Virus record (IMG/VR): IMGVR_UViG_3300033233_001970
Length of the DNA stretch: 64,000 bases
Direction: 5' to 3' (one strand)
From: a virus
Taxonomy: Duplodnaviria; Caudoviricetes
Shown: positions 1-64,000 of the stretch, in pieces
Layout: each line of letters begins with the position of its first letter
Position numbering within the stretch: the stretch's first letter is position 1
The notes under the pieces: generated by a model
Told to the model about the DNA's origin: nothing
The model's input: only the letters and a program-made list of their open reading frames with translations
Databases searched by the model: none
Translations under genes and position numbers: made by a program

Positions 1-175
1 TCGAGAAATGCGACTGCGGCCTCATCGCGTGTGTGTGTGACGAAGCTCGGACGCACCGGGAAGGATGCAGGTACAGGCGCGTGCTGCTCGCGCCGATCGC
101 CTTCCCGTGCGATCACGGTTTCGACGTTTGCCCTCGATGCGATCCGTGCACGTGCCACGAAATGGAGTTAGCCAA

Positions 176-388
176 ATGATCACCAAACAGCAAGCGCGCG
201 AGTATTTTCGTGAAAACCTCAAGATGCATCGCGCTTCCGGCGTGCCCGACGACGGCATCGCGGAGATGTTTGCGTACTGGATGATGGGGCACATCGAGCT
301 CGTCGCCAAAGAGGTGCAAGAGGAGACCGAGAAACGCGTCCGCGATGCTTGCAAGCCGTGGCGCGACGACGGGCTAACCGATGGCTGA
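176..388 (+). CDS. hypothetical protein
   Basis: ATG at 176 downstream of GGAG; helical-looking 70 aa ORF. Confidence 0.5.
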   Translation: MITKQQAREYFRENLKMHRASGVPDDGIAEMFAYWMMGHIELVAKEVQEETEKRVRDACKPWRDDGLTDG

Positions 389-558
389 AAGGACGAGAAA
401 ATCGGAGGAGTTTTGAGGGTACACGGTCTTCGTTTCGAAGATGACGAGCTACCTCACGACGGCTTCAACCTGCTGACGCTACGAAGCAAGCTCGTTCCGT
501 CAAACGGTCCAGCCGTTACGATCAGCGATCGGGATCGCTCGCGAACAGCAAATGAAAT

Positions 559-1227
559 TTACCGAGCCGCCGGCTGCCCATCGAGAAGCGAAACGCGCAC
601 CGCGCCAGCTCCGCCCATCGTAGCGCCTTGAAATTGGCACGGGACGTCGGGTTTGTACTGCGTTCCGGTTTTGCAGCCGTCGCTTCCCGGTTTCATTCCG
701 CACGACGGTTTTTGACGAGCTACACAAATGTCGCATCCCAAAGGAAACACGCCGAAAACCTTCTCGTTGTTCGTAGCTCCCCACACCGGTCCGAGTGGAG
801 TTCGTTTTCCGCCCTCGGTCGACTCGATGAGTACCTCGCTGCTGAAGCCGTCGACCAAGCTGATATCGAGGATGTTGTACCACTTTGGATTGTTGACATT
901 GAGCTCCGCCTTCGTCACACCGCACGTGACCGCTGCATTGAACGACACGGTGACGTTCATGTACTGACCGTTGGTCGGCACCGTTCGCGCACCATGGTTC
1001 GCGAGAGGAAATGTGCAGTTGAGCCCCGATCCCGTACAGAAATCCAACGATGAGGGCAAAACGACCGAATCGGCACCAAACGCGAGATACACTACCGCGT
1101 CCTTCGAAGTTTCGTTGGTGATCTCGACGGTGGTTTTGCCACATGAAGCGGCCGGCGCCTGGGTCGGGCAACAGGCAGCGATCACCAAACAGGCAACGAC
1201 GCTAGAGAACGAGTGATGTCGAATCAT
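559..1227 (-). CDS. secreted/lipoprotein thaumatin-like Cys-rich protein
   Basis: hydrophobic signal ending IAACC; LDISLVDGFS matches thaumatin (Y)DxSLVDG(F/Y)N motif; many Cys; ATG 1227 preceded by TGA-TAGATT-N6. Confidence 0.6.
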   Translation of the reverse strand: MIRHHSFSSVVACLVIAACCPTQAPAASCGKTTVEITNETSKDAVVYLAFGADSVVLPSSLDFCTGSGLNCTFPLANHGARTVPTNGQYMNVTVSFNAAVTCGVTKAELNVNNPKWYNILDISLVDGFSSEVLIESTEGGKRTPLGPVWGATNNEKVFGVFPLGCDICVARQKPSCGMKPGSDGCKTGTQYKPDVPCQFQGATMGGAGAVRVSLLDGQPAAR

Positions 1228-1257
1228 GAGCAAAATCTATCACAGTAACGGAGAACC

Positions 1258-1512
1258 ATGAGCTCTAACGAACATCTCGAAATTGCTTTGATTGCGCTTC
1301 GGCACATTGCCGGCCTCGACCACGCCGACGGTTGCCACGCAGAGTGTTCAGCCGACTCGTGCGGCTGCTACGTGACGACGCTCGAAGAGATGCGTGTTAT
1401 CGCCTCTGAGGCTGTACACGAGCTCGAGGGCGAGATCATTCGTCCGAGACCGCACGATCGCGAAGATCGGCTTACGGCGCGCAACAACGTGACGGATTAC
1501 CGAGGTCGCTAG
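1258..1512 (+). CDS. hypothetical Cys-containing protein
   Basis: GGAG RBS, CxxxC..CxC cluster. Confidence 0.45.
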   Translation: MSSNEHLEIALIALRHIAGLDHADGCHAECSADSCGCYVTTLEEMRVIASEAVHELEGEIIRPRPHDREDRLTARNNVTDYRGR

Positions 1513-2666
1513 ACGTTTGAGCGGTATGCGATCATGGTGGCGCCCGTAGGGCCGAGCGTTCCGCCGCCCGCCGAGGCGTCCGCTACGAATTCAAACGTGT
1601 AGGGCACGTTCAGCGGTGTTATTTGTGCGGCAGGAACGCGGGCCACAATCGAAAACTCCTTCGCTTCGAGCGCCGCAAATCCAAGCGTTCGCGTAACAAA
1701 CGGGAAGGGTTGTCCGGCGACTTGAAGTCCTACGTTGACGGAGCCTGGTGCCGCGTCTTTGGCAATGATGCAGGTGGCGTGGAGATCAATAAATTGGCCG
1801 GTTCCTGGTGTCATCGCGATCGTTGCGCAGATCGGTGTAAAGACAGCTCCAGGAAACGCGCTTCCGGCGCCGTTGTCCGCGTACGCGCTCTCGAGCAGGG
1901 CGCGATATTTGATGATGGGTACAACCGTACCACCGGGAAGCGCTGCGGCTTGCGCCGTTGCGAAGAGCGCGGCCGATGATCCGATCTGTACAGAGAGCGC
2001 CGAGAGTGCAGCGGTCTTCCCGAGCGTATTCATATCGATCATCGAAAGATCGAGCATGAAAAACGCGAGCACTGTGAAAGCGGTAACACCGTCCGCGAAG
2101 AACACGGGCGCTGTGCCCGTGCCCACGTGAAATCCATCGTGAGTAATGACGAGTGCAAACCCGCCGTCGTCGGCTTGCAGAAACGGCGCTGTGCCCGAGG
2201 TCGTGATGCTGCCTTGACCCAAGTAGAGAAGCGAGTTCGCTCCGGTCGGGATGGTGATAGTGGGCGTCGCGCCCGCTTGAGTCATGTTGAGGCGACTGAT
2301 AACGCCAATGCCAGAAAGGTGCGCGCCGTCGTCGAAGATGAGCGTGGTAACGTTGAAATTGAACGGGGCGGTACCCGGCGTTCCAACGAGCGTAACGTCG
2401 TCACGATTGCCGAAGTTCCACGTTCCCGCAGGGATATGGACGGGATTGACGATGCCTCCGTCGATTTCGATGACGCGAGGCCCTTGGACCGCTGTACACG
2501 CCGCCGCGAGAGTCGGCCAGTCCGTGTAGACGTTCTTGTTGGCTACGCCGCCAGGTCGAAATACGAAGGTCGTCTGCTCAGCCGCAGAGGAGGCAATCGC
2601 GCTATTCGCTCGAGCGATGGCGAGGTCGATTTCAGGACGACGGATGCTTTCATCTCGATGGCGCAT
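1509..2666 (-). CDS. fibre/spike-like virion protein (HRDESIRRPEIDLAIARAN leader family)
   Basis: Gly/Ala/Thr-rich beta-type sequence; first ~85 aa paralogous to 28962..30638. Confidence 0.6.
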   Translation of the reverse strand: MRHRDESIRRPEIDLAIARANSAIASSAAEQTTFVFRPGGVANKNVYTDWPTLAAACTAVQGPRVIEIDGGIVNPVHIPAGTWNFGNRDDVTLVGTPGTAPFNFNVTTLIFDDGAHLSGIGVISRLNMTQAGATPTITIPTGANSLLYLGQGSITTSGTAPFLQADDGGFALVITHDGFHVGTGTAPVFFADGVTAFTVLAFFMLDLSMIDMNTLGKTAALSALSVQIGSSAALFATAQAAALPGGTVVPIIKYRALLESAYADNGAGSAFPGAVFTPICATIAMTPGTGQFIDLHATCIIAKDAAPGSVNVGLQVAGQPFPFVTRTLGFAALEAKEFSIVARVPAAQITPLNVPYTFEFVADASAGGGTLGPTGATMIAYRSNV

Positions 2667-2672
2667 GCATCA

Positions 2673-2690
2673 GATCTATCACTTGCCGTT
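2673..2690 (-). promoter_or_regulatory. putative promoter AACGGCAAG-TGA-TAGATC, 6 nt before ATG
   Basis: near-identical to 30645..30662. Confidence 0.55.
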
Positions 2691-2723
2691 CGAGAACGAA
2701 ACTATGTTTCTGCCGGCAATCAG

Positions 2724-3044
2724 TTAAGCAGCTCCTCGACACTGATCTGCGCGCAAACCGGCGACACTTCGATGGGGTTCAAAGGGAAGTCGCCGTTGGA
2801 GCCGACGAGATTGATCTGTACGGGTTAGCGGTGCCGCCGGTGTCCCGCCCTGCATCTGCTTGATCGTCGCGCCCGAGTCGAGCATCACGATCTTGTTGAT
2901 CGTGTCGCCGCTCAGCTCGACGACGCGGTTGGCGCCTAGAGGTCCAACGACGTTGCCGGCTAGAAGGCCACCACCGGACGGAGAGGGAAGCGGATACGTA
3001 GAGGCCGCAAATCCTGCACCCTGACTTCCTCTACGAGCGCTCAT
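2724..3044 (-). CDS. short or truncated fibre-like protein (FAAxxYP leader family)
   Basis: N-terminus MSARRGSQGAGFAASTYPLP shared with four other ORFs; C-terminal part looks out of frame. Confidence 0.45.
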   Translation of the reverse strand: MSARRGSQGAGFAASTYPLPSPSGGGLLAGNVVGPLGANRVVELSGDTINKIVMLDSGATIKQMQGGTPAAPLTRTDQSRRLQRRLPFEPHRSVAGLRADQCRGAA

Positions 3045-3080
3045 TCCATTACTTCTATCACTTGTCGTCCGAAAATTATT

Positions 3081-3392
3081 CTATTTTTCATCGCGAAGCG
3101 TCTGGTACGCCGCCCACGACAAGACGCCTACCTCGACGGCGCCCGTCGCGGCAACCGTGTAGTAAATGAGCTCTTTTCCGCGAAGTCCGGCAATAAACAG
3201 CCCTCCCGCGACAAGGGCTCCACGGCAAATCATCGAGCCCACGACGCGCGCGACGTCAACGTAGAGCTCGTGTTTGCCCTGCATGAGATCAATGGCGGTG
3301 CTTCCCGAAGGAAGACCTGGTTTGCAAACGAGATCGCTGTTTGCCAAAGAAGGATTTCGCGCGCGTGCGCGACGGCGCCTCATGATTTGCAC
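3081..3392 (-). CDS. membrane protein with basic leader ending RARNP
   Basis: RRRRARARNP leader, two hydrophobic segments. Confidence 0.55.
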   Translation of the reverse strand: MQIMRRRRARARNPSLANSDLVCKPGLPSGSTAIDLMQGKHELYVDVARVVGSMICRGALVAGGLFIAGLRGKELIYYTVAATGAVEVGVLSWAAYQTLRDEK

Positions 3393-3850
3393 CCAACTCC
3401 GTTAACGATCTCGATTTTCCACCACGGCGGGTACCGTTCGCTGTCGATGCGACGCATCATGGCGTCGATCGTTCTTCGCGGAACGCCGTGAAGACCGCGC
3501 GACGCTGCCGTTTCCGGGTCGCACCGCACGCGGATCACTTTCGACATGTACCCAAACGCCGCCGCGAGCGCCATGTAGGGAGCGATCTCGACGGTCGACG
3601 TGTTCGTGTTGTCGACGACCACCACATGAATGCCGGACTCGATGGCGTCCAGAAAATTACGAAGGCATTCGGCGTGCGCTTCGCCTAGTTTGGATACGTC
3701 GAATTTGTATCCTTGAGGCGTTTCGAAGAAATGATCGGCGGACACGACACGCGTGCGATGCCCTTGCCCCTTGGCCGCCGCCGCGATTTGTTTCGCGAGC
3801 GTGCTTTTGCCGGAGCCGGAGACGCCTTGCATGACGATGACTTCTTTCAC
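3380..3850 (-). CDS. AAA_33-type P-loop kinase (polynucleotide kinase/N4BP2-like)
   Basis: GVSGSGKST Walker A, VSADHFF, VVDNTN, HGVP motifs. Confidence 0.85.
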   Translation of the reverse strand: MKEVIVMQGVSGSGKSTLAKQIAAAAKGQGHRTRVVSADHFFETPQGYKFDVSKLGEAHAECLRNFLDAIESGIHVVVVDNTNTSTVEIAPYMALAAAFGYMSKVIRVRCDPETAASRGLHGVPRRTIDAMMRRIDSERYPPWWKIEIVNGVGCKS

Positions 3851-3875
3851 GGACGAGACCTTTCGGCGGAGTATG

Positions 3876-4502
3876 TCATGGAAGTCGAACTGCTTTTTCT
3901 TCGGCTTTCGTCAGCACGACAGCCGGAAGTGTCTTAACGCCCATCCGAATCGCTTTGCCGATACGGTGCCATCCGTCGATTGGTAGAGCGCCGTACTTCG
4001 TCACGATGACGATGAGTGGAACGCGAAGTTTGATTACCTGATCTTCGACCGGAAACTCGAGATCGCGGTCAACTCGTTTCCAATCGATGCCGACGAGAGG
4101 AGCAAGCGGTCGCAGATCGATAACCTTGAAGGTGACGAGCTTGCGCTCCGGCTTGCTCGCCAGGATCATCTTGGCTTTGCCGATGTTCCAAGCGTCCTGG
4201 CCAAACCGAAAATACTCATGCGAATGCTCGGTCGCGTTCCAGTCGGCAGGATCCCAGCGCTGAGCAGGGTTTTGAGTCACGGTATTTCTCGTCGCAAGGA
4301 GTCCGATGAGCACGCCTGTGCCACCGCCGACAAGAATGGACGAAAGAGCGTGTCCCAGGATGCCCTTGCTCTTGTCTGGACCGCCGTACTCGTCTGAAAA
4401 CGACGCGAAGCCGCCCGCAACGACGCCTCCGGCCATCGCTAGGACGGCGCCCACGCCTGCCCAGACGCGTCCCGTAGGGTTTTCCATGGCTTCGGATGTC
4501 AT
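3876..4502 (-). CDS. ENP-membrane module fused to ParB/Srx-like domain
   Basis: MENP + two TM helices, QNP, then PLIV..IDGWHR..A..G..LPA ParB-like motif; ATGA overlap with upstream gene. Confidence 0.65.
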   Translation of the reverse strand: MTSEAMENPTGRVWAGVGAVLAMAGGVVAGGFASFSDEYGGPDKSKGILGHALSSILVGGGTGVLIGLLATRNTVTQNPAQRWDPADWNATEHSHEYFRFGQDAWNIGKAKMILASKPERKLVTFKVIDLRPLAPLVGIDWKRVDRDLEFPVEDQVIKLRVPLIVIVTKYGALPIDGWHRIGKAIRMGVKTLPAVVLTKAEEKAVRLP

Positions 4503-5710
4503 TTCTCGAGCTCCGCGCGCGTCGCGGCCACGAGCTCCTGTGTCATCTCCACAAATCGACGATAATGATCGGGCGTACGAAGCATCCAATCCGGCATGCT
4601 CGTGTAGTCCGGTGCTTTCGGGTGCGCGCTGTAGATGATGACCGCGCCATCGGGACCGTGAATCGGGACGTGCCACTCGCCTTTGAATTCGAAGTTCGGC
4701 GGGAGCATGACCACGAAGCCTTCGGGTGGAATGGAGATGCCTTTGTGTGGTCGATGGAGCTGAAAAACGGACAAATCGAGAAGGAACGGGATGCTCTTCG
4801 TCTTACCGACGATGACAAGATGACCTGGGAATCCTGTGCCGCCGTCGCACGATTCGTCGATAATGAGAATGCGGGCTTTTTCGGGGTCGGGCTGAGCGAC
4901 CGCGCCGCTCGCCCACGCGTAATACGCCGCGTTCATCGCCGCCGTGCGTGTGGGCATGGGCCGTCCCGCGATTCCAAACGGCTTCAACGCTTCGATGCCG
5001 ATTTTCGTGGCGGCGATACAGCAGTCGGGCTTGAAACACTGGCCGAGGACGCGCCACGAGACCTTCGCCATGGCCTCGAGCACCTGAAACGGATCGGTTT
5101 TGGGATTCTTTTTCGCGTAAGAGCCATACGGCCCTTCGCCACGACCTTTGATCCCGTGCGCGGTATAAAGGACGCGCTTGCGATCAATGACTTGTCGAAT
5201 TTCTTCTTTGATGGCCTCGTCCGCTTCGAAGTTGATAGCACCGCCAAGAACATTTAGACCCAACCAGCTTACTCCGTTCCAGGATTGATCCGGAAAATCA
5301 CTATAGCTATTGTCTGACAAATCAATGCGCTCGTAGATTCCTACCGAAATGATCGAAACTTGTTTCGGATTATTGAGGTTGAACCAAACCTCGCCAACCA
5401 GATCGTCGTTGCTGTGTCCGTCATCTCTTGCATAAAGGAAGTTTTTTCGCATCCATCGCATTGCATTGTTTTCGATGATGAGCTCGTCCTGAACAAGCTG
5501 ATCCCACCCTTCTGGCGTGAGCTCTCCCGCTGCGTTTAGCCATCCGTCTTTTTGGCCGCGAAGTCGATCGGCCGCGTCACCATATTTTAGGCCGAATCTT
5601 TCGTCGGCATTGGCTTCGATCACGTCTTCGTGATCGAAGTGCAGATCAAACGAAACAGAGCGCTCGTTTGGATCCGTGGGATTGCGACGGTAGCGCGGAA
5701 CGGTGTTCAC
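4499..5710 (-). CDS. two-module NP-tagged protein; C-terminal transglutaminase/papain-like domain
   Basis: YRRNP leader; KKNP joint followed by DCCIAAT...FPGHLVIV...LLDLS (Cys-His-Asp spacing). Confidence 0.55.
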   Translation of the reverse strand: MNTVPRYRRNPTDPNERSVSFDLHFDHEDVIEANADERFGLKYGDAADRLRGQKDGWLNAAGELTPEGWDQLVQDELIIENNAMRWMRKNFLYARDDGHSNDDLVGEVWFNLNNPKQVSIISVGIYERIDLSDNSYSDFPDQSWNGVSWLGLNVLGGAINFEADEAIKEEIRQVIDRKRVLYTAHGIKGRGEGPYGSYAKKNPKTDPFQVLEAMAKVSWRVLGQCFKPDCCIAATKIGIEALKPFGIAGRPMPTRTAAMNAAYYAWASGAVAQPDPEKARILIIDESCDGGTGFPGHLVIVGKTKSIPFLLDLSVFQLHRPHKGISIPPEGFVVMLPPNFEFKGEWHVPIHGPDGAVIIYSAHPKAPDYTSMPDWMLRTPDHYRRFVEMTQELVAATRAELEK

Positions 5711-6237
5711 GACTTCACCGGACGGCCGCCATGGTACGTCACGCGCTTTCTCAGTGGCGTCGCAGGCGGAGGCGTTGTCACCTCGAAGATTTTGACCTCA
5801 TCGCTACGCACTTTGCGTCCGCTCGTGCCGACGAACTCGTAGCCATCATCACTATCATCATTGTTTTCATCGTCGCCAAGATCTGCGTTGACGGGATCCG
5901 GATCATCGATGTTGTCGGCGAAGTAGCCCTCCCATCCCATTTCTTCCGCAAAATCTGCCGCGTAGTCGAGCGCCTCGTCTTCGGCGTCGGCGTTGACGAG
6001 AATGCCGTAGTTCGTGTGATCGTCGAAGCTGACGAGGTACGAACGGCGCCACGCTTTATGTTCTACGTTCGCGTACTGCCACTCTTTGCTACGCTGACCA
6101 ATCAAGCGAAACGGTCGCTCGTATTCGACATTCTCGACGATGACTTTCTTGCCGCCGACGTAGTGACTCTCATTCTCATCGCCAATGACCTTGGGCGGAG
6201 CTGCTTTCGGATTTCGGTAGCGCGGAATAGCGTTCAC
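5707..6237 (-). CDS. acidic hypothetical protein with YRNP leader
   Basis: MNAIPRYRNP leader paralogous to MNTVPRYRRNP of neighbour; GTGA coupling. Confidence 0.65.
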   Translation of the reverse strand: MNAIPRYRNPKAAPPKVIGDENESHYVGGKKVIVENVEYERPFRLIGQRSKEWQYANVEHKAWRRSYLVSFDDHTNYGILVNADAEDEALDYAADFAEEMGWEGYFADNIDDPDPVNADLGDDENNDDSDDGYEFVGTSGRKVRSDEVKIFEVTTPPPATPLRKRVTYHGGRPVKS

Positions 6238-6824
6238 CGGTACCTCCGCCCACGGCCTCGCCGTCTTGCGCGCGATAGCGCGCTACGTTCGTATTCCTCT
6301 TCGGTCCAGCCTGCTTCATGGAAGAGACGAAGCGTGGCGTCACGTTGATCGGCACAAAACTTCCGCGCGGTCGCTTCGTCTCCGGTGAAAAAGAATGGAT
6401 GCCCGCAGAAGACATTGATCTCGAGGCTCGCGGCGAGCGCTTGAAGCTCGCGATCGAGCTCGCGAAGACGCCTCCACACCTCGTCGAAGGTTTGTCGCGT
6501 TGGGTTGGGACGCACTAGCCGACCCATTTGGTACTTGGCGCGCTTTCTTGGCGTCCATCCCTTGGGGAAAAGTACAAACCGATGGCGTCCGCCCGCGAGC
6601 CGCGTCCAGCAAGCGTCGCAAGGACGTTTCGAGAAATCGCGGATGCCCTCTTCGGTTTCGCTGTCCCAGTTCGGTGAGATGTGCCCGAGCGTTCCGAGGC
6701 GCTCGGCGCCTTCCTCTATCTCGCGAACACGCTCCGGATCGTCGATACCCGAAAGATCGCCGTTGACGGCGTACATGGTGCAGTCTTGGCAAAGCCACAG
6801 CTCGTGGGTGTCATGCACGCTCAT
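6234..6824 (-). CDS. phage Zn-binding protein (CxDC...PCDAC) + RPNP module
   Basis: LCQDC...FSKRPCDAC..LAGGRH pattern typical of small phage proteins. Confidence 0.6.
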   Translation of the reverse strand: MSVHDTHELWLCQDCTMYAVNGDLSGIDDPERVREIEEGAERLGTLGHISPNWDSETEEGIRDFSKRPCDACWTRLAGGRHRFVLFPKGWTPRKRAKYQMGRLVRPNPTRQTFDEVWRRLRELDRELQALAASLEINVFCGHPFFFTGDEATARKFCADQRDATLRLFHEAGWTEEEYERSALSRARRRGRGRRYR

Positions 6825-7444
6825 GACGCGCGAGCCCTCAGCAAACCAAGTTCATGCATCGACTTGTATCCGTCACGCGCGACGACGACATGATCGACGA
6901 GCGGCGCGCCGACTTCCTCGCCCGCACGCCGGACGCGACGTGTGAAATCGATGTCTTCTGGACTTGGTGTCGGATCGCCGCTCGGGTGGTTGTGCACGAG
7001 AATGAACGCGCTCGCGGCTTCTCGTAGCGCGATTCGCAAGGGATCGCGTACCGACACGTGAAGACCGTGAAGTCCACCCGAAGCAATGCGGCACGCCGAC
7101 CGAAGCACATTGCGGCCGTCGAGCGCCAAAAGCCACAGTTCTTCGAAATCAAGAGGGACGAGCCGAGGCTTGGCCCACGCGTACACCGCTTCGGCTTCAG
7201 GAAACGAGTATCCCTCTGCACGCGATGCGCGCTCGAGCGCTTTGCGACCTAATTCGAGCGCAGAAACGATGCGCACGGCGGCGGCCTCGCCCACCGAAGC
7301 CGCGATTTCGCCCGTTCCTGCGCGCAAAAGACCGTCGAATCCGCCCATGTCGTGAAGCAGTTGGAGCGCGCGACGCTCTCCGATTCCGCCGACGATGGCG
7401 ACGAGCTCGATCTCGCCGATATTGGAGATCGGGTTTTTGCGCAT
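6821..7444 (-). CDS. radC: RadC family JAB/MPN-domain protein
   Basis: HhH-like region, ALELGR, E..WLLALD, HNHPSGDPTPSPEDI, LVDHVVV. Confidence 0.92.
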   Translation of the reverse strand: MRKNPISNIGEIELVAIVGGIGERRALQLLHDMGGFDGLLRAGTGEIAASVGEAAAVRIVSALELGRKALERASRAEGYSFPEAEAVYAWAKPRLVPLDFEELWLLALDGRNVLRSACRIASGGLHGLHVSVRDPLRIALREAASAFILVHNHPSGDPTPSPEDIDFTRRVRRAGEEVGAPLVDHVVVARDGYKSMHELGLLRARAS

Positions 7445-7456
7445 GGGCAGTCGTTT

Positions 7457-7780
7457 TCAGAGGGTAATGAGATCCGAAACGGGCATGCATTCGTCGAGCA
7501 TGTTGAGTGCGTATCCTTCTGGACACGCCCCGCCCACCGGCGCTGTTTTTGTGCCTGCTTCGCCGCCGCCAGGCGTGACATTAGGACCAGGAGCAGGTGT
7601 TCCGCCTCCTCTGCCGCCTCCTGTAGAAACAGGGGTTGGTTGCGGCGTAGAAGCAGGAACGACTGTCGCTTTCGACCTCGAAAACCACCACACGAGCCCG
7701 CCAACGACGGCTGCGCCGCCCGCGACCCAAAGAGCGGTCGCGAGCGGAGGTGAGATCGGATTTTCTTGGAATTGAGCCAT
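7457..7780 (-). CDS. single-pass membrane protein (ENPISPP family)
   Basis: QENPISPPLATALWVAGGAAVVGGLVWWFSRSK then Pro/Gly linker and small Cys domain. Confidence 0.75.
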   Translation of the reverse strand: MAQFQENPISPPLATALWVAGGAAVVGGLVWWFSRSKATVVPASTPQPTPVSTGGGRGGGTPAPGPNVTPGGGEAGTKTAPVGGACPEGYALNMLDECMPVSDLITL

Positions 7781-7784
7781 GCGC

Positions 7785-8291
7785 CTACGACTGGCCGATC
7801 ATCTGCCAGAACGGAACGGTGGTTGCCGTGAGCGTTGCGCTGGCCGTTTCGAAACCGGCGCCGCCGAGCTTGGTGTCGTCGGCCGTCGCTTCGACCTTCG
7901 CTGCGCTCGGGCCCGTGTTCGGATCGTCCTTCGGCCAATCTGCCGGAAGCGGAGTGCCGTCCACGAGATTGATCGGCGGCGAACCGGCGTACATCTTGGT
8001 CTTCGTGACCGAAAACGGCGCCGCAATCGCTTGCTCCGTTCCTTGATCGAGTTTCGAAAGATCAGGAATGCTGAAGCGGTATACTTGACCCGAGAGCAGC
8101 GGTTGTCCCTTCGGAACGCGCGCCCATGTTCCCGTCGCTGCGGGCGTTGTTGCAGGCGCAGGCTTGACGGTTGCCCCCGCAGCCTTCGGTCTCGAGAACC
8201 ACCAAACGAGGCCACCTACAGCGGCAGCGGCGCCCGTGATCCAAAGAGCAGTTTTGACGGGAGGTGAAATGGGATTTTCGTCGTCGAACAT
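7785..8291 (-). CDS. single-pass membrane protein (ENPISPP family, WPxDD domain)
   Basis: MFDDENPISPPVKTALWITGAAAAVGGLVWWFSRPK. Confidence 0.75.
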   Translation of the reverse strand: MFDDENPISPPVKTALWITGAAAAVGGLVWWFSRPKAAGATVKPAPATTPAATGTWARVPKGQPLLSGQVYRFSIPDLSKLDQGTEQAIAAPFSVTKTKMYAGSPPINLVDGTPLPADWPKDDPNTGPSAAKVEATADDTKLGGAGFETASATLTATTVPFWQMIGQS

Positions 8292-8300
8292 GATGTCCTC

Positions 8301-8750
8301 TTAGAGCTTGGGTGCGGCAGGACGAAGCACGAGCACAGCTACGGCCGTTCCGGCAGGAAGCGCTGAAGCGACTGTATAAGGCGCCGTACCGATGTACTTG
8401 CCCTGAAAAGCGACCCCGCGTGCGCTCGTGTAGGGCGGAGGCAGCGGAGCGCCCTGGGCGTACTGCCCTTGATCGAAACCGAGACTGGCCATGGATAGCT
8501 TGAATTTGGCAACATCCCCGTCGGTCCAGCCTGCGGGCGCGTCGAATGCCAAGGCGAAGTAATCGCCAGGCATGACGGTACCTGAAGCGGCCTGCGTCCA
8601 CGCCATCGTGCCACCGGAACCGCCGCCGACCAGAGTGGCTTTTGCGGGCTTCGAGAAAAACCAGACGAGGCCGCCGAGAGCAGCGGCAGCACCGGTGATC
8701 CAAAGAGCGGTTTTGACGGGGGGTGAGATGGGGTTTTCGTCGTCGAACAT
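8301..8750 (-). CDS. single-pass membrane protein (ENPISPP family)
   Basis: MFDDENPISPPVKTALWITGAAAALGGLVWFFSKP. Confidence 0.75.
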   Translation of the reverse strand: MFDDENPISPPVKTALWITGAAAALGGLVWFFSKPAKATLVGGGSGGTMAWTQAASGTVMPGDYFALAFDAPAGWTDGDVAKFKLSMASLGFDQGQYAQGAPLPPPYTSARGVAFQGKYIGTAPYTVASALPAGTAVAVLVLRPAAPKL

Positions 8751-8842
8751 GGATGGGCCTCGTTACGAGAAAGCCTACATGAACTCTTGGCAACGATCTA
8801 TGTTAGTTTTTGGCAACGAAATTCGGTTACCATCTGCAAACG

Positions 8843-9700
8843 ATGGCACGGGACAACCTCATTTTCGGAACCAACGTCGCCTGGCGCGCGATCGGGCAGA
8901 CGTACGTTGGTCGCGGGCGACTTTCTGGCGCGGAATACGTTGTACGACCGCACGTCGAAGACGGGTACATGCGGTGGATCCTGGGCGTGCGGCAAGGCAC
9001 GTCGTATCGGAAACCGGAAGCTACAGGCACGTTGCAGCTTGGATCATTTCCCAACAGCGGAAAGGCTATGCTAGCGGCCGATCGCGTCGAGATGCATCCG
9101 CCAGAGGCGACGCTCGAGAATCCCGTAGGCGCGAAGAACGTCGCGCTTCTCGCTGCTGCGGGCGCTGCGGTCGGCGGACTTCTCTATTTCCTGACTCGGC
9201 CCAAAGCAACATCGCTTCTCCATCCCGATTCGCGCGTGGCGCTTATCGGAGATTCGCTGTCGGTGGGGCTCGGGCCTGAGCTCGCGAAGATGGCTGCTGC
9301 CGAGAATATCCCTTTCAAATGGGAGGGCCACGGGGGCACCAATACCCGTCAGTGGGCAACGCACGCTGCGGCGTGCGGTCAGTGCGGCGACTGGATGACG
9401 GACTTCCGGCCGACGATATCCATTGTTGTACTTGGGACTAACGATGGCTCGGCTCCTGACGTGACCAACTACCAAACCATCCGCGACGGCATCCGATCAC
9501 TAGGCTCACAAGTGGTGTGGGTCGAACCGAATACAATGACCAAAAGCTCATTGGCTGCGGCACGCAAAATCATCGAATCGCTTGGCGTGCCTGTGGTTCC
9601 TGAAGTGCAAGTCCCCATCAACCAGGACGGCGTCCACCCTACTTCTCTCGGGTATTACGTCTGGGCACAGAAGATCTGGAAGTATCTCAAGGGTTCATGA
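8843..9700 (+). CDS. N-domain + ENP-TM anchor + SGNH/GDSL hydrolase
   Basis: IGDSL (block I), LGTND (block III), DGVHP (block V); TM after TLENP. Confidence 0.8.
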   Translation: MARDNLIFGTNVAWRAIGQTYVGRGRLSGAEYVVRPHVEDGYMRWILGVRQGTSYRKPEATGTLQLGSFPNSGKAMLAADRVEMHPPEATLENPVGAKNVALLAAAGAAVGGLLYFLTRPKATSLLHPDSRVALIGDSLSVGLGPELAKMAAAENIPFKWEGHGGTNTRQWATHAAACGQCGDWMTDFRPTISIVVLGTNDGSAPDVTNYQTIRDGIRSLGSQVVWVEPNTMTKSSLAAARKIIESLGVPVVPEVQVPINQDGVHPTSLGYYVWAQKIWKYLKGS

Positions 9701-9733
9701 TTCGGTGGTAGATTCGAGCGAGGATCAAGATCA

Positions 9734-10243
9734 ATGAATACTCCGCACGGACTCGGCCAGGCGCCCCAACCTTCTGCTCCTACGCCCACATGGGTCTGGG
9801 TCTCGGTAGGCGCCGTTGTCCTTGCCGAAATTGGTGCAGCGATTTGGTTTTTCAACCAACCGAAATCAAATCCAGCTACTCCGCGCTCGAGCTATTGGGA
9901 CATCTACGAGCTCAAGATCACGCCCGTCAACAAAAACACGAGCATCACGGATGCGATGGGAATCCCAATCCGTGTTCGGCACGGCGACTGGATCATCCGT
10001 TCGCTTCTCGCGGTGCCCAACGAATACGATCCGCAAAAACCGCGCACGATCACCTCCAAGCTCGAGCGCATCGAGCACAGCAAAAACACAGCGATGTACG
10101 AAGCGGGCAAGCTCGCCACCGCGTACGCGAACTTCAACATCCGCAACCCGAATCCGGCACGGGTGACCGACGAGAAAGGCAAATGCATCTTCTCTGTTGT
10201 GGGCGACCCGAGCACCAACAGAGCGGTCGAAACCACGTGCTGA
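9734..10243 (+). CDS. TM anchor + NPYTP-family domain
   Basis: TM helix, KSNPATP..WDIYELKI...RNPNPARVTDEKGKC. Confidence 0.7.
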   Translation: MNTPHGLGQAPQPSAPTPTWVWVSVGAVVLAEIGAAIWFFNQPKSNPATPRSSYWDIYELKITPVNKNTSITDAMGIPIRVRHGDWIIRSLLAVPNEYDPQKPRTITSKLERIEHSKNTAMYEAGKLATAYANFNIRNPNPARVTDEKGKCIFSVVGDPSTNRAVETTC

Positions 10244-10244
10244 G

Positions 10245-10544
10245 ATGACGATCAAGCTTTCCGTCGACGGGAAAGAAATCCCCATGAGCGCCGCCGCGAG
10301 CGCGGCGTACGGCACGCTCCCCAACTCGGAGAAGGCGATTGGTCAGCTTTTCGAGCTTCTCCGCGAATTCGATTTCGAAGAGGAAGACCGCAAGGAGCTC
10401 AACGAGCAGATTCAATTGGTGATCGCGATCTTCGGTGGCGAAATGGCCGAATACATCGCGCGTCACCAGTGTGCTACATGCGCCGCCGAATCGGAACGCA
10501 AGCACAGGGAGTTTGTCGTGAAGGCGAGCGAGAAGTCGTCGTGA
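10245..10544 (+). CDS. hypothetical protein
   Basis: coupled ORF, CxxC near C-terminus. Confidence 0.55.
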   Translation: MTIKLSVDGKEIPMSAAASAAYGTLPNSEKAIGQLFELLREFDFEEEDRKELNEQIQLVIAIFGGEMAEYIARHQCATCAAESERKHREFVVKASEKSS

Positions 10545-11365
10545 ACGGCAAGCTTGTCGGATCCATCGGCGACATCGGCGTTCCGGAGGAAGCCGGCGGG
10601 CGCGTGTACGAAACTTCGCCAGGCCATTTCGAGCTCGAATGGATCGAACCGCCGCCCGATGATCGTCGTATGGAGCCTGGAACGTACGATGCGCCGGACG
10701 GGCAATGGACGATCTATGGAGTGTTGCTCGATCCCGAGATCCCAGATTGGGGCGATTTGCGAGACGCAGCACGAAGCGTCGGCATGCCCTGGATGGAACT
10801 TGCGGACGCGTTCATGAGTACCGATCCTATCAAACGAGCATACGCTTACGAAACGTGGGCGAGTTACTACGGCTGGCACGAGCTCGATTCGTATCCGACG
10901 CATCTCTACAGGAGCGAAGTCGAGAAACGGTTCAAGACCGAGCTCTACCCGTCGGCGAGCTGGATCAAGGTCAAATCGATGCCGTACACGATGGGATCGG
11001 TACCCGTGATTGTGGCGGGGAAGACGCTCCTGTTCTCGTCTTTGCTCGTGACGCCTTCGGACGGCAGTACGCCTTTCAATCTCTTGGCACCTGCTGCCAC
11101 GGCGGTAGACACGCATCTGTTCGAGATCGAAAACGAGAACGACAGTTATTACGTTCTCATCGTCGCTGATTTCGTATTTCTAGGAAAGTACGACAGCTAC
11201 GATCCCGACGATCCGAGACCCGCAAAAGCCGATCGAGAGATCATGTTCGATGAGGAGCGGGACATACGGGGTGTATTCCCTGAAATTGGTAATTCTGCGG
11301 ATCTGTCACAAATCAACATCACTCATGAAGAAATGATCCGCCGCCTCTCGAAATGGCTGGACTGA
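10541..11365 (+). CDS. hypothetical phage protein, N-domain paralogous to 13391..14191
   Basis: ELEWI...LDxEIPxWGxL..AAxSVG...DP..RA.A.E shared; GTGA overlap. Confidence 0.7.
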   Translation: MNGKLVGSIGDIGVPEEAGGRVYETSPGHFELEWIEPPPDDRRMEPGTYDAPDGQWTIYGVLLDPEIPDWGDLRDAARSVGMPWMELADAFMSTDPIKRAYAYETWASYYGWHELDSYPTHLYRSEVEKRFKTELYPSASWIKVKSMPYTMGSVPVIVAGKTLLFSSLLVTPSDGSTPFNLLAPAATAVDTHLFEIENENDSYYVLIVADFVFLGKYDSYDPDDPRPAKADREIMFDEERDIRGVFPEIGNSADLSQINITHEEMIRRLSKWLD

Positions 11366-11366
11366 A

Positions 11367-11645
11367 ATGATCACCGAAGAGCACATCGAAAAACTGATCC
11401 ACCGCGTGCTGGATATCTTCCCAGACGCAACGGGTGTAAGCGTCGCAAGGTTCATACTTCGTTTCGGACATAGCGATTCATGGGGCTGGGATTGCACCAT
11501 CGACATTCCGCGACGTAGCAAAGGCAAACAAAAGCGACGGTTGCACGGAAATGAAGCCTTCCGAGGCAGCGGCGAAACACCAGAAGAAGCTGTCGAAAAA
11601 GCCATTCAGTTCGTGCAATGGGACAAAGCCGGCCTCCTCGATTGA
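11367..11645 (+). CDS. hypothetical protein (HicB-like G.G.TPEEA)
   Basis: FRGSGETPEEAVEKA motif. Confidence 0.5.
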   Translation: MITEEHIEKLIHRVLDIFPDATGVSVARFILRFGHSDSWGWDCTIDIPRRSKGKQKRRLHGNEAFRGSGETPEEAVEKAIQFVQWDKAGLLD

Positions 11646-11654
11646 GACGAGAAC

Positions 11655-12713
11655 ATGCAAGCCACTGCCCTCCGCTCCTATCAAAGCGCCTTCAGCTCCC
11701 CGCCAGGAGTCTACGTCGTGCATTCCGGCGACGAAGCGTACTTCCCTGCGATGGGACTCATTACGGATGGTCACGCGTTTTCGAGGTACGTCGGAGCGAT
11801 TCCAGGGTTCTTGATCGCCGAGCTCACGGCACCATCGGTCGAAATTCTGACCGCCAACCGCGACGGGTTCCGAGATCGTTCGGTGTCGTACGCGGTGGAT
11901 CGGCTCGCCGAGCGCATCGCCAAAGACAACATGAGCGCGCTCAAGGCAAAGAAGGGCCTCATTCGGAAGAAATACGAGGGTTCCGGCAAGTTCAAAGCCC
12001 GAAGCCTCGCGGCCAGCCTTCTTGAGCGCATCGGGCCAAGCGCAACGGCGCTTTCCACGGCCGATACCGAAGAAATCGTTGCGACGATCGGGGACTACGC
12101 GCGTCGAGAAGAGGAGTCGCGTCGTGAGCTACGACTCCCCGCCGCGCCCGCCGCCATCGCGATGCTCGATCAGAAATTCGCGGGTCCGAACCACATCGAA
12201 GCTGCCATCAAGCAGCTCGTTTGGGAGCCTGACTTCTACCTGATGAACGACATCGAAGGATTCACCGTTCCGAAGAAGTTCTTCCCCGAGACGATGACGC
12301 CGACCATCCTGAAGCTCGCCAAGACGTGGACCGAGCTTTGCCGGTACGTGCTCATGCAGCTTGGTTCGGAAGCGCGGTTCGGAGTCGGGTTCGTGTTCTC
12401 GAACCATATGGCGGCAGCGGCGATGGAAGAGGAAGACAAAGACGGGCGGCCCGAGCCGTGGATCATGTTGAATCCTCACAAGGACATGTACAATCTCGAC
12501 GAGATTTGGCGCCCTTCGCAAAATCCCGATCTCAAATGGCTTTACGCCGCCGCGATTCACGAAGCGACACACATCGCCGATCGCATTTCGTACCACGACG
12601 AGAGCTTCGCAGCGGCTCTTACTAGAAACATGGCCAAATGCGCGGATGGGTACCGCAAGATTCGGCAGATCGTGGACGGACTGCGGATGCGTGGTGGGCC
12701 GGAGCTCGACTGA
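11655..12713 (+). CDS. HExxH metallopeptidase-like protein, possibly C-terminal part of a GHKL-ATPase-type protein
   Basis: AAIHEATH...HDESF zincin-like motif; LTANRDG resembles GHKL transducer region; no ATPase N-domain seen. Confidence 0.5.
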   Translation: MQATALRSYQSAFSSPPGVYVVHSGDEAYFPAMGLITDGHAFSRYVGAIPGFLIAELTAPSVEILTANRDGFRDRSVSYAVDRLAERIAKDNMSALKAKKGLIRKKYEGSGKFKARSLAASLLERIGPSATALSTADTEEIVATIGDYARREEESRRELRLPAAPAAIAMLDQKFAGPNHIEAAIKQLVWEPDFYLMNDIEGFTVPKKFFPETMTPTILKLAKTWTELCRYVLMQLGSEARFGVGFVFSNHMAAAAMEEEDKDGRPEPWIMLNPHKDMYNLDEIWRPSQNPDLKWLYAAAIHEATHIADRISYHDESFAAALTRNMAKCADGYRKIRQIVDGLRMRGGPELD

Positions 12714-12714
12714 A

Positions 12715-13401
12715 ATGCGTCGGAAGATCCAGACGACGAACAATGCCGGCGCAGACGCCGTCACCTACGCCAAGGCTCGCGATGGACTTTATTGGTATTT
12801 TCGTCGCTACGGCATCGACGAGAGCCGGTTCGGATGGCAGATTGAGCCGCTCGGAGGAAAGCTGGAGATCAAGTACGGAAGCAAAGTGAAAATCTATCGC
12901 GTGCCGGCGGCTCCGCTTCTCGAGCACGTGCCTGATGATCCCGCTTGGGGTTACCGTGGCATGTCCTGGGAAGAGTGGAAATTCATCCGCATCGAGAAAC
13001 GTATCGAGAGCCTGTACGCGCACAACTTGGGCGAAGAGCAAACAGGTTTCACATTCTTCGGCAAGGCAAGCCAAGCAGAATCCTACGCTTCGGGTTTCGC
13101 GCCGCTGCCGTACTTGCCGGCCTTTCGCCGACCAGGTGTTGTTGTCGCTGTACCGCGAGAGCTTTTGCTTACGCACAAGGACAGGCCCAAGGCCATTCCG
13201 GGCTCGGAGTTGGCCGCGTTCGGGGCGTTGCCAGCAAGTGTCATTGGCGGCGTGTGGTACCTCATTCCGAATCGCATTCGGTTTGGGGCGCTAGACATTG
13301 TACTCGATCTTCTCTCCAACGTTACGCGATGGACGGACGGCAGCCGACACAACCCAAGCGTGAGCTACATCGTGTATCATGAGGCGTCCCATGCGACGTA
13401 A
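12715..13401 (+). CDS. hypothetical protein, ADP-ribosyltransferase-like fold possible
   Basis: GYRGMS..E...TFF...A.SYA....VV.V...E pattern. Confidence 0.45.
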   Translation: MRRKIQTTNNAGADAVTYAKARDGLYWYFRRYGIDESRFGWQIEPLGGKLEIKYGSKVKIYRVPAAPLLEHVPDDPAWGYRGMSWEEWKFIRIEKRIESLYAHNLGEEQTGFTFFGKASQAESYASGFAPLPYLPAFRRPGVVVAVPRELLLTHKDRPKAIPGSELAAFGALPASVIGGVWYLIPNRIRFGALDIVLDLLSNVTRWTDGSRHNPSVSYIVYHEASHAT

Positions 13402-14191
13402 CCCAGAAATCAAAAAACTTCTAGGCACCCTCGACAGCCCGCCAGGCAACGGCGGATTCGTCTACGAGGTTCAGGGAGACTCCACAACCTGGCACGAGCT
13501 TGAATGGATTGTCCGTAAAGGAAAAAAGTGGCGGGTCTACACGGTGCCTTTGGATCAAGAAATTCCTCACTGGGGCAATCTTGCCGAGGCCGCAGGATCC
13601 GTCGGGATCAGTTTCGTCGAGCTCGGCAGAAGATTCGAGAGCGATGATCCGATGGAGCGAGCGAACGCATGGGAGATTTACGGCGATTCCGAAGGCTGGG
13701 ATGAAGTCGATGACACGTGGGAGGAGCTCGACGCGGACGAAGTCAACGACCGGTACTCGCTCGCCGTACCTGTCAAAGATCCAGTTCCGACAAAAATCCC
13801 GCCGCTCGACAATTTCACCGATGCGTACATCACGGCCGCGCTCTGGTCGACGAACGACGAATCAACACCGGCGGGCGGTGTACCGCTCGATCAGAACTAC
13901 GGCATTCACGACATCCACCGCGACACGCTCAAGAAGATGATCGAGGACTGCGAGCGATTTCAGGCGATGAACATGCACGATCTCGATCTCGCGTATCAAC
14001 ACAGCGGCGGACACGGCGGGTACGCTCCAGGCAACGCGGGCCATGATTTTTGGTTGACGCGCGGTGGCCATGGCACAGGATTCTGGGACCGTGGACTTGG
14101 CGACGTCGGCGACCGGCTCACGAAAGTGTCGGAAAAGTTCGGTGAATTCAATCTCTACGTCGGCGACGACGGGAAGATTCACGGTTCGTGA
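13391..14191 (+). CDS. MRRNP-tagged two-domain phage protein
   Basis: C-domain AYITAALWS...AGHDFWLTRGGHGTGFWDRG recalled as a recurrent phage family. Confidence 0.75.
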   Translation: MRRNPEIKKLLGTLDSPPGNGGFVYEVQGDSTTWHELEWIVRKGKKWRVYTVPLDQEIPHWGNLAEAAGSVGISFVELGRRFESDDPMERANAWEIYGDSEGWDEVDDTWEELDADEVNDRYSLAVPVKDPVPTKIPPLDNFTDAYITAALWSTNDESTPAGGVPLDQNYGIHDIHRDTLKKMIEDCERFQAMNMHDLDLAYQHSGGHGGYAPGNAGHDFWLTRGGHGTGFWDRGLGDVGDRLTKVSEKFGEFNLYVGDDGKIHGS

Positions 14192-14559
14192 GCCTCTGGC
14201 TTTCACCGCAAAAACCTTCGCTCGTGAAGCTCGAGCGCTTCGCTTGGTATCCGCACTTTCTCGACAACCTCGAAGACACGCTCATGGGTCATCGAGGAAA
14301 ACCTGGCTTGCCGGAATACGTCACCGTTCGGTGGAAGAAGTACGACAAATTTCTTTTCACCATTGAGACCGATGACGAAGAAGACGATCAGGAAGAATGG
14401 GCGTTTATCGATCACGTTGCAGAGCTCATCGGGGGCGGCGCCGATGTTCCGCCACTTGTTGCGCGACGCAATCGTCCTGAAGACGGCATTCATCGCGCAT
14501 GGGCGGCGCGTAAGCTCGGACTCGAGGTCGCGCCGGTGATCGATCTCACAGAGATGTGA
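14188..14559 (+). CDS. ParB/Srx-like domain protein
   Basis: PPLV..EDGIHRAWAARKLG..APVI. Confidence 0.55.
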   Translation: MSLWLSPQKPSLVKLERFAWYPHFLDNLEDTLMGHRGKPGLPEYVTVRWKKYDKFLFTIETDDEEDDQEEWAFIDHVAELIGGGADVPPLVARRNRPEDGIHRAWAARKLGLEVAPVIDLTEM

Positions 14560-14742
14560 TCATTCTTCAGCGTCGACCATTTTAGCGTAGGCGTCACCGA
14601 TTCGTCCCGCATGAGCGCTTGCTGAAGCCGCAGCTATTTGAATACTGCACGCCTCTCCCACTTTCGCGCCGCACAATCGACACGGCACTTCGGTTACCAA
14701 GATACTTTTTTCGCCGCGTGTGAGCTTGAGAACGGTCGTCAT
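14560..14742 (-). CDS. small zinc-finger protein
   Basis: PCRLCGAKVGEAC...H..R. Confidence 0.55.
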   Translation of the reverse strand: MTTVLKLTRGEKSILVTEVPCRLCGAKVGEACSIQIAAASASAHAGRIGDAYAKMVDAEE

Positions 14743-15423
14743 TGCTTCATCTTCCGCGATGTTCGAAAAAAGCATTCGGCCACCGGCTGCCGATCCCTAC
14801 TTCGACGGACTCGATTTTCCGCTCGGGCTCCCACCATCCACCTTGCTGGATGCCGATGCATGGGAAGATCGTGCAGTACCCGCCGATTGCTTTGGCGGTG
14901 TACATGTGCCCTCGACCGCAGCGACCGGCAAAAGCAGCGGATGTTCGGTAGATGTTCATTTTGAAAGCGCCGCCTCTCCGGGTAGCTAATTCCGGGTGGA
15001 CCGATACCGCCGCGTGGGATTGATTTGTTGCGAACATTGCAGTTCGGTGCGCGGTACCAGCGACGCCTTCCGGGCGGCAGCATCTCCCGCACCTCCAACC
15101 CAGACTTCGAGCGAACGGATCAGGGAGCCGAGGCGGCCCTTAGCCCCATGCCGGAGACATTACGACGGTTTGATACAAGCGGCCATCTTCTCGACGCATC
15201 GCGAGCAGACGTACGCGTTGTTCTGGATCGGGGAAGGCGGATTCGTAACACCAATGACGCCCTGTGGACAGTCTTCGCCGCAGAGCGAACAATAGCGAAA
15301 GCCGTCGGGATCGGGCCAAAGTGAAACTCGATCGAGGTGGGCGCCCAAGATGCGCGACTCATCGTCGTGACCTAGCACGTTTTCGTCGCCGTTGCACTAC
15401 AACTCTGGTATACAAATCGAGCC

Positions 15424-16857
15424 ATGAAAATCCACAACGTCCGCCTCGGCCTCGCCACGAACTCGAGCTCGACCCACTCGATCATCTTCACGAAGAACCG
15501 CGTGAAGGACAAAGACGTCGAGGGGCGCGAATTCGGCTGGGATCTTTGGACTGCTGCCTCGAAAGAAGCGAAGCGGCAGTACGTCGCGATCCATCTCCTT
15601 CACGCCATTCGTGGCCAGGTCTCCAAGGACGTCGCCGATGCGGTGCTCGAGCAGTGGATCCCAGGCGTCGAGCGTCCGGTGAAGGAAGACGACGAATTCG
15701 CATGGGACGAACAGGTTCGCGGCTACGTCGATCATCAGTCGGAATACGTGCTCCCGCGTGCGTGGGACGGCGCGGGTGTCGACAAGGCGTTCTTCGAGGA
15801 CTTCCGCGACTTCTTCCTTCGTGACGACGTCGTCATCCTCGGCGGCAACGACAACGACGACGAGACTCACGAGCTCGGTAAGGGTTTCGTGCTCCCCATC
15901 ACACGGGACGGCGGCGCAGGCGATATGGTCGCGCGCAAAGACGAACAGGGCGGCTATTGGACGCTCTTCGATCGCAACGACGGTACTAAGATTCGGTTCT
16001 CGTTCGACACGCCAACTTCGAGAAAAGAAGTCACAAAGGCGTCCGCGCCAGAGCTTGTCGACATCAAGATCACCGACTTCTGTCCCTACAACTGCGCGTT
16101 TTGCTACCAGGGCTCGACCGGCGGCGGCAAACACGCCGATGTCGGCATGTTCTACCGCATTGCAGAAACGCTCGGACAGCTCCGCGTCTTCGAAGTTGCC
16201 ATCGGCGGCGGCGAACCGACGCTTCACCCGAAGTTTCTCCAGATTCTCGACGCATTCAAGAGCCGTGGCATCGTCGCGAATTTCACGACGAAGAATCTCG
16301 CGTGGCTCCGCGATGCGATGGCGTGGCCGAAGATCATGGAAAAGATCGGCGCATTCGCGTTTTCGGTCGATGACGAAAAAGACGTCGAGCAGCTCGCCGC
16401 GCTTCTCGAGGTGAACGGCATCGACACAAGCCAAGCGTCCGTGCAGTACGTCATGGGCTCCACCGACGTCTACAAGATGGAGCGGATTATCGAGAAAGCG
16501 GCCGACGCCCGTCTTCGCATCACGCTCCTCGGCTACAAGACGACAGGACGTGGTTCGAGCTTCAAGCCGCAGCCGTACAAGGACTGGGTCAAGCGCGTCA
16601 AGAAGCTCTACGAACAGAAGCACTATTTCACGCTCGGCATCGACACCGCACTCGCCAAGGAAAGTGGTGGCGAGCTCGCCGACGAACGCATCCCGACCAA
16701 GCTCTACGCGACGGACGAAGGCAAGTTCTCGATGTACATCGATGCGGTCGACGGAAAAATCGCGGCGTCGTCCTACGTCGAGGACATCGCGATGAAACGC
16801 GCGGATCTCCAGAATCTCACCAAAGAGAAGCTCGTCGCGGCGTTCGCGGAGTGGTGA
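15424..16857 (+). CDS. radical SAM protein with N-terminal TNSSS domain
   Basis: CPYNCAFC (CxxxCxxC), GGGEPTLHP, NFTT; RLGLATNSSSTHS N-terminus. Confidence 0.9.
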   Translation: MKIHNVRLGLATNSSSTHSIIFTKNRVKDKDVEGREFGWDLWTAASKEAKRQYVAIHLLHAIRGQVSKDVADAVLEQWIPGVERPVKEDDEFAWDEQVRGYVDHQSEYVLPRAWDGAGVDKAFFEDFRDFFLRDDVVILGGNDNDDETHELGKGFVLPITRDGGAGDMVARKDEQGGYWTLFDRNDGTKIRFSFDTPTSRKEVTKASAPELVDIKITDFCPYNCAFCYQGSTGGGKHADVGMFYRIAETLGQLRVFEVAIGGGEPTLHPKFLQILDAFKSRGIVANFTTKNLAWLRDAMAWPKIMEKIGAFAFSVDDEKDVEQLAALLEVNGIDTSQASVQYVMGSTDVYKMERIIEKAADARLRITLLGYKTTGRGSSFKPQPYKDWVKRVKKLYEQKHYFTLGIDTALAKESGGELADERIPTKLYATDEGKFSMYIDAVDGKIAASSYVEDIAMKRADLQNLTKEKLVAAFAEW

Positions 16858-16900
16858 CCGCGTCTTGACTTTCCGCGCCCGTCATGTCCGTAATGCAAGA

Positions 16901-17473
16901 ATGGCGAAACCGCCGTGGCCGTACGATCCGAGATTACGCGAGCTACTTGTCGCCTTTCTCAAGGTGGCAAAAAAAGTACGTAAATCCTATGCCATTGGCG
17001 GCGCCTTAGCGATGAGCGCCCACGGGTACGTACGTCAGACGTCGGATTTGGACGCGTTTCTTTTGGATGAGGATCGGCTCGATTGGTTACGCGCGCTCCG
17101 TAAGGCAGGTCTCACGATTGACAGCGTTTTTCGAGGTATTCACTACATCGCTTTTTTCCCGAAACACGCGGATCCGCGCATCCGTATTGATTTGCTTTTC
17201 CCGGCTACGGAGCCCGAGTTAAGCGCAGTCGAATTCCCGGTGAGTGCAAAAATAGCTGGATTCAACGCAGAAGTATTCCCGTTGGAATTACTTGTTGTGG
17301 CCAAGTTTTTGTCCGACAGGCCGGAAGATCAACGAGACTTCGACGTCATGTTCAATCTGGGTATTTTCGAACCGACCGCAGCTCGAAGAATTATCAAATC
17401 CATCGAGCCAAAGAAAGTCGTCGCTACTTTCGATCAAAGAATCAAAGACCTGAGCAGACCTCGCTTGCCGTGA
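16901..17473 (+). CDS. nucleotidyltransferase family protein
   Basis: IGGALAM..HG..R.T.DLD motif; LVVAK...R..D..D. Confidence 0.8.
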   Translation: MAKPPWPYDPRLRELLVAFLKVAKKVRKSYAIGGALAMSAHGYVRQTSDLDAFLLDEDRLDWLRALRKAGLTIDSVFRGIHYIAFFPKHADPRIRIDLLFPATEPELSAVEFPVSAKIAGFNAEVFPLELLVVAKFLSDRPEDQRDFDVMFNLGIFEPTAARRIIKSIEPKKVVATFDQRIKDLSRPRLP

Positions 17474-17480
17474 GGGTGCG

Positions 17481-17816
17481 ATGATGACTGGCAAAGAAGC
17501 GGTTCGGATCATCAACGACTCCCTGAGCCGGTCAGGACGAACGAAATTTCGAAGAGCTACACGATCTCGTGGGTACAAATGCTGTCGCGACCATCGACGC
17601 ACTTCAGGCGCTCACGACAGCGATCGAATACGCCATGCTTCTGCGCATGTAATGGACTGCATGTGCCAGACGTGCGGACGCGAATTTCATCTCTTGGTTC
17701 GTGCGTCGGAGTACGCCTCCGAAGCCGAATCGAACGAAGCGCCTCGGCTCTGCCCGCGCTGTTGGAAAGCGCAGCCCAAACCACCTAACCGCCCTCCGTT
17801 CCACGAAAATGACTGA
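17481..17816 (+). CDS. zinc-ribbon protein
   Basis: CQTCGREF...PRLCPRC. Confidence 0.5.
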   Translation: MMTGKEAVRIINDSLSRSGRTKFRRATRSRGYKCCRDHRRTSGAHDSDRIRHASAHVMDCMCQTCGREFHLLVRASEYASEAESNEAPRLCPRCWKAQPKPPNRPPFHEND

Positions 17817-18282
17817 ACGCGATCCTGACCCGTACGTGATGTACATCGTCGTGCGTAGGAGCTTGAAGCTCTCCGCTGGCAAAGTCGGCGCGCAGTGTGG
17901 TCACGCCGTCCAGTACCTCATGCAAGAATTTTTGCCCGAGAGATGGCCCACCAGAGACGAGGCGAAGCTCCTGTCACGAAAGGTTGCCGGAACGCTTACC
18001 GACGAAGAACGCACCCGCTTCGAGGCGTTGGAAAAAGAGAAAGACGACCGATACGAACGTTGCGTTACGGCCGGCGAATGGCTTAAGGGCGATCACGCGA
18101 AAATCATCCTCGGCGCGAGCGACGACGAGTTCATGAAAGTGCAGCTCGAGAACGAGCACTTCTTCATGGTCGTCGACCTCGGGTACACCCAGGTTGCGCC
18201 TGACACTGAGACGTCGCTCGGCTTATGGCCGATGAGAAAAAGCGCAGCGTCGGAAACCGTCAAGACATTGAGACCGTTGTAA
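17809..18282 (+). CDS. pth2: peptidyl-tRNA hydrolase, PTH2 family
   Basis: MYIVVRRSLKLSAGKVGAQCGHA...KIIL...DLGYTQVAPDTETSLGLWP. Confidence 0.85.
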   Translation: MTERDPDPYVMYIVVRRSLKLSAGKVGAQCGHAVQYLMQEFLPERWPTRDEAKLLSRKVAGTLTDEERTRFEALEKEKDDRYERCVTAGEWLKGDHAKIILGASDDEFMKVQLENEHFFMVVDLGYTQVAPDTETSLGLWPMRKSAASETVKTLRPL

Positions 18283-18336
18283 AGGCAGCTCGACGCCGTA
18301 AAGCTCGAGACACTCGATCCTCGACCGGGAGACATC

Positions 18337-18543
18337 ATGAACGAACACATTCTGCAATTCTTCGTATGGGAACACCTTCCCGAACATCTCGCTGAGGTGA
18401 GCAAGCCGTTCGGCGAGCTCGCGAACCAGATCGTCGCGACGCTGCCGCGCAATCAGGAGCGCACCGTGGCGCTTCGCAAGCTGCTTGAGGCGAAGGACGC
18501 GGCGGTTCGCGCAAAGCTCGCGAAGGAAGACGTCACGAAGTAA
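18337..18543 (+). CDS. small helical-hairpin phage protein (possible Acb2/Tad1-like sponge)
   Basis: FF.WEHLPEHL..VSKPF..LA......P...ERTVALRKLLEAKDAAVRA; RBS GGAG. Confidence 0.65.
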   Translation: MNEHILQFFVWEHLPEHLAEVSKPFGELANQIVATLPRNQERTVALRKLLEAKDAAVRAKLAKEDVTK

Positions 18544-18596
18544 CGGTTTTCGTTCCGCAACGTCAACGGCTTTCGTTGATGGTAGTATCGGTGACG

Positions 18597-19697
18597 ATGC
18601 GTCGCCGTTCGAACCCTTACACGTCGCCGTGGACAGTGATCGAATACCGAATCACCCGTCGCCTGATCGACGGGATCGTGTATCTGGTTCTTCTCGAGCT
18701 CGTACAAGAGCCTGGCGAAAAACCGACGACTGCGGTGTACACGTGGCACGCTTCTAGAGCCGACCTCATAAAAACAGCAAAATTTACCATACAAAACGCA
18801 GCGAGGCGCGAGAGAAACAGTCCGATTCCGGTTCGCTTGTTCGATGAGCGCGGCCAATGCCTCTACGCCGCGCGTAACAAGATGATGCCGCCGAGCCACG
18901 ACCCGAAATGGGGCTTGATCGGACAACGTCCTACGCCGTCGTGGGAAGAAATTCCGTGCGACGCGCGGCCAAACCCGCATGCCAGCAGGAAGCAGAACCC
19001 GATCTACTTCGACGATCTGCCGCTCGCGGAACGTCAGCGACACGCACAACTGTGGCGTGCGTCAATCGCGAAGCTTCGCGATCTGCCGTATCCGTTTCAG
19101 GCGACGTTCGACGGCGAGCGTATCACCGTGCTCGGTCGCGTACGGGATTTCGAACCCTACACAAGTCATCCATGCCAACAAGCTGAAGCTACCGACGAAT
19201 CGATGATGGTTCGTGGATCGGATGGCAAGAAGTTCATCGTCTTCGGCCACAGCTTGTTCGTCGGCGACCAACGCCTCGTGTACCAGTCCGGCTACCGCCG
19301 CCGTCCTGTAGTTGATCCTTTGGGACTAGGATGGAAAGAAAACCCCGTCGGCGTCTTCATCTACGATCTCGACGCGCTCGACAAGCTCGCGGCGATGGAA
19401 GGCCAGGATTGGCTCAAAGACGATCGTCGTATGTGGGAACGGTACCGTAGCGGCAATACAGCGCACGCGTTCGTAACGGCGTGGAAGTTCACACGCCATC
19501 TCTCGCCGGAAGATTCGATCTATTGGAAAGACTATTTCGCGGGCGAGACAGGTGTGGAGCTCGGCGTCATCTACGGTAACGGCGGCTACGCGAGGTACGC
19601 CGTATCCAGCGAAGGTGAGATTCGGCTCGATCCAGGATCGACACGACCAGAGAAGGTAGCTCGAGCTCTCGGGCTAGGGTTTCGGGTGCCGCGATGA
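18597..19697 (+). CDS. NP-delimited multimodule protein (NPYTP domain first)
   Basis: RRRSNPYT, RPNP, KQNP, KENP joints. Confidence 0.75.
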   Translation: MRRRSNPYTSPWTVIEYRITRRLIDGIVYLVLLELVQEPGEKPTTAVYTWHASRADLIKTAKFTIQNAARRERNSPIPVRLFDERGQCLYAARNKMMPPSHDPKWGLIGQRPTPSWEEIPCDARPNPHASRKQNPIYFDDLPLAERQRHAQLWRASIAKLRDLPYPFQATFDGERITVLGRVRDFEPYTSHPCQQAEATDESMMVRGSDGKKFIVFGHSLFVGDQRLVYQSGYRRRPVVDPLGLGWKENPVGVFIYDLDALDKLAAMEGQDWLKDDRRMWERYRSGNTAHAFVTAWKFTRHLSPEDSIYWKDYFAGETGVELGVIYGNGGYARYAVSSEGEIRLDPGSTRPEKVARALGLGFRVPR

Positions 19698-20905
19698 AAC
19701 GCAGTCAAGAATGTGCACGTATCCTCGCGAAGAACGCGGGCGCCGTCGAGTGCCGTCGCAACCGCATGAGCGGCACCATCATTACGCTCTACGACGGAAT
19801 CGCGGCCGGCATCGAGTCGGATCCGGAGCTACGCTGGTGTACCGTCTGCGAAGATCACTCGACACTCACCTGCCACTCGTCGCTTTCGCTCGCGCGCCGT
19901 CACATGGCAGTGCCGGAATGGTGCGAGGAGTGTCAGGCGATCATGGAGTCGAGGAAATCGAATCCGTACACACCCTCATCAACCGATGAACAATACTTTG
20001 ATTACAAAGTCATCCACTACCCTGTGTATTCGAGCGCCGGTCTGCGCAAACAAGGCTGGCGAGTAGAGGCGGCTCAGTTTACACCCGGTCAGCAGCCACA
20101 TTTCTACTGGCCTGACGATCAAGGATTCGAGTTCGAGAAGCATTTAGATGCGATCGATCATGCCAAGTGGCGTGCCCAAGGTGCCGCTATTGCCGGTGAT
20201 CATGCGCGCGTACTCGACGAAGCTGGGCGTTGTGTGGTTGCGTACAAACATCAACCACCTGACAACGCTATCGAAGTGTCTTGCGGCGCCGTTCGATCGA
20301 ACCCCTGCACGCCAGGCTGGCCCGTCTACGAATTTCGTGTTCGTCAACGCGGTTCCGATCGCTGGTGCATTCAACTCATGACGCAGCTTCCTGGGCAAGC
20401 TCCACGGTTCGAAGAGTTCGGGTGTGGTTCCCTCGGTTTCATGTCGACGAGGGACTGGGCCATTGCCGGCGCAGAACAAGAAGCGTGGGAGCATTCGCGA
20501 AGAGAAGCTTCCAACCCGAACGCGGTGCTCGTTCGCGATGAGCGTGGACGGTGCGTACACGCGTTCGTGGGTGGTGAGCGCGTGGAGTGTCCTTCGTACC
20601 GAGCCAATCCGTACACGCCAAGCTGGCCGCGTTACGAGCTCAAGGTCGAAGCAGCCGAGAGCTACATCGACCGTCACCAGAGTCGCCGCATCGTATACAA
20701 ATGGAAAATCACGATGCTCACGTGGACGCCCGAGGGAAAACCGAAATTTCAAGAAATAGGTTTTTCTGGCGATCTCGGTAAAGCCGAGAGAATCGCCTTT
20801 GACTACGCGAACAAACTTCACAGCAAAGAACCGCGCAACCCGAACGACATTCGCGTTTTCAACAATGCAGGCAAGTGCATTTTCTCGATTCAAGGAGCTT
20901 GCTGA
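19694..20905 (+). CDS. Zn-binding N-domain + three tandem NPYTP-family domains
   Basis: KSNPYTP, RSNPCTP, RANPYTP; each unit ends R(V/I)xDExGRC-like. Confidence 0.8.
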   Translation: MKRSQECARILAKNAGAVECRRNRMSGTIITLYDGIAAGIESDPELRWCTVCEDHSTLTCHSSLSLARRHMAVPEWCEECQAIMESRKSNPYTPSSTDEQYFDYKVIHYPVYSSAGLRKQGWRVEAAQFTPGQQPHFYWPDDQGFEFEKHLDAIDHAKWRAQGAAIAGDHARVLDEAGRCVVAYKHQPPDNAIEVSCGAVRSNPCTPGWPVYEFRVRQRGSDRWCIQLMTQLPGQAPRFEEFGCGSLGFMSTRDWAIAGAEQEAWEHSRREASNPNAVLVRDERGRCVHAFVGGERVECPSYRANPYTPSWPRYELKVEAAESYIDRHQSRRIVYKWKITMLTWTPEGKPKFQEIGFSGDLGKAERIAFDYANKLHSKEPRNPNDIRVFNNAGKCIFSIQGAC

Positions 20906-21375
20906 TGCCGCACGCGCTCACAGGTCGCAAATTCATCGTGACGTACCGCGTGCGATGCCTCGATGTGCACGGACACGGTCCCGATGAGTGCGGCTCCGAA
21001 TACGGATGCCCTTGCGTCGGTATCGATCCGGCAACAGGAGAAGAAATCCACGATCCCGAGCAGTTCAACGACGGCGAATGCGATGCGGAGTACACGGTCA
21101 ATAATTCGTACGACTGCGGCAGCATCGAGGTCGAAGCCGACGAAGAGGAGTACACGGGTGCGCGCGGAATGCAGATTTTCGCACAGCAAAATCCAGAATA
21201 CGATGACATCGTTCGAGCGCTCGTGGATGGCGGATTTCTCAAACCCAACGTGAAACCCAATGACGTCACCATCGACGGCGAGAGCGACGGATTGCTCATG
21301 ATCGACGACGCGACCGACGGTGAACCGCTTTTTCAGCTCAATTGGGAGAGTTCCGTACTCGATACGGGAGATTGA
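20905..21375 (+). CDS. acidic hypothetical protein
   Basis: TGATG coupling; Cys cluster; DATDGEPLFQL. Confidence 0.6.
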   Translation: MPHALTGRKFIVTYRVRCLDVHGHGPDECGSEYGCPCVGIDPATGEEIHDPEQFNDGECDAEYTVNNSYDCGSIEVEADEEEYTGARGMQIFAQQNPEYDDIVRALVDGGFLKPNVKPNDVTIDGESDGLLMIDDATDGEPLFQLNWESSVLDTGD

Positions 21376-21378
21376 GCC

Positions 21379-22248
21379 GTGGCGTCAAAATTCAAATACG
21401 AACCATTTGTCCGTGTCGGCGCCATGTCGTCGGACGATGCACGCGATTTCGTGGTTCGTGAATTCGGAGTGGATCCTGCGCGGATCTATCTCATCAAGGA
21501 CGGTGGCCCCGCCAATCCGGAACGCTACAAGCCTGGCGCAAGGGTATGGCACGTCTACATCGGCAAGAAACCCGTGGGCGGGCACCTGTACCGCGTGAAA
21601 GAGAACCCGCGTTACGAAAAAGGCTTCCCGATCGGCCATCATCAAATCATCGTGGACAAACTCGGCGTCGTCTACGACGGCCGCGACGAGATCGAAGCGG
21701 GCGCCAAGTACGGCGAGTACATTGCGCTCTCGATGTCAGGCGACGGCTACCGCGTCATCTGGCTCGTTGATGGTGAGGTCGAGGATCAGTACATTCCGGA
21801 GCTCGAGGAAGAGATCAAGCTCGCGTGGTGGGACGAACACATCAAGAAAAATCCGTACACGCCGCCGTCCTTGAAGTGGCCCGTCTACGAGTACAAGATT
21901 TCACCCGCATGGGGCTACCGAGTCAAATCAGGAGATCCGGACGAGTGGCAAATCTGGGAGCTCGAAAAGCGCCCTGGAGAGCGCGCAAAAATACGAATCG
22001 TCGGCGGCGAGCAGCCGCGCTCCATCCATGGGAACCGAGAACCCTTGTGGAAGGTGAAACACAGAGCGATTGATCGAGCCATCGATTTGGCCATTCGTCA
22101 CGCGACGAACATGGATCCGCGAAATCCAAATCCCATCCGTATTCTCGACGAGAGCGGCCGATGTTACTCCGTCGTTCGGCCGGCGTACCGTGGCGCCGCG
22201 ACCATCGATGAGTGCGATCCTCCGGCACGACCAAACCCTTCGAAGTGA
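21379..22248 (+). CDS. NP-delimited multimodule protein with one NPYTP domain
   Basis: KENP, KKNPYTPP..WPVYEYKI...RNPNPIRILDESGRC, RPNP. Confidence 0.75.
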   Translation: MASKFKYEPFVRVGAMSSDDARDFVVREFGVDPARIYLIKDGGPANPERYKPGARVWHVYIGKKPVGGHLYRVKENPRYEKGFPIGHHQIIVDKLGVVYDGRDEIEAGAKYGEYIALSMSGDGYRVIWLVDGEVEDQYIPELEEEIKLAWWDEHIKKNPYTPPSLKWPVYEYKISPAWGYRVKSGDPDEWQIWELEKRPGERAKIRIVGGEQPRSIHGNREPLWKVKHRAIDRAIDLAIRHATNMDPRNPNPIRILDESGRCYSVVRPAYRGAATIDECDPPARPNPSK

Positions 22249-22257
22249 TTCTGTGTC

Positions 22258-23387
22258 ATGAGACCGAATCCCTACACGCCGCCGTCGCAGCTCTGGCCAC
22301 GCTACGAGTTTCGACTGCGGCGGAGGTCGGAGCAAAACCGTGGCTCGTGGACGTCTGGCGCCTCGAGCGACGCTACGGCGAGCAACCCAAGATGAAGCAG
22401 GTGAGTGTAGCGAATCGCGTGTACACGGTTGCCGTCGACGACGCCAATGATTGGGCGAAAATCCAATCGATGGCCGAGCCGAACAATCCGAATCCGGTGC
22501 TCGTCATCGATATCCACGGAAGCTGCTACAGCGCGTTCATCAACGGCAAACGCACGCATTGCCCAGACGAGATGGTGCGGCGCAACCCATACACATCCTC
22601 TTGGCCGATCTACGAGGTACGCATTCGCTACCACAAGCAACGAAATGCGTGGATTCCAGTCACCTACAAAAAGATGCCTGGTGAGAATCCGAAGATCGAA
22701 GAAGATTTCATGGGGTATCACCAGCGCGGTCAGGCGCTCGAGGCGATCAAAAATTACGCGCACCTGCTCTCGAGACGCCCGTGGGATCAATCGTGGGGAT
22801 CGCCAAATGATCTGCGAAATCCAAATCCCGTTCGCGTCCTCGACGAGCATGGTCGCTGCGTCACGGCGTATCTTGCGGGCAAGGAGATCGGCTGCCCGAA
22901 CCCTGTTCCGCCCGAGCAAAGTAGTGGCATAAAATTGGGGCACATTCTTGCTGGTGGCGCCATTGCTGCGTTGGTATGGACGTTTCGGCAGAGCATCTTC
23001 GGATCGGACAATCCGTTGGCTCAGGTTGCCGGCCGCATTATCAGCCGCGACGCGCGCGCCGCTACGACCTACACGCGACTCGCTACACCCGAAATCGGCG
23101 GCGGCCTACACGGCGCCGGACGCTATCTCATCAGCGTAACGCCTTCAGGGTTCGAAACGCTGCGGTCGTACGCCGCAACCGTCCTCAGGAGCGACACGGG
23201 CGCTACCGTGATGGGTCCGTTCCAGGGATGGCGAGACGAAAACGACATGAACCACTTGTCCGAGTTTCAATCGGTGGGTGACGGAGACGACGCCAGTCGC
23301 GCACGCATGACTGTCGTGCTCGGCATGCCGTACGGCTACGGCACGTTGCCGGACTCGATTGATCCGAAGGTTTGGCAGGTAAAGTAG
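22258..23387 (+). pseudogene. two NPYTP domains + TM + C-domain, split by a -1 frameshift near 22334
   Basis: MRPNPYTPPSQLWPRYEFRLRRRSE (frame of 22258, stop 22393-22395) continues as KPWLVDVW...NNPNPVLVIDIHGSC in the -1 frame. Confidence 0.7.
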
Positions 23388-23389
23388 TG

Positions 23390-24325
23390 ATGTGGTGCGC
23401 GCCCAACCCGACCGGATATTGCTTCTACAAGAGCTGCGTGCAGTTTCACGGTCCTGAAGTCGAAGCCCTGAACGAGATGATTCGTGACGCAAAAGAGATC
23501 TCGCGCCGCACGATGCTCAAATACGTCGATCTCCGACCCATCGCGCGAGAGCTCGGTTACGACGCGCATCCGTCGCAAGGACTCACGATGGCCAAGGACT
23601 GGGCCATCTCGTACTACAAATCGACTTTCCGGGGCTGGCCGGCATTTTTCTTCGCCTGGTCTCACATCGAGCACATCTTCGTGCCCTGCGAAGCGCTCGA
23701 ACAGTTTTCGCGGCAAGCGTACGTACCGAACCCTGCTCCCGTCTCGAGCCTTCCCGGAGACGTCGTCCAAGTCTTCGTCGAGCTCGGGAATGCCCAACGC
23801 GGCGCTCCTGAGGCGGCTATGGAGCGCGCGCAGCTCGCCATGGGCGGCGGCGTCATGAACGTCCTCATCGAGCACGTCGGCGACCTCACGCACCGCATGT
23901 CCCACATGGCTCGGCACGACTACGACGGGTACGGCGAGGTTCACGAGAAGCTCAATACGACGCTTTACTACCTTCGCAGCGACTACGGCTTCGAACGCGA
24001 GATGTGGGAAAATTTCCAGAACAACGCACGCGCTCGAGGCGTGCCCTACGATGGCTACTGGAAACGCATTCGAGAAGCCTTAGCGGTCTATACCGAAGCT
24101 CACAGAAAGCTTCCTGCGTACAACGAGGCCCAGTGGCTCGCGCGCGAAGCCGCTATCGAGACAGGCGAGCTGCATTTCGATCTTGTCGAAAAGTACCTCA
24201 AGAAACTTCAGCGCATGCAGAAGACGCGCGAGATGTGGCACAAGGCAGCGTTCGCGTATGCGCGCGACACGGACGGAAGGCTTCTCGTGTCGAGGTGGCC
24301 GGAGGGTACGGTCCTTACGGATTAG
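23390..24325 (+). CDS. two-module NP-delimited phage protein
   Basis: APNP then D.AISYYKS.FRG.P..FF.WSHIEHIF phage domain; VPNP then helical domain. Confidence 0.7.
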   Translation: MWCAPNPTGYCFYKSCVQFHGPEVEALNEMIRDAKEISRRTMLKYVDLRPIARELGYDAHPSQGLTMAKDWAISYYKSTFRGWPAFFFAWSHIEHIFVPCEALEQFSRQAYVPNPAPVSSLPGDVVQVFVELGNAQRGAPEAAMERAQLAMGGGVMNVLIEHVGDLTHRMSHMARHDYDGYGEVHEKLNTTLYYLRSDYGFEREMWENFQNNARARGVPYDGYWKRIREALAVYTEAHRKLPAYNEAQWLAREAAIETGELHFDLVEKYLKKLQRMQKTREMWHKAAFAYARDTDGRLLVSRWPEGTVLTD

Positions 24326-24677
24326 GATTTTTCTTCGAAGATTTTTTGGCCTTCGGCGGCGGATCAACCGGCGCTTCGACCGGCAATTCAGCGGCGACTG
24401 CTTCGGGCTTCGGTTCTAGCATCGCTGCGCCCTTCGGCTCCGTTGTATCCTGCCCCTTCGGCAAAAACTGCTTTGCGTACTCATCCGGCACTTCCCGCGT
24501 CGTCCAGTGAAGCGGAACATCGAACGAGCGCGGGCCGAGCTGCCGCGATTTCTTCGCGGGGTAGAACTGCGTTCTTTCCTCACGAAGCGTGTCGCGCGCC
24601 AGCGCCTCGTCGGCCGCTGCCTGCGTGGGGAAGATGGTGTGGGTCGGCGATCCGTTGCAAACGAGCTCGATGAACAT
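24315..24677 (-). CDS. small protein downstream of fibre gene
   Basis: GAGGA RBS; CNG...FPTQAAA motif shared with 26106 and 28767. Confidence 0.6.
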   Translation of the reverse strand: MFIELVCNGSPTHTIFPTQAAADEALARDTLREERTQFYPAKKSRQLGPRSFDVPLHWTTREVPDEYAKQFLPKGQDTTEPKGAAMLEPKPEAVAAELPVEAPVDPPPKAKKSSKKNPNP

Positions 24678-24686
24678 GATGTCCTC

Positions 24687-26087
24687 TCAGGCCAGATCGC
24701 GAAGGATCGCGCCGTTTTCGCAGCCCACGGCGTACCCAGAGCCGGTGGGCCCAAAGATCAAATCGCCTAGCGCGAAGCCGCCAAGCGCGACGGGCGTATC
24801 GAGGTTCGCGGCCGTGATCGCTCGTTGAGATGGCGCTGCCGCCTTGTTTCCCGTGGCTACATCGATCGCAAAAGCCATGTCGCCCGCGTTGATCGGCCCG
24901 TTGGCTTCGATGTGTAGCGACGCGAGCAAAAACGTCTGCACGGCCGTGCGGTTGTACTGCCAGAAGAGCTTCGTCTCCGGGTACACGAAGATACGGTCGC
25001 CCCACAGAACCGGAGGTCCGTAGTCGCCGTTCTGCACGCGGTAGTTGCCGCCTTGGCCTAGCGCACGGAATCCAACAACGAAGAAATTTTCGAGACAGGC
25101 CAAGCTGAACGCGGTGTCACTTTGCAGATTGTTCGCGCCTTGAAGAAGTACATCCCCATCGAGGAAGAATGTGCCGCCTACGAAAGACAGTATAGCCCCG
25201 CCTTCGTAGAATGGGATCGTTGTACCTATGCCGGAGCCGAAACCGCCACCGGGAGCGAAACAATTGGCCGCCGATCCCGCAGCGCCTTCCGCAGCACGCG
25301 GAAGATAAAAGTTGGCGAATGAACAGAACGCCGTCCAACAGATGCCGATGAATTGTTCGGCGAATGCTGGATCCCCGTGAAACGCCGCGTCCACGAAGAC
25401 GAGCGCGCCTCCGAGCCCATTGACGGCCTGCGCAAACGCCATGTTCAGGCGACCCGGACGAAGCACGCGGTAGGTGTTGGTCGCGACGGGATCAACTTGG
25501 GTGTTCGCAAAGATCGCGAACGGGTTGATCGGAGTCGGGTTGACGTTCTGGACGAGCGAGCAAATGACAGCGGTCGTTCCGCCCGCGCTCGCGCGAATGA
25601 AGGACTGTGCCGACAGCGTCGTGTCCTCGAAGATAAGCCCGACGTTCGTGTTGATATTGGGGCCGCTCACTGTCTGACGTCCCGCAACACCGGCTGCGCG
25701 ATTTTTCGGCGTCGCCGCCGTCAACATCCCGGACGCGACCACCGCCATCGGCATCGTCCACACGAGTGAGAAGAGCGCCACATCGATCACAATCTCGTCT
25801 GTCGTTCCCTGCCCAGGAAGCTCTTCACTCAGGAACGTGACGGACATGGGAACCTGAATCGAGCCGTTCTTGGCGCCGATGCGCCGCAGGAGCTCAGCTT
25901 TCGTCAAGAGCGGCATGAGCGCGGTCGCGCCCGTGTTGCTGTCATTGGCAAGGCCGGAGACGTTCTGCGGATCAACGAACCACACAGGTTGCGAAAGAAA
26001 AAACGATGTTCCTCCTGAGCCGACGCTTGACGGAATCGGGTAGGTGGTCGCGGCAAAACCGACACGCTGGCTTCCTCGAAGAGTCAT
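24687..26087 (-). CDS. fibre/spike-like virion protein (FAAxxYP leader)
   Basis: WFVDPQNVSGLANDSNTG...PLLT motif typical of beta-helix spike N-termini. Confidence 0.65.
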   Translation of the reverse strand: MTLRGSQRVGFAATTYPIPSSVGSGGTSFFLSQPVWFVDPQNVSGLANDSNTGATALMPLLTKAELLRRIGAKNGSIQVPMSVTFLSEELPGQGTTDEIVIDVALFSLVWTMPMAVVASGMLTAATPKNRAAGVAGRQTVSGPNINTNVGLIFEDTTLSAQSFIRASAGGTTAVICSLVQNVNPTPINPFAIFANTQVDPVATNTYRVLRPGRLNMAFAQAVNGLGGALVFVDAAFHGDPAFAEQFIGICWTAFCSFANFYLPRAAEGAAGSAANCFAPGGGFGSGIGTTIPFYEGGAILSFVGGTFFLDGDVLLQGANNLQSDTAFSLACLENFFVVGFRALGQGGNYRVQNGDYGPPVLWGDRIFVYPETKLFWQYNRTAVQTFLLASLHIEANGPINAGDMAFAIDVATGNKAAAPSQRAITAANLDTPVALGGFALGDLIFGPTGSGYAVGCENGAILRDLA

Positions 26088-26105
26088 CGCGGCTCACTTT
26101 CTCGG

Positions 26106-26408
26106 CTAGGACTCGATCGTATACCAGGCGCGTACGACGTCTTCTTCGTTTGCTCCGCGAAGAAAAGCCGTAGGAACGGATACGGGACACTGCTTCACCT
26201 GCTCATCAACAAACAGTTGTGCATCAGTGCTGTTGTCGAACGTGTCGACGAGATTTCCGTTGCACTTCACTTTCACCGAACGTGGCTTGATGGCTTGATA
26301 GTCGTTCTTGGCATGACCTTGCGCGACGCGAACAGCGATGAGCTTGGCTGCCGCAGCGGCATCGTCAGCGAACGCGTTGTGATGCCATTGGTAGAGAATT
26401 TCGATCAC
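26106..26408 (-). CDS. small protein between fibre genes
   Basis: GAGGAG RBS; CNGNLVDTFDNSTDAQ. Confidence 0.6.
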   Translation of the reverse strand: MIEILYQWHHNAFADDAAAAAKLIAVRVAQGHAKNDYQAIKPRSVKVKCNGNLVDTFDNSTDAQLFVDEQVKQCPVSVPTAFLRGANEEDVVRAWYTIES

Positions 26409-26418
26409 AAGAATCTCC

Positions 26419-28767
26419 TCACGTCACGAAAAACTGGAGCACGTTACCCGTGGAGCCCGCAGCACCGCTTGCTGCTCCTCCGGTGCCGCCGGCACCGCCG
26501 CTGACATCAAGCCCAACGCCGTCAATCGCGATCTGCGGTCCGATGAGAACGATTGTGCCGCCTCCGCCGCCACCGCCACCGCCTGCACCTGCGCCACCAA
26601 TACCGCCAGCACCACCCTTAGCTTGAAAGATGCCGCCGAAAGCGGAGAGGATGCGTGCGGCGATCCACACAACACCTGCGCCGCCACCGCCACCGCCGCC
26701 TGCGGCGATGGGGCCACCTCCGCCGCCACCTCCACCTGCGCCGCCTTGCAACGGTACGAGGGCGAGGGCCGGAGGTGCACCCGTGATCTGAGGAACTGCC
26801 CAATGCGCAATCTCAGGGAGACCTCGCACGTCACCACCGCCTGTGACCGCAGTGTATGTTCCGCCGGCACCGGCCGCGCCTGCGCCAGCTCCGCCTGCGC
26901 CTCCAGTTGGAGCGGATACGGCGTGCGGAATGCCCTGCGTGACGTTCGTGCCGGCCGCGCCTGCTCCGCCGCCTGCCACTCCGCCCGCGCCTCCATTGGT
27001 TCCGCCCGCAAGCGAACCAGCCGGTGCGCCTGCGCCTGCGACGCTCGCAACAGCATTTGCGCCGTTGCAGAAGATGACGGACGCGGGCGTGATCTTCAAC
27101 AAGAACTGGCCTGTGCAGCGTATACGGAACCCGTTGGTGTTCATCGTGGGACCGTTGCCGAAATCACAGTTCGTGTAGAAAACATCGCGCGTGAGTGTGT
27201 AATTGCCCGCTAGCAACGTCGAGCCTGCCGGCACGGCAATACCGTCGAACTGGGCAAAGCCATCGGAACCGTCACCAAACAATCCAGATCCACCGATGAC
27301 CTGATCGATCTGACGGAATCCAGAGTTCGGCGTTGTGATGGGACCAAGATACGCGCCCGTCGCAGTATCGAAAATCGCGTTATTCGTGCTGAGCTGAGCA
27401 ACGGTATAACCACCGCTAAAAATCGATGCCGAAAAACCAAGAAATGCGTTGTTTACGTTGTTGCCGACAACAAGCGGCGTCGTCGTCGCGAAGCCGAGCG
27501 ACAACGTTGCTGGAGGTAGATAGTCGAAGTGTCCTCCGGGCTGAATGCTTATTGCGCGCCCAATCGTCGGTGCTGTAGTGCTCAAGAGACCGTATTGAAC
27601 GGTTGCTCCATAGAAGATGCTTTTCTGTGTAACAGTTGCATCGGCGTCCACGAAGATGGCGTTTCCTTGAAGTGGAAACTCGCAAAACAAGCCGACGGTA
27701 CCAAGCGTCGCGCGACCTTTGACGATGAGTGCGCCCGCGTCATTGTTGAAGTTGCCAAAGCTGATGTAGAAGTCACCGTCGAGCGAACCGTTCTCGTTGA
27801 TGATCAGTCCACCGACGGAACCTCCGCCTAGAAAAGAGGGTTCAAACCTAGACGATCCCTGCGAACTGATTTCTGGTGCGCGCGTGAACCAACAATTGAG
27901 CGTGAGAGCGGCGACTCCACGAAATTGCATGTTCGTTCCGATTCGACATTCGGAGAACGCAATGAATCCAGTAGCATCGCTGTCGATAATCGACGTGCCG
28001 AAGCTGCCGGTGAGAAAGTCCCATCCGTAGAAGACGACCTCGCCAAACTGATTAGGCACTCCCTGCGTGTACGTGTCGGCTCCGAATACGGCGGTCGGCA
28101 ACGTGAGAATTTGGTAACTGTCGCCCGCTTGTGGCGCAGCTCCGATAACCGGAACCGCGAAAAATGAGGGCGCCGCGAGCGCGTTGAAGTTTTGTGTGAG
28201 TCTGGCGTTCGAAACGCCAGCTACCGGATCGGTCGCCGGAATCCACTCGATGGTGCCGCGCGTGATGTTCTTCATCATACTGTTGATGAAGGGCGTGTAG
28301 TTCGCGATGCCTGTACCCGTGATCGTCCACGGCTGCGCAGTTCCCTGACCGCGATTCAGTACATGCGTGATCGCCAAGATCGTGTCGGCAGCCGCAACCG
28401 TAGATGCCGGAGCCTTTATGATGAGTCCGCCCTGAACAAAAACATTGGCGAGAATACCAATCGGATCAGTGGTCGGCGGCGCGCTCGTAAACGTTACGGT
28501 GCAGACACCACCTGTCGGAATCATAGTAGGCTTGTTGCCGGCGACACCGCTCCAAATGGCGTAAAGCCTCGCCGCTGTCTTGACGGGGTTGCCGGGAAGG
28601 CCCGTTCCGGTGACATCATTGCCGTTGATCGGATCAACGACGAACGCAGGCGCGATGACAGGCGCTACCGATCCGCCTGATGATCCGCCAGACAGGGCAG
28701 CGTTCGCGCGAGCAATCGCGAGGTCGATCTCTGGACGACGAATACTTTCATCTCTATGACGAACCAT
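26419..28767 (-). CDS. large fibre/spike-like protein with glycine-rich C-terminal domain
   Basis: HRDESIRRPEIDLAIARAN leader; VDPINGND..G...P.KT; FGDGSDG then Gly-rich GGGGGG repeats. Confidence 0.75.
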   Translation of the reverse strand: MVRHRDESIRRPEIDLAIARANAALSGGSSGGSVAPVIAPAFVVDPINGNDVTGTGLPGNPVKTAARLYAIWSGVAGNKPTMIPTGGVCTVTFTSAPPTTDPIGILANVFVQGGLIIKAPASTVAAADTILAITHVLNRGQGTAQPWTITGTGIANYTPFINSMMKNITRGTIEWIPATDPVAGVSNARLTQNFNALAAPSFFAVPVIGAAPQAGDSYQILTLPTAVFGADTYTQGVPNQFGEVVFYGWDFLTGSFGTSIIDSDATGFIAFSECRIGTNMQFRGVAALTLNCWFTRAPEISSQGSSRFEPSFLGGGSVGGLIINENGSLDGDFYISFGNFNNDAGALIVKGRATLGTVGLFCEFPLQGNAIFVDADATVTQKSIFYGATVQYGLLSTTAPTIGRAISIQPGGHFDYLPPATLSLGFATTTPLVVGNNVNNAFLGFSASIFSGGYTVAQLSTNNAIFDTATGAYLGPITTPNSGFRQIDQVIGGSGLFGDGSDGFAQFDGIAVPAGSTLLAGNYTLTRDVFYTNCDFGNGPTMNTNGFRIRCTGQFLLKITPASVIFCNGANAVASVAGAGAPAGSLAGGTNGGAGGVAGGGAGAAGTNVTQGIPHAVSAPTGGAGGAGAGAAGAGGTYTAVTGGGDVRGLPEIAHWAVPQITGAPPALALVPLQGGAGGGGGGGGPIAAGGGGGGGAGVVWIAARILSAFGGIFQAKGGAGGIGGAGAGGGGGGGGGTIVLIGPQIAIDGVGLDVSGGAGGTGGAASGAAGSTGNVLQFFVT

Positions 28768-28952
28768 TAGCGAATCTCGTATCCTGCCCGCAGCGTCGCC
28801 TCAATTTGCGGATTGCGCGTGAAACGCACCGCCATCTGGACGGTCTTGTCGAGTACGCCATCGAGATATTTCTGCGCCTCCGCCTTCGTCGAGAAGTCGT
28901 TCGGTTTGCCGTCGGGGAGCTCGCAGAGCTGGTTATTACGGTAGATTTTCAT
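28767..28952 (-). CDS. small protein between fibre genes
   Basis: TAATG coupling; NDFSTKAEAQKYLD. Confidence 0.55.
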   Translation of the reverse strand: MKIYRNNQLCELPDGKPNDFSTKAEAQKYLDGVLDKTVQMAVRFTRNPQIEATLRAGYEIR

Positions 28953-28961
28953 GATTGATCC

Positions 28962-30638
28962 TTAGTTCGCGATCATCCAGTCCACATCGGCGCCGTTCGC
29001 GGCGTCTACGCCCGCGCCATTTAGCGCGGTGATCTTGAAACTGCCTGGGGTACCGATCACGCGATCGACGAAGAGTGCTGCGTAGCGTGTTGTCGCGGCA
29101 GCTCCGACGTCTGTTCGCTCGAAGCCAACGATCTTGCTGCTTGCCGTGATAATCGCAGAAATCGCAGGGGAAACACCTGCGACAAGCGTGGTAGTTCCTG
29201 CTTGAAGCGCAGGCGAGCCGCCACCGGGCCCATTCATACGATCCGTGGTTCCGTTGAGAAAAAGATTTGTATTAACCACAAGTCCGCCAGGGATTCCGGC
29301 TTGTGGCAGGTTCACGTTCGCGCCATCTGTTTGATTCACGCCGACGAAGCCGCCGCCGCTCTGCGCGAGCGAATTGATTCCGATGACAGACGCATCGTAG
29401 GCGTTGATGACGGTGAACGCGCCGAGCGTGGTGGACGCGAATTGCGCGCCACCGCCACCGCTCGGGAAAATCTGCGAGGCGCGTAGCATGTCGATGACGG
29501 CGATCCCTGCTCCGCTCGACCGAATGAACGGAGCCGTGGCGCCAGCGCCGACGTTGCTCAAGCTCACGTTGTCGAAGATAAATGTGCGAATATCGATTAC
29601 GTCGATCAGCGGAGTCGCGCCCGCACCAAACCAGTTGATACCGATGTCCGCGAACCCGATCGAAGCCGTGCCGGCGAACGTTACTCCGTTCGCGATCGAG
29701 AGCGTCGTGGTGATCCATCGATCGCCCTGAAAACGAACCGGATCCGCTCCGAGATTGTAGGCGCCTGGCGCGATCACGGGCGCGGCGCCTCGGAACTCGA
29801 AGGTGCGTGGTCCCTGAAACTGCGCCGCGAAGCCGACAGCCTGCGCGAACGTGTTGAATACATTTCCTCTCGGATCGAACACGGTCGAATCGATGACGAT
29901 CGTGTTGACCGGCTTGCTCTCGGGGAAATAGTTGCCACCGGGTACGAGGCCGCCGACGATGCCTGGTTGCGTGAGGCTGATTGACGTGGACGGCGACGCG
30001 CTGTTGACGAAGAAGGTCACTCCGCTGAGAGCACCTGCGCCAATGAAGCTGTCACCGTACGCAAGCAACTGGATGAAGCCGAGCGCGTTATCGAACACGA
30101 CGCCGCTCCCAAAACCGCCGGCTTGCGCAAGCTCGAACATGACGATTCCGATGAAGAACCCTGACGAGTTACGAATAAACGGCTGGCCCCCAAAAGTTGC
30201 TACGTTGCATGTCTCGAACGTGTAAAGGCTAAGCGGTTTGGCCGCGATACACGCTGTCGCAGTGCCGAGGTAGACGATTTGAAGATCGAGCCCTCGCCAG
30301 AACCCGATCAACGTCGCGCCATCCGCGATCGTAGCTACAGTCCCGGCGTTCACTCCGAAAAACGTCACGTCTTCAATGGGACCGAAATTCCAGACACCTG
30401 CCGGGATCACGCACGCCATAAACGTGTCATCGAATTCAACGATACGAGGCCCCTGAACGGCCGCAGCCGCCGCGACAAGCGCTGCCCAACTCGTGTAGAC
30501 GTTTTTGAATGCTGCCCCGCCTGGACGAAATACAAACGTCGTCTGCTCGGCTGCTGCTGAAGATGCTGCGGAATTCGCTCGAGCTATCGCGAGATCAATT
30601 TCCGGTCGGCGAATACTTTCGTCTCTGTGTCGGCGCAT
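28962..30638 (-). CDS. fibre/spike-like virion protein (HRDES leader, internal duplication)
   Basis: NVYTSW...QGPRIVEF repeated as NVFNTF...QGPRTFEF; C-terminus resembles that of 51146..51991. Confidence 0.7.
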   Translation of the reverse strand: MRRHRDESIRRPEIDLAIARANSAASSAAAEQTTFVFRPGGAAFKNVYTSWAALVAAAAAVQGPRIVEFDDTFMACVIPAGVWNFGPIEDVTFFGVNAGTVATIADGATLIGFWRGLDLQIVYLGTATACIAAKPLSLYTFETCNVATFGGQPFIRNSSGFFIGIVMFELAQAGGFGSGVVFDNALGFIQLLAYGDSFIGAGALSGVTFFVNSASPSTSISLTQPGIVGGLVPGGNYFPESKPVNTIVIDSTVFDPRGNVFNTFAQAVGFAAQFQGPRTFEFRGAAPVIAPGAYNLGADPVRFQGDRWITTTLSIANGVTFAGTASIGFADIGINWFGAGATPLIDVIDIRTFIFDNVSLSNVGAGATAPFIRSSGAGIAVIDMLRASQIFPSGGGGAQFASTTLGAFTVINAYDASVIGINSLAQSGGGFVGVNQTDGANVNLPQAGIPGGLVVNTNLFLNGTTDRMNGPGGGSPALQAGTTTLVAGVSPAISAIITASSKIVGFERTDVGAAATTRYAALFVDRVIGTPGSFKITALNGAGVDAANGADVDWMIAN

Positions 30639-30644
30639 GCACCA

Positions 30645-30662
30645 GATGTATCACTTGCCGTT
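30645..30662 (-). promoter_or_regulatory. putative promoter AACGGCAAG-TGA-TACATC, 6 nt before ATG
   Basis: near-identical to 2673..2690. Confidence 0.55.
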
Positions 30663-30796
30663 TGAAAACGAAAGAAGTTACCAATCGTCAAGGGCCCGTT
30701 CCGTCATCCGTCCCGAGCGTCGTAGGCGATGCGCAAGATCTGTGGCCCTTTTCGCCGCGCGCCTTTTTCGTTCGTATTCATTTTTTGTGTCTTTCA

Positions 30797-31405
30797 TCAG
30801 TCACCCGTTCCGTCGTCGAGCGCGCCGGTTTGCGGCATCGCGCATACAGCCATTGCTTGCTCGAACCAAGGATTCAAACATCCGAGGTTCAATCTCAGCA
30901 AATCGTCAGGGAGAAGATACATCGACGGAGGTACGACGATCGTCAACGGTTCGTCGACGATAATCGCGCGCCACATGCAAGGTGGTTTCTGTCCCTTTGC
31001 TTCACACCCATGTCCGGCGTCGAGCGGCAACAATTGCTGCGTTCCGTCATCGCTCAACTTCCAATCACGAGCGATTTTAATGACGAACTTCGATCGCTCG
31101 AAAGGTAGCGGGAACGTGAGCCCTACGCACGAAGCGCCCGTCGCGCTCTTGTAGACGTCAGGTAACTTCGGCGGGGTTCCGAATGTCTTCGTGACGCACG
31201 CCTCGACCGCGTCAACAACGCGATCGATACGTTTCAAATTAATAGGACCGCCAGCGTCAACACGAATGCCTTTTGGCGTCATCTGCGTCGGATTGATCGC
31301 GTAAGCGTGCTGCGGGAAATAGTAGAGAAAATCGCGCAGAGGGAGGTGCGGCGTGCATGCGCCGACGACGATTACGACAACCGTCAAAAGAAGAATACGC
31401 ATCAT
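30797..31405 (-). CDS. Cys-rich lipoprotein
   Basis: MMRILLLTVVVIVVGAC lipobox; ATGA overlap. Confidence 0.7.
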   Translation of the reverse strand: MMRILLLTVVVIVVGACTPHLPLRDFLYYFPQHAYAINPTQMTPKGIRVDAGGPINLKRIDRVVDAVEACVTKTFGTPPKLPDVYKSATGASCVGLTFPLPFERSKFVIKIARDWKLSDDGTQQLLPLDAGHGCEAKGQKPPCMWRAIIVDEPLTIVVPPSMYLLPDDLLRLNLGCLNPWFEQAMAVCAMPQTGALDDGTGD

Positions 31406-32394
31406 TGTTCGTTGGTACGACGCTGGCGATGAATTTCGTTGAGCGCGCTCGTGCTTCGTCCGCACACGTCGAGCACGTCTTCCATCTCGAGAAGTTGGTT
31501 GAGCATGTCTCCGCGTGGGACGACGCAGCCCATGAGTCCAAAATCGAGACGAATGCGGCCCGCACGAAAAACGGTGACGTCATCGGAAGGAACGGATGCT
31601 CCGCCTTTTCCTTCCGAGGCCGAAAGATGAGACTGCATTTCTCCAAGTGCTTGCATGTCGTGCGCATTAAGAAGAAGTCCCATCGGGATACCTGCTGGGA
31701 GAAGCGCTTTTTTGGGAAGCTTGTAGAAAGGCTCCGTGGCGCCGATACCGACGAACTGCTTGTCGATGGGAGAAATCTTCGTAACGAAGCTTTCGGGAAC
31801 GAAGAGCTCGGCGGCTCCGTATCGCTGAAGACGGGCATTCAGCTCTTCAACGTGTTTTTTGATGACGACTTCGCGCTCCTCCATCGGATCGCGCTTGAAG
31901 CTCTCTGGCTGCTTGAGGAAAAGAATCTGGCTGAGCGGATCATCCACAAGCAGATATCGCTGGGAAACCTGAAAGCGCAGGCCGTACGCGTGCACCATGC
32001 TCGCGAGCGCACGCCACGCCGGCAGCCCGTACTCAAAAAGCGCCGGCTTGCCGCCGGTTGTTTTGCCACGAACAACAAACGACTCAGCATCGGCGAACGC
32101 GTGAAAGCGCAACCCCACGACGAGGGTGTCCTGCTGAAGAATGCCGTTCATGACCAAGGACGACTCGGCGTGGTCGACACCGCCGGGAACGTGGCGAAAG
32201 TCCTGTCCGAGATCAAACTCTTCACCGAACGTTTTTGCAATGTCCGCGTCTTGCATCGGAAGCCCGATGTTGAAACGCATATACTCGACATCTTGAACGT
32301 CCTTGATGTCGAGGTTTTTGACCACGTCCACCGCGTTTTGGTTGCCGGATTTTCGTTCGAGAATTTTCATGAGTTGCTCCCCTATGTTTCGCAT
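31402..32394 (-). CDS. hypothetical beta-rich protein
   Basis: 330 aa ORF with normal codon pattern; function not recognised. Confidence 0.6.
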   Translation of the reverse strand: MRNIGEQLMKILERKSGNQNAVDVVKNLDIKDVQDVEYMRFNIGLPMQDADIAKTFGEEFDLGQDFRHVPGGVDHAESSLVMNGILQQDTLVVGLRFHAFADAESFVVRGKTTGGKPALFEYGLPAWRALASMVHAYGLRFQVSQRYLLVDDPLSQILFLKQPESFKRDPMEEREVVIKKHVEELNARLQRYGAAELFVPESFVTKISPIDKQFVGIGATEPFYKLPKKALLPAGIPMGLLLNAHDMQALGEMQSHLSASEGKGGASVPSDDVTVFRAGRIRLDFGLMGCVVPRGDMLNQLLEMEDVLDVCGRSTSALNEIHRQRRTNEQ

Positions 32395-32489
32395 GAGCGA
32401 AAGATAGAGTTGTCATGCAAAAATAACCAGCGTTTTCGATCGATCTCGTGTCTCGGTCTTGTGATACTTTGTCCCGAAGAGGTGCAGAA

Positions 32490-32861
32490 ATGGATTCCTG
32501 GATCGTCGTCGCGAGCACACCCGCAGGCCCCACTTTCTACGGAAAAGACGTAGGTTGGACTTCCGATCCAGCCGGCGCGTCGCGAATGAGTGGAAGCAAA
32601 GCCAACACTCTCGTCGGCCGCATTCTTCGCGTATCCGCCCAGCGAGCGGCGCAGGCGGGACGCCCGATGCAAACGAGCAACGTACGCGCGATAAATCTCG
32701 CGGGTCGCCACATGCAGCCGAGCGCGGCGATGATGGAGATGTACCGCGCGAATCCGGAGGGCATGGGCGGGTGGATTAGTGAACATCCTTGGATGACGTT
32801 CTTCTTGGCATTATTTGGAATAAGCGCAATTGCAACTATCTTTGGCCCTCGCCATTGGTAA
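32490..32861 (+). CDS. protein with C-terminal RANP + TM helix
   Basis: GAGG RBS; YRANPEGMGGW..HPWMTFFLALFGISAIATIFG. Confidence 0.65.
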   Translation: MDSWIVVASTPAGPTFYGKDVGWTSDPAGASRMSGSKANTLVGRILRVSAQRAAQAGRPMQTSNVRAINLAGRHMQPSAAMMEMYRANPEGMGGWISEHPWMTFFLALFGISAIATIFGPRHW

Positions 32862-32867
32862 GGATTC

Positions 32868-34202
32868 ATGACGCTCTATTGCGGCACGTGCGTCACTCCT
32901 ACGGGTGAGCCTTGTCTCTTCCCGCTCGATACGCCAAAAACTGCCGGCGTAGGCACGGTCGCGAATTTCGCTTCCATCGCGGAGCTCCGCGATTTGATCA
33001 AAGCGAAAGACTACACGTTAGACCAACTCGGTAAAGCGTACAAAGCCTTCGAGCCCTCATGGGTGACGAAGGATTCGTCAGCGCAACAAGATTGGCTGGC
33101 CGATTGGAAGGCTCTTCTTTTTCGGTACGACGGCGCGCACGCGAAAGCAGAGGCGGCCATTTTCGCCGCAAAAGCAGTTCCGCTGGACGACCGCCTCATC
33201 CCTGCACAAATACAATGGGACGCGGTACTTCGTTCTATCCGTAAAAATTGGGACGGACATACTGGCGGCGAGCTCGTAAAGGGAGATCTCCAAGACCTAA
33301 ACAACCGACTGCAATCGGCGCAGAGCAAACCGATTGACTATTCCAATATGCCGCAACCCGTGATCGGCAGCGACGCCGATCTCAACTTGTTTCAGGCTGC
33401 CGATGTCACGATCAAGAAAGGCTTCCCAACCGCCGCGTACGTAGCGCTCGCACTTCTCGGAAGCATCGGCATCGGATACGGCATCTATTTCGCGATGACG
33501 CGCACGCGTTCGTCGAATCCGGCTTCCGGTCGCCGCGAGATCACGGGCGGCCCTATTGTCTACATCGAGCGTTACGAGAACAAGTACCGCGCATACTTCA
33601 GCGACGGTTCGTTTACGGGTTTGCAAGTCGGCCCCGAAGACGAGGACGAAGAAACAGGCTCGTACGATCGTCTCGTGGACCGTCTTCTGCACAAATGGCC
33701 GAACGTCGCCATTGTTCGAAAATCAGAGCGCACGCACTGGGAGCCGTACAAACAATTTCCACGCGGCGTTGTCGCGGCGAATCCGGTTCCAGAGACCGAT
33801 CTCGGTTACGCTCAGTACAGAAAACAAGTCCTGAATCTTCTTCTGTATCAAGGTACAACGCGATCTCAGGCCGCTAGACTCATTCAGGTATACACCTCCG
33901 CCATCGCCAGAGCCTACGAACAGAACATGGCGCCCGCCTTCGCTGTGCACGCGATCGTCAACGATCGCGGCTTCATGAAAGTGTTGGTCGCGAATCCCGT
34001 ACGGCGGAAAATCATGCGTTCAGGATTGAAACCAGGAGATCATGTTGGCTGGGCCGACAACCGTAGCGATTGGCTCGGCGTTGTCACGAAGGTGTGGGTT
34101 AAGCGCGTCGACAATGTACCAACCGAAGTGGCGCGCGTCCGATGGGACAAGAGCGGTTACGAAGGATTCGTGCGGCATACGAAACTCCTGAGGCGCGTAT
34201 GA
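32868..34202 (+). CDS. multimodule membrane protein (helical domain, TM, three NP-delimited modules)
   Basis: SSNP, AANP, VANP joints; last module SH3-like (KPGDHV..GVVTKV..ARVRWD). Confidence 0.75.
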   Translation: MTLYCGTCVTPTGEPCLFPLDTPKTAGVGTVANFASIAELRDLIKAKDYTLDQLGKAYKAFEPSWVTKDSSAQQDWLADWKALLFRYDGAHAKAEAAIFAAKAVPLDDRLIPAQIQWDAVLRSIRKNWDGHTGGELVKGDLQDLNNRLQSAQSKPIDYSNMPQPVIGSDADLNLFQAADVTIKKGFPTAAYVALALLGSIGIGYGIYFAMTRTRSSNPASGRREITGGPIVYIERYENKYRAYFSDGSFTGLQVGPEDEDEETGSYDRLVDRLLHKWPNVAIVRKSERTHWEPYKQFPRGVVAANPVPETDLGYAQYRKQVLNLLLYQGTTRSQAARLIQVYTSAIARAYEQNMAPAFAVHAIVNDRGFMKVLVANPVRRKIMRSGLKPGDHVGWADNRSDWLGVVTKVWVKRVDNVPTEVARVRWDKSGYEGFVRHTKLLRRV

Positions 34203-35020
34203 GCAATCTCCAAACAGGCGTTGGCGGCGTCGGCGGCTCGGTTTGCGACGTCGACTCGGTGCTCGGCTACAAACGTCGCTTGATCGGGCCGTGGACGTCG
34301 CTCAAGTCGGACATCGAAGATTGTCCTCGCATCTCGCTCGACCAGAAAACGGCATTCAAGCTCGACCTGATCGCTTTCAACAACTGGTTCACCGGAAAGA
34401 TGCCGGAGCTGCCGTTTTGCGGTGACACCCAGCTCATCCACGAAGGGCAAGATTTCGAAGCGCGTTACAACAACTGGCGTCGAGTCCTGATGGGACTTTC
34501 GTGCCCGCCTACGGAGCCGGAGCTACCGCCGCTTCTCGATACCGATCCGCGAAGCCCGAATTACAAACCGCCCGAAAACGATCTGATTCGTACGCTGAAG
34601 GTGGTGACGACTGCCGTGGCTGTCGTTGGCGGCGTCGCGGCGCTGATTTACGGACTATCGATTGCGGCACCAATCATATCGGCGACGGTGAAAACCGCCA
34701 TCCCGCGCACAGGGGCAAGAATGAGACGACCAAATCCCGCTCGAAACGTAAAGCGTGGCGATCTGGTCGAGTTCACGCGAGATTATCGCATTGATTACAC
34801 GGTGGGCGATGGAGAGTTTGGCGTAGCTGTAGAAGACGAGAGATCGGACAGAACTGTTCTTGTCGAACTGGCGGACGGCTCTACTTATCGCGCTCGTTTC
34901 ATACATGCTTACGCGTGGGGCGGATGGATGCCAGAAGAACTCGAGTCGACGTACATGAAATATCGACCAGTTGACGAAGATGAATGGCTACGATCCACAA
35001 TTATTCGCAGTTGGGTCTAA
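34199..35020 (+). CDS. helical domain + TM + RPNP + SH3-like module
   Basis: ATGA overlap; architecture parallels upstream gene. Confidence 0.7.
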   Translation: MSNLQTGVGGVGGSVCDVDSVLGYKRRLIGPWTSLKSDIEDCPRISLDQKTAFKLDLIAFNNWFTGKMPELPFCGDTQLIHEGQDFEARYNNWRRVLMGLSCPPTEPELPPLLDTDPRSPNYKPPENDLIRTLKVVTTAVAVVGGVAALIYGLSIAAPIISATVKTAIPRTGARMRRPNPARNVKRGDLVEFTRDYRIDYTVGDGEFGVAVEDERSDRTVLVELADGSTYRARFIHAYAWGGWMPEELESTYMKYRPVDEDEWLRSTIIRSWV

Positions 35021-35021
35021 G

Positions 35022-35675
35022 ATGAAAATCGTCGACAAGTTCAAGGAGCTCCCTCCCGGCGCGCAAATCGGCATCATGCTCATCGGCGGCGGCGTACTTC
35101 TCGCGGGCGGTATCGCGCTCGCGATGAGCGGAAACAAGGCGACCTCAGCGGCAAAACCTCTCCCCGGTCCCGGTCCCGTACCGCTTCCGCCAAGCACCAT
35201 TCCGCAAAAGGCGCCGTACCACATCACCTACCGTGGCGTGACCGCAACCATCGGCCAGGATCCTGACGATCCCGAGAAATGGATCGCCGTCTACGCGATC
35301 AATGGCCAGAAGGCTGGAATCTACACGCGTACCAACGAGAGTGGCATCATCAAGCGCTTCAACGATGCGGTCGACGCGTATTACGCGAACGCAAAGTGGT
35401 TCGCGCTGAATCTGTCGAACGGAATTACGCTGAAATCGAACGTCGTCTACCGTTTGTCGCTTCCCACCAACGTTCAGGTAGCCTTACCGGTTGTCTCCAT
35501 GGGACGCACGATTTCCTTCTCCGAATTGCCGGAAGATTGGCCGCCGGACGATCGCACCGATCCGACGCGTTTTCGCTACGAGCTGTGGCCGACGAGCGAC
35601 TTGCCGTTGCCGCCGCTCAGCAAAGCGTTTGGATGGGCGCTCTCAACAACGACGGCTCCACAGCCTCGGGCATGA
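35022..35675 (+). CDS. single-pass membrane protein with HicB-like and WPxDD domains
   Basis: TM 13-35; TYRGV..W.A; YRLSLP...DWPPDD..RFR. Confidence 0.7.
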   Translation: MKIVDKFKELPPGAQIGIMLIGGGVLLAGGIALAMSGNKATSAAKPLPGPGPVPLPPSTIPQKAPYHITYRGVTATIGQDPDDPEKWIAVYAINGQKAGIYTRTNESGIIKRFNDAVDAYYANAKWFALNLSNGITLKSNVVYRLSLPTNVQVALPVVSMGRTISFSELPEDWPPDDRTDPTRFRYELWPTSDLPLPPLSKAFGWALSTTTAPQPRA

Positions 35676-36034
35676 AGATGACTCAGGACATGACTCTTCC
35701 GGGTGACCGCTCCGAGGTCACCACCACCGTCGAGAACATCGCGCTCGGCGTTGCGATCGTGGGAGCCGTCGTGGCCGTCGGCAGCGTCATTTCTGTGCTG
35801 CGCCATCCTTACGCGCAATGGAGATCAGAAAATACAACCGCTCCGACGAGTGCGTACGTCGTGGAGCGCATCACAGGCGGCGCTTACGTTGGGCTTCCCG
35901 TCGCAGGTATTTTCGGTACTGTCGTGGCCGCGACCAGCAACCAATACCAAATGGCCGGCAAGGCGGCTGCCGTAGCCGGATTTGGTGGAAACGCTTTGCT
36001 CTGGGCGTGGATCTTCCGTGGAGTTCCCAAATGA
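35672..36034 (+). CDS. three-TM membrane protein
   Basis: hydrophobic helices; ATGA overlaps at both ends. Confidence 0.6.
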   Translation: MKMTQDMTLPGDRSEVTTTVENIALGVAIVGAVVAVGSVISVLRHPYAQWRSENTTAPTSAYVVERITGGAYVGLPVAGIFGTVVAATSNQYQMAGKAAAVAGFGGNALLWAWIFRGVPK

Positions 36035-36453
36035 AACGCAAAAAGAAACAGCTCCGCACGCTCGAGTCGTATACGCATTCGCCGTACCTCTACGAGACTC
36101 CAAATCCGTTCACGGATACCGCGAAGAAAATCACGACGATTGCCCTTATCGGCAGCGTATCGGCTGTCGTTGTCGGGTACGTCCTTGTACGCGTGGGCGT
36201 CTCCAAAAGAAAAACCGAAGATCCCTACGTGGCCAGCTCCACGGGTCTCAAGCTGGCGAACGCTGGCGAATGGGCGCTATTCGGCGGTAGCCTCGCAACC
36301 TTCTCCGCGCTCGGCGCTCTTGTTGCGGGTAAAGTAAACGATAGTGATATTGCGGCTGGAGTAGGCGCCGCCGCTGGCGCGATCGTAGGATTCATACCCG
36401 CCGCTATCTCGACCATGATTCTCGCAGGAGACGTGGGAACAGGGCCGCACTAA
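36031..36453 (+). CDS. membrane protein with basic RTLESY..NP leader
   Basis: MKRKKKQLRTLESYTHSPYLYETPNP + 3 TM. Confidence 0.7.
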   Translation: MKRKKKQLRTLESYTHSPYLYETPNPFTDTAKKITTIALIGSVSAVVVGYVLVRVGVSKRKTEDPYVASSTGLKLANAGEWALFGGSLATFSALGALVAGKVNDSDIAAGVGAAAGAIVGFIPAAISTMILAGDVGTGPH

Positions 36454-36468
36454 CCACGTGAGCAATCA

Positions 36469-36873
36469 ATGCCTAAGAAGCGACACAAGAAACAGTTCCG
36501 TACCCTCGAGTCGTACACGTACTCGCCGTACCTCTACGAGAAAACGAACCCCATCGAGCCACCGACCTCGCCCGTTGGTACGGCCGTCGTTGCGACGAGC
36601 GCTCTCGTCGCCGGAACGGTCGTAGGCGCTACCGCTGTTTACGTGTACGTGCGCAATGAGCCGTCCGTTTGGCGCGGCCTTGCCATGATCGGCGGTGGCG
36701 TCATGGGCTGGATCGCGACCGGCGCCGCAGGTCTTCTTGTCGCCGCGTTCTCCGAAAAATGGCGCAAAACCGCTCTCACGACAGCAGGGCTTGGATTTGG
36801 TGTGCCTCTCGCGATTGCGCTCCTGGGAGGCGTGCGCCATCCAGTAACCGCAACACCTGCGCCGCAAGCTTGA
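36469..36873 (+). CDS. membrane protein with basic RTLESY..NP leader
   Basis: MPKKRHKKQFRTLESYTYSPYLYEKTNP + 3 TM. Confidence 0.7.
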   Translation: MPKKRHKKQFRTLESYTYSPYLYEKTNPIEPPTSPVGTAVVATSALVAGTVVGATAVYVYVRNEPSVWRGLAMIGGGVMGWIATGAAGLLVAAFSEKWRKTALTTAGLGFGVPLAIALLGGVRHPVTATPAPQA

Positions 36874-36877
36874 CGCC

Positions 36878-37060
36878 ATGGAGTACACGAGCACCGCGCT
36901 ACTTCTTCTCGAATGGACGCACGAAGACAGATGTGCGTTGTGTCATGCGAATCGTCCCAATCACGAAATTGGCTGCGCGCTCGATAACGCCCTGGCAGAA
37001 CGCGGCTTGACTACCCAAACCAACCGTGACGCCGCACGAAAGCTTCTCGTGCTCCCATGA
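36878..37060 (+). CDS. small Zn-binding hypothetical protein
   Basis: CALC....H..GC.LD.AL. Confidence 0.5.
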   Translation: MEYTSTALLLLEWTHEDRCALCHANRPNHEIGCALDNALAERGLTTQTNRDAARKLLVLP

Positions 37061-37440
37061 CTGCGCCCATCATCAAAATCTGTAGTTGCTGCGGCAAATC
37101 CTACACACGAGCCGCATGGAAAAAACTTCCACTCGTCGCGGCCAACTACGATGTGGTCGGCGATGGCGTCGAAGTGCTCGAGCTCCGAAATTGTTCTTGC
37201 AACAGCACGATCAGTATCGTCGTCACAAAAAAGAATCCAGTTCAGTATTTCGAAACCTACGTAATCGATGTCGCCAACCTCCTGACCGATCGCTACGATC
37301 TCCATCCTGACGACGCTGTTGAAATCATCGAGGAGTACCAAGACGCCGTCATCGGATGGCAGGAACGCGGTGTGACCGTCGAAGATGCCGCCAAAACGCT
37401 CTACGTTTATTTCGAGGAGCTCTTGACGAAATATGCGTAA
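37057..37440 (+). CDS. Zn-ribbon + KKNP + helical repeat module
   Basis: CSCCG..Y...W..LP...LELRNCSCNST. Confidence 0.65.
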   Translation: MTAPIIKICSCCGKSYTRAAWKKLPLVAANYDVVGDGVEVLELRNCSCNSTISIVVTKKNPVQYFETYVIDVANLLTDRYDLHPDDAVEIIEEYQDAVIGWQERGVTVEDAAKTLYVYFEELLTKYA

Positions 37441-38242
37441 TCCAATCCGACTTCGCGGCGAGCACGTCCCGCTTTTTCTGATCTCGGTTTACGTTGCCGA
37501 GCTTGCCGTCTTGATGAAAACGAAGCTAGGACTTTCGCCTGAAGAAGCGAAACGGCTTATCGATCGATACGATGTATACGTCATTCAACTTTTCTTGAGA
37601 CGAGTTCCCGCCGACGAAACCGCTCTTCTCGTGCTTGATGCGGAAGAACTTGGCGAGGTCAGGCCCTCCAACGGCGTTCTCTTCGAAACGGCTGGCTACG
37701 TCATCTCTGTCGCCAATTCGCTTCAGTCGCGTTACGGCATGAATCCTCTCGAAGCTCTTGTTCTCTTCGATCAGTACGAAGACGAGGTGATCAAAGCGGC
37801 AGGGTACGGCGTCAAGCCCGCTACGCTTGCGAACCAACTCGTTGAAGGCCATTGCGGCGCGGAGGCGGCACGCAAACACGAACAGAATCCTGTCGCTCCG
37901 TTCTTCGAGAACAGTCTCCGACGAGCCAGTCTCGAGCTCACCGGCGCGGCGCAGCATTTCAAGCGAACGCGTGAGTGGCTCGACATGATGTACTTTCGAC
38001 GGCTCGCGGCGAAAGAAGATCGTGAGCGCTCTGAGGCAATCCGATCGTTCAATGCAGGTGTTCACTCGTTCGGTCGCGCCATCGGGCGCCTTGAGGAGCT
38101 ACAAATGCGCGGACGGGTTCCTTCGCGGTGGGTTCGGCTTTTCGAGCGCAAGATACGCATTGTCGCCGAAGCCCAGAGCGATGCACGAGAAGCTATTCTT
38201 TTCGCATGCAAATCCTTCCACCGGCGACGAGCAAGAAACTAG
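37433..38242 (+). CDS. MRNP-tagged protein with two helical repeat modules
   Basis: YVxx(L/V)A..L...G..P.EA..L.D.Y repeated. Confidence 0.7.
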   Translation: MRNPIRLRGEHVPLFLISVYVAELAVLMKTKLGLSPEEAKRLIDRYDVYVIQLFLRRVPADETALLVLDAEELGEVRPSNGVLFETAGYVISVANSLQSRYGMNPLEALVLFDQYEDEVIKAAGYGVKPATLANQLVEGHCGAEAARKHEQNPVAPFFENSLRRASLELTGAAQHFKRTREWLDMMYFRRLAAKEDRERSEAIRSFNAGVHSFGRAIGRLEELQMRGRVPSRWVRLFERKIRIVAEAQSDAREAILFACKSFHRRRARN

Positions 38243-38243
38243 A

Positions 38244-38272
38244 TTTCTTGCCGAACGATAAGATGGTATCGT
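38244..38272 (+). promoter_or_regulatory. putative promoter TTTCTTGCCGAACGATAAGATGGTATCGT
   Basis: matches 60046..60074 (-) upstream of an unrelated gene; extended -10 6 nt before ATG. Confidence 0.6.
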
Positions 38273-38278
38273 GGCCTC

Positions 38279-38584
38279 ATGGCCAAGCCGACCAAGGGCG
38301 AAATTCGCAAGCTGATGAAGCGCATGCGTGACGATATTCTCGGGCTCAGCGACGCGCTCAAAGAAAACAAAGGTCGAAACGCCATGCTCTTCGTCTGCGA
38401 CCTTCAGCGCGTGGCTCGCGCGACGCGCGATCTCATCGCCGACAGGTATCCGCAAGAGAATCCTGTCGAAGAAGAGGAAGAGGACGACGAAGCGGACGAA
38501 GACGACGACGAGGCTGATGAGGATGACGAGGTCGAGGAAGATTTCGACGATGCGGACGAGGACGATGGTGAGGAGGACGACTGA
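38279..38584 (+). CDS. small protein with ENP followed by poly-Asp/Glu tail
   Basis: QENPV then ~38 aa almost all D/E. Confidence 0.7.
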   Translation: MAKPTKGEIRKLMKRMRDDILGLSDALKENKGRNAMLFVCDLQRVARATRDLIADRYPQENPVEEEEEDDEADEDDDEADEDDEVEEDFDDADEDDGEEDD

Positions 38585-38824
38585 TGCGGCTGAAAAAAAG
38601 CGCCCGCAGCAATCGGTGACGTGATTTTGATCTCTGGCGATATCGACGAATGCGATCGACTTCACTGGTGGAAGTACGAGCCTGCGATGAAATTCCGTCG
38701 ACCCGATGGTACAACGGCCAGCGCAAAGTGGCTCGTCGCCTGCCACGAGCATGCTGCGCGCTACAATTTCGATCCGTCGCGCATGAAGGTCATGAACGAC
38801 GCGACCTACACCGGAGATAACTAA

Positions 38825-39085
38825 TTATCCTTCTTCCGGTCTCGATAGGTACATCGGCGTTCGTTCGCCAACCCACGCGCCGGCCGTGTTAAATTCGAAA
38901 TACTCCGATGCTTCCTCGTACGATCCGCCGTCGCGCATGAGAATCTCGAGACACTTCTCGCGGTCATACACGACAACTGGCGGCTTTCCGCATCGTCCTG
39001 CGACGCCGAGAATGGCGTCGTCGAAACCGTCCGCGAAGAGAAGCTCATCATCCCCTGTGAGCTCCACGAGCTGTTCACGCGTCAT
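38825..39085 (-). CDS. conserved phage protein
   Basis: ADGFDDAILG...VVYD..KC.EIL....EEA.EYFEFN..GAWVGE.TP recalled as a widespread phage family. Confidence 0.75.
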   Translation of the reverse strand: MTREQLVELTGDDELLFADGFDDAILGVAGRCGKPPVVVYDREKCLEILMRDGGSYEEASEYFEFNTAGAWVGERTPMYLSRPEEG

Positions 39086-39142
39086 GGAGCGTGGATAATC
39101 GAAAACGTAGACGAAGTCACGGACGACGCCTACGATTCACCC

Positions 39143-39364
39143 ATGACACCGAACGAGATCGCCTGGTTCGAGCACGCGCTAGGGTACGTCTCGGATTTCA
39201 TGATGAGATTTCAGACCGGTCTTTCTCCACGAGAACGACTGATCGCTTCGATCTCACTCCACGCAGCCCATGCCGAAGAAGCCATCGCCGCTGGAGATTC
39301 AGCTCGCGCTCATGCGCACATCGCAGGGATGGGCGAAGAGTTGCGGAAGTTGAACGGATCGTAG
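39143..39364 (+). CDS. hypothetical protein
   Basis: TACGAT-N6-ATG leaderless signature. Confidence 0.5.
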   Translation: MTPNEIAWFEHALGYVSDFMMRFQTGLSPRERLIASISLHAAHAEEAIAAGDSARAHAHIAGMGEELRKLNGS

Positions 39365-39421
39365 TTGGTGACGATTTCTTCACGTCAACGCAAATCGTTC
39401 ACGTGCTAGAATCTGCAAACC

Positions 39422-39910
39422 ATGAACGAAGACGGCGACATCATGCAGTACATGGCTCCGTACATCAACGCGCTGAAGGGCATGATGGGTACGAGCAGCA
39501 CGTCGAACGTCGTGCTCGACGAACCTCGTGCATGGGATCAATACATCGGCCACGCGCTCGCGTTCCTTCGTGACAAAGAAAAGCCGATGACCGATCCCGT
39601 CGTCTTCGCGGTCGAGATGGCCGATCGGATTCTCGCGGAACGCCGTAAGCGTTTTCAGCCCGAAGAGCTCAAGGCGCAGATCATGCCCGAAGAGGAAAAT
39701 CCCATGGACAATCTCTGCGGCAAATCCATCAACGGTCGTTGGCGCTGCGTTCTCGCTCCGAATCACGAAGGCGATTGCAGACCCGTTACAGCGACCGCCA
39801 CGACGACACCTGCGCCGCCACCCATTCACGACGGCCCCAAAGGCACGCTCGAGGCCCATACGGGCGTTACGCGCTTGCCTCCGCTGCCGTTCCCGCCACA
39901 GGATGCGTGA
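39422..39910 (+). CDS. hypothetical protein
   Basis: A..MAD.IL.ERRK helix; EENP then C..C...H.G.C. Confidence 0.55.
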   Translation: MNEDGDIMQYMAPYINALKGMMGTSSTSNVVLDEPRAWDQYIGHALAFLRDKEKPMTDPVVFAVEMADRILAERRKRFQPEELKAQIMPEEENPMDNLCGKSINGRWRCVLAPNHEGDCRPVTATATTTPAPPPIHDGPKGTLEAHTGVTRLPPLPFPPQDA

Positions 39911-40572
39911 TGCGGAAGAACCCCGCGCAACGCGGCACGTGCGGTCAGTACAACTACCGAAACGTGCCTTTCACCGCGTACTACACACCTCTGAGGCACG
40001 TGTGGTGTTACGACATCCGCGCGGTTCGGGACGTGTACCCGCTCGCGGATGCGGGCGTTCTTCGGTGCGAATCGACGAGCTGCGCGGCAGCGGTTTTGAG
40101 CGCGCGCCTGCACATCGATCGACTCATTAGTACCATCGGCGGAAAGATCGTTGTCGGGGCTCATGTTTCGGTTCCATACGATTCTCTCTTCGTAGAGCTC
40201 CGAACCTCACACGGAGAAGAAGTCGCTGTCGGAAGCAAGAAAATCGCTGGCTCCATTGTCAAAGAAACGCCGAAATTCGTGGTTATCGAATTTCGACCCA
40301 GTGGAGGAAAAAGGCTCGGACATCTTCTTTACGCCGTTGTCGATCGTAGGTATTTCGAACGACACGCAAAAGAGGAAGGACGCGCCGAGGTCGGAGAACC
40401 TTCACTCGAGAACCCTCTCCCGGACGTCGTTCGCGCGGGGATGCTCATACTCTCGATGGTCTTCGTCGGCACGGGCGTCTACTTCATCGCCAAAGCCGTC
40501 GATCCTCTGATGCCGCAGCCCAAGGAACAGTATCCAATATTCGGGCAGGAGCCTCAGATTTACTACACGTGA
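39910..40572 (+). CDS. MRKNP-tagged protein with C-terminal ENP-TM anchor
   Basis: TGATG coupling; SLENPLP + hydrophobic helix. Confidence 0.7.
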   Translation: MRKNPAQRGTCGQYNYRNVPFTAYYTPLRHVWCYDIRAVRDVYPLADAGVLRCESTSCAAAVLSARLHIDRLISTIGGKIVVGAHVSVPYDSLFVELRTSHGEEVAVGSKKIAGSIVKETPKFVVIEFRPSGGKRLGHLLYAVVDRRYFERHAKEEGRAEVGEPSLENPLPDVVRAGMLILSMVFVGTGVYFIAKAVDPLMPQPKEQYPIFGQEPQIYYT

Positions 40573-40635
40573 TCGTCTTGCGTTCCGACAATGAAAAATG
40601 TTTCGGATCCGAAAAAACTCGGCTAAGATCTGTTC

Positions 40636-41109
40636 ATGCATCCCTACGCGCTCGCCAATCCTCGTCGTCGACGCTCTTCGCGCAAGGCCCGAGCCTCTGC
40701 TGGGTGCGCGAGCTGCGCTTCCGAGGGAATGGCATTTCGCGAAAATGTCTCTTGGAGCCCGCACGGCGTAGGCGGCTACAACACGCCGAATACCATCGAG
40801 CACCTCAAGAATCTCTCCAAGCCCGCGAAGATTGGAATCGCGGTTGGTGGCGGCGCCGTCGTTCTCGGACTCATCATCTGGCTCGTAACACGCGGCGACA
40901 AACCGAGCGACGTCGCATACAAGGGTGTCGCAATTCACCTCAAGCCGATTTTCATCGGCGGCGCATCGAAATGGTCGGCGGATTTCCAGTGGACGCCGCC
41001 TGGGCCTGGCGCGAAGACGAAGCAGATTTCGGCGATCGGAAGCTCGTCGGACGAGGCGCTCGATAACGCCAAACGTATGATCGATGACTTCGTCAACGCG
41101 GTGACGTGA
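40636..41109 (+). CDS. ANP leader + TM + HicB-like domain
   Basis: ALANPRRRR; TM; YKGV...W.ADF...G.S.DEA...AKRMID. Confidence 0.7.
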   Translation: MHPYALANPRRRRSSRKARASAGCASCASEGMAFRENVSWSPHGVGGYNTPNTIEHLKNLSKPAKIGIAVGGGAVVLGLIIWLVTRGDKPSDVAYKGVAIHLKPIFIGGASKWSADFQWTPPGPGAKTKQISAIGSSSDEALDNAKRMIDDFVNAVT

Positions 41110-42671
41110 TGCCCAAACGCCGCAAGAGCGGCGAACGGTCGAATCCGTATACGCCAACTAGCGATTCGTGGCCGAAGTACGAAGTCAGAGTCGCTCCATG
41201 CCATCTCAAGCACCATCTGATGTGGTGCGTGTACGGATGGACAAAACAGCCTGGTGAGCTCCCGAAGACGTTCAAAATAGGTGGCTACGCCACGCAGCAC
41301 GTTCTTTCGGAAGACGCGATTCGGGCAGCAAAACAATACGCGAAAGATTTTTCGACTGCAAATCCTCGCAATCCGAATCCAGCGCGAGTCCTTGATGAGC
41401 GCGGCCGATGCGTCAACGCGTTTCTCAATGGTAAGGCAATTGGCTGCGAAAATCCGCTGCCGCGCATCCCTCGTTGGCAAGAGATCCCGAAGAAAACCAA
41501 ACTCATCGCCGCCGGTGCCGCCATTGCTGGCATTGGCGCCATCATCCTGTTCGCAAAATCACGTAAACAGCAAATTACGTCTTCACGATTCGGTCGCGAC
41601 GTCCTCGCTCGAGCCCAGCAAGACGTCGGCGTCACCGAAGTCGATGGCTCGGGCCGTGTCGAACGCATGCTGCTAACGTACGGCATCACGTACCCCGTCA
41701 ACTGGTGCGCGGTCGCCACCGGGACCTGGATCCACGAAGCGGCGCAAGACTTCAGTGTGAAGCCTCCGATTCAAGGATCACCTGGCGCCAAGGACACGAT
41801 GCTTCAGTTCCAGAATGCGTCGAACAAAAAAGTCGACTGGATCGATGCGAATACGTTGCGGAGGTATCCCGAGCTCGTGCAGCCTGGCATGATCTCCGTT
41901 TGGCAGCGTGGCCCCGTCGCTTCCTACATGGGCCACATCGGCGTGGTCGAAGCCAATCTTGGGAGCGGAAGCTTCCAAACCATCGAAGGCAACGCCGGTC
42001 CTAGCGCGGGCGCGGTGGTTCGAGGTCGTCGCGAGCTCTCTGCCGACAATTTTCTTGGGATGGGTTACTTCAACGACGCCGAAGTCTTCAACCCCGAGCA
42101 GGCGGGCGTAGCCGGCGTGGGCTTGGGCGCTCCGCCAGACAAGCCCAAGAGCATCGGCTTCCCGACGTACGACACTTGGTGGCGGGCGATCGGTGGCCCG
42201 AGCGGCATGCCGTACGAGCCGACCGATTACGTCGTCACGTTCGACAATGGTTCGAGCGTCGAAACCGAAGTCGTGCGTACGCCGCAGCATCAGGCACGCG
42301 GACTCATGCATCGACAGAGCATGCCCGAAGATCGCGGGATGCTCTTCGTATACGCGACGTCTAGCAAGCGAAGCCTCTGGATGCGCAACACTTTCATCCC
42401 GCTCGACGGCGTCTTCATGGACGGACACGGCGTGGTCGTTGGCATCGTCGAAAATCTCGTTCCTCGAAGCGATGAAATTCGTGGCGTAGACAAGCCTGTG
42501 AAGTACATCCTCGAAACGAACGCGGGATGGGCGAAGAGACACGGCGTTCGCGTTGGAAGTCGTATGATGCCTGTACGTGTCGGCGTCGGCTTCACGCAAG
42601 ATCCGCCGAACATCATGAAGTTTGAACCCGTATGCCCAGCTACAAACAACAGCATTGGTTTGCGTCACTAG
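41109..42671 (+). CDS. NPYTP domain + TM + CHAP amidase + DUF192 fusion
   Basis: NWCA...GHIGVVE...TIEGN (CHAP); RGLMHR.SMPEDRGMLF..WMRNT.IPLD...YILE.NAG (DUF192). Confidence 0.85.
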   Translation: MPKRRKSGERSNPYTPTSDSWPKYEVRVAPCHLKHHLMWCVYGWTKQPGELPKTFKIGGYATQHVLSEDAIRAAKQYAKDFSTANPRNPNPARVLDERGRCVNAFLNGKAIGCENPLPRIPRWQEIPKKTKLIAAGAAIAGIGAIILFAKSRKQQITSSRFGRDVLARAQQDVGVTEVDGSGRVERMLLTYGITYPVNWCAVATGTWIHEAAQDFSVKPPIQGSPGAKDTMLQFQNASNKKVDWIDANTLRRYPELVQPGMISVWQRGPVASYMGHIGVVEANLGSGSFQTIEGNAGPSAGAVVRGRRELSADNFLGMGYFNDAEVFNPEQAGVAGVGLGAPPDKPKSIGFPTYDTWWRAIGGPSGMPYEPTDYVVTFDNGSSVETEVVRTPQHQARGLMHRQSMPEDRGMLFVYATSSKRSLWMRNTFIPLDGVFMDGHGVVVGIVENLVPRSDEIRGVDKPVKYILETNAGWAKRHGVRVGSRMMPVRVGVGFTQDPPNIMKFEPVCPATNNSIGLRH

Positions 42672-42737
42672 GTACCGAACGCCTCATCATTTGCTCCGAA
42701 TGCAAGCGTGACGATGATGAAGTGCTGGGCTCCCTAT

Positions 42738-43247
42738 TTACCGAGGGACGACGTTGCCAGAGGTGCCAACGCGACGTGTCGGATCTGCGTTCATTGGTTG
42801 TGATGGTTCCGTTGGCGGATTCGAAACCCTCTCTACCGTAAGCCCAAGCAAGCCCCAAATCGCCGCGTGCGGCCAATCCACGCACGAACCTTGATAGTCC
42901 CACGCGGGCGGCCCGAGCGACCGATCCGCTGCGCATGCGACGTACTCGACGCCTGAAAGTCCTGCGGCGTAAATGGCGCCTCGTGCAAGAACAGGTACTT
43001 GTTGGAGGTGCGGCGCAGCGGCCACGACCGCAGCGGTGCCGAAGGCATACACCGGAAGAAACGGGATGGGCCTGCCACCGAAAAGCTTCGAGTTTCGTCC
43101 GGACCACATCATGTTTTCAAGAACCCAGCCGGCGACGCCACCGATCACGAATGCTGCCGCGATCTTACCGAGAGTTGGATCGATCGGGTTCGGGCGCGGA
43201 TTCGAATGCATCGAAATCGTACGCGGACGCATCGGTCTCGGACGCAT
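42738..43247 (-). CDS. putative ABC-transporter-permease-like (CmpB/DUF1113-type) membrane protein with NP leader
   Basis: F.IG...GW.LE...PFLPVY.FG....EY.....WDY....C...A..WG. Confidence 0.6.
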   Translation of the reverse strand: MRPRPMRPRTISMHSNPRPNPIDPTLGKIAAAFVIGGVAGWVLENMMWSGRNSKLFGGRPIPFLPVYAFGTAAVVAAAPHLQQVPVLARGAIYAAGLSGVEYVACAADRSLGPPAWDYQGSCVDWPHAAIWGLLGLTVERVSNPPTEPSQPMNADPTRRVGTSGNVVPR

Positions 43248-43304
43248 GCTCTGAACGTACCCGATTGTCTTGCGTCACGGAAGACACGTGGCTACGTTCG
43301 CGCG

Positions 43305-43520
43305 ATGGCCGCCATCATTCTTTGCGACGAGTGCGATTCTCAGCAGTGTGTGGACGGGGTTGCCGGCGTTCCGCTTCTCGAATCGTACGGCTGGAGGCTT
43401 GCGCGTGTCGAGGAGCGCGCTGGAGCCATCGACGCCATCGATCGGTGTCCGTTCTGCGCAGAGCGCGCGTCGCGCGCAAGGCAGCCTGCCGTTCCCGTGA
43501 GTATGCCTGGAGCGAATTGA
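43305..43520 (+). CDS. small Zn-finger protein
   Basis: CDEC...GW...D.CPFC; TACGTT-N6-ATG. Confidence 0.55.
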   Translation: MAAIILCDECDSQQCVDGVAGVPLLESYGWRLARVEERAGAIDAIDRCPFCAERASRARQPAVPVSMPGAN

Positions 43521-43533
43521 TCCGAGGCGATCG

Positions 43534-43800
43534 ATGAGCGAGGATTTTCAACCAGGCGACCGTGTACGCTTCACCGAAAAAGAAATCGTACGTTACCCAT
43601 GGTTGGTGCGAGGTATTCTCCGTTTCGTGAATCGTAGGATCACCTGGCGCGTCGCGGAAGTCATCGACGGCGATTCGGCCTTTGGGCAGCTCGCTGTACA
43701 GTTCGATGTAAAACGAGATGTCGAGCCTACCGTACTTCCTATCGATATGTTCGAGCACGCAGATCGGAAGACGCGCATTCGGAAAGGAAGGCAATCATGA
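43534..43800 (+). CDS. SH3/KOW-like small protein
   Basis: FQPGDRVR...V.EV...AVQFD. Confidence 0.55.
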   Translation: MSEDFQPGDRVRFTEKEIVRYPWLVRGILRFVNRRITWRVAEVIDGDSAFGQLAVQFDVKRDVEPTVLPIDMFEHADRKTRIRKGRQS

Positions 43801-44081
43801 GCATGTGCGAGGCAAAAGATCTTACCAATCATTTTTGCTATTCGGATGCGACACAAGTGGCCATTTGGAGCGATGGTCGTCGTAACAAACTGTGTGATGC
43901 CCACGTCGAACAAATCGAAGCGACCGTAGAAAAAGGCATCAAGCAAAAAGATCTGGTGCCGTTACGGATTCGTAAGAGCTTGCAAAAAGGCGTTGTTCGT
44001 TTCGAGCAGCTCGTCGAAACAGGAATGTCCGCGACAGAAGCAGCGGTCGCGGCATGGGTTCGTAAGTACGAAGATGAGTGA
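43797..44081 (+). CDS. hypothetical protein
   Basis: C..C..AT...LCDAH; ATGA coupling. Confidence 0.5.
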   Translation: MSMCEAKDLTNHFCYSDATQVAIWSDGRRNKLCDAHVEQIEATVEKGIKQKDLVPLRIRKSLQKGVVRFEQLVETGMSATEAAVAAWVRKYEDE

Positions 44082-44454
44082 TCGCTGATTGCGGTCCGTA
44101 CTCGCTGAGATTGTGGCGATTATGGGCGACGCGGAGCGATGCAAACAGTGTGTCTCGCCAACGGTCGGGTTCGAAGGAGAGCATCTGAGGCGACTGAGAA
44201 GCGCCATGCGAAAAGCGAAAGAGATTCTGGCAGCAGAACCGAATTAGAGGAGTGAGCTGTGCTCAAACGAATCGAACGAAAAGCGTGCATTCGAAAGAAA
44301 GCCGAAGCAGACGCCTGCGAGGGACAGACGTATATCGTCCCGGAGTACGTCGCGGAAAGCGAACATCCATGGGATCGGTGCACCGTCTGCGGCTTGCCGA
44401 TCTTGATCGATGCGGAAGTTGTCGGTGAAGTCGAGTGAGTGATACGCTCGGCGT

Positions 44455-45000
44455 ATGGAACCGCTGGTTCGACTTCTCGTTCTCGGTACTGCTGGCGCTG
44501 CTGCTTGGTGGTTTCTCAAGTCGCCTCCAGCGCGAGCGGCGCTGAGGACTGCCGCGCCCGATCCGTGGACCATTCCACGACCCGGCAAAGGACCCGTCGC
44601 AACAACGGGCCGACCCGAAGCGCTGAAATGGCTCAACGACAACCCGAATGCATACGCTTTCGGTGTCAACATGTTTCAGAAAACCGAAAACGCCGCCAAA
44701 TACGTCAAAGACCTCTACAAACTTGGGGCAGTCAAAGTTATCGTGGCCGACATACGAACGTCGCCTGGTATGCCAGGTGCAGAATCGGACACACTCTTCG
44801 TAAAGATGCCAATCAACAAAGAGCAGCGTTTTGCACTCGCCAATTTCATCCTAAACGGTCCCAACAGTCCGGACGAATTCCATCTGAATCTACCCAAGAG
44901 TGGTGGCGGACGTCGTATCCGTGAAACACCAAATCGAAGAGACGAGACCGGTATCAACGATCTCAAAGGCGGCGCCATAGTCCGTCTTTGGTGGGACTAA
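44455..45000 (+). CDS. N-terminally anchored membrane protein ending LWWD
   Basis: TM; V..LY.LGA.KV...SDTL.V.MP...RLWWD. Confidence 0.7.
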   Translation: MEPLVRLLVLGTAGAAAWWFLKSPPARAALRTAAPDPWTIPRPGKGPVATTGRPEALKWLNDNPNAYAFGVNMFQKTENAAKYVKDLYKLGAVKVIVADIRTSPGMPGAESDTLFVKMPINKEQRFALANFILNGPNSPDEFHLNLPKSGGGRRIRETPNRRDETGINDLKGGAIVRLWWD

Positions 45001-45094
45001 CCGGAATGTTGAAGACCCTCGAACCCTGGCTCGCGGGCGCGTCAATTCTCGCGGTCGTTGTCGTTTTGGCGTACGTGATCTGGAGATCAAAATC

Positions 45095-45388
45095 GTGAGC
45101 CTGCACCACTGTCACGCCATTGGCTGCAACGTGCCGACGAAACCGACGAAGTTGATGTGTTTGAAACACTGGTTGCTCGTACCGAAGAGCGTCCAACACG
45201 ACGTGCTCCGGTTCTACCGTCTTGGACAATGCGACGACAAAAGACCGTCGCTTGCATGGGGTATCGCTGCAACTCGAGCTCGTCTCGCCGTTGCTGAAAA
45301 AGAGGGCCGGCGTCCCGCCGTAGCTCTTCTCTCAAAAATACTCGAGATCAGAACCGCAAAACTTCGTTCCGAAGGGCTCGAGATTTGA
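45095..45388 (+). CDS. conserved phage Zn-binding protein
   Basis: HHCHA.GC......LMC..HW..VP...Q..V. Confidence 0.7.
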   Translation: MSLHHCHAIGCNVPTKPTKLMCLKHWLLVPKSVQHDVLRFYRLGQCDDKRPSLAWGIAATRARLAVAEKEGRRPAVALLSKILEIRTAKLRSEGLEI

Positions 45389-45389
45389 A

Positions 45390-45742
45390 ATGCGCCTCTG
45401 GCTCGATGATGTCCGAATGTCGCCTTGGGGTTACGATTTGTGGGCGAAAACCTACGACGAATGCGTTCGGTTACTGGAAGAGCATTCCGTTGGGCACGTG
45501 TCACTCGATCACGATCTAGGTACCGAGCATACGCCGTCGCAGCAGACGCCAGCATCCCAAGAGACTCGTTCAAGGAGAAAACAGGGTACGACGTTCTTCT
45601 CTACATGGCGGAGAACAATAAGTGGGTGAAGGATATTACGATTCACTCTCTCAATCCTGTTGGTCGTGCGGACATGATGCGTTTTCTCAAGCGACACGCG
45701 CCCGACGGCGTCACGTTCGTCGAGAAGCCGTTCGTACGATGA
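45390..45742 (+). pseudogene. cyclic-phosphate-processing receiver-like protein, -1 frameshift near 45529
   Basis: LWLDDVR..P....SLDHDLG in frame 45390; KTGYDVL.....IHSLNPVGR in -1 frame. Confidence 0.75.
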
Positions 45743-45780
45743 GCGTTGTCGGCGACGTCCGCATGTGAGAACATTTCCAA

Positions 45781-46203
45781 ATGCAGTCGATGGAGATGTC
45801 GCCGCCCGCCAAAACCGCTCTTCTCATCAGCGGAGTGGTTCTCGCCATCGGCGCGATCGTTGTGTTTGCAACGCAGAGATCGAGCGCTGCGTCCGCGCAA
45901 TCTGCGCCGAATCAGCCGACCAAAACACCGGTTCAACCCACGCAGCCGCCGCCCACGATGTCTACCGACGTGGTGGGCGGCTCCATCAACGACACGTACA
46001 TCTATGCCACGATATGGATGTGGAACGGCACCAACTGGCAATCTGTCGAAGATGGATGGATGCTGTCTTCGCACGCTCGCGCCGTTCAAAAAAGCGTCGG
46101 GCATGCGTTCTGGACATACTGGAGCATCTGGCAGCCGGCGCCGATCAACGCGTGGCACAATGTTCAGGTACCGCCAGACGGACAGCTAGATATTGCGATC
46201 TAG
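45781..46203 (+). CDS. single-pass membrane protein with Trp-rich domain
   Basis: MSPPAKTALLISGVVLAIGAIVVF resembles ISPPVKTALW anchor family. Confidence 0.65.
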   Translation: MQSMEMSPPAKTALLISGVVLAIGAIVVFATQRSSAASAQSAPNQPTKTPVQPTQPPPTMSTDVVGGSINDTYIYATIWMWNGTNWQSVEDGWMLSSHARAVQKSVGHAFWTYWSIWQPAPINAWHNVQVPPDGQLDIAI

Positions 46204-47745
46204 ATCAGCACAGCACGGCATTCCTTCCGCCACGCTGCGGCGCCCGCCGCGCATGACGCGCGACATCTCTCCGTGGAATCGGTTGGGTACCTCGAACCGA
46301 ACGCCGTAGCCTTGGTAGGCTACTTTCTGAAAGTTCTCTTTCCACGGACGACCGTGATACGGCCTGGTTTCGCGACCGGTGCGCAGGTGAGCGAGCTCGT
46401 GAGAAAGAGTCTCGAGAACATCGATCCGATCGACTCCTGGGTAATTCACGATCATGATCATGTGGCGAGCGAATTCGGCGTGTCCGAGCTTTCGAGGCTT
46501 GGCGCTGCGGTTACGCGCATAAATGTTCGGGATCGGCATGCCATGCAAAATAGGAATTTTCATGAGCCGTTTCATCTCTGCCACGACGTCGATCCCACCG
46601 ATGATGAGTGAGCTCGGCATCGGGCAAACACGTCGCTCACGGCGGCGGGTACGTGGAGGAACTATTTGCGGACGACTCCAGCCTCCGTGCGTCGCTCTCC
46701 ACGCGTCCTCTTCTCTACGTTCCTGCTCCCGTCGACGCTCTTGCTGTTGCCACCACGGTTCTTCGGGTGGCGGCGCAACCGGTGAAGGTGGCGCTGCCGG
46801 TTCCGGAACGCAGTCCGGCGGAGGCACGATCCAGCGCCCTCCACCGTCCGGGAATACCTCTCGAATCGTGATGGGCCCATCTTTCGAGAGACGCTGCGCG
46901 ACCTCGAGCATGCTCGCCGTAGTTGAAACCGTGACGGCTTCACCTGGCGCGCTGATGATGAACGTCGAGCCCGCAACAGGATTCTCGGAGGCGTAAGCAA
47001 ACTGAGATCGACGTGCATGCATCCAATACGCGAAACTTCCAAGCACGAAGGCGCCTGCTACAGCCGCGAAAGCAAGCGCTGCGGATCGTCCTCCCGAAAT
47101 TCGAGAAAACGCTTCTCGCAGCATTGCTGGAAGAACGATATCTCCCTGGTACTGGTGCCCAGGCATGTCGTTCGTGGGGTACGAATAAATAACGAAATTA
47201 CCGTCTTGGTAATGCGCGGGACCGGCTCCTGAAATCATCAGAGCATCCGAAGGCCGCCCTGCGACATTTCCGAGAGGAAGCGTAACGCCCGCAATGGCGC
47301 TCAGGACGTGCCACGTCGACGACGGCACAAGAAGGCTCGTGTTCGACGTTACGAACGCGCGCTCTTTGCGCTTGGCGCGCTCCGCGTATGCCTGCCATGC
47401 GGCCCATCCTTCCGGCGCCGTGGCGTACGTTCCGTCCGCGATTACGAGAGCGTCGGGATCACCACCCTGCTCGAGAATGCGTCGGGTTGCGAAGCCGCCC
47501 GCAGAAAAGCCGGCGATGATGATGGGCGAGAAGCTCGAGGCTCCCGTCATCTGCTTGAGCGTTTGGATCGTCTGATCGAGCGGCGCCGTATCCGCGTAGC
47601 TCGAGCCCACCGTTGTATCGTTCACGATGAGCGCGTTCGAGGGCGAAGCTTGGCGAAGAGCGTCGTCGTTACGAGCGTTCAAATGGTAAACGAGAAGAAG
47701 CGGTCTCGAGCTTCCTGAGCCTTGCTGAACGATGCGAAGCGGCAT
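46186..47745 (-). CDS. alpha/beta hydrolase + TM + ENP module + SprT-like metalloprotease
   Basis: AGFSAGG nucleophile elbow; ETLSHELAH....HGRPWK. Confidence 0.75.
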   Translation of the reverse strand: MPLRIVQQGSGSSRPLLLVYHLNARNDDALRQASPSNALIVNDTTVGSSYADTAPLDQTIQTLKQMTGASSFSPIIIAGFSAGGFATRRILEQGGDPDALVIADGTYATAPEGWAAWQAYAERAKRKERAFVTSNTSLLVPSSTWHVLSAIAGVTLPLGNVAGRPSDALMISGAGPAHYQDGNFVIYSYPTNDMPGHQYQGDIVLPAMLREAFSRISGGRSAALAFAAVAGAFVLGSFAYWMHARRSQFAYASENPVAGSTFIISAPGEAVTVSTTASMLEVAQRLSKDGPITIREVFPDGGGRWIVPPPDCVPEPAAPPSPVAPPPEEPWWQQQERRREQERREEDAWRATHGGWSRPQIVPPRTRRRERRVCPMPSSLIIGGIDVVAEMKRLMKIPILHGMPIPNIYARNRSAKPRKLGHAEFARHMIMIVNYPGVDRIDVLETLSHELAHLRTGRETRPYHGRPWKENFQKVAYQGYGVRFEVPNRFHGEMSRVMRGGRRSVAEGMPCCADLDRNI

Positions 47746-47747
47746 GG

Positions 47748-48518
47748 CTACTCGTCGCCCGTATCGGGCTCGTGCCGAACTTCATGACCCGTCGGCAAGG
47801 ACGGATTCGTGTCCGGTGCGCCCACCACTTCGCCGGTTGCCGCCTCGGGCACTTGTCCGTACGCTCCGGGGTGCACCCAGTTCGTCAGTCCTGTTGTGAC
47901 CGACGGCAAAATCTTACGTATCGCGTTTGCGTAGTCAGCGACGTTCGCCTCCTCGGCCGCGTTGAGCGGCAGCGGTCTTTTTCCACAAACTCTCGGATGC
48001 GGCATCCCTTTCGCCGCTTCGGCAGCCGTGGGATGGAAGCCGCCGAAATAGCATTCTTCCAAATAGAGCGTCTGCGCGTACGTTTCCGGCGAGCATGCCA
48101 GATCGTCGAACATGCGACGTGCGCCTCGAATGCCTGCGCGAATCATGTACGCGGCACCTGCGGCATCAGTAGGCCCTGCGAAGAACCAAACTTTGAACGC
48201 ACCCGTATTTGGATCCGAATCTCCGCGAATTGTACCGATACTGTTCGAGCGGTGCTCTTCTCCCCACGTCCCGTCGGGATAGAGCCACATTCCGACTTTC
48301 AAATCGCCCGAGGCGAACGCGGCGCGCTCCGCATCGTTGAGCGCGCGAAGGTTGCAAGCTCCCCAATTGCAGGAATGATCCCAAGCATCTCCGCAATTCG
48401 TTTCGTGCTCAGCCTGAGCAAGAACGATGTAAACAGCGTTCGGATTCGGTGGCGGACCGCCGGTTGCGATGACCCATCCGGCCCAAAGCGAATTTGCTTT
48501 TTGCTCCCAGCGGCTCAT
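47748..48518 (-). CDS. lysozyme-like (muramidase/glucosaminidase) protein
   Basis: VLAQAEHET..G...NWG...F.....GA..Y...YA..L...Y; coupled to DUF1906 gene. Confidence 0.5.
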   Translation of the reverse strand: MSRWEQKANSLWAGWVIATGGPPPNPNAVYIVLAQAEHETNCGDAWDHSCNWGACNLRALNDAERAAFASGDLKVGMWLYPDGTWGEEHRSNSIGTIRGDSDPNTGAFKVWFFAGPTDAAGAAYMIRAGIRGARRMFDDLACSPETYAQTLYLEECYFGGFHPTAAEAAKGMPHPRVCGKRPLPLNAAEEANVADYANAIRKILPSVTTGLTNWVHPGAYGQVPEAATGEVVGAPDTNPSLPTGHEVRHEPDTGDE

Positions 48519-49156
48519 CACGTCCCCTTGAACGCTGCAACCGGAGCGCTTCCCAGAAAATCGGGTTGACTCATGTCGTAATCGATCACGATTCCTGGCG
48601 CGACAATAGTGTTTCCAGGCCAGGCTTGAACGAGTTGGTACCCGCGATGATCGACGTTGGGGACTTGTCCACCACTTCTCCAATATCGCGCGATAGTCAA
48701 GTTGTTGTAGAGCTGCGACGACGTGAGCTGAACACCAGGCTCGAAATACCCGCCAAGCGCGCTCCCATACATTCCTCCGCTTACCGCGCCTTGGTACCAG
48801 GCGTTGCAATACGCGATGGCGACGTCGGCTGAGCACGGATTGAGATCAAACCAAAGACACGCACCAGGCGGATACCCGATGGCAAGAGCGGCATGTGCGG
48901 CCGTGACGCCGTCAGCGTGTCCCGTGTCTGCGCTCCATCCCGATTTGCGCGCGAACTGAACCAACATGATCCCTTGGCCCGTTGACGTGAGGGCGTCGAG
49001 CTCCGCCGCCGTAATGCTTGGCGGTGAGCTCCCGTTCGTAACGTAGCGAACCCCGAACTTGAACCCGAGCGCAGCGAGCGTTTTCGCTTTCGCCGTATCT
49101 AATGTTTCTGACGTGTCCCAGCCCCACGCGTTGCTCAGTCCCTTCGGTACGTACAT
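48518..49156 (-). CDS. DUF1906/GH25-like peptidoglycan glycoside hydrolase
   Basis: GWDT......G.KFGVRY....IT.AE....G..DG..A...A..IG.P.G..LWFDL...IDYD. Confidence 0.75.
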   Translation of the reverse strand: MYVPKGLSNAWGWDTSETLDTAKAKTLAALGFKFGVRYVTNGSSPPSITAAELDALTSTGQGIMLVQFARKSGWSADTGHADGVTAAHAALAIGYPPGACLWFDLNPCSADVAIAYCNAWYQGAVSGGMYGSALGGYFEPGVQLTSSQLYNNLTIARYWRSGGQVPNVDHRGYQLVQAWPGNTIVAPGIVIDYDMSQPDFLGSAPVAAFKGT

Positions 49157-49216
49157 GATCGAAGCCTATCATGTTTCGATCCGGCAACGATTTACGTTGC
49201 GTGATACCATCGCCGC

Positions 49217-50413
49217 ATGGCGTGGATCGACATCTCCGCTTCCGGACTTTTGAAGGACGGCGGCGTGTACCAAATCGGCATCGTCACATCTCCCACGTGG
49301 ACCGTCGACATCGTCAAGACAAAGTTCGAGTCCGCCCCTCCTGGTCTTCCGGGTGGCGCCTTCAGCATCGATTCGGTTACGCCGGGATCTTCAAGCGGTA
49401 CCGTCAAAAGCTGGAAATTCCTCGGCACGTGGCACGGTGCGCCCGTAGTCGTAAGTCGGAAGCCTGCGGACACGCCGGACGTGCAGTACGCCGCCGTCTT
49501 CGAACAGGTGCCCGACCCTCCGCCTCCTCCGCCGAAGCCCAATGCGGAGTCCGACACGTCACTTCCCGTCGCCGGAGGCAGTTCGAAGTCATGGCCCGTG
49601 GTGCTCGGGCTTCTCGCGTTGGGAGGGCTCCTGGGCGGCGGAACGTATTTTTTCCTGAAACAAAAAGCGTACGCGACGAGCAATCCGAAACGCGACTATC
49701 CTTACATCTCTTCTCCAAGCGGTAGGTACATTCTGTCACGAGACGGAAAAATCGTGACGCGCGGTACCGAACAAGAAATATGGAAGTACCTGCACACCAC
49801 GCACGGCTACAGCGTCGAGCACGCAATCAAATACGAAGGCTACAAAATACAGCCCGATTTGACGCTCCCGCCGAAGCGTAATCCTGTCGAGCCCTTCGAA
49901 TACGAGCGTTACCAGCATGGTGGCGTTGACGTCGAGATCAGTCTGAGTCGTCTCGACCCATGTACCAAGTATCCCGAAATGCGCAAAGCTCTGGGCGATC
50001 TCGCTTGTCCAGGTGATTTGTATTACGGGCGAGCCATTTCGCCTACGGGTCACGAGCTCGTGGTGACTGCACGAACATCGACGGGTGCTCGCCGCATGAT
50101 CGAAGCCGAGGTCGATCGACGTTGGCTCGGATCGCGCCATCTCGCGAATCCCGTTCGTTACGAAACAACGTTCGACCACCACGGGGTTCCCGTTCACGTT
50201 CACCGTGAAGACATCGACGGTCGGGCCACGTACTGCGCCGACTACCGCGCTGTCGAAATGACTCTTCCTGGCTCTGGCGGCGTCGTGTGTGGTCCCGACA
50301 AGTCTGAAGCCATGAACGAGGCCAAAAGACGTATCGACGCGCTCGGGTGGCGCAGTCGAACCATGGCGAGTCGGGCGCCGCGATTTCGAACACGTTCACG
50401 ATCAGGATATTGA
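49217..50413 (+). CDS. N-domain + TM + three NP-delimited modules
   Basis: TSNP, KRNP, LANP joints; last two modules HicB-like. Confidence 0.75.
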   Translation: MAWIDISASGLLKDGGVYQIGIVTSPTWTVDIVKTKFESAPPGLPGGAFSIDSVTPGSSSGTVKSWKFLGTWHGAPVVVSRKPADTPDVQYAAVFEQVPDPPPPPPKPNAESDTSLPVAGGSSKSWPVVLGLLALGGLLGGGTYFFLKQKAYATSNPKRDYPYISSPSGRYILSRDGKIVTRGTEQEIWKYLHTTHGYSVEHAIKYEGYKIQPDLTLPPKRNPVEPFEYERYQHGGVDVEISLSRLDPCTKYPEMRKALGDLACPGDLYYGRAISPTGHELVVTARTSTGARRMIEAEVDRRWLGSRHLANPVRYETTFDHHGVPVHVHREDIDGRATYCADYRAVEMTLPGSGGVVCGPDKSEAMNEAKRRIDALGWRSRTMASRAPRFRTRSRSGY

Positions 50414-50416
50414 ATC

Positions 50417-51142
50417 ATGACTATACGCGCCAGATACCACGTCGCTTTCGCTGCCGACAGTTACCCAGTACCTCGCATTGCTGGTCCTCCTGGTCCTCCA
50501 CCCGTAGGCGATCCGAATACGGTCGCCTTCTTCAGTCCAGGCGGAGTGTTGACCGACAACACCGCGCTCACGGCGGGCCAAGTTGACGCCTTTCAGCGAC
50601 CGCAAATTCATGATTTTCGCCTCGGGCCTACCAACCGTGGCGCGGTGTATCGCCTTGGCCGGTGGCAAGCCGACGGTGATCCAACATCGGTTACGTCCGA
50701 GGGCTACGTCACATACGGACCGAACGCGCTCGGTACTGGACCGAGCCCCACCGACGGTGGATTAGGTTTCTACACACCAAACTCGTTCGGGGTGCTCGAC
50801 ATCATCAACGGCGTCAACGGCAACAACACGTTTTACCTGTGCGGGTTCGAGGACGGGGGACCGGCCGCTCCGTTCGGTCTCGACGGCTTCATCGTCAACG
50901 ATAACCTCGCGGCGCCAATCTTTTGGGTCAAGCGCTCAGACAACTCAATCAACGCACGAACGCTTCGCGTCGGGTTCACCCCGGCAACGACCGCGAAATG
51001 GTCAGCAGGGGCAGGGGCGCCCAACGGCGTTGTCGTTGGTAGCCCTGGCGATCTCTACTCGAACACGGCGGGCGGTGCCGGCACGACATTGTGGGTCAAG
51101 GAGGCCGGCGTTGCGACGAACGTCGGATGGGTCGGTAAGTAA
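50417..51142 (+). CDS. fibre-like protein (FAAxxYP leader)
   Basis: C-terminal GAGAPNGVVVGSPGDLYSNT.GG...TLWVKE.G....GW typical of phage fibre ends. Confidence 0.7.
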   Translation: MTIRARYHVAFAADSYPVPRIAGPPGPPPVGDPNTVAFFSPGGVLTDNTALTAGQVDAFQRPQIHDFRLGPTNRGAVYRLGRWQADGDPTSVTSEGYVTYGPNALGTGPSPTDGGLGFYTPNSFGVLDIINGVNGNNTFYLCGFEDGGPAAPFGLDGFIVNDNLAAPIFWVKRSDNSINARTLRVGFTPATTAKWSAGAGAPNGVVVGSPGDLYSNTAGGAGTTLWVKEAGVATNVGWVGK

Positions 51143-51145
51143 CTC

Positions 51146-51991
51146 ATGACCACACGAGCCAGACAGCACGTCGCCTTCGCTGCCGACAACTACCCCACGC
51201 CTCATTTCGCGAGCCCAGGCCCTTCCGGCGATCCGAATGCCGTCGCGTTCTTCAGCCCGACAGGTGCCGCGCTCATCGACAACCCGCAATTCATCGTCGA
51301 CAACTCTGATCCGAATAACCTCCGCGTTTACATCAACCAAACGGGCCCCGTACCCTACGCGCCTGCGACTCCGAGCGGCGCGGGGATGCAGTACAGCAGC
51401 AATGTCGCTGGCCGCGCTGCGCTTCGTCTCTCGCAGTATGGAAACAACGGCGGGGCACAGAACGTCTCATTCTTCAAGTCGCGCGGAACCAACGTCGGAG
51501 ACGAGGCCGCTCTTATAGCCGGCGACACCATCCTGAACCTCACCGGTGCTGGCGTCGCGGGTGACGGCCTGTCGGTTCCGCTCGCCGCCATTTTTGACGC
51601 CATCATCCCTGCGGGCGGCGTCTTCGCGCAGAGCATCTCGCCGGACTTCCGCTGGCAGCTCGCAAAGAGCGCCATCAACTCGCGTCGCGAGGTCTGGCGC
51701 ATGGTCGGTCTGACCGGCGACTTCGTGATGAAGAACGCCGGTCAGCGCATTCTCATCAAAGAGGGCGCGAACGCGATGCAGGGCGTGGCAACAAACGGCG
51801 CCACTGTCCTGAACACACTCATCACGGCGAACACGCGCATCTCGCTCACGTGGCAGGACGGCGGAGGGGTGCCGTCTGGGGCGCCCTACGTGTCCGCGCG
51901 CGTCGTCGGAATAAGCTTTACGATTCAGAGTACGAACGTCCTTGATGCCGGCGTGAACGTCTTCTGGCAGCTCTGGGAGCCCGCGCCCTGA
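51146..51991 (+). CDS. fibre-like protein (FAAxxYP leader)
   Basis: paralogous N-terminus to upstream gene; F.KSRGT....GD motif of tail fibres. Confidence 0.7.
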   Translation: MTTRARQHVAFAADNYPTPHFASPGPSGDPNAVAFFSPTGAALIDNPQFIVDNSDPNNLRVYINQTGPVPYAPATPSGAGMQYSSNVAGRAALRLSQYGNNGGAQNVSFFKSRGTNVGDEAALIAGDTILNLTGAGVAGDGLSVPLAAIFDAIIPAGGVFAQSISPDFRWQLAKSAINSRREVWRMVGLTGDFVMKNAGQRILIKEGANAMQGVATNGATVLNTLITANTRISLTWQDGGGVPSGAPYVSARVVGISFTIQSTNVLDAGVNVFWQLWEPAP

Positions 51992-52008
51992 CCTGGTAGA
52001 CTCGGCGT

Positions 52009-52278
52009 ATGGGAAAGGATTTCTGGGAGCGTTTCCTCGAGAAAATTCTCGGCCCGCACTACCAGCGCAACAGGTTCATTTGCAAAGCGTGCGTAAGGGA
52101 CGGCGACAAGAAAGAGTACGTCGGGGTCTCGGACCTCGGCCTCTGCGGACGATGCCGAACAAATAACGCCGAATACCATCTGCGCCGGCAAGGTTTCGAT
52201 TGCCCTATTTGCCGACAAAATCACATGGACGCTTGCAGCGAGCGCGCCATCAAGGCTCTCTTGCAGGGCGGCGCGTAA
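52009..52278 (+). CDS. multi-CxxC zinc-binding protein
   Basis: CKAC, CGRC, CPIC. Confidence 0.6.
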   Translation: MGKDFWERFLEKILGPHYQRNRFICKACVRDGDKKEYVGVSDLGLCGRCRTNNAEYHLRRQGFDCPICRQNHMDACSERAIKALLQGGA

Positions 52279-52925
52279 TGGCTAGGCTCGCCGACGTCGC
52301 TTTCACCATGTCGCATTTTCGAGATATCGAAGATGTATCGCGTGAAGTATTCGGGCCGCTCTACGGCTCCAAAGAAGAGCAGCTCCAGGCGCTTCAAGCG
52401 TCGTATCGACGCATTAGCTTGGACATCCATCCCGATCGGTACGCGGGGCGTCCTGACGCCAATCTAGCGAACGAGACCTTCATCAAGATCACGCGCCTCC
52501 GCGATCAGATGGAAGCGCGCATTCGTGGCCAAGCTTTGCCTGCGCTTCCCGGCCCTCCTGGTTCTCACTATTCCGAAGAGCTCGTAACGAGACGAAACAC
52601 CGATCTTCGTCCTTGGTCGCCCGCACCACCTGAGCGCGAAACTACTGGTTACGACGAGCCTCCGTACCCACCGCTGCCGAATTGTGTATGCCTCGGACTT
52701 GCGCGGAAAAATCTCCCGTACCGCACCATTTTCTATTTTGCCAATCCCACTCAAGAGTACGCCACCATCAGCGGCCAGCGAAAAAACCTCGTGACGCATG
52801 CCACGGAATGTACGTCCTATCGAAGCCTTTATTCTGCGACAACCAAGCAAGAGTCTACGTGGACGACCGGCGCCATGGCGGTGATGATGCTTCGTGGATG
52901 GTACTGGCAGAAGATGGTTTTGTGA
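52278..52925 (+). CDS. J-domain-like protein with ANP-delimited C-module
   Basis: YRRISLDIHPDRY....ANETF..I (HPD motif). Confidence 0.55.
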   Translation: MARLADVAFTMSHFRDIEDVSREVFGPLYGSKEEQLQALQASYRRISLDIHPDRYAGRPDANLANETFIKITRLRDQMEARIRGQALPALPGPPGSHYSEELVTRRNTDLRPWSPAPPERETTGYDEPPYPPLPNCVCLGLARKNLPYRTIFYFANPTQEYATISGQRKNLVTHATECTSYRSLYSATTKQESTWTTGAMAVMMLRGWYWQKMVL

Positions 52926-52937
52926 TACGCTCGCGTC

Positions 52938-53537
52938 ATGCCGATGATCGTGAAAAGACGCGTTATCCCAACGGGCGCTGGCTACACGCAGCTCTCTGCA
53001 ACGCGTACCGACATCACCGATCTCGACGAGCTCGCCGATATGCTCGATGTGCCTGGACCTGAGCAGTGGGGCGAGTGGATAGCCGAATCGGAAGAAGTCT
53101 CGTACGAAGGCGGAGCCGCATACGACGGAGCCATCGAAGAAGGGCTCACGGAAGAAGAAGCCGAAAAGGCCAGAGATGCAGCCGAGCAGCAAGCCTCGGA
53201 CGAGATTTACGAAAACTACGCCAACGCGCTCGTTTCTACCGTCAACCACTTCTTTGGGGAGCACGGACTTACCGTTGTTCCTGTTCGGCCCCACGTCGCA
53301 ATTCCGTTCGAGTATCGGATCGTGCCGGAAAAGTCGTGGAGCGATGCAGCAGAAGCCATCATCGACACCATCAACGGCGTCGGAACATTTCATTTCAGTA
53401 GCCTTCAAGATTTCATGGATTCAGGTCCGTACACGGCAAAACAAGCCGTTCTTAAACATCTTCACTGGATTCAGGCACGAAGCAAAGTTTACGGAGGATC
53501 AAGCCCTCGCGCCTACTTCGATCGGCAACTGAGGTAA
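52938..53537 (+). CDS. acidic hypothetical phage protein
   Basis: TGATACGCT-N6-ATG; coherent 199 aa ORF. Confidence 0.65.
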   Translation: MPMIVKRRVIPTGAGYTQLSATRTDITDLDELADMLDVPGPEQWGEWIAESEEVSYEGGAAYDGAIEEGLTEEEAEKARDAAEQQASDEIYENYANALVSTVNHFFGEHGLTVVPVRPHVAIPFEYRIVPEKSWSDAAEAIIDTINGVGTFHFSSLQDFMDSGPYTAKQAVLKHLHWIQARSKVYGGSSPRAYFDRQLR

Positions 53538-53538
53538 C

Positions 53539-53886
53539 ATGGCTGCGAGAAAAAGTGTTGCGTACCGTGGCGGAAAGCCCGTCCTCGCGTCATCGCAGGG
53601 ATGGGTAGCGACCTACGTCGAATGGATCTCCACAGAAGACATTTTCGAAGAAGGTTTAACCGGAAGAGAACACGTCGTTCTTCTGGAGAAGCCGCAGCAT
53701 CGAGCCAAAACGCTCAACAAGCTTCTTGAAAAATTATCGTCGCAGTACGGGTTTCTTCCGCCAACCAACAAAGACGCGTGGGTCACTCAAAGCACCGATC
53801 CTAATTCCGAGCCCATGGCCGGTATGCCAACGATCGTTGCAGGAACGGCAACACCGTTTGCCACCGCGAGCGCGTTGCCGTTCTGA
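53539..53886 (+). CDS. hypothetical protein, probably 3'-truncated (tail reads antisense through neighbour)
   Basis: GAGG RBS; last ~27 codons overlap 53787..53927 on opposite strand. Confidence 0.5.
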   Translation: MAARKSVAYRGGKPVLASSQGWVATYVEWISTEDIFEEGLTGREHVVLLEKPQHRAKTLNKLLEKLSSQYGFLPPTNKDAWVTQSTDPNSEPMAGMPTIVAGTATPFATASALPF

Positions 53887-53927
53887 TCGAACAGCATCAC
53901 CGGCTCGAGCGTCGAATCCTGACTCAT
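53787..53927 (-). pseudogene. truncated paralogue of 54427..55089
   Basis: MSQDSTLEPVMLFDQNGNALAVANG...AMGSE vs MSQNSTLEPVMLFDQNGNALSVQNG...AMGSD; stop after 46 aa. Confidence 0.7.
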
Positions 53928-54418
53928 GCGAAGCTTTCGCCCCACATGATGTCGATGAAATGATTAATCGTGACAAGATTCGCAATCGCGATAATGACCG
54001 CAGCCTCACCCGGATCGAGGATCATCGCATCATCCTCTGAAACACTGTCAAAAACTGGGTAGATGGTGCTTGGCGCGTCGCCAGCAGCCGTAATCAGAGC
54101 TCCTGGCGTGAGCAGCGTGGCTGTATCACCCGTAGACACTGCTGTCGGCGACGAGCGCACGATGGCTTGCGGAGCAAAATCACTCGTCGTATGGAGAACC
54201 GCCGGCAATACAACTCCAAGAGTAGGCATTCCTACAGTGCGCGTAAGCTTGTACCAAAATACGATGGTCGCTACGGTGGACGCACTTTGCGCGCGAACGC
54301 GGCGAAGAAACACGCGTGAAGGCGACGCGACTGGATTTTCGATGCTGAGGAGATTTTGGGCGACAACACTGCCCGCAATAGCCCCCGTTGCCGCAAAGTA
54401 GGTTCCTCGGTTCGCCAC
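53924..54418 (-). CDS. beta-rich virion-type protein
   Basis: C-terminal ILDPGEA..I.......I.WGE; paralogous fold to 54427..55089. Confidence 0.65.
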   Translation of the reverse strand: MANRGTYFAATGAIAGSVVAQNLLSIENPVASPSRVFLRRVRAQSASTVATIVFWYKLTRTVGMPTLGVVLPAVLHTTSDFAPQAIVRSSPTAVSTGDTATLLTPGALITAAGDAPSTIYPVFDSVSEDDAMILDPGEAAVIIAIANLVTINHFIDIMWGESFA

Positions 54419-54426
54419 GTTTCACC

Positions 54427-55089
54427 TCAGGTTTTTATCCAATAATAGGTGACGGAAACCTGTTGCGCGGTGCCTAGCGCAGTACCGACGACAGTGCGAA
54501 TTTCGAAGCCTTCAGCGACGCCGCTACGAATGACGATTGCCTTGCCTTCTGATTCTGCACGCCAAATGTAGTCGCCGCTATTGCTCGTTGATCCTGAAAA
54601 ATTGAGTGAAATGAGATCGCCGGCAACACGCGTGGGGGCACCCGTCGCGCCTGTACGAAATACTGTCGCGGCTGCGAGAGCGGCGTCGCCACGATCGGTA
54701 GGATTGATCGTTTGCGATGTGCCTCCGGGAGCGCCCGCTTCGGCCGTAATGAAAGCGCCACGAAAAACAACGTTGCTTGTCGCGCCTGCACCACCACCGA
54801 ACGACATATCGATGCGGTAAATTTCGTAACGCTCCGCGACGGCGGCAGGATGAAACAAATACGCAATGCTCGTCGTCGTGGCAGCAGCGGTGCCTGTCGA
54901 TGTGCTTCCATTGGAGCTCGCCATGTAGCTCGGCGTAAAGATCTTCATTCGCTGCGCGTTCGTGCCGTCGCTGCCCATAGCGAAGAGCCCCGGCGTGCTC
55001 GCTGGGATAGCCGCACCGTTTTGCACGGAGAGCGCGTTGCCGTTCTGATCGAACAGCATCACCGGCTCGAGCGTCGAATTCTGGCTCAT
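54427..55089 (-). CDS. beta-rich virion-type protein
   Basis: K.IVIR.G..EGFEI.......VSVT..W C-terminus. Confidence 0.65.
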   Translation of the reverse strand: MSQNSTLEPVMLFDQNGNALSVQNGAAIPASTPGLFAMGSDGTNAQRMKIFTPSYMASSNGSTSTGTAAATTTSIAYLFHPAAVAERYEIYRIDMSFGGGAGATSNVVFRGAFITAEAGAPGGTSQTINPTDRGDAALAAATVFRTGATGAPTRVAGDLISLNFSGSTSNSGDYIWRAESEGKAIVIRSGVAEGFEIRTVVGTALGTAQQVSVTYYWIKT

Positions 55090-55111
55090 CCGAGCATCGA
55101 CTCCTGACTCA

Positions 55112-55880
<769 letters not shown>

Positions 55881-55924
55881 TCATTTTCCATCAACAACTA
55901 CGATCGTTATCGATCGAAAACGAT

Positions 55925-57076
55925 TCACGAAGTGCAAACTTCGACGTCGGCCCCGCGATGTTCGACATTTACGATTTCGTTTGCCGGATGCATGCGCACG
56001 TTGAATCGATACGTCGTTCCGTGCCAGACCTCGATCGTCTGGTAACCAATTGACTTCGACATATCGTGTTGGAGCTCGATCGTTCGCGCGACAACATCTT
56101 TCGGAAGGCTCGCAAACGTCGGGAATTTCCAAGACGAACAGGCGGGCGCCGACTTGGACGATCGTGAAGCAAAAACGATAGCCGCGATTCCGGCGATGCC
56201 TAGAACAATGCCGCCGACAAGCGCGGGATTCATCGAGATGGGGTTCGCGGCAGGTGGACCTTCTTCATCTTTCTCGGATTGGGCCCATCGACGACCTTTC
56301 GCAGTCATCGCGTAGTAAACGTACGGGTACGTGCTCCGCGTCTTCAATTGCCAACGAACCTCGCCTGATATCCATCGACGACCTTCAGCCGTAAGCTCGA
56401 GAATGGCTGGGGAAGCGCCAATGGCGCCCTTGTGAACTTGTCGCGGCGTCCGTACGGAAATCAACCCACGTTGACGCATCCGCTTGATGAGGTATTTGGC
56501 GACCTGACGACTGACGCCACGATCGACAATTTCCCGCATCGTGATTTGGCCATGACGTTCTTCGATGAGTTTCTTAACCTGTTCGGTAACAGGATCGGCA
56601 ACCATGGCTCGCTCGAGGTAACCATGCTTGATGAACGTACTAACAACAACAGCCGCAGCCGTATCTGATCGGCCGGCAACGCGCGCCAGATCCTCAGTAC
56701 GGAACGGACCGACCGCATCAAGCTCGATGATGGCTGTTTTATAGCGCTGAATGGCTTGGCGGCGCGCAGCTTCGTGCTTCGTGTGCCACCTCTCCGGCAT
56801 TTGAAGACGCTTCGGTACCGGCGCTGGCGGCGGAAGCATCTTGTGAACAGGCTTCGGTCGCAGTTGCGGAAGGAACGGTGTCCGCAACTTCTCGATGATC
56901 TTTTTCCCGAGGAGTACCGCTTCGGCCGCGTTCTGGACGTTGCAAATCACCGAACCTTTGGGTCCTACTTTTCGGAGATCAACGCACCATTTGTGGAAAG
57001 AGACGTCGTACCAAATGGCATAGGGAACGCTCTTGTACTGATACTCGGCGTACGATCCAGGAAGGATAGCCGGCAT
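55925..57076 (-). CDS. HicB-like + nested winged-helix region + ANP-TM module
   Basis: ITMREI..GVSRQ....IKRM..RGLI...LTAEGR wHTH; PAANPISMNP + TM. Confidence 0.65.
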   Translation of the reverse strand: MPAILPGSYAEYQYKSVPYAIWYDVSFHKWCVDLRKVGPKGSVICNVQNAAEAVLLGKKIIEKLRTPFLPQLRPKPVHKMLPPPAPVPKRLQMPERWHTKHEAARRQAIQRYKTAIIELDAVGPFRTEDLARVAGRSDTAAAVVVSTFIKHGYLERAMVADPVTEQVKKLIEERHGQITMREIVDRGVSRQVAKYLIKRMRQRGLISVRTPRQVHKGAIGASPAILELTAEGRRWISGEVRWQLKTRSTYPYVYYAMTAKGRRWAQSEKDEEGPPAANPISMNPALVGGIVLGIAGIAAIVFASRSSKSAPACSSWKFPTFASLPKDVVARTIELQHDMSKSIGYQTIEVWHGTTYRFNVRMHPANEIVNVEHRGADVEVCTS

Positions 57077-57084
57077 TGGATGAC

Positions 57085-57651
57085 CTACGGCGTCGTGGAC
57101 TTTGGCTTCGTCGCGTACACGAGAAGCGCCAACAAGCCGACCGTGACGCCGACTCCTGCAAGCGTCCAGAGACCGCGCGTGTCGCCGTGGTACGGATCGG
57201 CTGGATTCATGTATGGCTTTGAAATCGCACCACCGCTCGCAATGTCGAGCGCTTCGGTAATCTCCTCGTCAGGCATGTTCATGCTCTTGAGGAACGCGAT
57301 CTTGTTTCCGATGGCGCCTGGTGCGTTTCGCAGAATGAAGACCGCACGCTCGATACGCCCTTCGCGTGTCGTGTTCGGATGCTTGTATTTGGGCTTTGAA
57401 CGAACAGGGTTCGCGCCTTCGCGAGTACGTGGATCGAAACGCGGATCAACCTCCGTACGCGCGATAATGTGATCGATGTAGCCCTGAGCTCGGGCAAGCG
57501 CGCGATCGTAGGTCGTGTCGTAGAGAGGGAACTTGTGCCCCAGAATCTCCGCGCGCCATTGTCTTTTGATCGACTCGTCGACCCATGTGAGGAAAATGGT
57601 GTACCCGCCGTATCGTTCGGTCTGCGCCGTCCTGCTGAGAGGATGCTCCAT
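57085..57651 (-). CDS. HicB-like domain + ANP module + C-terminal TM
   Basis: GGAGG RBS; IERAVFIL.......KIAFLKS..M.DEEI.EAL resembles Pex14-N three-helix pattern. Confidence 0.65.
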   Translation of the reverse strand: MEHPLSRTAQTERYGGYTIFLTWVDESIKRQWRAEILGHKFPLYDTTYDRALARAQGYIDHIIARTEVDPRFDPRTREGANPVRSKPKYKHPNTTREGRIERAVFILRNAPGAIGNKIAFLKSMNMPDEEITEALDIASGGAISKPYMNPADPYHGDTRGLWTLAGVGVTVGLLALLVYATKPKSTTP

Positions 57652-57830
57652 CACTCCTCCACTTTCTGGAGCGTACGGTTCGCCCAAAGCCTCAGGGCTT
57701 GCACGAGCGCTCGCTTGTCTTCGAGCTCGAGCGACGCGCACACATCGACTTGCTTTCGATACTCGATCTCGAGCGTTTCCGCGCCCATCTCGAGAATATC
57801 GGAGTCGATGATCATGGCGCTCGTCATCAT
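57651..57830 (-). CDS. 59 aa hypothetical protein (below ORF-track cut-off)
   Basis: MMTSAMIIDSDILEMG...LQKVEE; ATGA and TGATG overlaps at both ends. Confidence 0.55.
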   Translation of the reverse strand: MMTSAMIIDSDILEMGAETLEIEYRKQVDVCASLELEDKRALVQALRLWANRTLQKVEE

Positions 57831-58327
57831 GTCGTCGCGGTGGGTTTGCGAGTCACGACGTACGCGAGAGCGCCGACAAGAGCAGCAGCGCCGATGCCAA
57901 AGACTGCAATTTCGGCATTCTGCGAGATAGGGTTCGAACCTACTCGCTTTTTTGCGATCAAGTTTGCGTACTCGACGCGCGACATAGGTTGGTCCAAATG
58001 GACAGGGTTCGCCGTTGGCTCGAGCCCCAACGTGTACGGATCATTCGGCAACATTCTGATCTGTGGATACCAAGTATCCTTTTCGCTGTCCGCGTTTTTC
58101 TTCGCTTCCGCCCGTGACGAGAACGGCCCGTTGAACGCTTTGAGCCTTCGGTCACGATGACGAAGCGGGTAGTTGTAGAGAAGGACGTAGTAGCCGCCGC
58201 CCCTCGGTTTGAGGGCGGGTTCCGGCGGCGACGTTGCGGGATGTGCCGGCGCCCTTCCCGTCACGTACAACGCTCCGAGAATGGCGGCTCCGACAGCAAG
58301 CCCTGCGACGACGCCTCCGACACTCAT
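57827..58327 (-). CDS. membrane protein with two NP joints and terminal TM anchors
   Basis: N-terminal TM; GPFSSRAEA; TANP; GSNPISQ + TM. Confidence 0.7.
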   Translation of the reverse strand: MSVGGVVAGLAVGAAILGALYVTGRAPAHPATSPPEPALKPRGGGYYVLLYNYPLRHRDRRLKAFNGPFSSRAEAKKNADSEKDTWYPQIRMLPNDPYTLGLEPTANPVHLDQPMSRVEYANLIAKKRVGSNPISQNAEIAVFGIGAAALVGALAYVVTRKPTATT

Positions 58328-58328
58328 T

Positions 58329-58598
58329 TCAGTGCTTTCTTGAGTCGTCGTCCACGACCTCGACTTCAACGAACTGGCGTTTCAGTACCGGCTTCTTGCG
58401 CGCGCGGACGCGTTTTCGCGCGGTGGAAATCTTCTCGTCGGCGCCACGAAGGCGCTCCTGCACGTGATCGAGAAGCGCTTCCGTTGCGCCCTCGGCGGCG
58501 CCCTCGAGCCCGCGCGAGGCGGCCTGCGTGATGAATTCGCCGATCATGTTGCCGAGCGCGCCGGCAATGCGATCGATTTCCATTTTCTTGTTGGCCAT
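58329..58598 (-). CDS. helical hypothetical protein
   Basis: AGGGG RBS; coherent coiled ORF. Confidence 0.55.
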   Translation of the reverse strand: MANKKMEIDRIAGALGNMIGEFITQAASRGLEGAAEGATEALLDHVQERLRGADEKISTARKRVRARKKPVLKRQFVEVEVVDDDSRKH

Positions 58599-58607
58599 AG
58601 TTTTCCC

Positions 58608-59657
58608 CTATACGCTTGGTGGTGGCGGAGGCGGCTGAACGAGCTGCCATACACGAATACCTGGAATGATCGGAAGTGTGACGGTATTTGGAACGCAGTT
58701 CCCATTACCGTCATCGTGCGTTCCAGACGAACAAGAAGTGTCTCCGCCCGTCGTAGGCACCGTCAGCGTAAAGCGTGCGCGATCGGCTCCGGTATCCGAC
58801 GGATCCCACGTTGGATCGGCCGACACGGCTGCCGCGTTGTGGGCAAAAATGATCTGTTTCGCGATGTCATCGTTGGCCGGCACGCTAATGCGGTAAGTCG
58901 CGCCTTCTTGAAGTACAACTGCCTGAGCCGAGTCTACGGGTTGCCACGTTGGGGACGGTGGCTGCGGAACCACGATAGGCGGCGTCTGGGGTGGAGGTGG
59001 TGGAGGCGGCGGTTGGCGTTGCGGCGGCGCGTTCCATCCAGGTGGCGTATTCTCCAGCACGATCGGTTGCGGCGCGGGCGTCGCCGCTTCCGCCATCTTC
59101 GGCTTGAGAAGGAAGTACATCCCGAGCCCTACCGCCGCAGCGGTGGTCGCGAGGGCGAGCGTGAGCGTGGTGTTCGTGACAGGGTTCGCGCGTGCCAGCG
59201 GGTAAAGGTGCACTGACCACGGATGCCCGAGCTCGTAGTAGAAGCCGAGGCTCTTGAGAAATTTCTTGAACTTCTCTTGCTCCACGTACGCTCGTTCGGT
59301 CGATCCCCAGTTGAGGAGTTCGTAAAGCGGCCCCTCGGTCGTGATCGTGATGACGGCGTCGTTGCCGTATGGTTCGCCCCGCGCGCGCCAGGCTGCTTGC
59401 GTGTAGACACGCGCGTCGTAATCGAGACTATTTTGTTTGAGCCAATTTTCTACGCGCGTAACGAGCGGGTGGTGCGGCGGCACGTCGTAGTGCGGATTCG
59501 AGAGATGTTTTGGGTAGTGTTTCTGGATCGAGCTCATCGGAGCGCCGATACGCTTTGCAACCGCACGTGCCTCAGCCTGTGTGTCGTACGGTCCGTGATC
59601 CATCGTATTCGTGATTACGAACCACTTACGTTTACCAGGGGATTTTCGCGCAGTCAT
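58608..59657 (-). CDS. NP-delimited multimodule membrane protein
   Basis: GPYDTQAEA; LSNP; ARANP + TM + poly-Pro + WPxDD-like domain. Confidence 0.75.
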   Translation of the reverse strand: MTARKSPGKRKWFVITNTMDHGPYDTQAEARAVAKRIGAPMSSIQKHYPKHLSNPHYDVPPHHPLVTRVENWLKQNSLDYDARVYTQAAWRARGEPYGNDAVITITTEGPLYELLNWGSTERAYVEQEKFKKFLKSLGFYYELGHPWSVHLYPLARANPVTNTTLTLALATTAAAVGLGMYFLLKPKMAEAATPAPQPIVLENTPPGWNAPPQRQPPPPPPPPQTPPIVVPQPPSPTWQPVDSAQAVVLQEGATYRISVPANDDIAKQIIFAHNAAAVSADPTWDPSDTGADRARFTLTVPTTGGDTSCSSGTHDDGNGNCVPNTVTLPIIPGIRVWQLVQPPPPPPSV

Positions 59658-59658
59658 T

Positions 59659-60039
59659 TCAACCGCCCTGTTGGTAGACCTTAAGCCCAACGACCGACTG
59701 CACATCTGCCGGGAGCGGAGGGATCGCCATTGTTGGCTGCGTCCACGTGCCCTGGGCGCGGTATCGATTGGCGGCCAGATCATCCTTCGGCCAATCGCCA
59801 GGGATGGGATCTTTATCGCTAAACAGCGTCACGCCTTGCGTCCCGAGCGCTTCACGCACGTTGGCGCTGATGCGATAAATCTTGCCCTGGACGAGCTGCG
59901 TGGCGGGTGCCCACGAACCTCCTGTGGGCGGCAGCGACGCTGCCGCCGCCGTCTTCGGCTTCAGCCAAAAGTAAACACCGCCTCCAACAACGAGGGCGGT
60001 CAGACCAACAGCGAGCGCGGTTTCTCCAGTGGTTGCCAT
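59659..60039 (-). CDS. single-pass membrane protein with WPxDD domain
   Basis: TM GGGVYFWLKPK; LVQGKIYRIS...GDWPKDD..RYR. Confidence 0.7.
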   Translation of the reverse strand: MATTGETALAVGLTALVVGGGVYFWLKPKTAAAASLPPTGGSWAPATQLVQGKIYRISANVREALGTQGVTLFSDKDPIPGDWPKDDLAANRYRAQGTWTQPTMAIPPLPADVQSVVGLKVYQQGG

Positions 60040-60045
60040 GACGAC

Positions 60046-60074
60046 AAGATACCATCTTGCCGTTCCGCAAGAAA
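60046..60074 (-). promoter_or_regulatory. putative promoter TTTCTTGCGGAACGGCAAGATGGTATCTT
   Basis: matches 38244..38272. Confidence 0.6.
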
Positions 60075-60100
60075 CATCGTTTTTGATCCGAAAACGCCGA

Positions 60101-60556
60101 TCAGACCGTCACTTGTGTGGTTCCGGCCGCGATCCGATCATCGGCGTCCTTTTGGAGCGACGTTAGCGCTACCGCCGCACTGGACTCGTTGTAGGTGTAG
60201 TTGTTGTGGCCGTTCCCGTAATCGATCGTGGCTCCCCACTTGAAATCGTTGTTAATGAAGTACGTGGAGTACGGATAGCCTCTGTACGTTCCGGAAACGA
60301 TTTGCGTGACGCCCGTAGGAATCGTTCCGGTATTAGGCTCCAGGCAAACGTAGCAATTGCCTTGCGTCGCTGGAACGGCCGGAACGACGGGAGCGGCTGA
60401 CGCAGCTTTAGGCTGTTTGGATGCGATGTACGCAACGACGGCCCACGCGGCGCCGATGACAGTAGCTCCGAAGAGCATTCCCGTTGCGAAGGGCCCAACT
60501 TTTGGCTCACCCCCACCCGCGATCGGTTCTTCGATAGCAACAAATCGATTTCTCAT
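60101..60556 (-). CDS. single-pass membrane protein with HicB-like domain
   Basis: TM; YRGYPY.....KWGA; ATGA overlap. Confidence 0.65.
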   Translation of the reverse strand: MRNRFVAIEEPIAGGGEPKVGPFATGMLFGATVIGAAWAVVAYIASKQPKAASAAPVVPAVPATQGNCYVCLEPNTGTIPTGVTQIVSGTYRGYPYSTYFINNDFKWGATIDYGNGHNNYTYNESSAAVALTSLQKDADDRIAAGTTQVTV

Positions 60557-61386
60557 CTTACATGCCTCGGCTTGTCTACTTTGCGAACCCACCAAGGTTT
60601 ACCAAATGGACCGTAGTGATCGTAGCGCGCTGTCCATCGCATCAGACCGATAGGCGTGAATGTGTCGATGTGATGGGGTTGGTATTTCGCGTAGAACGCT
60701 TCGACGGTCATGGGCGGTTGACGCTTGTGCTCGATGGTTTGCCAATCGTAGACGAGGCCGCCGCGCTCGGCCCAAGCATGCGCGTAATCTTGACCCTCGA
60801 GAGGTCCCGAGGGGTGACGAGCCCAACCGTGCGCGATCACCATCAACGGCGGCGGAGAGTTGTGTTTGAGATAATCGACAGCCGTCCTGAAGGCGTAGCG
60901 GTAACAGTCGCCGCACGCCTCGATGGGATTCGGTTGTCGTGAGAGCTCATGAACCTTCACGATCTGATCGGCCGGCAAACGACCTACGTGCCGAACCGAT
61001 CGCACAGCAGCGAGCGTCGTTTGCCAATCGCGCGTGTTCAGCGGGTACGGAACTGTTCCGTCTTTGACGAGTTTCTTCCATCGCGCCTCACCCATCGCTC
61101 GCTTGAGACCGAGTCGCTTTGACCATTCGGCGAGCAAATATTGAGGCGGCACGGCGTACGGACGTACGTCAGCCTCCAGGTTTTTCTCGTCGACCTCGAC
61201 CTCGAGCACGATGGGATCGCTGATGGGCTCCGTTTCGAGCACGCTGACGTTGGCTGCGCGCGTGGACGCGTAGAACGCGGCGTACACAAACACGTCCGTG
61301 AGAAACGGACTCCACAAGCCCATCTTTTTGATGGTCATGGGCGCCATCGAGAAGCGGTACGTCGAGGTGCCGTGAAAAAGGCGCAC
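60553..61386 (-). CDS. ADP-ribosyltransferase-like domain + QPNP + transglutaminase-like domain
   Basis: LFHGTS....I.K.GL..FLT....A..YA....PIVLEV; then CGDCY...HG...AHAWAE..LVYD. Confidence 0.65.
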   Translation of the reverse strand: MRLFHGTSTYRFSMAPMTIKKMGLWSPFLTDVFVYAAFYASTRAANVSVLETEPISDPIVLEVEVDEKNLEADVRPYAVPPQYLLAEWSKRLGLKRAMGEARWKKLVKDGTVPYPLNTRDWQTTLAAVRSVRHVGRLPADQIVKVHELSRQPNPIEACGDCYRYAFRTAVDYLKHNSPPPLMVIAHGWARHPSGPLEGQDYAHAWAERGGLVYDWQTIEHKRQPPMTVEAFYAKYQPHHIDTFTPIGLMRWTARYDHYGPFGKPWWVRKVDKPRHVR

Positions 61387-61387
61387 G

Positions 61388-61801
61388 TTACGAAACGGTT
61401 GCGGGCGGATCCTTCGGCGTGTCCGGAGGCGCGGGCGGAGGAGGCGGAGCCGCGTTTTCGGCCTTCTTCGCCTCGACGACATTCTTCATGAGGCCAGGCA
61501 CGGAGATCTCTTTGCCGTTGCGCGCGCTTTCGATCACGAATTCGTGCCCGAGAATCGCAGCCAGCGCCGCCGAGAGACCCCACATGAGCGCGTCTTTCCA
61601 GCTCGCACCGGTTGCGAGTCGCTGACACGACCCCGCAACAACACCGCCGACGAGCGCGATCCAGATGCGCGCGCGCGGCGGAATCGTGACGGGAATGGAG
61701 GTATCGTCTTTGAGAACGCGAACTGCGAAACCAATGACGAGCGCCGCGAGCGCCCACCATGCATGGTTCTTTACGAGGGTGACGATGATTTGCGGATCCA
61801 T
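61388..61801 (-). CDS. holin-like three-TM protein
   Basis: AAGGAG RBS; three short TMs, charged/Pro tail. Confidence 0.5.
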   Translation of the reverse strand: MDPQIIVTLVKNHAWWALAALVIGFAVRVLKDDTSIPVTIPPRARIWIALVGGVVAGSCQRLATGASWKDALMWGLSAALAAILGHEFVIESARNGKEISVPGLMKNVVEAKKAENAAPPPPPAPPDTPKDPPATVS

Positions 61802-62031
61802 GAGTTATCTCCTTGCCGAACGGCAACGATTCTAACTCTTTTTGGAAAATGAGATCGATCGGACTTTCTCGGCGACGCGGTTCGCGCGTTCGAGGGTCTT
61901 GACGCGCATCTTCTTGTTGGCCTCGACCGGCGATTCGTCTTCGTCACGATCGTCCTTCTTGCGAGCGCCGGTGATCTGCTGCTCGTTCACCTCACTCGTC
62001 GGAACTTCGGCTTTCATGGTCGAAGATGCCA

Positions 62032-62592
62032 TCACGTCCTCCGGTTCGCAGCTTCCATCAGAATTTCCAGTTGGGTCTCGATAGACCCGAGCGATCGATT
62101 GAGCTCGGCTTTCCACTTCGCTTCGTCTTTGGCCGATTCGTTGATGTCGCGTTCGATTGAGTATCTCTGATCACGCTCGCGACCGACCTCGCTCTTCACC
62201 TCTTCGATTCTACTCCGAAGCTGATCGATCTGTCGTTGAAGTTCTTCAACGGACATGACGTCCGGCCGTGAACCTCGCGAGAGACGCATCTCACGCTCTT
62301 CTACTTCGTGAAATCTCTTCTGCACTTCGGTGCGGAACTGATCGAGCTCGAGACGAAGTCCCTGCCTTGTTTGTTCGAACACCGTTCTGTTTTCCACGAA
62401 AAGTTTGCGGGTGTCAGCGACAATCGGCTTGAGCTCTGTAGCGGCTTTGAGCGCGGTCTCGGCTGTTTCGTTCGCCGCCTTCGCTACTTTTTCAGCCGAT
62501 CGGAAGCGACGATACACTTCACCGATCGCGGCGGCTCCGGCGCCGCCGACCCATCCGCTAACCTGATGAAGAAGATCGACGAAGTCGGCCAT
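62032..62592 (-). CDS. N-anchored coiled-coil protein
   Basis: short hydrophobic N-segment then long heptad-rich helix; TAGAAT-N6-ATG. Confidence 0.65.
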   Translation of the reverse strand: MADFVDLLHQVSGWVGGAGAAAIGEVYRRFRSAEKVAKAANETAETALKAATELKPIVADTRKLFVENRTVFEQTRQGLRLELDQFRTEVQKRFHEVEEREMRLSRGSRPDVMSVEELQRQIDQLRSRIEEVKSEVGRERDQRYSIERDINESAKDEAKWKAELNRSLGSIETQLEILMEAANRRT

Positions 62593-62623
62593 CGAGAGAT
62601 TCTACCTCACGGCCGGATCCGAC

Positions 62624-63064
62624 TCACGCAGCTTTCTTCTTCGCTCGATCGTGCAGCTCCAGGATCCGAACGAAAGCGCTGTTGGTCAGCGCGTTTTTTC
62701 TCTTAGACTGAATGAGCTGTGTGGTGTCGTAGGCCGAAACGCCAAGCGTTTCGAGCGCAATTCCGGTGACGAGCCCGGACCGGTTTCTCCCCATTGCGCA
62801 CGTCGTTAAAACTCGAGCTCCTGCCCGAAGTCTCGCCGCGACATTCTCGCCGGCTTGAATCGCAAGACGGATTTCTTGCGGCGTAGGGTGATCCGTATCA
62901 TCAAGCGGCACGTGGAGAACCGTGACACCAGGATAGGTGCTCGCCGGAAACTGAAGCTCGTACGCGCAGAGGACAAGCACGTCGAAAATACCTCGGAGCT
63001 CGGTTCCTGGTATCGGGAAAGAACCTTGGGCTAAGACAGGTTCGATGATGTACGAGTATCCCAT
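62624..63064 (-). CDS. dual-specificity/tyrosine phosphatase family protein
   Basis: PLDD general acid; VLTTCAMGRNRSG (CX5R); AL.N..F. Confidence 0.85.
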   Translation of the reverse strand: MGYSYIIEPVLAQGSFPIPGTELRGIFDVLVLCAYELQFPASTYPGVTVLHVPLDDTDHPTPQEIRLAIQAGENVAARLRAGARVLTTCAMGRNRSGLVTGIALETLGVSAYDTTQLIQSKRKNALTNSAFVRILELHDRAKKKAA

Positions 63065-63073
63065 GTTCCCCTC

Positions 63074-63724
63074 CTACTTAGCAGCTTGCGGCAAAAGCGC
63101 ATCGATCTGCTCGTGCACATGTGCCAAAAGATCGTCGCGCGTCGTCCCGTTGACGGAAAAACCTTCGTTCCCGAACGCGTACCTCGCCGTCCATGTGCCG
63201 CCCGAACGGCGTATGTCGAAAACGATTCCTTTGTAGAAAAGGCGCTCAGTCGGCAACGGCCACAGATACGCAAGGAGCGCTCCGCCACCCGTCACGATGG
63301 CGGCAATGCTGCCGATCCAGAGTGCAGCTCTGGCCGGCGCTGAAAGCGTGTCGGGATGGAAAATCGCTTGGTCAACGACGGGAGGCGTGACCGACGGCGC
63401 GAGCGGATTCGCGCGACGAATGGAGTGCGAATCTATGAATCGTATGGCTCCATGAGTTGCTTCGTCGATCGTAGCTCCGTAAAATTTGTTGGAGCCAGAG
63501 CCGACGATAATCGCTTCGAAGTTCGCTTTTGCGCGAAAAGCGTGAGGCAATTGATGCATTTGCCGGTACTGCGGCGTGAACGACCGACCTGGACGTACTT
63601 CGATCTTTGCGCCACGGTAGTAGTCAACGTGCACAGGTTTCGCGATCGGATTTGCGCGACGAAGCTGCGAACGGCTCAGAAGAACCGGTACGCCTTTGCC
63701 GATGTACGTGACCCGCTTCTTCAT
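63074..63724 (-). CDS. RRANP-delimited protein: two HicB-like domains and a TM
   Basis: LRRANPIA, IRRANPLA joints. Confidence 0.75.
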   Translation of the reverse strand: MKKRVTYIGKGVPVLLSRSQLRRANPIAKPVHVDYYRGAKIEVRPGRSFTPQYRQMHQLPHAFRAKANFEAIIVGSGSNKFYGATIDEATHGAIRFIDSHSIRRANPLAPSVTPPVVDQAIFHPDTLSAPARAALWIGSIAAIVTGGGALLAYLWPLPTERLFYKGIVFDIRRSGGTWTARYAFGNEGFSVNGTTRDDLLAHVHEQIDALLPQAAK

Positions 63725-63727
63725 GGC

Positions 63728-64000
63728 TCACCGGATGTTTCGGTTGTTGTTCATCGCGCTGATCGCTGCGTGAAATCTCATCTCTGTCTCTAGGGACAAC
63801 AGGCTTGCCTTGTCCTGTTCCCGACCCGAGAGACGCGAATACTGAAGAATCCCTTCTGCTGATCCGAACGATTTCGATCCGAGAGCAAGAGCGTACGCGG
63901 CGTGCGCTACGCTGCCTTTCTCGAACTGGGTTGCTGCCTCTTTGTATTTCTTGATGGCGTCCTTGTAGAACTCTTCGACTTCGAAAAACTGAACGTGCAT
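63728..64000 (-). CDS. helical hypothetical protein (may extend beyond window)
   Basis: open to window edge. Confidence 0.5.
   Translation of the reverse strand: MHVQFFEVEEFYKDAIKKYKEAATQFEKGSVAHAAYALALGSKSFGSAEGILQYSRLSGREQDKASLLSLETEMRFHAAISAMNNNRNIR

Follow-up and report, generated by a model that had tools for sequence, protein, structure and literature searches.

The window analysed here is a 64,000-nucleotide stretch of viral DNA in which a self-trained gene call places 96 genes, many of whose products carry the dipeptide Asn-Pro (NP). Counted in frame, NP occurs 104 times in 55 of the 96 called genes between positions 3081 and 63724, against 45 expected from composition (ratio 2.3, z ~8.6). 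No other dipeptide in the window comes close to it in over-representation, and none of 2000 within-protein shuffles gave a count as high as that observed. An earlier note on this DNA had described about 60 such sites in about 39 open reading frames, and whilst the pattern stands, the counts rise to those given above, or to 80 sites in 42 genes when only the residues it had allowed at position -1 are admitted. All of the individual motifs that it cited are present where it had placed them, but the start of MRPNP at 22258 is out of frame with the rest of its gene. Of the enzymes it had listed as free of the motif, the radical SAM and PTH2 proteins, the AAA_33 kinase-like protein and the DSPc phosphatase do lack NP. 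The sites share a weak context, with basic residues (R/K) enriched at -2/-3, V/I at +1 and P at +3; the preferences at -2/-3 and +1 are a context that a turn does not need, and count against a pure turn.

Leaders, membrane anchors and seams

The proposal that NP closes short N-terminal leaders agrees well with its distribution, 12 NP being seen in the first 13 residues of window proteins where 2.2 would be expected. The leaders are 1-11 residues long and several have 1-3 (M-NP, ME-NP, MR-NP, MRK-NP). MRK-NP opens both a RadC-like JAB protein recognised by its Pfam RadC match (gene 6821-7444; site at 7430-7435, minus strand) and gene 39910-40572 (39919-39924, plus strand), the product of which carries a further E-NP (40411-40416) seven residues before its C-terminal membrane helix. 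On the plus strand, MRR-NP opens gene 13391-14191 (13400-13405), with the upstream gene's stop codon falling within the codons for Arg and Asn, and MR-NP opens gene 37433-38242 (37439-37444), where CGT-AAT contains the TAA of the gene upstream. Gene 3876-4487 starts with ME-NP (4476-4481, minus strand), and the block homologous to it is internal in a 437-residue protein of the related contig L003, where it follows LR-NP at residue 229. The PRYR(R)NP pair (genes at 4499 and 5707), MFDDENP (7785 and 8301) and RRANP (63074) are also confirmed.

A second preferred position, also anticipated, lies within 25 residues ahead of a membrane helix, where 13 NP are seen and 4.4 expected. Here MFDDE-NP-ISPP... 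runs into a membrane helix (8271-8276, minus strand) and has paralogues at 8730-8735 and 7757-7762; ENPIS or ENPLS elements ahead of membrane helices in proteins of L003 and of a second related contig, L004, represent the same ENP(I/L) pre-helix element. Also on the minus strand, AA-NP-ISM-NP stands immediately ahead of the helix in gene 55925-57076 (56225-56245), and RA-NP stands eight residues before that in gene 58608-59657 (59181-59186).

Several proteins contain more than one internal NP. Gene 32868-34202 has SS-NP, AA-NP and VA-NP seams (33516-33998, plus strand), and of this protein only the block separating the first seam from the second (residues 222-304) is shared with the relative P0147, in which NP again precedes the block; in P0147, moreover, a Pfam DUF3846 domain starts 7 residues past an NP. 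In gene 49217-50413, TS-NP (after a membrane helix), KR-NP and LA-NP delimit segments of 66, 89 and 88 residues (49682-50152, plus strand). These two genes and gene 19694 were each confirmed to have three seams, as were the single seams QPNP (gene 60553) and KKNP (gene 37057), although the labels 'ART' and 'TGase-like' previously given to the domains of gene 60553 found no confirmation in Pfam. A VP-NP seam precedes the C-terminal domain of gene 23390-24325 (23729-23734, plus strand), and in L004 this domain is fused to a homologue of gene 5707 via ...GGRPVR-NP. Gene 5707-6237 itself ends in a second seam element, RKRVTYHGGRPV (5712-5751, minus strand), of which there are at least 8 instances in the clade and none in the controls; variants occur inside gene 6234-6824, followed there by RP-NP, and at the N-termini of genes 53539-53886 and 63074-63724. 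The 'plug-and-play' anatomy suggested for these proteins is real and clade-wide, with relatives holding fused or split versions joined exactly at NP.

A multi-copy module with two conserved sites

About 30% of the NP sites fall in one multi-copy module of ~100 residues, NPYT...RNPNP...C; the copies located below lie on the plus strand. It stands right behind the leader MRRRS in the gene at 18597 (18612-18971; alignments A1 and A2) and occurs as three tandem copies, each beginning at NP, in gene 19694-20905 (19961-20902, as 19961-20299, 20300-20605 and 20606-20902). Alignment places further copies in gene 21379-22248 (21850-22233), at the start of gene 41109-42671 (41142-41450) and behind the membrane helix of gene 9734-10243 (9869-10240), and gene 22347-23387 has a copy at 22584-22898 as well as an upstream one broken by a frame change. 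The product of gene 41109-42671 reads in order as a basic leader, the module, NP, a membrane helix, a CHAP domain, NP (42090-42095) and DUF192. In an alignment of 33 module sequences, N11/P12 and N88/P89 each reach at least 90% conservation; the variants RSPNP and NSPIP occur, and NPNP, NPNA and NPND are also present.

Evidence for a lineage-specific excess

A sceptical reading of these data would be that they combine a general bias towards NP with the repeated counting of paralogues, leaving nothing specific to this lineage to explain. All of the controls are indeed NP-enriched, by 1.25-1.68x (E. coli 1.25; the phages Mx8, phiKZ, RSL1 and Bxz1 1.4-1.7), and NP ranks first among dipeptides in Bxz1 and second in phiKZ. 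Within the window, the paralogous part has 4.8x the expected NP and the non-paralogous part 1.81x, and the starts of homology blocks defined from the window alone are not enriched near NP (2 of 17 vs 1.6 expected). Even so, the ratio for the clade is 2.28 compared with 1.51 for other phages (p ~3e-5), and outside detectable paralogues the clade excess is still 1.8-1.9x, so that a lineage-specific component remains. Contigs of relatives, from other samples, are enriched too (L003 2.8, L004 2.2, L008 2.05), and it repeats in fresh sequence, both in the regions flanking the L003 sequence on its contig (18 NP where 8.1 would be expected, and 6 where 3.0 would be) and in 31 representative proteins with the module excluded (34 vs 12.4). 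N-terminal NP is threefold commoner in the clade than in controls (26 of 187 proteins vs 14 of 302; Fisher p 5e-4). These N-terminal sites are gained and lost between orthologues yet remain frequent, which looks like recurrent selection for something. When homology blocks are drawn across the genomes of related phages, 14 of 54 internal block starts lie within 3 residues of an NP against 4.0 expected (p ~3e-5), placing NP at the N-terminal edge of shared blocks, in keeping with the claim that it marks domain joints. Taken together, these comparisons leave the bias-and-copying account improbable.

The same exchange of modules exactly at NP points could instead reflect a signal in the nucleic acid or in translation, with AAYCCN serving as microhomology for in-frame module exchange, or an Asn-Pro codon pair programming a pause that aids the stepwise folding of modules. 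AAT-CCN does make up two thirds of the sites even though AAT is the minor Asn codon, but NNC-CCN codon pairs are avoided in general, which accounts for this preference. As had been noted before, the sites draw on both codons for Asn and on all four for Pro, and all eight pairs are present; AAYCC is in excess in sense frame 0 alone (z 8.9), with no enrichment in the other frames or on the antisense strand. Five degenerate bases are also too few to guide homology-based exchange, and a pause on entering a module, at its first residues, would probably come while the previous module is still partly within the ribosome tunnel. We regard an explanation of this kind as highly improbable.

Conservation and predicted structural setting

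In alignments of homologues NP is conserved at 31 of 45 sites, whereas the remaining Asn residues of these alignments are conserved in 29% of cases. Where it is not conserved, Pro is usually kept and Asn is replaced by Ser, Asp or Ala (SP, DP, AP), which is how capping residues behave. Exchange of Asn for a residue such as Ser or Asp next to a retained Pro is in line with a turn or N-cap motif; within the module family, however, Asn is at least 90% conserved. Phage-type relatives of the RadC protein begin ...RRNPV or ...RANPV, and ~110 bacterial RadCs do not. The structural setting is predicted from two AlphaFold models, of RadC and of the third module copy of gene 19694-20905. In the former (pLDDT 90.8), N4 would cap a helix spanning residues 5-8, which would begin with P5; in the latter (pLDDT 89.6, with block pLDDT 83-97), the first NP would lie in an ordered coil running into strand 1 and the second in an ordered loop leading from a helix to the terminal hairpin. 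Both models thus predict that the Asn, followed directly by Pro, occupies a cap or turn position within ordered structure; in the module these are non-regular segments adjoining the ends of strands or helices.

These observations need to be weighed against the reading with which the sites were first presented, that of a cleavage or docking tag. As considered here, NP and the basic residues upstream of it would signal processing, with a phage or host protease, or slow Asn-driven self-cleavage, cutting the modular and membrane-anchored proteins into their separate modules, or else would form a packaging or localisation tag read by a partner. The seams match the boundaries of independently recurring modules whose fused and split forms are interchangeable among relatives, the shared context and the conservation of NP over other Asn residues would suit such a signal, and KKRVTYxGGRPV, a second and more specific peptide, adjoins some seams and sits at free termini. 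In addition, Asn-Pro is the Asn-X bond chemically most prone to backbone cleavage and is scissile in FlhB/YscU and in reovirus mu1 (cut at N42|P43). Against this, the leaders do not fit a removed propeptide of ~10 residues or more, and the removal of one to three residues (M-NP, ME-NP, MR-NP) would make little sense for a propeptide or targeting peptide, so 'module starts here' fits these leaders better. The module sites are nearly invariant within a folded domain, with RNPN predicted to occupy an internal loop, N4-P5 of RadC is predicted to be a helix N-cap, and homologues tolerate SP, DP or AP at the site. The sole peptidase domain found by Pfam among ~60 of the 96 window proteins is the CHAP cell-wall amidase/peptidase of gene 41109-42671. 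The known maturation site of giant phages is A-X-E (PMC10052503), yet phiKZ-type phages are NP-enriched. The cut-site or tag reading is not supported by these data, and we consider a processing signal or partner-read tag unlikely. In the form in which a (K/R)-x(0-2)-N-P seam would itself be recognised as a signal, whether as the cut site of an unrecognised protease, through self-cleavage of the Asn-lyase type or as a docking peptide, we think it unlikely as well. If this form were true, the membrane-anchored modular proteins would be true polyproteins, and the seam might amount to a common 'module separator' code in DNA viruses of bacteria and archaea.

We favour, with a probability of roughly 55%, the explanation that NP forms a structural seam which mobile modules carry with them, in a lineage where such modules are shuffled, fused and split. 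The window comes from a huge phage (longest contig 246 kb) with an accessory proteome built of ~65-120-residue modules and single membrane helices, and among relatives these have been copied, joined, separated and recombined. In many of the modules NP would be the earliest conserved feature, as an Asx-Pro turn or as a helix N-cap with Pro directly after it, and may both terminate the upstream part and open the new fold, so that a module could be placed behind any partner or directly after a start codon. The enrichment would then have three sources: the general over-representation of NP in proteins, the expansion of a module family with two invariant NPs together with a mobile 'ENP(I/L) + membrane helix' anchor, and an unusually high density of module boundaries. 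Three observations sit less easily with this explanation, namely the excess that persists outside detectable paralogues, the residue preferences around NP, and the N-terminal sites that come and go between orthologues yet stay common. We infer that the role of NP is one of structural insulation and portability rather than that of a signal read by another protein.

Comparison with known systems

T4 gp21 recognises the maturation motif L/I-x-E. In SPN3US, a relative of phiKZ, head maturation has been mapped by mass spectrometry to cuts after A-X-E (PMC10052503). The resemblance to the prohead-protease motifs lies in a short degenerate motif that recurs through numerous unrelated proteins of a single virus, frequently towards the N-terminus; there, however, mass spectrometry places the cut C-terminal to Glu after propeptides of tens of residues, whereas here the motif is Asn-Pro, the leaders have 1-11 residues and no cognate protease was found among the ~60 window proteins scanned. 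The asparagine peptide lyases FlhB, YscU and HrcU cut at N|PTH (PMC3708937, PMC3052322) and so share the dipeptide; their cleavage is protease-free, at a site that may lie in the loop of a folded domain, and the halves stay together. They need a specific conserved fold and NPTH, whereas here NP occurs in many unrelated folds, NPTH is found at 0 of the 104 sites and Pfam gives no match to an FlhB-like domain among the window proteins scanned. An Asn-Pro core where a polypeptide is separated is also found in 2A/StopGo (D-V/I-E-x-N-P-G|P) and in the PPEP-1 site (V-N-P|P-V-P). With NPG at 0 and NPP at 2 of the 104 sites, neither motif applies.

The polyvalent proteins of phages and conjugative elements string together many small, freely recombining domains, with a RadC-like JAB domain in their repertoire, and their processing into domains by an embedded zincin-like metallopeptidase has been proposed (Iyer, Burroughs, Anand, de Souza and Aravind 2017, PMC5512222). 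The window and its relatives have multi-module proteins that recombine between relatives, but these mostly have 2-5 modules and many are membrane-anchored, and PMC5512222 describes no seam motif (the word 'linker' is absent from its text); the NP seam is the new feature here. Set beside the polyvalent definition of 2-15 unrelated conflict-related domains, the multi-module proteins studied here recombine between relatives, but most of their modules lack a known function, and RadC forms a protein of its own. No zincin-like metallopeptidase was detected among the window proteins scanned in Pfam. In the literature searched we found no description of systematic NP use at the edges of shuffled modules across a viral proteome.

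A structural parallel is offered by the Asx-Pro turn, or by a helix N-cap that has Pro at N1. The circumsporozoite repeats of Plasmodium, with their NPNA turns, are an example, and 'proline brackets' similarly flank interaction sites. In such elements a capping Asn and a rigid Pro together reverse the chain or start a helix, as the N-cap and Pro of the RadC model are predicted to do. The Asx-Pro turn is a generic local motif, whereas here it would be used systematically, at the N-terminal edge of shuffled modules.

Results

Asn-Pro excess in the window

The dipeptide Asn-Pro (NP) occurs at 104 sites in 55 proteins of the corrected gene call, against 45 expected from per-protein composition. 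In the uncorrected call (102 against 44.7 expected, z 8.6) the count was reached by none of 2000 within-protein shuffles. NP is by far the most over-represented dipeptide in the window, the runner-up, DE, having a z of only 4.2. An earlier note had pointed to such sites across the window and listed motifs, each of which is present at its cited coordinate, and had placed selection on the peptide rather than the DNA, which is also borne out. The word AAYCC is enriched in sense frame 0 (102 vs 45 expected, z 8.9), with no enrichment in the two other sense frames or on the antisense strand of the window, and because the excess is restricted in this way NP must be selected as a peptide and a DNA-level motif can be dismissed as the cause of the seam, by which we mean an NP at a protein start or module joint. 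AAT, the minor Asn codon, does encode Asn at two thirds of NP sites, which might have pointed to the codons themselves, but every NNC-CCN pair is avoided in this genome (GAC-CCN 7/572 vs GAT-CCN 71/485), so that this general avoidance accounts for the AAT preference and codon bias is rejected as a cause; AAC-CCN is still much commoner than the remaining NNC-CCN pairs. We consider it highly improbable that the seam is a nucleic-acid or translation-level signal. The avoidance is strong throughout the window, extending to GCC-CCN (3/556) and CCC-CCN (1/256), with NNT forms at 10-15%. Deamidation avoidance was also rejected, since Asn-Ile is depleted rather than enriched, as was a helix capping box NP-x-E/D/Q, there being no excess of E, D or Q at +2 when judged by eye. 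The context around NP is weak but real, with R/K at -2/-3, P/E/S at -1, V/I at +1 and P at +3.

These counts come from a coding-dense sequence of 58% GC, called with a self-trained codon-usage model and corrected by hand at three genes (new starts for 41109 and 18597, and the addition of a missed gene, 6234-6824), giving 96 genes and 19,612 residues. The missed gene (minus strand) encodes 196 residues with Cys pairs near the N-terminus and overlaps each neighbour by 4 bases. Few of the proteins are recognised by Pfam (radical SAM, PTH2, AAA_33 kinase-like, DSPc phosphatase, RadC, GDSL lipase, CHAP+DUF192 and Rv2525c-like glycosidase), and about 31 have a predicted membrane helix. The exact proteins of the window are also encoded on a metagenomic contig (up to 246 kb long) and on a 119.6-kb contig of an ENA assembly. 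No relatives of the window were returned from IMG/VR with two protein queries, and a phage collection searched with its DNA and protein gave no matches.

Two further features of the gene set were observed. Many genes carry an extended -10-like box, TGnTAnnnT, 6-9 bases 5' of the ATG (for example genes 1509, 2724, 28962, 44455, 49217, 52938, 38279 and 59659), and many have no Shine-Dalgarno sequence, which together suggest leaderless or near-leaderless transcripts. In addition, two families conserve their N-terminal ~25 residues (MRHRDESIRRPEIDL...; M.xR...VAFAA.xYP) ahead of unrelated C-terminal parts and contain few NPs (1509-2666, 26419-28767, 28962-30638 (-); 2724-3044, 24687-26087, 55446-55853 (-); 50417-51142, 51146-51991 (+)); they resemble tail-fibre sets sharing one anchor.

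Controls and related contigs

An identical pipeline was applied to control genomes and to related contigs. NP observed/expected was 1.25 in 50 kb of E. coli K-12, 1.57 in Myxococcus phage Mx8, 1.57 in phiKZ (where NP ranks second among dipeptides), 1.40 in Ralstonia phage RSL1 and 1.68 in Mycobacteriophage Bxz1 (rank first). A contig of the putative host lineage (71% GC) had 3 NPs vs 1.3 expected and, Asn being scarce, is uninformative. In the window, the residues for which a paralogue is detectable hold 31 NPs vs 6.5 expected (4.8x), and all others hold 70 vs 38.7 (1.81x). From the control ratios and this split it follows that a large share of the signal is a general protein property amplified by module duplication, and that the remaining lineage-specific surplus is modest. 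We nevertheless think it quite unlikely that there is nothing beyond general NP bias plus paralogy. The pooled ratio is 2.28 in the clade formed by the window and its related contigs vs 1.51 in the controls (p about 3e-5), and NP lies at the N-terminus of 26/187 clade proteins vs 14/302 control proteins, a threefold difference (Fisher p 5e-4), the controls themselves showing a mild N-terminal enrichment (14 vs 6.3 expected).

The related contigs were chosen as carriers of short phage-type RadC proteins, which begin ...RRNPV or ...RANPV. The RadC-like protein of the window (gene 6821-7444, minus strand) has the leader MRK-NP and bacterial homologues about 60% identical, some named Myxococcales or Polyangiaceae; a leader of this type is absent from all of about 110 bacterial RadC homologues. 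These closest cellular homologues come from metagenome bins and may offer a weak hint of the host lineage. Gene order or modules are common to the window and all three contigs. NP ranks first among dipeptides in L003 (an 82-kb contig from an NCBI assembly, GC 54%, 2.82x expected) and in L004 (from soil metagenomes, GC 62%, 2.23x), and third in L008 (GC 67%, 2.05x). The out-of-sample flanks of the L003 contig gave 18 vs 8.1 and 6 vs 3.0 expected, and 31 representatives of the module family described below, drawn from many samples, had 34 NPs outside the module vs 12.4 expected. Since the excess is repeated in relatives, it is a property of the phage lineage and not of the window alone.

Position of Asn-Pro and exchange of modules

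The earlier note had placed NP at N-termini, at module joints and ahead of membrane anchors, and these placings were upheld. For the first and last, 12 window proteins have NP inside residues 2-13 (2.2 expected), and the 25 residues ahead of predicted membrane helices contain 13 NPs (4.4 expected), compared with 7 after such helices (4.7 expected). For the joints, homology blocks from window proteins were compared with proteins of the related contigs, counting boundaries within 3 residues of NP. Internal block starts were near NP in 14/54 cases vs 4.0 expected (p about 3e-5), an excess not seen for block ends (7/67 vs 3.6). When the window was compared with itself alone, 2/17 starts were near NP vs 1.6 expected, so that the joint signal derives from the cross-genome comparison. 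None of 12 homology-block boundaries fell at NP in the control genomes, where paralogues are too few.

Individual cases illustrate this exchange. The C-terminal domain of gene 23390 begins at VP-NP (residue 114), and in L004 this domain is joined through ...GGRPVR-NP to a gene 5707 homologue. The block with which gene 3876 opens (ME-NP) lies inside an L003 protein of 437 residues, behind LR-NP, and the final KE-NP segment of gene 18597 exists on its own in L004 as a protein beginning MPLAVA-NP. A near-length search with gene 32868 found one relative only, P0147, and the sole part with a relative is the exact segment between its first two NPs, again behind NP in P0147, where a Pfam DUF3846 domain also begins 7 residues past an NP. 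For the three segments at the C-terminal end of gene 32868, a search for shorter stand-alone homologues gave none. A mobile anchor, E-NP-(I/L)-S..AK plus a membrane helix, recurs in unrelated proteins across three phages, that of the window and those of L003 and L004. The plug-and-play anatomy that had been proposed is therefore real and clade-wide, with modules fused or split at NP between relatives, and the N-terminal leaders are the internal seam element with a Met just upstream.

A 12-residue basic peptide of the form KKRVTYxGGRPV either stands at a free terminus (the C-terminus, or the N-terminus behind M or MAA) or immediately precedes an NP seam. It occurs in the window at 5712-5751 (-), 6513-6548 (-), 53548-53583 (+) and the N-terminus of gene 63074-63724, and also in L003, L004 and two further relatives, P0132 and P0137. 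In all, the clade has at least 8 copies and the five controls have none. It is more specific than NP and the better candidate for a docking peptide.

The NPYT module

Genes 18597, 19694 (three copies), 21379, 22347, 41109 and 9734 carry a module of ~100 residues (regions 18612-22898, 41142-41450 and 9869-10240), which opens NP(Y/W)TP..W and has RNPN(P/D/A) before a Cys-bearing hairpin. The family is rare: a profile run against 1.84 billion representative proteins retrieved only 49 members. In an alignment of 33 sequences each of the two NPs reaches 90% conservation or more, the residues upstream being variable. An AlphaFold model (pLDDT 89.6) has five strands, a helix (67-84) and a terminal hairpin (92-104) with a conserved Cys; it places the first NP (residues 11-12) in ordered coil running into strand 1 and the second (88-89) in an ordered loop joining helix and hairpin (block pLDDT 94-97). 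Conservation and these ordered positions indicate that both NPs are part of the fold, one of them internal. Foldseek against the PDB with this model gave no match to a solved structure at E <= 0.001.

In the gene ending at 23387, ATG 22258 opens a clear module start, MRP-NP-YTPP..W, and some 25 codons later the module passes into the -1 frame (region 22258-22350), at a short stretch of A near 22333-22338. An error of assembly, a broken gene or a site of frameshifting would account for this; quadruplet decoding between 22258 and 22347 is excluded since the shift is -1, not +1.

Discussion

Taken together, these data lead us to favour, at a probability of roughly 0.55, NP as a structural seam carried by mobile modules. 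The main competitor, that NP is read as a cut site or docking peptide, we hold to be doubtful. It draws on the retention of NP in 31/45 instances vs 29% for other Asn residues, the basic upstream context, the repeated acquisition of N-terminal NP among orthologues, the clade surplus over controls, and chemistry, Asn-Pro being the Asn-X bond likeliest to undergo backbone scission. A simple cut site is, however, difficult to reconcile with leaders of just one to three residues, or with an invariant NP inside a domain predicted to be folded. Homologues swap NP for SP, DP or AP with Pro retained, which matches the interchange expected of capping residues, and in the RadC model (pLDDT 90.8) a short helix is capped by Asn4 and begins with Pro5. 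The only peptidase domain in about 60 scanned proteins is the CHAP cell-wall amidase/peptidase of gene 41109-42671, and the 104 sites include no NPTH, no NPG and two NPP, so that FlhB, 2A and PPEP-1 types are excluded. The cleavage and virion targeting that the earlier note had proposed are thus unsupported and partly contradicted.

Should the structural reading hold, the seam would provide a simple sequence rule for module starts in unannotated huge-phage proteins, which would help to divide proteins without relatives into foldable units and to follow module exchange among phages. If instead a protease or docking partner reads the seam, it would represent a new code for processing the polyproteins of DNA viruses and could be put to use in protein engineering. 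Under either reading, the controls bar NP excess alone as evidence for a processing system.

Comparison with known systems leads to the same caution. Head maturation in SPN3US, a phiKZ relative, has been mapped by mass spectrometry and cuts after A-X-E (PMC10052503); phiKZ has an NP excess even so, and such an excess is therefore not in itself evidence of processing. Our literature searches turned up no description of Asn-Pro as a seam or a cleavage motif of phage proteins. The closest described concept is that of the polyvalent proteins of phages and conjugative elements, in which, as here, recombining domains are strung together and for which processing by an embedded metallopeptidase has been proposed (PMC5512222). 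Their description has no seam motif (PMC5512222).

Follow-up and report, generated by a model that had tools for sequence, protein, structure and literature searches.

An undescribed domain family joined at Asn-Pro junctions in a clade of large uncultivated phages, with a possible role in protein docking

Endolysins, tail fibres and other phage proteins show mosaic exchange of modules, while PDZ domains are known to dock C-terminal peptides by strand addition. Asn-Pro autocleavage is an established mechanism, exemplified by the NPTH loop of the FlhB/YscU/SpaS export-switch proteins (PMC4620466). The phage genes described here share features with each of these systems. Like mosaic phage proteins, they have swapped domains between related phages at domain boundaries but, in contrast, all their junctions carry an Asn-Pro delimiter and their main module belongs to an undescribed family. 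As in FlhB, YscU and SpaS, Asn-Pro stands at the boundary of two parts of a membrane-associated cytoplasmic protein; however, the motif is x-Asn-Pro followed by varied residues (NP[YW]TP in the family), there is no similarity in fold or sequence, and no FlhB-family chain was found among the matches listed in Foldseek and wide structural searches with the domain.

The window, i.e. the whole stretch of 64,000 nucleotides that was analysed, contains nine copies of the domain. A family profile run on its six-frame translation recovered exactly the nine copies that an earlier note had assigned to the genes below, and nothing beyond them: the eight intact copies had domain E-values of about 2e-20 to 3e-34, and the next six-frame match one of 0.087. 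Identity to copy 9 is 31-51% in the other eight copies, and [K/R]-x-N-P opens nine out of nine, as expected from the claim that every copy starts at an Asn-Pro site. The copies, the genes which carry them and one neighbouring gene are as follows.

9734-10243, + strand: gene 9734, encoding a short N-terminus, one membrane helix (9791-9853), then copy 1
9863-10240, + strand: copy 1, in gene 9734
18597-19697, + strand: gene 18597, whose product starts MRRRSNPYTS; copy 2, then about 270 residues without family match
18606-18917, + strand: copy 2, in gene 18597
19694-20905, + strand: gene 19694, encoding an N-terminus that resembles a four-Cys zinc ribbon (19835-19933), followed by copies 3, 4 and 5
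19955-20296, + strand: copy 3, in gene 19694
20294-20602, + strand: copy 4, in gene 19694
20600-20902, + strand: copy 5, the type-c copy and third copy in gene 19694
20905-21375, + strand: gene of an acidic protein of 156 residues with six Cys, net charge -27 and pI 4.1; predicted partner of copy 5
21379-22248, + strand: gene 21379, encoding a 155-residue N-terminal module in common with the relative P0022, then copy 6
21844-22245, + strand: copy 6, in gene 21379
22258-22337, + strand: start of gene 22258 (MRPNPYTPP...), with the first third of copy 7 in the frame of this start
22258-22577, + strand: copy 7, in gene 22258, split between two frames
22335-23387, + strand: continuation of gene 22258 in the -1 frame, with the rest of copy 7 (22335-22577), copy 8, a membrane helix (22929-22985) and a 134-residue C-terminal region
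22578-22907, + strand: copy 8, in the continuation of gene 22258
41109-42671, + strand: gene 41109, encoding copy 9 and a membrane helix (41502-41555), followed by CHAP (about 41823-41993) and DUF192 (about 42261-42566) domains
41136-41459, + strand: copy 9, in gene 41109

Several of these genes are tightly packed. The start of gene 19694 overlaps the stop of the preceding gene (ATGA) and one base is shared by the stop of gene 19694 and the start of the acidic-protein gene (TGATG). A scan of positions 17400-24800 for promoters and terminators gave no signal above shuffled sequences, so that the operon structure is read from tight gene spacing only. The family reaches up to nine copies per 64 kb.

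The family is defined by the motifs NP[YW]TP-WPxYE, PGExP and RNPNPxRVxDExGxC and by a second Cys. Only P4, A65, P80, G90, C92 and C104 are at least 90% conserved across 46 domain sequences, and the nearly invariant C92 and C104 would suit a disulfide. In the AlphaFold model (pLDDT 90, pTM 0.81), the elements succeed one another as strand-strand-strand-helix-strand-strand, with N3 and P4 within the folded domain, albeit at lower confidence. The conserved motifs would build the scaffold of an alpha/beta domain in which three strands and a helix precede a C-terminal hairpin. Paralogs differ in length at the tip between strands 1 and 2 and in the loop between strand 3 and the helix. Conserved ends had been proposed to enclose a hypervariable middle; the ends are indeed conserved and the middle does vary between paralogs, but "hypervariable" is too strong, since the middle, in which PGExP and three helix alanines are also conserved, is well conserved inside an orthologous group.

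No Pfam, PHROG or PADLOC family matched the domain at threshold, either in the six genes or in the 46 domain sequences, the CHAP and DUF192 matches falling in gene 41109 outside the family copy. PDB sequences searched with a profile gave a best E-value of 0.84, and no family match was found in 50,697 GenBank phages, in agreement with the view that the family was unrecognised. Among 1.84 billion representative proteins, 45 matches were obtained, including four repeat artefacts and five from the window itself; the remaining relatives, about 36, are all located on metagenomic contigs. A viral contig collection was scanned with the alignments of the family and of type c and with the 41106 protein, and yielded no relatives. 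The family is therefore lineage-specific, as had been suggested, for a clade of phages but not for this genome alone. At the structural level, Foldseek found no match to the domain in PDB or BFVD at E 0.001, the best match of a wide structural search reached Z 5.6, under the usual chance best of 7-8, and nothing relevant came up in full-text literature searches for the motifs or for phage families of a similar kind.

Two described proteins come nearest. DUF6894 (PF21834), a small bacterial domain, weakly matches the half of the domain formed by the helix and the "V.V.DE.G" hairpin in four of the 46 family domains (best E 0.013, 16.1 bits against a gathering cut-off of 24.1). DUF6894 and ArlS_N are the only Pfam families matched more than once, DUF6894 staying below threshold throughout; it lacks the NPYTP, PGExP and RNPNP motifs as well as the Cys pair, and its matches span only about half of the domain. 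The best structural row, the anti-CRISPR AcrIF5 (7eqg chain J), is likewise a small phage alpha/beta protein (69 residues aligned, rmsd 3.2, Z 5.6), but its score is below the level usual for unrelated models, with 12% identity and no motifs in common; this row is no evidence of relationship or function. The family is new, as is its fold as far as these searches show, and the profile together with the confident model provides one set of hitherto unreadable huge-phage genes with a defined domain.

As to function, the explanation that we tentatively favor is that this domain of about 100 residues serves as an interchangeable protein-docking module, in itself an ordinary kind of function. The evidence comes from the type-c paralog. 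In seven out of seven distinct sequenced loci (the window, L003, L005, L006, L008, L010 and L011), a gene ending with a type-c domain lies directly before a gene for a very acidic protein of 152-156 residues (net charge -22 to -28), with a spacing that ranges from overlap to 15 bases while the N-terminal fusions differ. Modelled as a complex, the type-c domain and the acidic protein scored 0.71, versus 0.00 for the best of three controls. This mark was attained by 58 of 80 solved complexes and by 2 of 110 mismatched pairs, a calibration which holds only roughly because the alignments were shallow (8 and 7 self-supplied rows). Runs agreed in at least 96% of contacts, with a partner pLDDT of at least 84. 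The modelled interface joins domain residues 34, 51-58, 61, 62, 65, 69 and 72 to partner residues 147-154. Its conservation resembles that of the rest of the domain within type c (0.74 vs 0.76) and falls below it among other paralogs (0.25 vs 0.41), consistent with a groove face that varies between paralogs and is conserved within each. This model, which covers type c as the one paralog studied, supports the predicted binding of copy 5 to the C-terminal strand of the acidic protein encoded downstream; other paralogs would bind other partners. The acidic protein itself had no Foldseek PDB match at E 0.001, its best match in the wide structural search (2i1s_B, Z 5.8) was under the usual chance level, and Pfam found nothing in it nor in most fusion partners.

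The predicted binding mode is reminiscent of PDZ domains: partner strand 147-154 (of 156 residues) runs along edge strand 51-58 and against helix 61-72, such that a groove formed by the strand 3 edge and the helix face beside it would take up the partner strand, and the family domain is reused across many multi-domain proteins. Strand order and motifs differ, however, there is no GLGF-type loop, and no PDZ chain occurs among the matches listed in the Foldseek and wide structural searches with the domain. A testable partner can nevertheless be named for the type-c domain, i.e. the acidic protein encoded behind it, and if the docking role holds, the family would represent a new kind of adaptor which could map protein networks in these phages. 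The most conserved loops (NPYTP, PGExP and RNPNP) have only a scaffold role in the docking explanation; they could instead be the real functional site.

Membrane topology suggests where such docking may take place. One membrane helix is present in 18 of 41 family proteins, and the domain side has the higher Lys and Arg content in 14 of these 18, the other side in two, with a tie in two, a count made by a crude charge rule on related, non-independent sequences. This charge bias would place the domain on the cytoplasmic side of the single membrane helix in nearly half of the family proteins. Gene 41109 offers an example, with the domain ahead of a membrane-anchored CHAP-DUF192 wall hydrolase: CHAP and DUF192 must reach the wall, and the N-terminal copy would therefore lie inside the cell. 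With the domain on this side of the membrane, the family would thus probably bring phage proteins together at the inner membrane or close to it. The signal-peptide-like members P0021 and P0026 show no charge bias. A disulfide-suited Cys pair is unexpected in the cytoplasm and counts against this placement.

The earlier note had instead seen in the copies a diversifying scaffold, such as a binder of host or defence proteins. In its strongest form, each copy would bind a host or defence protein and evolve rapidly, an arms race having driven the expansion. The genes do lie in an accessory region, whose equivalents in relatives hold an Acb2/Tad1 hairpin-domain gene as well as NUDIX, RNA ligase and release-factor genes; an anti-CRISPR provides the best structural row, and the acidic partner has the charge of a DNA mimic. 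Nevertheless, this explanation is unlikely. Between the closest type-c orthologs, overall dN/dS is 0.10-0.13, and that of the middle is 0.15-0.18. Synonymous sites are already saturated between distant orthologs. In trees, the nine copies of the window never cluster together; each of four is paired with a copy from a different contig, with strong branch support in three cases. At E 1e-4, blastn linked no copies by a DNA repeat (of the local repeats the longest measures 50 nt, at 60-78% identity), and the test for targets of a diversity-generating retroelement revealed no template/variable repeat pair. The nine copies are ancient paralogs with orthologs elsewhere, and the term "diversifying" is not supported. 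A binding role does have the support of the complex model, but the sole predicted partner is a phage protein, and the AcrIF5 score lies within chance.

What these modules do share is the way in which they are joined. In close relatives, modules 70-92% identical have been recombined with every junction at x-Asn-Pro, the shared modules ending exactly at K/E/Q-N-P, which bears out the proposal of an NP-bounded cassette. Type c thus occurs alone, fused to a winged-helix-like region, fused to unrelated modules, or behind two other copies. These relatives show that modules have been repeatedly fused, split and swapped at such junctions, making Asn-Pro a rule for module joining and exchange. One DNA junction lies inside a shared AGAACCC, which encodes the junction residues. 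Asn-Pro codons were considered as a DNA recombination signal and rejected: the nine copy starts use AAT or AAC with CCA, CCT, CCG or CCC, without preference, and the constraint therefore acts on the protein.

In another explanation, x-Asn-Pro would be a cleavage site, through Asn cyclisation as in the NPTH loop or through a phage protease, and the multi-module genes would be processed into free modules, which would leave their architecture free to vary. In favor of such cassettes, all junctions seen in relatives fall at x-N-P irrespective of the following module, the Asn is retained even with the domain at the very N-terminus (MRRNP, MLSNP, MRPNP), and no dipeptide is more over-represented in the window than NP (84 observed against 41.6 expected). 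Autocleavage at Asn-Pro moreover has an established precedent (PMC4620466). Against this, NP is in modest excess once the six family genes are set aside (52 vs 35.6, z 3.0), the residues following NP do not make an NPTH loop, N3 and P4 belong to the folded model, cleavage would release the domains from their membrane anchors, and Asn-Pro turns are common domain caps. We give this processing a small chance, and just as small a one to its extension, according to which x-Asn-Pro would be a universal cleaved delimiter in many accessory genes of this clade, which would encode polyproteins of free module order; NPYTP modules would be released in the greatest number, as cytoplasmic docking units with differing partners. 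If the Asn-Pro junctions are cleavage sites, they would reveal a polyprotein strategy in tailed phages, which to our knowledge has not been described.

Quite unlikely is a function in nucleic-acid binding, whereby a basic domain would bind DNA or RNA and its acidic neighbour would act as a regulating mimic. The pI is 9.3-9.8 in six of the nine window copies, and the domain is fused to the zinc-ribbon-like segment of gene 19694, to a phage zinc-finger DNA-binding domain in P0022 and, as judged by eye, to a winged-helix-like N-terminus in P0025. The weak Foldseek rows are RNase H-like (for instance the C-terminal half of UvrC, and EndoV; E 0.013-0.03, TM 0.36-0.37) and RNase H domain rows appear in the wide structural search (VIA) at Z 4.2-4.7, but these fold matches are at chance level. 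No Asp or Glu that could serve as a catalytic carboxylate, as in RNase H-like nucleases of the UvrC, EndoV and PIWI kind, is conserved at 90% or more in the 46 sequences, no acidic or basic residue at all is nearly invariant, and nearly half of the members are membrane-tethered. Finally, phiKZ-type phages have paralogous inner-body proteins, and the large genome (246,055 bp), the paralogous family with a wall hydrolase member, the large fibre-like genes adjoining the cluster (24687-30638) and a Cys pair that could form a disulfide outside the cytoplasm would all suit paralogous head or injection proteins with a CHAP fusion acting at entry, but this is very unlikely, the family having no similarity to any PHROG structural family and its genes being surrounded by small accessory genes, on the other strand from the large genes nearby.

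Among the nine copies, copy 7 lacks a continuous frame, which shifts by -1 at an AAAA run (22334-22337): profile positions 2-33 are read in the frame of the ATG at 22258 and positions 33-107 in that of the ORF at 22212. Programmed frameshifting, for which a -1 shift would be needed, was considered and set aside, since GAG-CAA-AAC does not correspond to a canonical slippery site; an indel of one base is the more likely cause.

The domain occurs nine times in the window, in ORFs 9734, 18597, 19694, 21379, 22258 and 41109, where the motifs described in an earlier note were all found. A profile from the wider family, applied to the window translated in six frames, matched these nine copies only (domain E 2e-20 to 3e-34 for the intact ones); no tenth copy was detected, the next match being at E 0.087. 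All nine start with [K/R]-x-N-P, confirming the nine-copy, Asn-Pro-initiated family of that note. In the alignment of the nine segments, the other eight copies are 31-51% identical to copy 9 (gene 41109), and G90 and C92 are invariant. The note had recognised no family here, and the domain is indeed new to every resource queried. It has no match in Pfam, PHROGs or PADLOC, a profile search of PDB sequences gave a best E of 0.84, and tblastn against 50,697 GenBank phage records found no copy. A Pfam scan of 46 domain sequences returned only DUF6894, below threshold, in 4/46. Among 1.84 billion representative proteins, a profile search gave 45 matches at E <=0.001; four are repeat-protein artefacts that add up from numerous weak stretches and five come from the window itself, leaving about 36 relatives. 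The relatives that were traced sit on metagenomic contigs whose content resembles that of phages, for example genes for RNA ligase, HNH, NUDIX, release factor and an Acb2/Tad1 hairpin, along with numerous small ORFs. The window's own contig (246,055 bp) has few family matches, which are phage-type: endolysin PHROGs for gene 41109, plus several PHROGs without known function.

An AlphaFold model built with the 46-row family alignment (pLDDT 90, pTM 0.81) contains, in order, strands 14-24, 27-37 and 44-51, helix 58-75, strands 83-86 and 92-97, and a short return. This return would bring C104 beside C92, as judged from hairpin register rather than coordinates. Foldseek found no match to the domain at E 0.001 in PDB and BFVD, and the top hit of a wide structural search (AcrIF5, Z 5.6) scored below what unrelated models usually reach; the fold is therefore left without assignment.

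In a maximum-likelihood tree, the nine window copies stay apart from one another (9 changes for 9 rows). Of these, copy 5 (20600-20902, the third in gene 19694) falls inside a clade of domains termed type c (support 98/98), while copies 8, 7 and 6 pair with domains of database proteins P0035 (99/95), P0015 (98/86) and P0010 (94/88), respectively. Since they pair with copies elsewhere and not with each other, the paralogs are older than the divergence of these phages. The note had proposed a diversifying scaffold with a hypervariable middle, which the data do not support. In type-c orthologs the middle is conserved like the ends, and the closest pairs (dS 0.4-0.6) give a dN/dS of 0.15-0.18 for the middle, 0-0.10 for the flanks and 0.10-0.13 for the whole; no DNA-level similarity was found between copies. 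The middle is paralog-specific rather than hypervariable.

Directly behind the type-c gene lies a gene (20905-21375 in the window) for an acidic protein of 152-156 residues (128 in relative L005), with a net charge of -22 to -28, a pI of 4.1-4.3 and, in most members, six Cys. The same arrangement was found in 7/7 distinct sequenced loci, a count covering all database homologs of the acidic protein and the copies on contigs L003 and L005, with spacings from an overlap to 15 bases. The acidic protein has no recognisable fold or family and alone gives a fair model (pLDDT 82). Modeled with the type-c domain from shallow, self-supplied alignments, it scored 0.71, a mark reached by 58/80 solved complexes and 2/110 mismatched pairs, versus 0.00 for the best of three controls; at least 96% of contacts recur between runs, with a partner pLDDT of at least 84. 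The model supports, but does not show, that the two proteins bind, and the binder role suggested in the note gains support from it. In the predicted interface, the last strand of the partner (147-154) runs along domain strand 3 (51-58) and a helix face (61, 62, 65, 69, 72). Within type c, the domain positions of the interface match the rest in conservation (0.74 vs 0.76), but among other paralogs they vary more (0.25 vs 0.41), the pattern expected of a paralog-specific docking surface. Our preferred, still tentative reading is that the domain serves for docking in the cytoplasm, is modular and often tethered to the membrane, and has paralogs that each recognise a partner of their own, the acidic protein being the one predicted for type c. 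That the family consists of counter-defence binders is unlikely.

Modularity is apparent for type c, which is always the C-terminal module behind a changing N-terminal part:

Parts preceding the type-c domain
P0013: nothing (MLSNPYTP...)
P0025: winged-helix-like region
P0018: unrelated 118-aa region
P0020: module A (starts RRAIYYQG)
P0016: modules A + B
P0047: modules A + C + B
Window gene 19694: zinc-ribbon-like segment and two other family copies

P0011 and P0020 have versions of module A with 92% identity, and the common block stops exactly at K-N-P. Compared with L008 at the DNA level, contig L006 lacks one whole family cassette at a gene start and a stretch from the K-N-P of one gene to the E-N-P of the next, the latter junction lying inside a common AGAACCC. 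Gene 21379 and P0022 have two modules in common, with a DUF3846 domain inserted between K-N-P and M-N-P. The NP-bounded cassette of the note is thereby upheld, and Asn-Pro delimits other modules besides the family domain. These sites show no preference among the Asn and Pro codons, which places the constraint on the protein. In a crude ORF set from the window, no dipeptide is more enriched than NP (84 observed vs 41.6 expected), the excess becoming modest once the six family genes are removed (52 vs 35.6, z 3.0). Such boundaries could also belong to polyproteins processed at Asn-Pro, and autocleavage at this dipeptide has precedent elsewhere (PMC4620466); we consider this improbable here. Genes 18597 to 24325 are tightly packed (overlaps or gaps <=9 bases), pointing to a single transcription unit. 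Gene 23390-24325, after the cluster, starts MWCAPNPTGY, with another Asn-Pro within its first seven residues.

Regarding cell location, 18/41 family proteins carry one membrane helix, before or after the domain. Lys+Arg, counted within 15 residues, favour the domain side in 14 of these and the opposite side in two, with two ties; as the sequences are related, the count is indicative only. Gene 41109 (41109-42671) encodes, in order, the family domain, a membrane helix, a CHAP domain and a DUF192 domain, an unusual wall hydrolase architecture; its GenBank phage relatives (Synechococcus phages, gut phage contigs) match the DUF192 part only. Because CHAP and DUF192 follow the helix, the family copy would face the cytoplasm if they act on the wall. 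Fusions to zinc-ribbon and zinc-finger segments also suit a cytoplasmic domain. That the family binds nucleic acid is improbable. Cytoplasmic placement leaves the nearly invariant Cys pair unexplained. A virion-protein role is very improbable.

Copy 7 is split: its first third (MRPNPYTPP...) reads in the frame of ATG 22258, and what follows reads in the -1 frame. The break, at GAGCAAAACCG (A run AAAA, 22334-22337), splits the whole gene; one added A would give an uninterrupted product in which two domains precede a membrane helix and a C-terminal region, and P0015, outside the window, is an intact ortholog of this copy. The site does not fit a canonical slippery sequence, and the break is therefore read as a one-base indel, whether genuine or introduced during assembly. 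If genuine, it could mark a fresh pseudogene; recoding is less likely. A second truncated copy occurs in L002 (2112-2342), where a 76-aa ORF with only the first half of the domain (profile positions 2-49) overlaps the start of the two-copy gene P0007.

Other DNA repeats in the window (74-91% identity; 2461-2701 with 30430-30673, 55490-55789, 53852-53931 with 55014-55093, 8192-8292 with 8651-8751) are unrelated to the family and include a tandem array around 55.5 kb and starts that large minus-strand genes have in common. Near the family cluster, release-factor (PCRF/RF-1) genes lie on the contig of P0016 as well as in L006 (2717-3343) and L008 (2369-2506), which may hint that this clade uses stop codons differently; table 11 gives a good reading of the window itself. 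A domain that soaks up nucleotides of defence signalling, the Acb2/Tad1 hairpin, is encoded by a 72-aa gene in L008 (16250-16468) and L009 (8952-9170), in the accessory region that also holds the family genes of a relative. Just upstream of the window's cluster lies a PTH2-type peptidyl-tRNA hydrolase (17701-18282; Pfam E 3e-16). A radical SAM protein (15424-16857) has a core matching prokaryotic viperin (pVip) PADLOC models (E 7e-11), preceded by a 200-aa N-terminal region without match; to our knowledge, a viperin-like enzyme carried by a phage is unusual.
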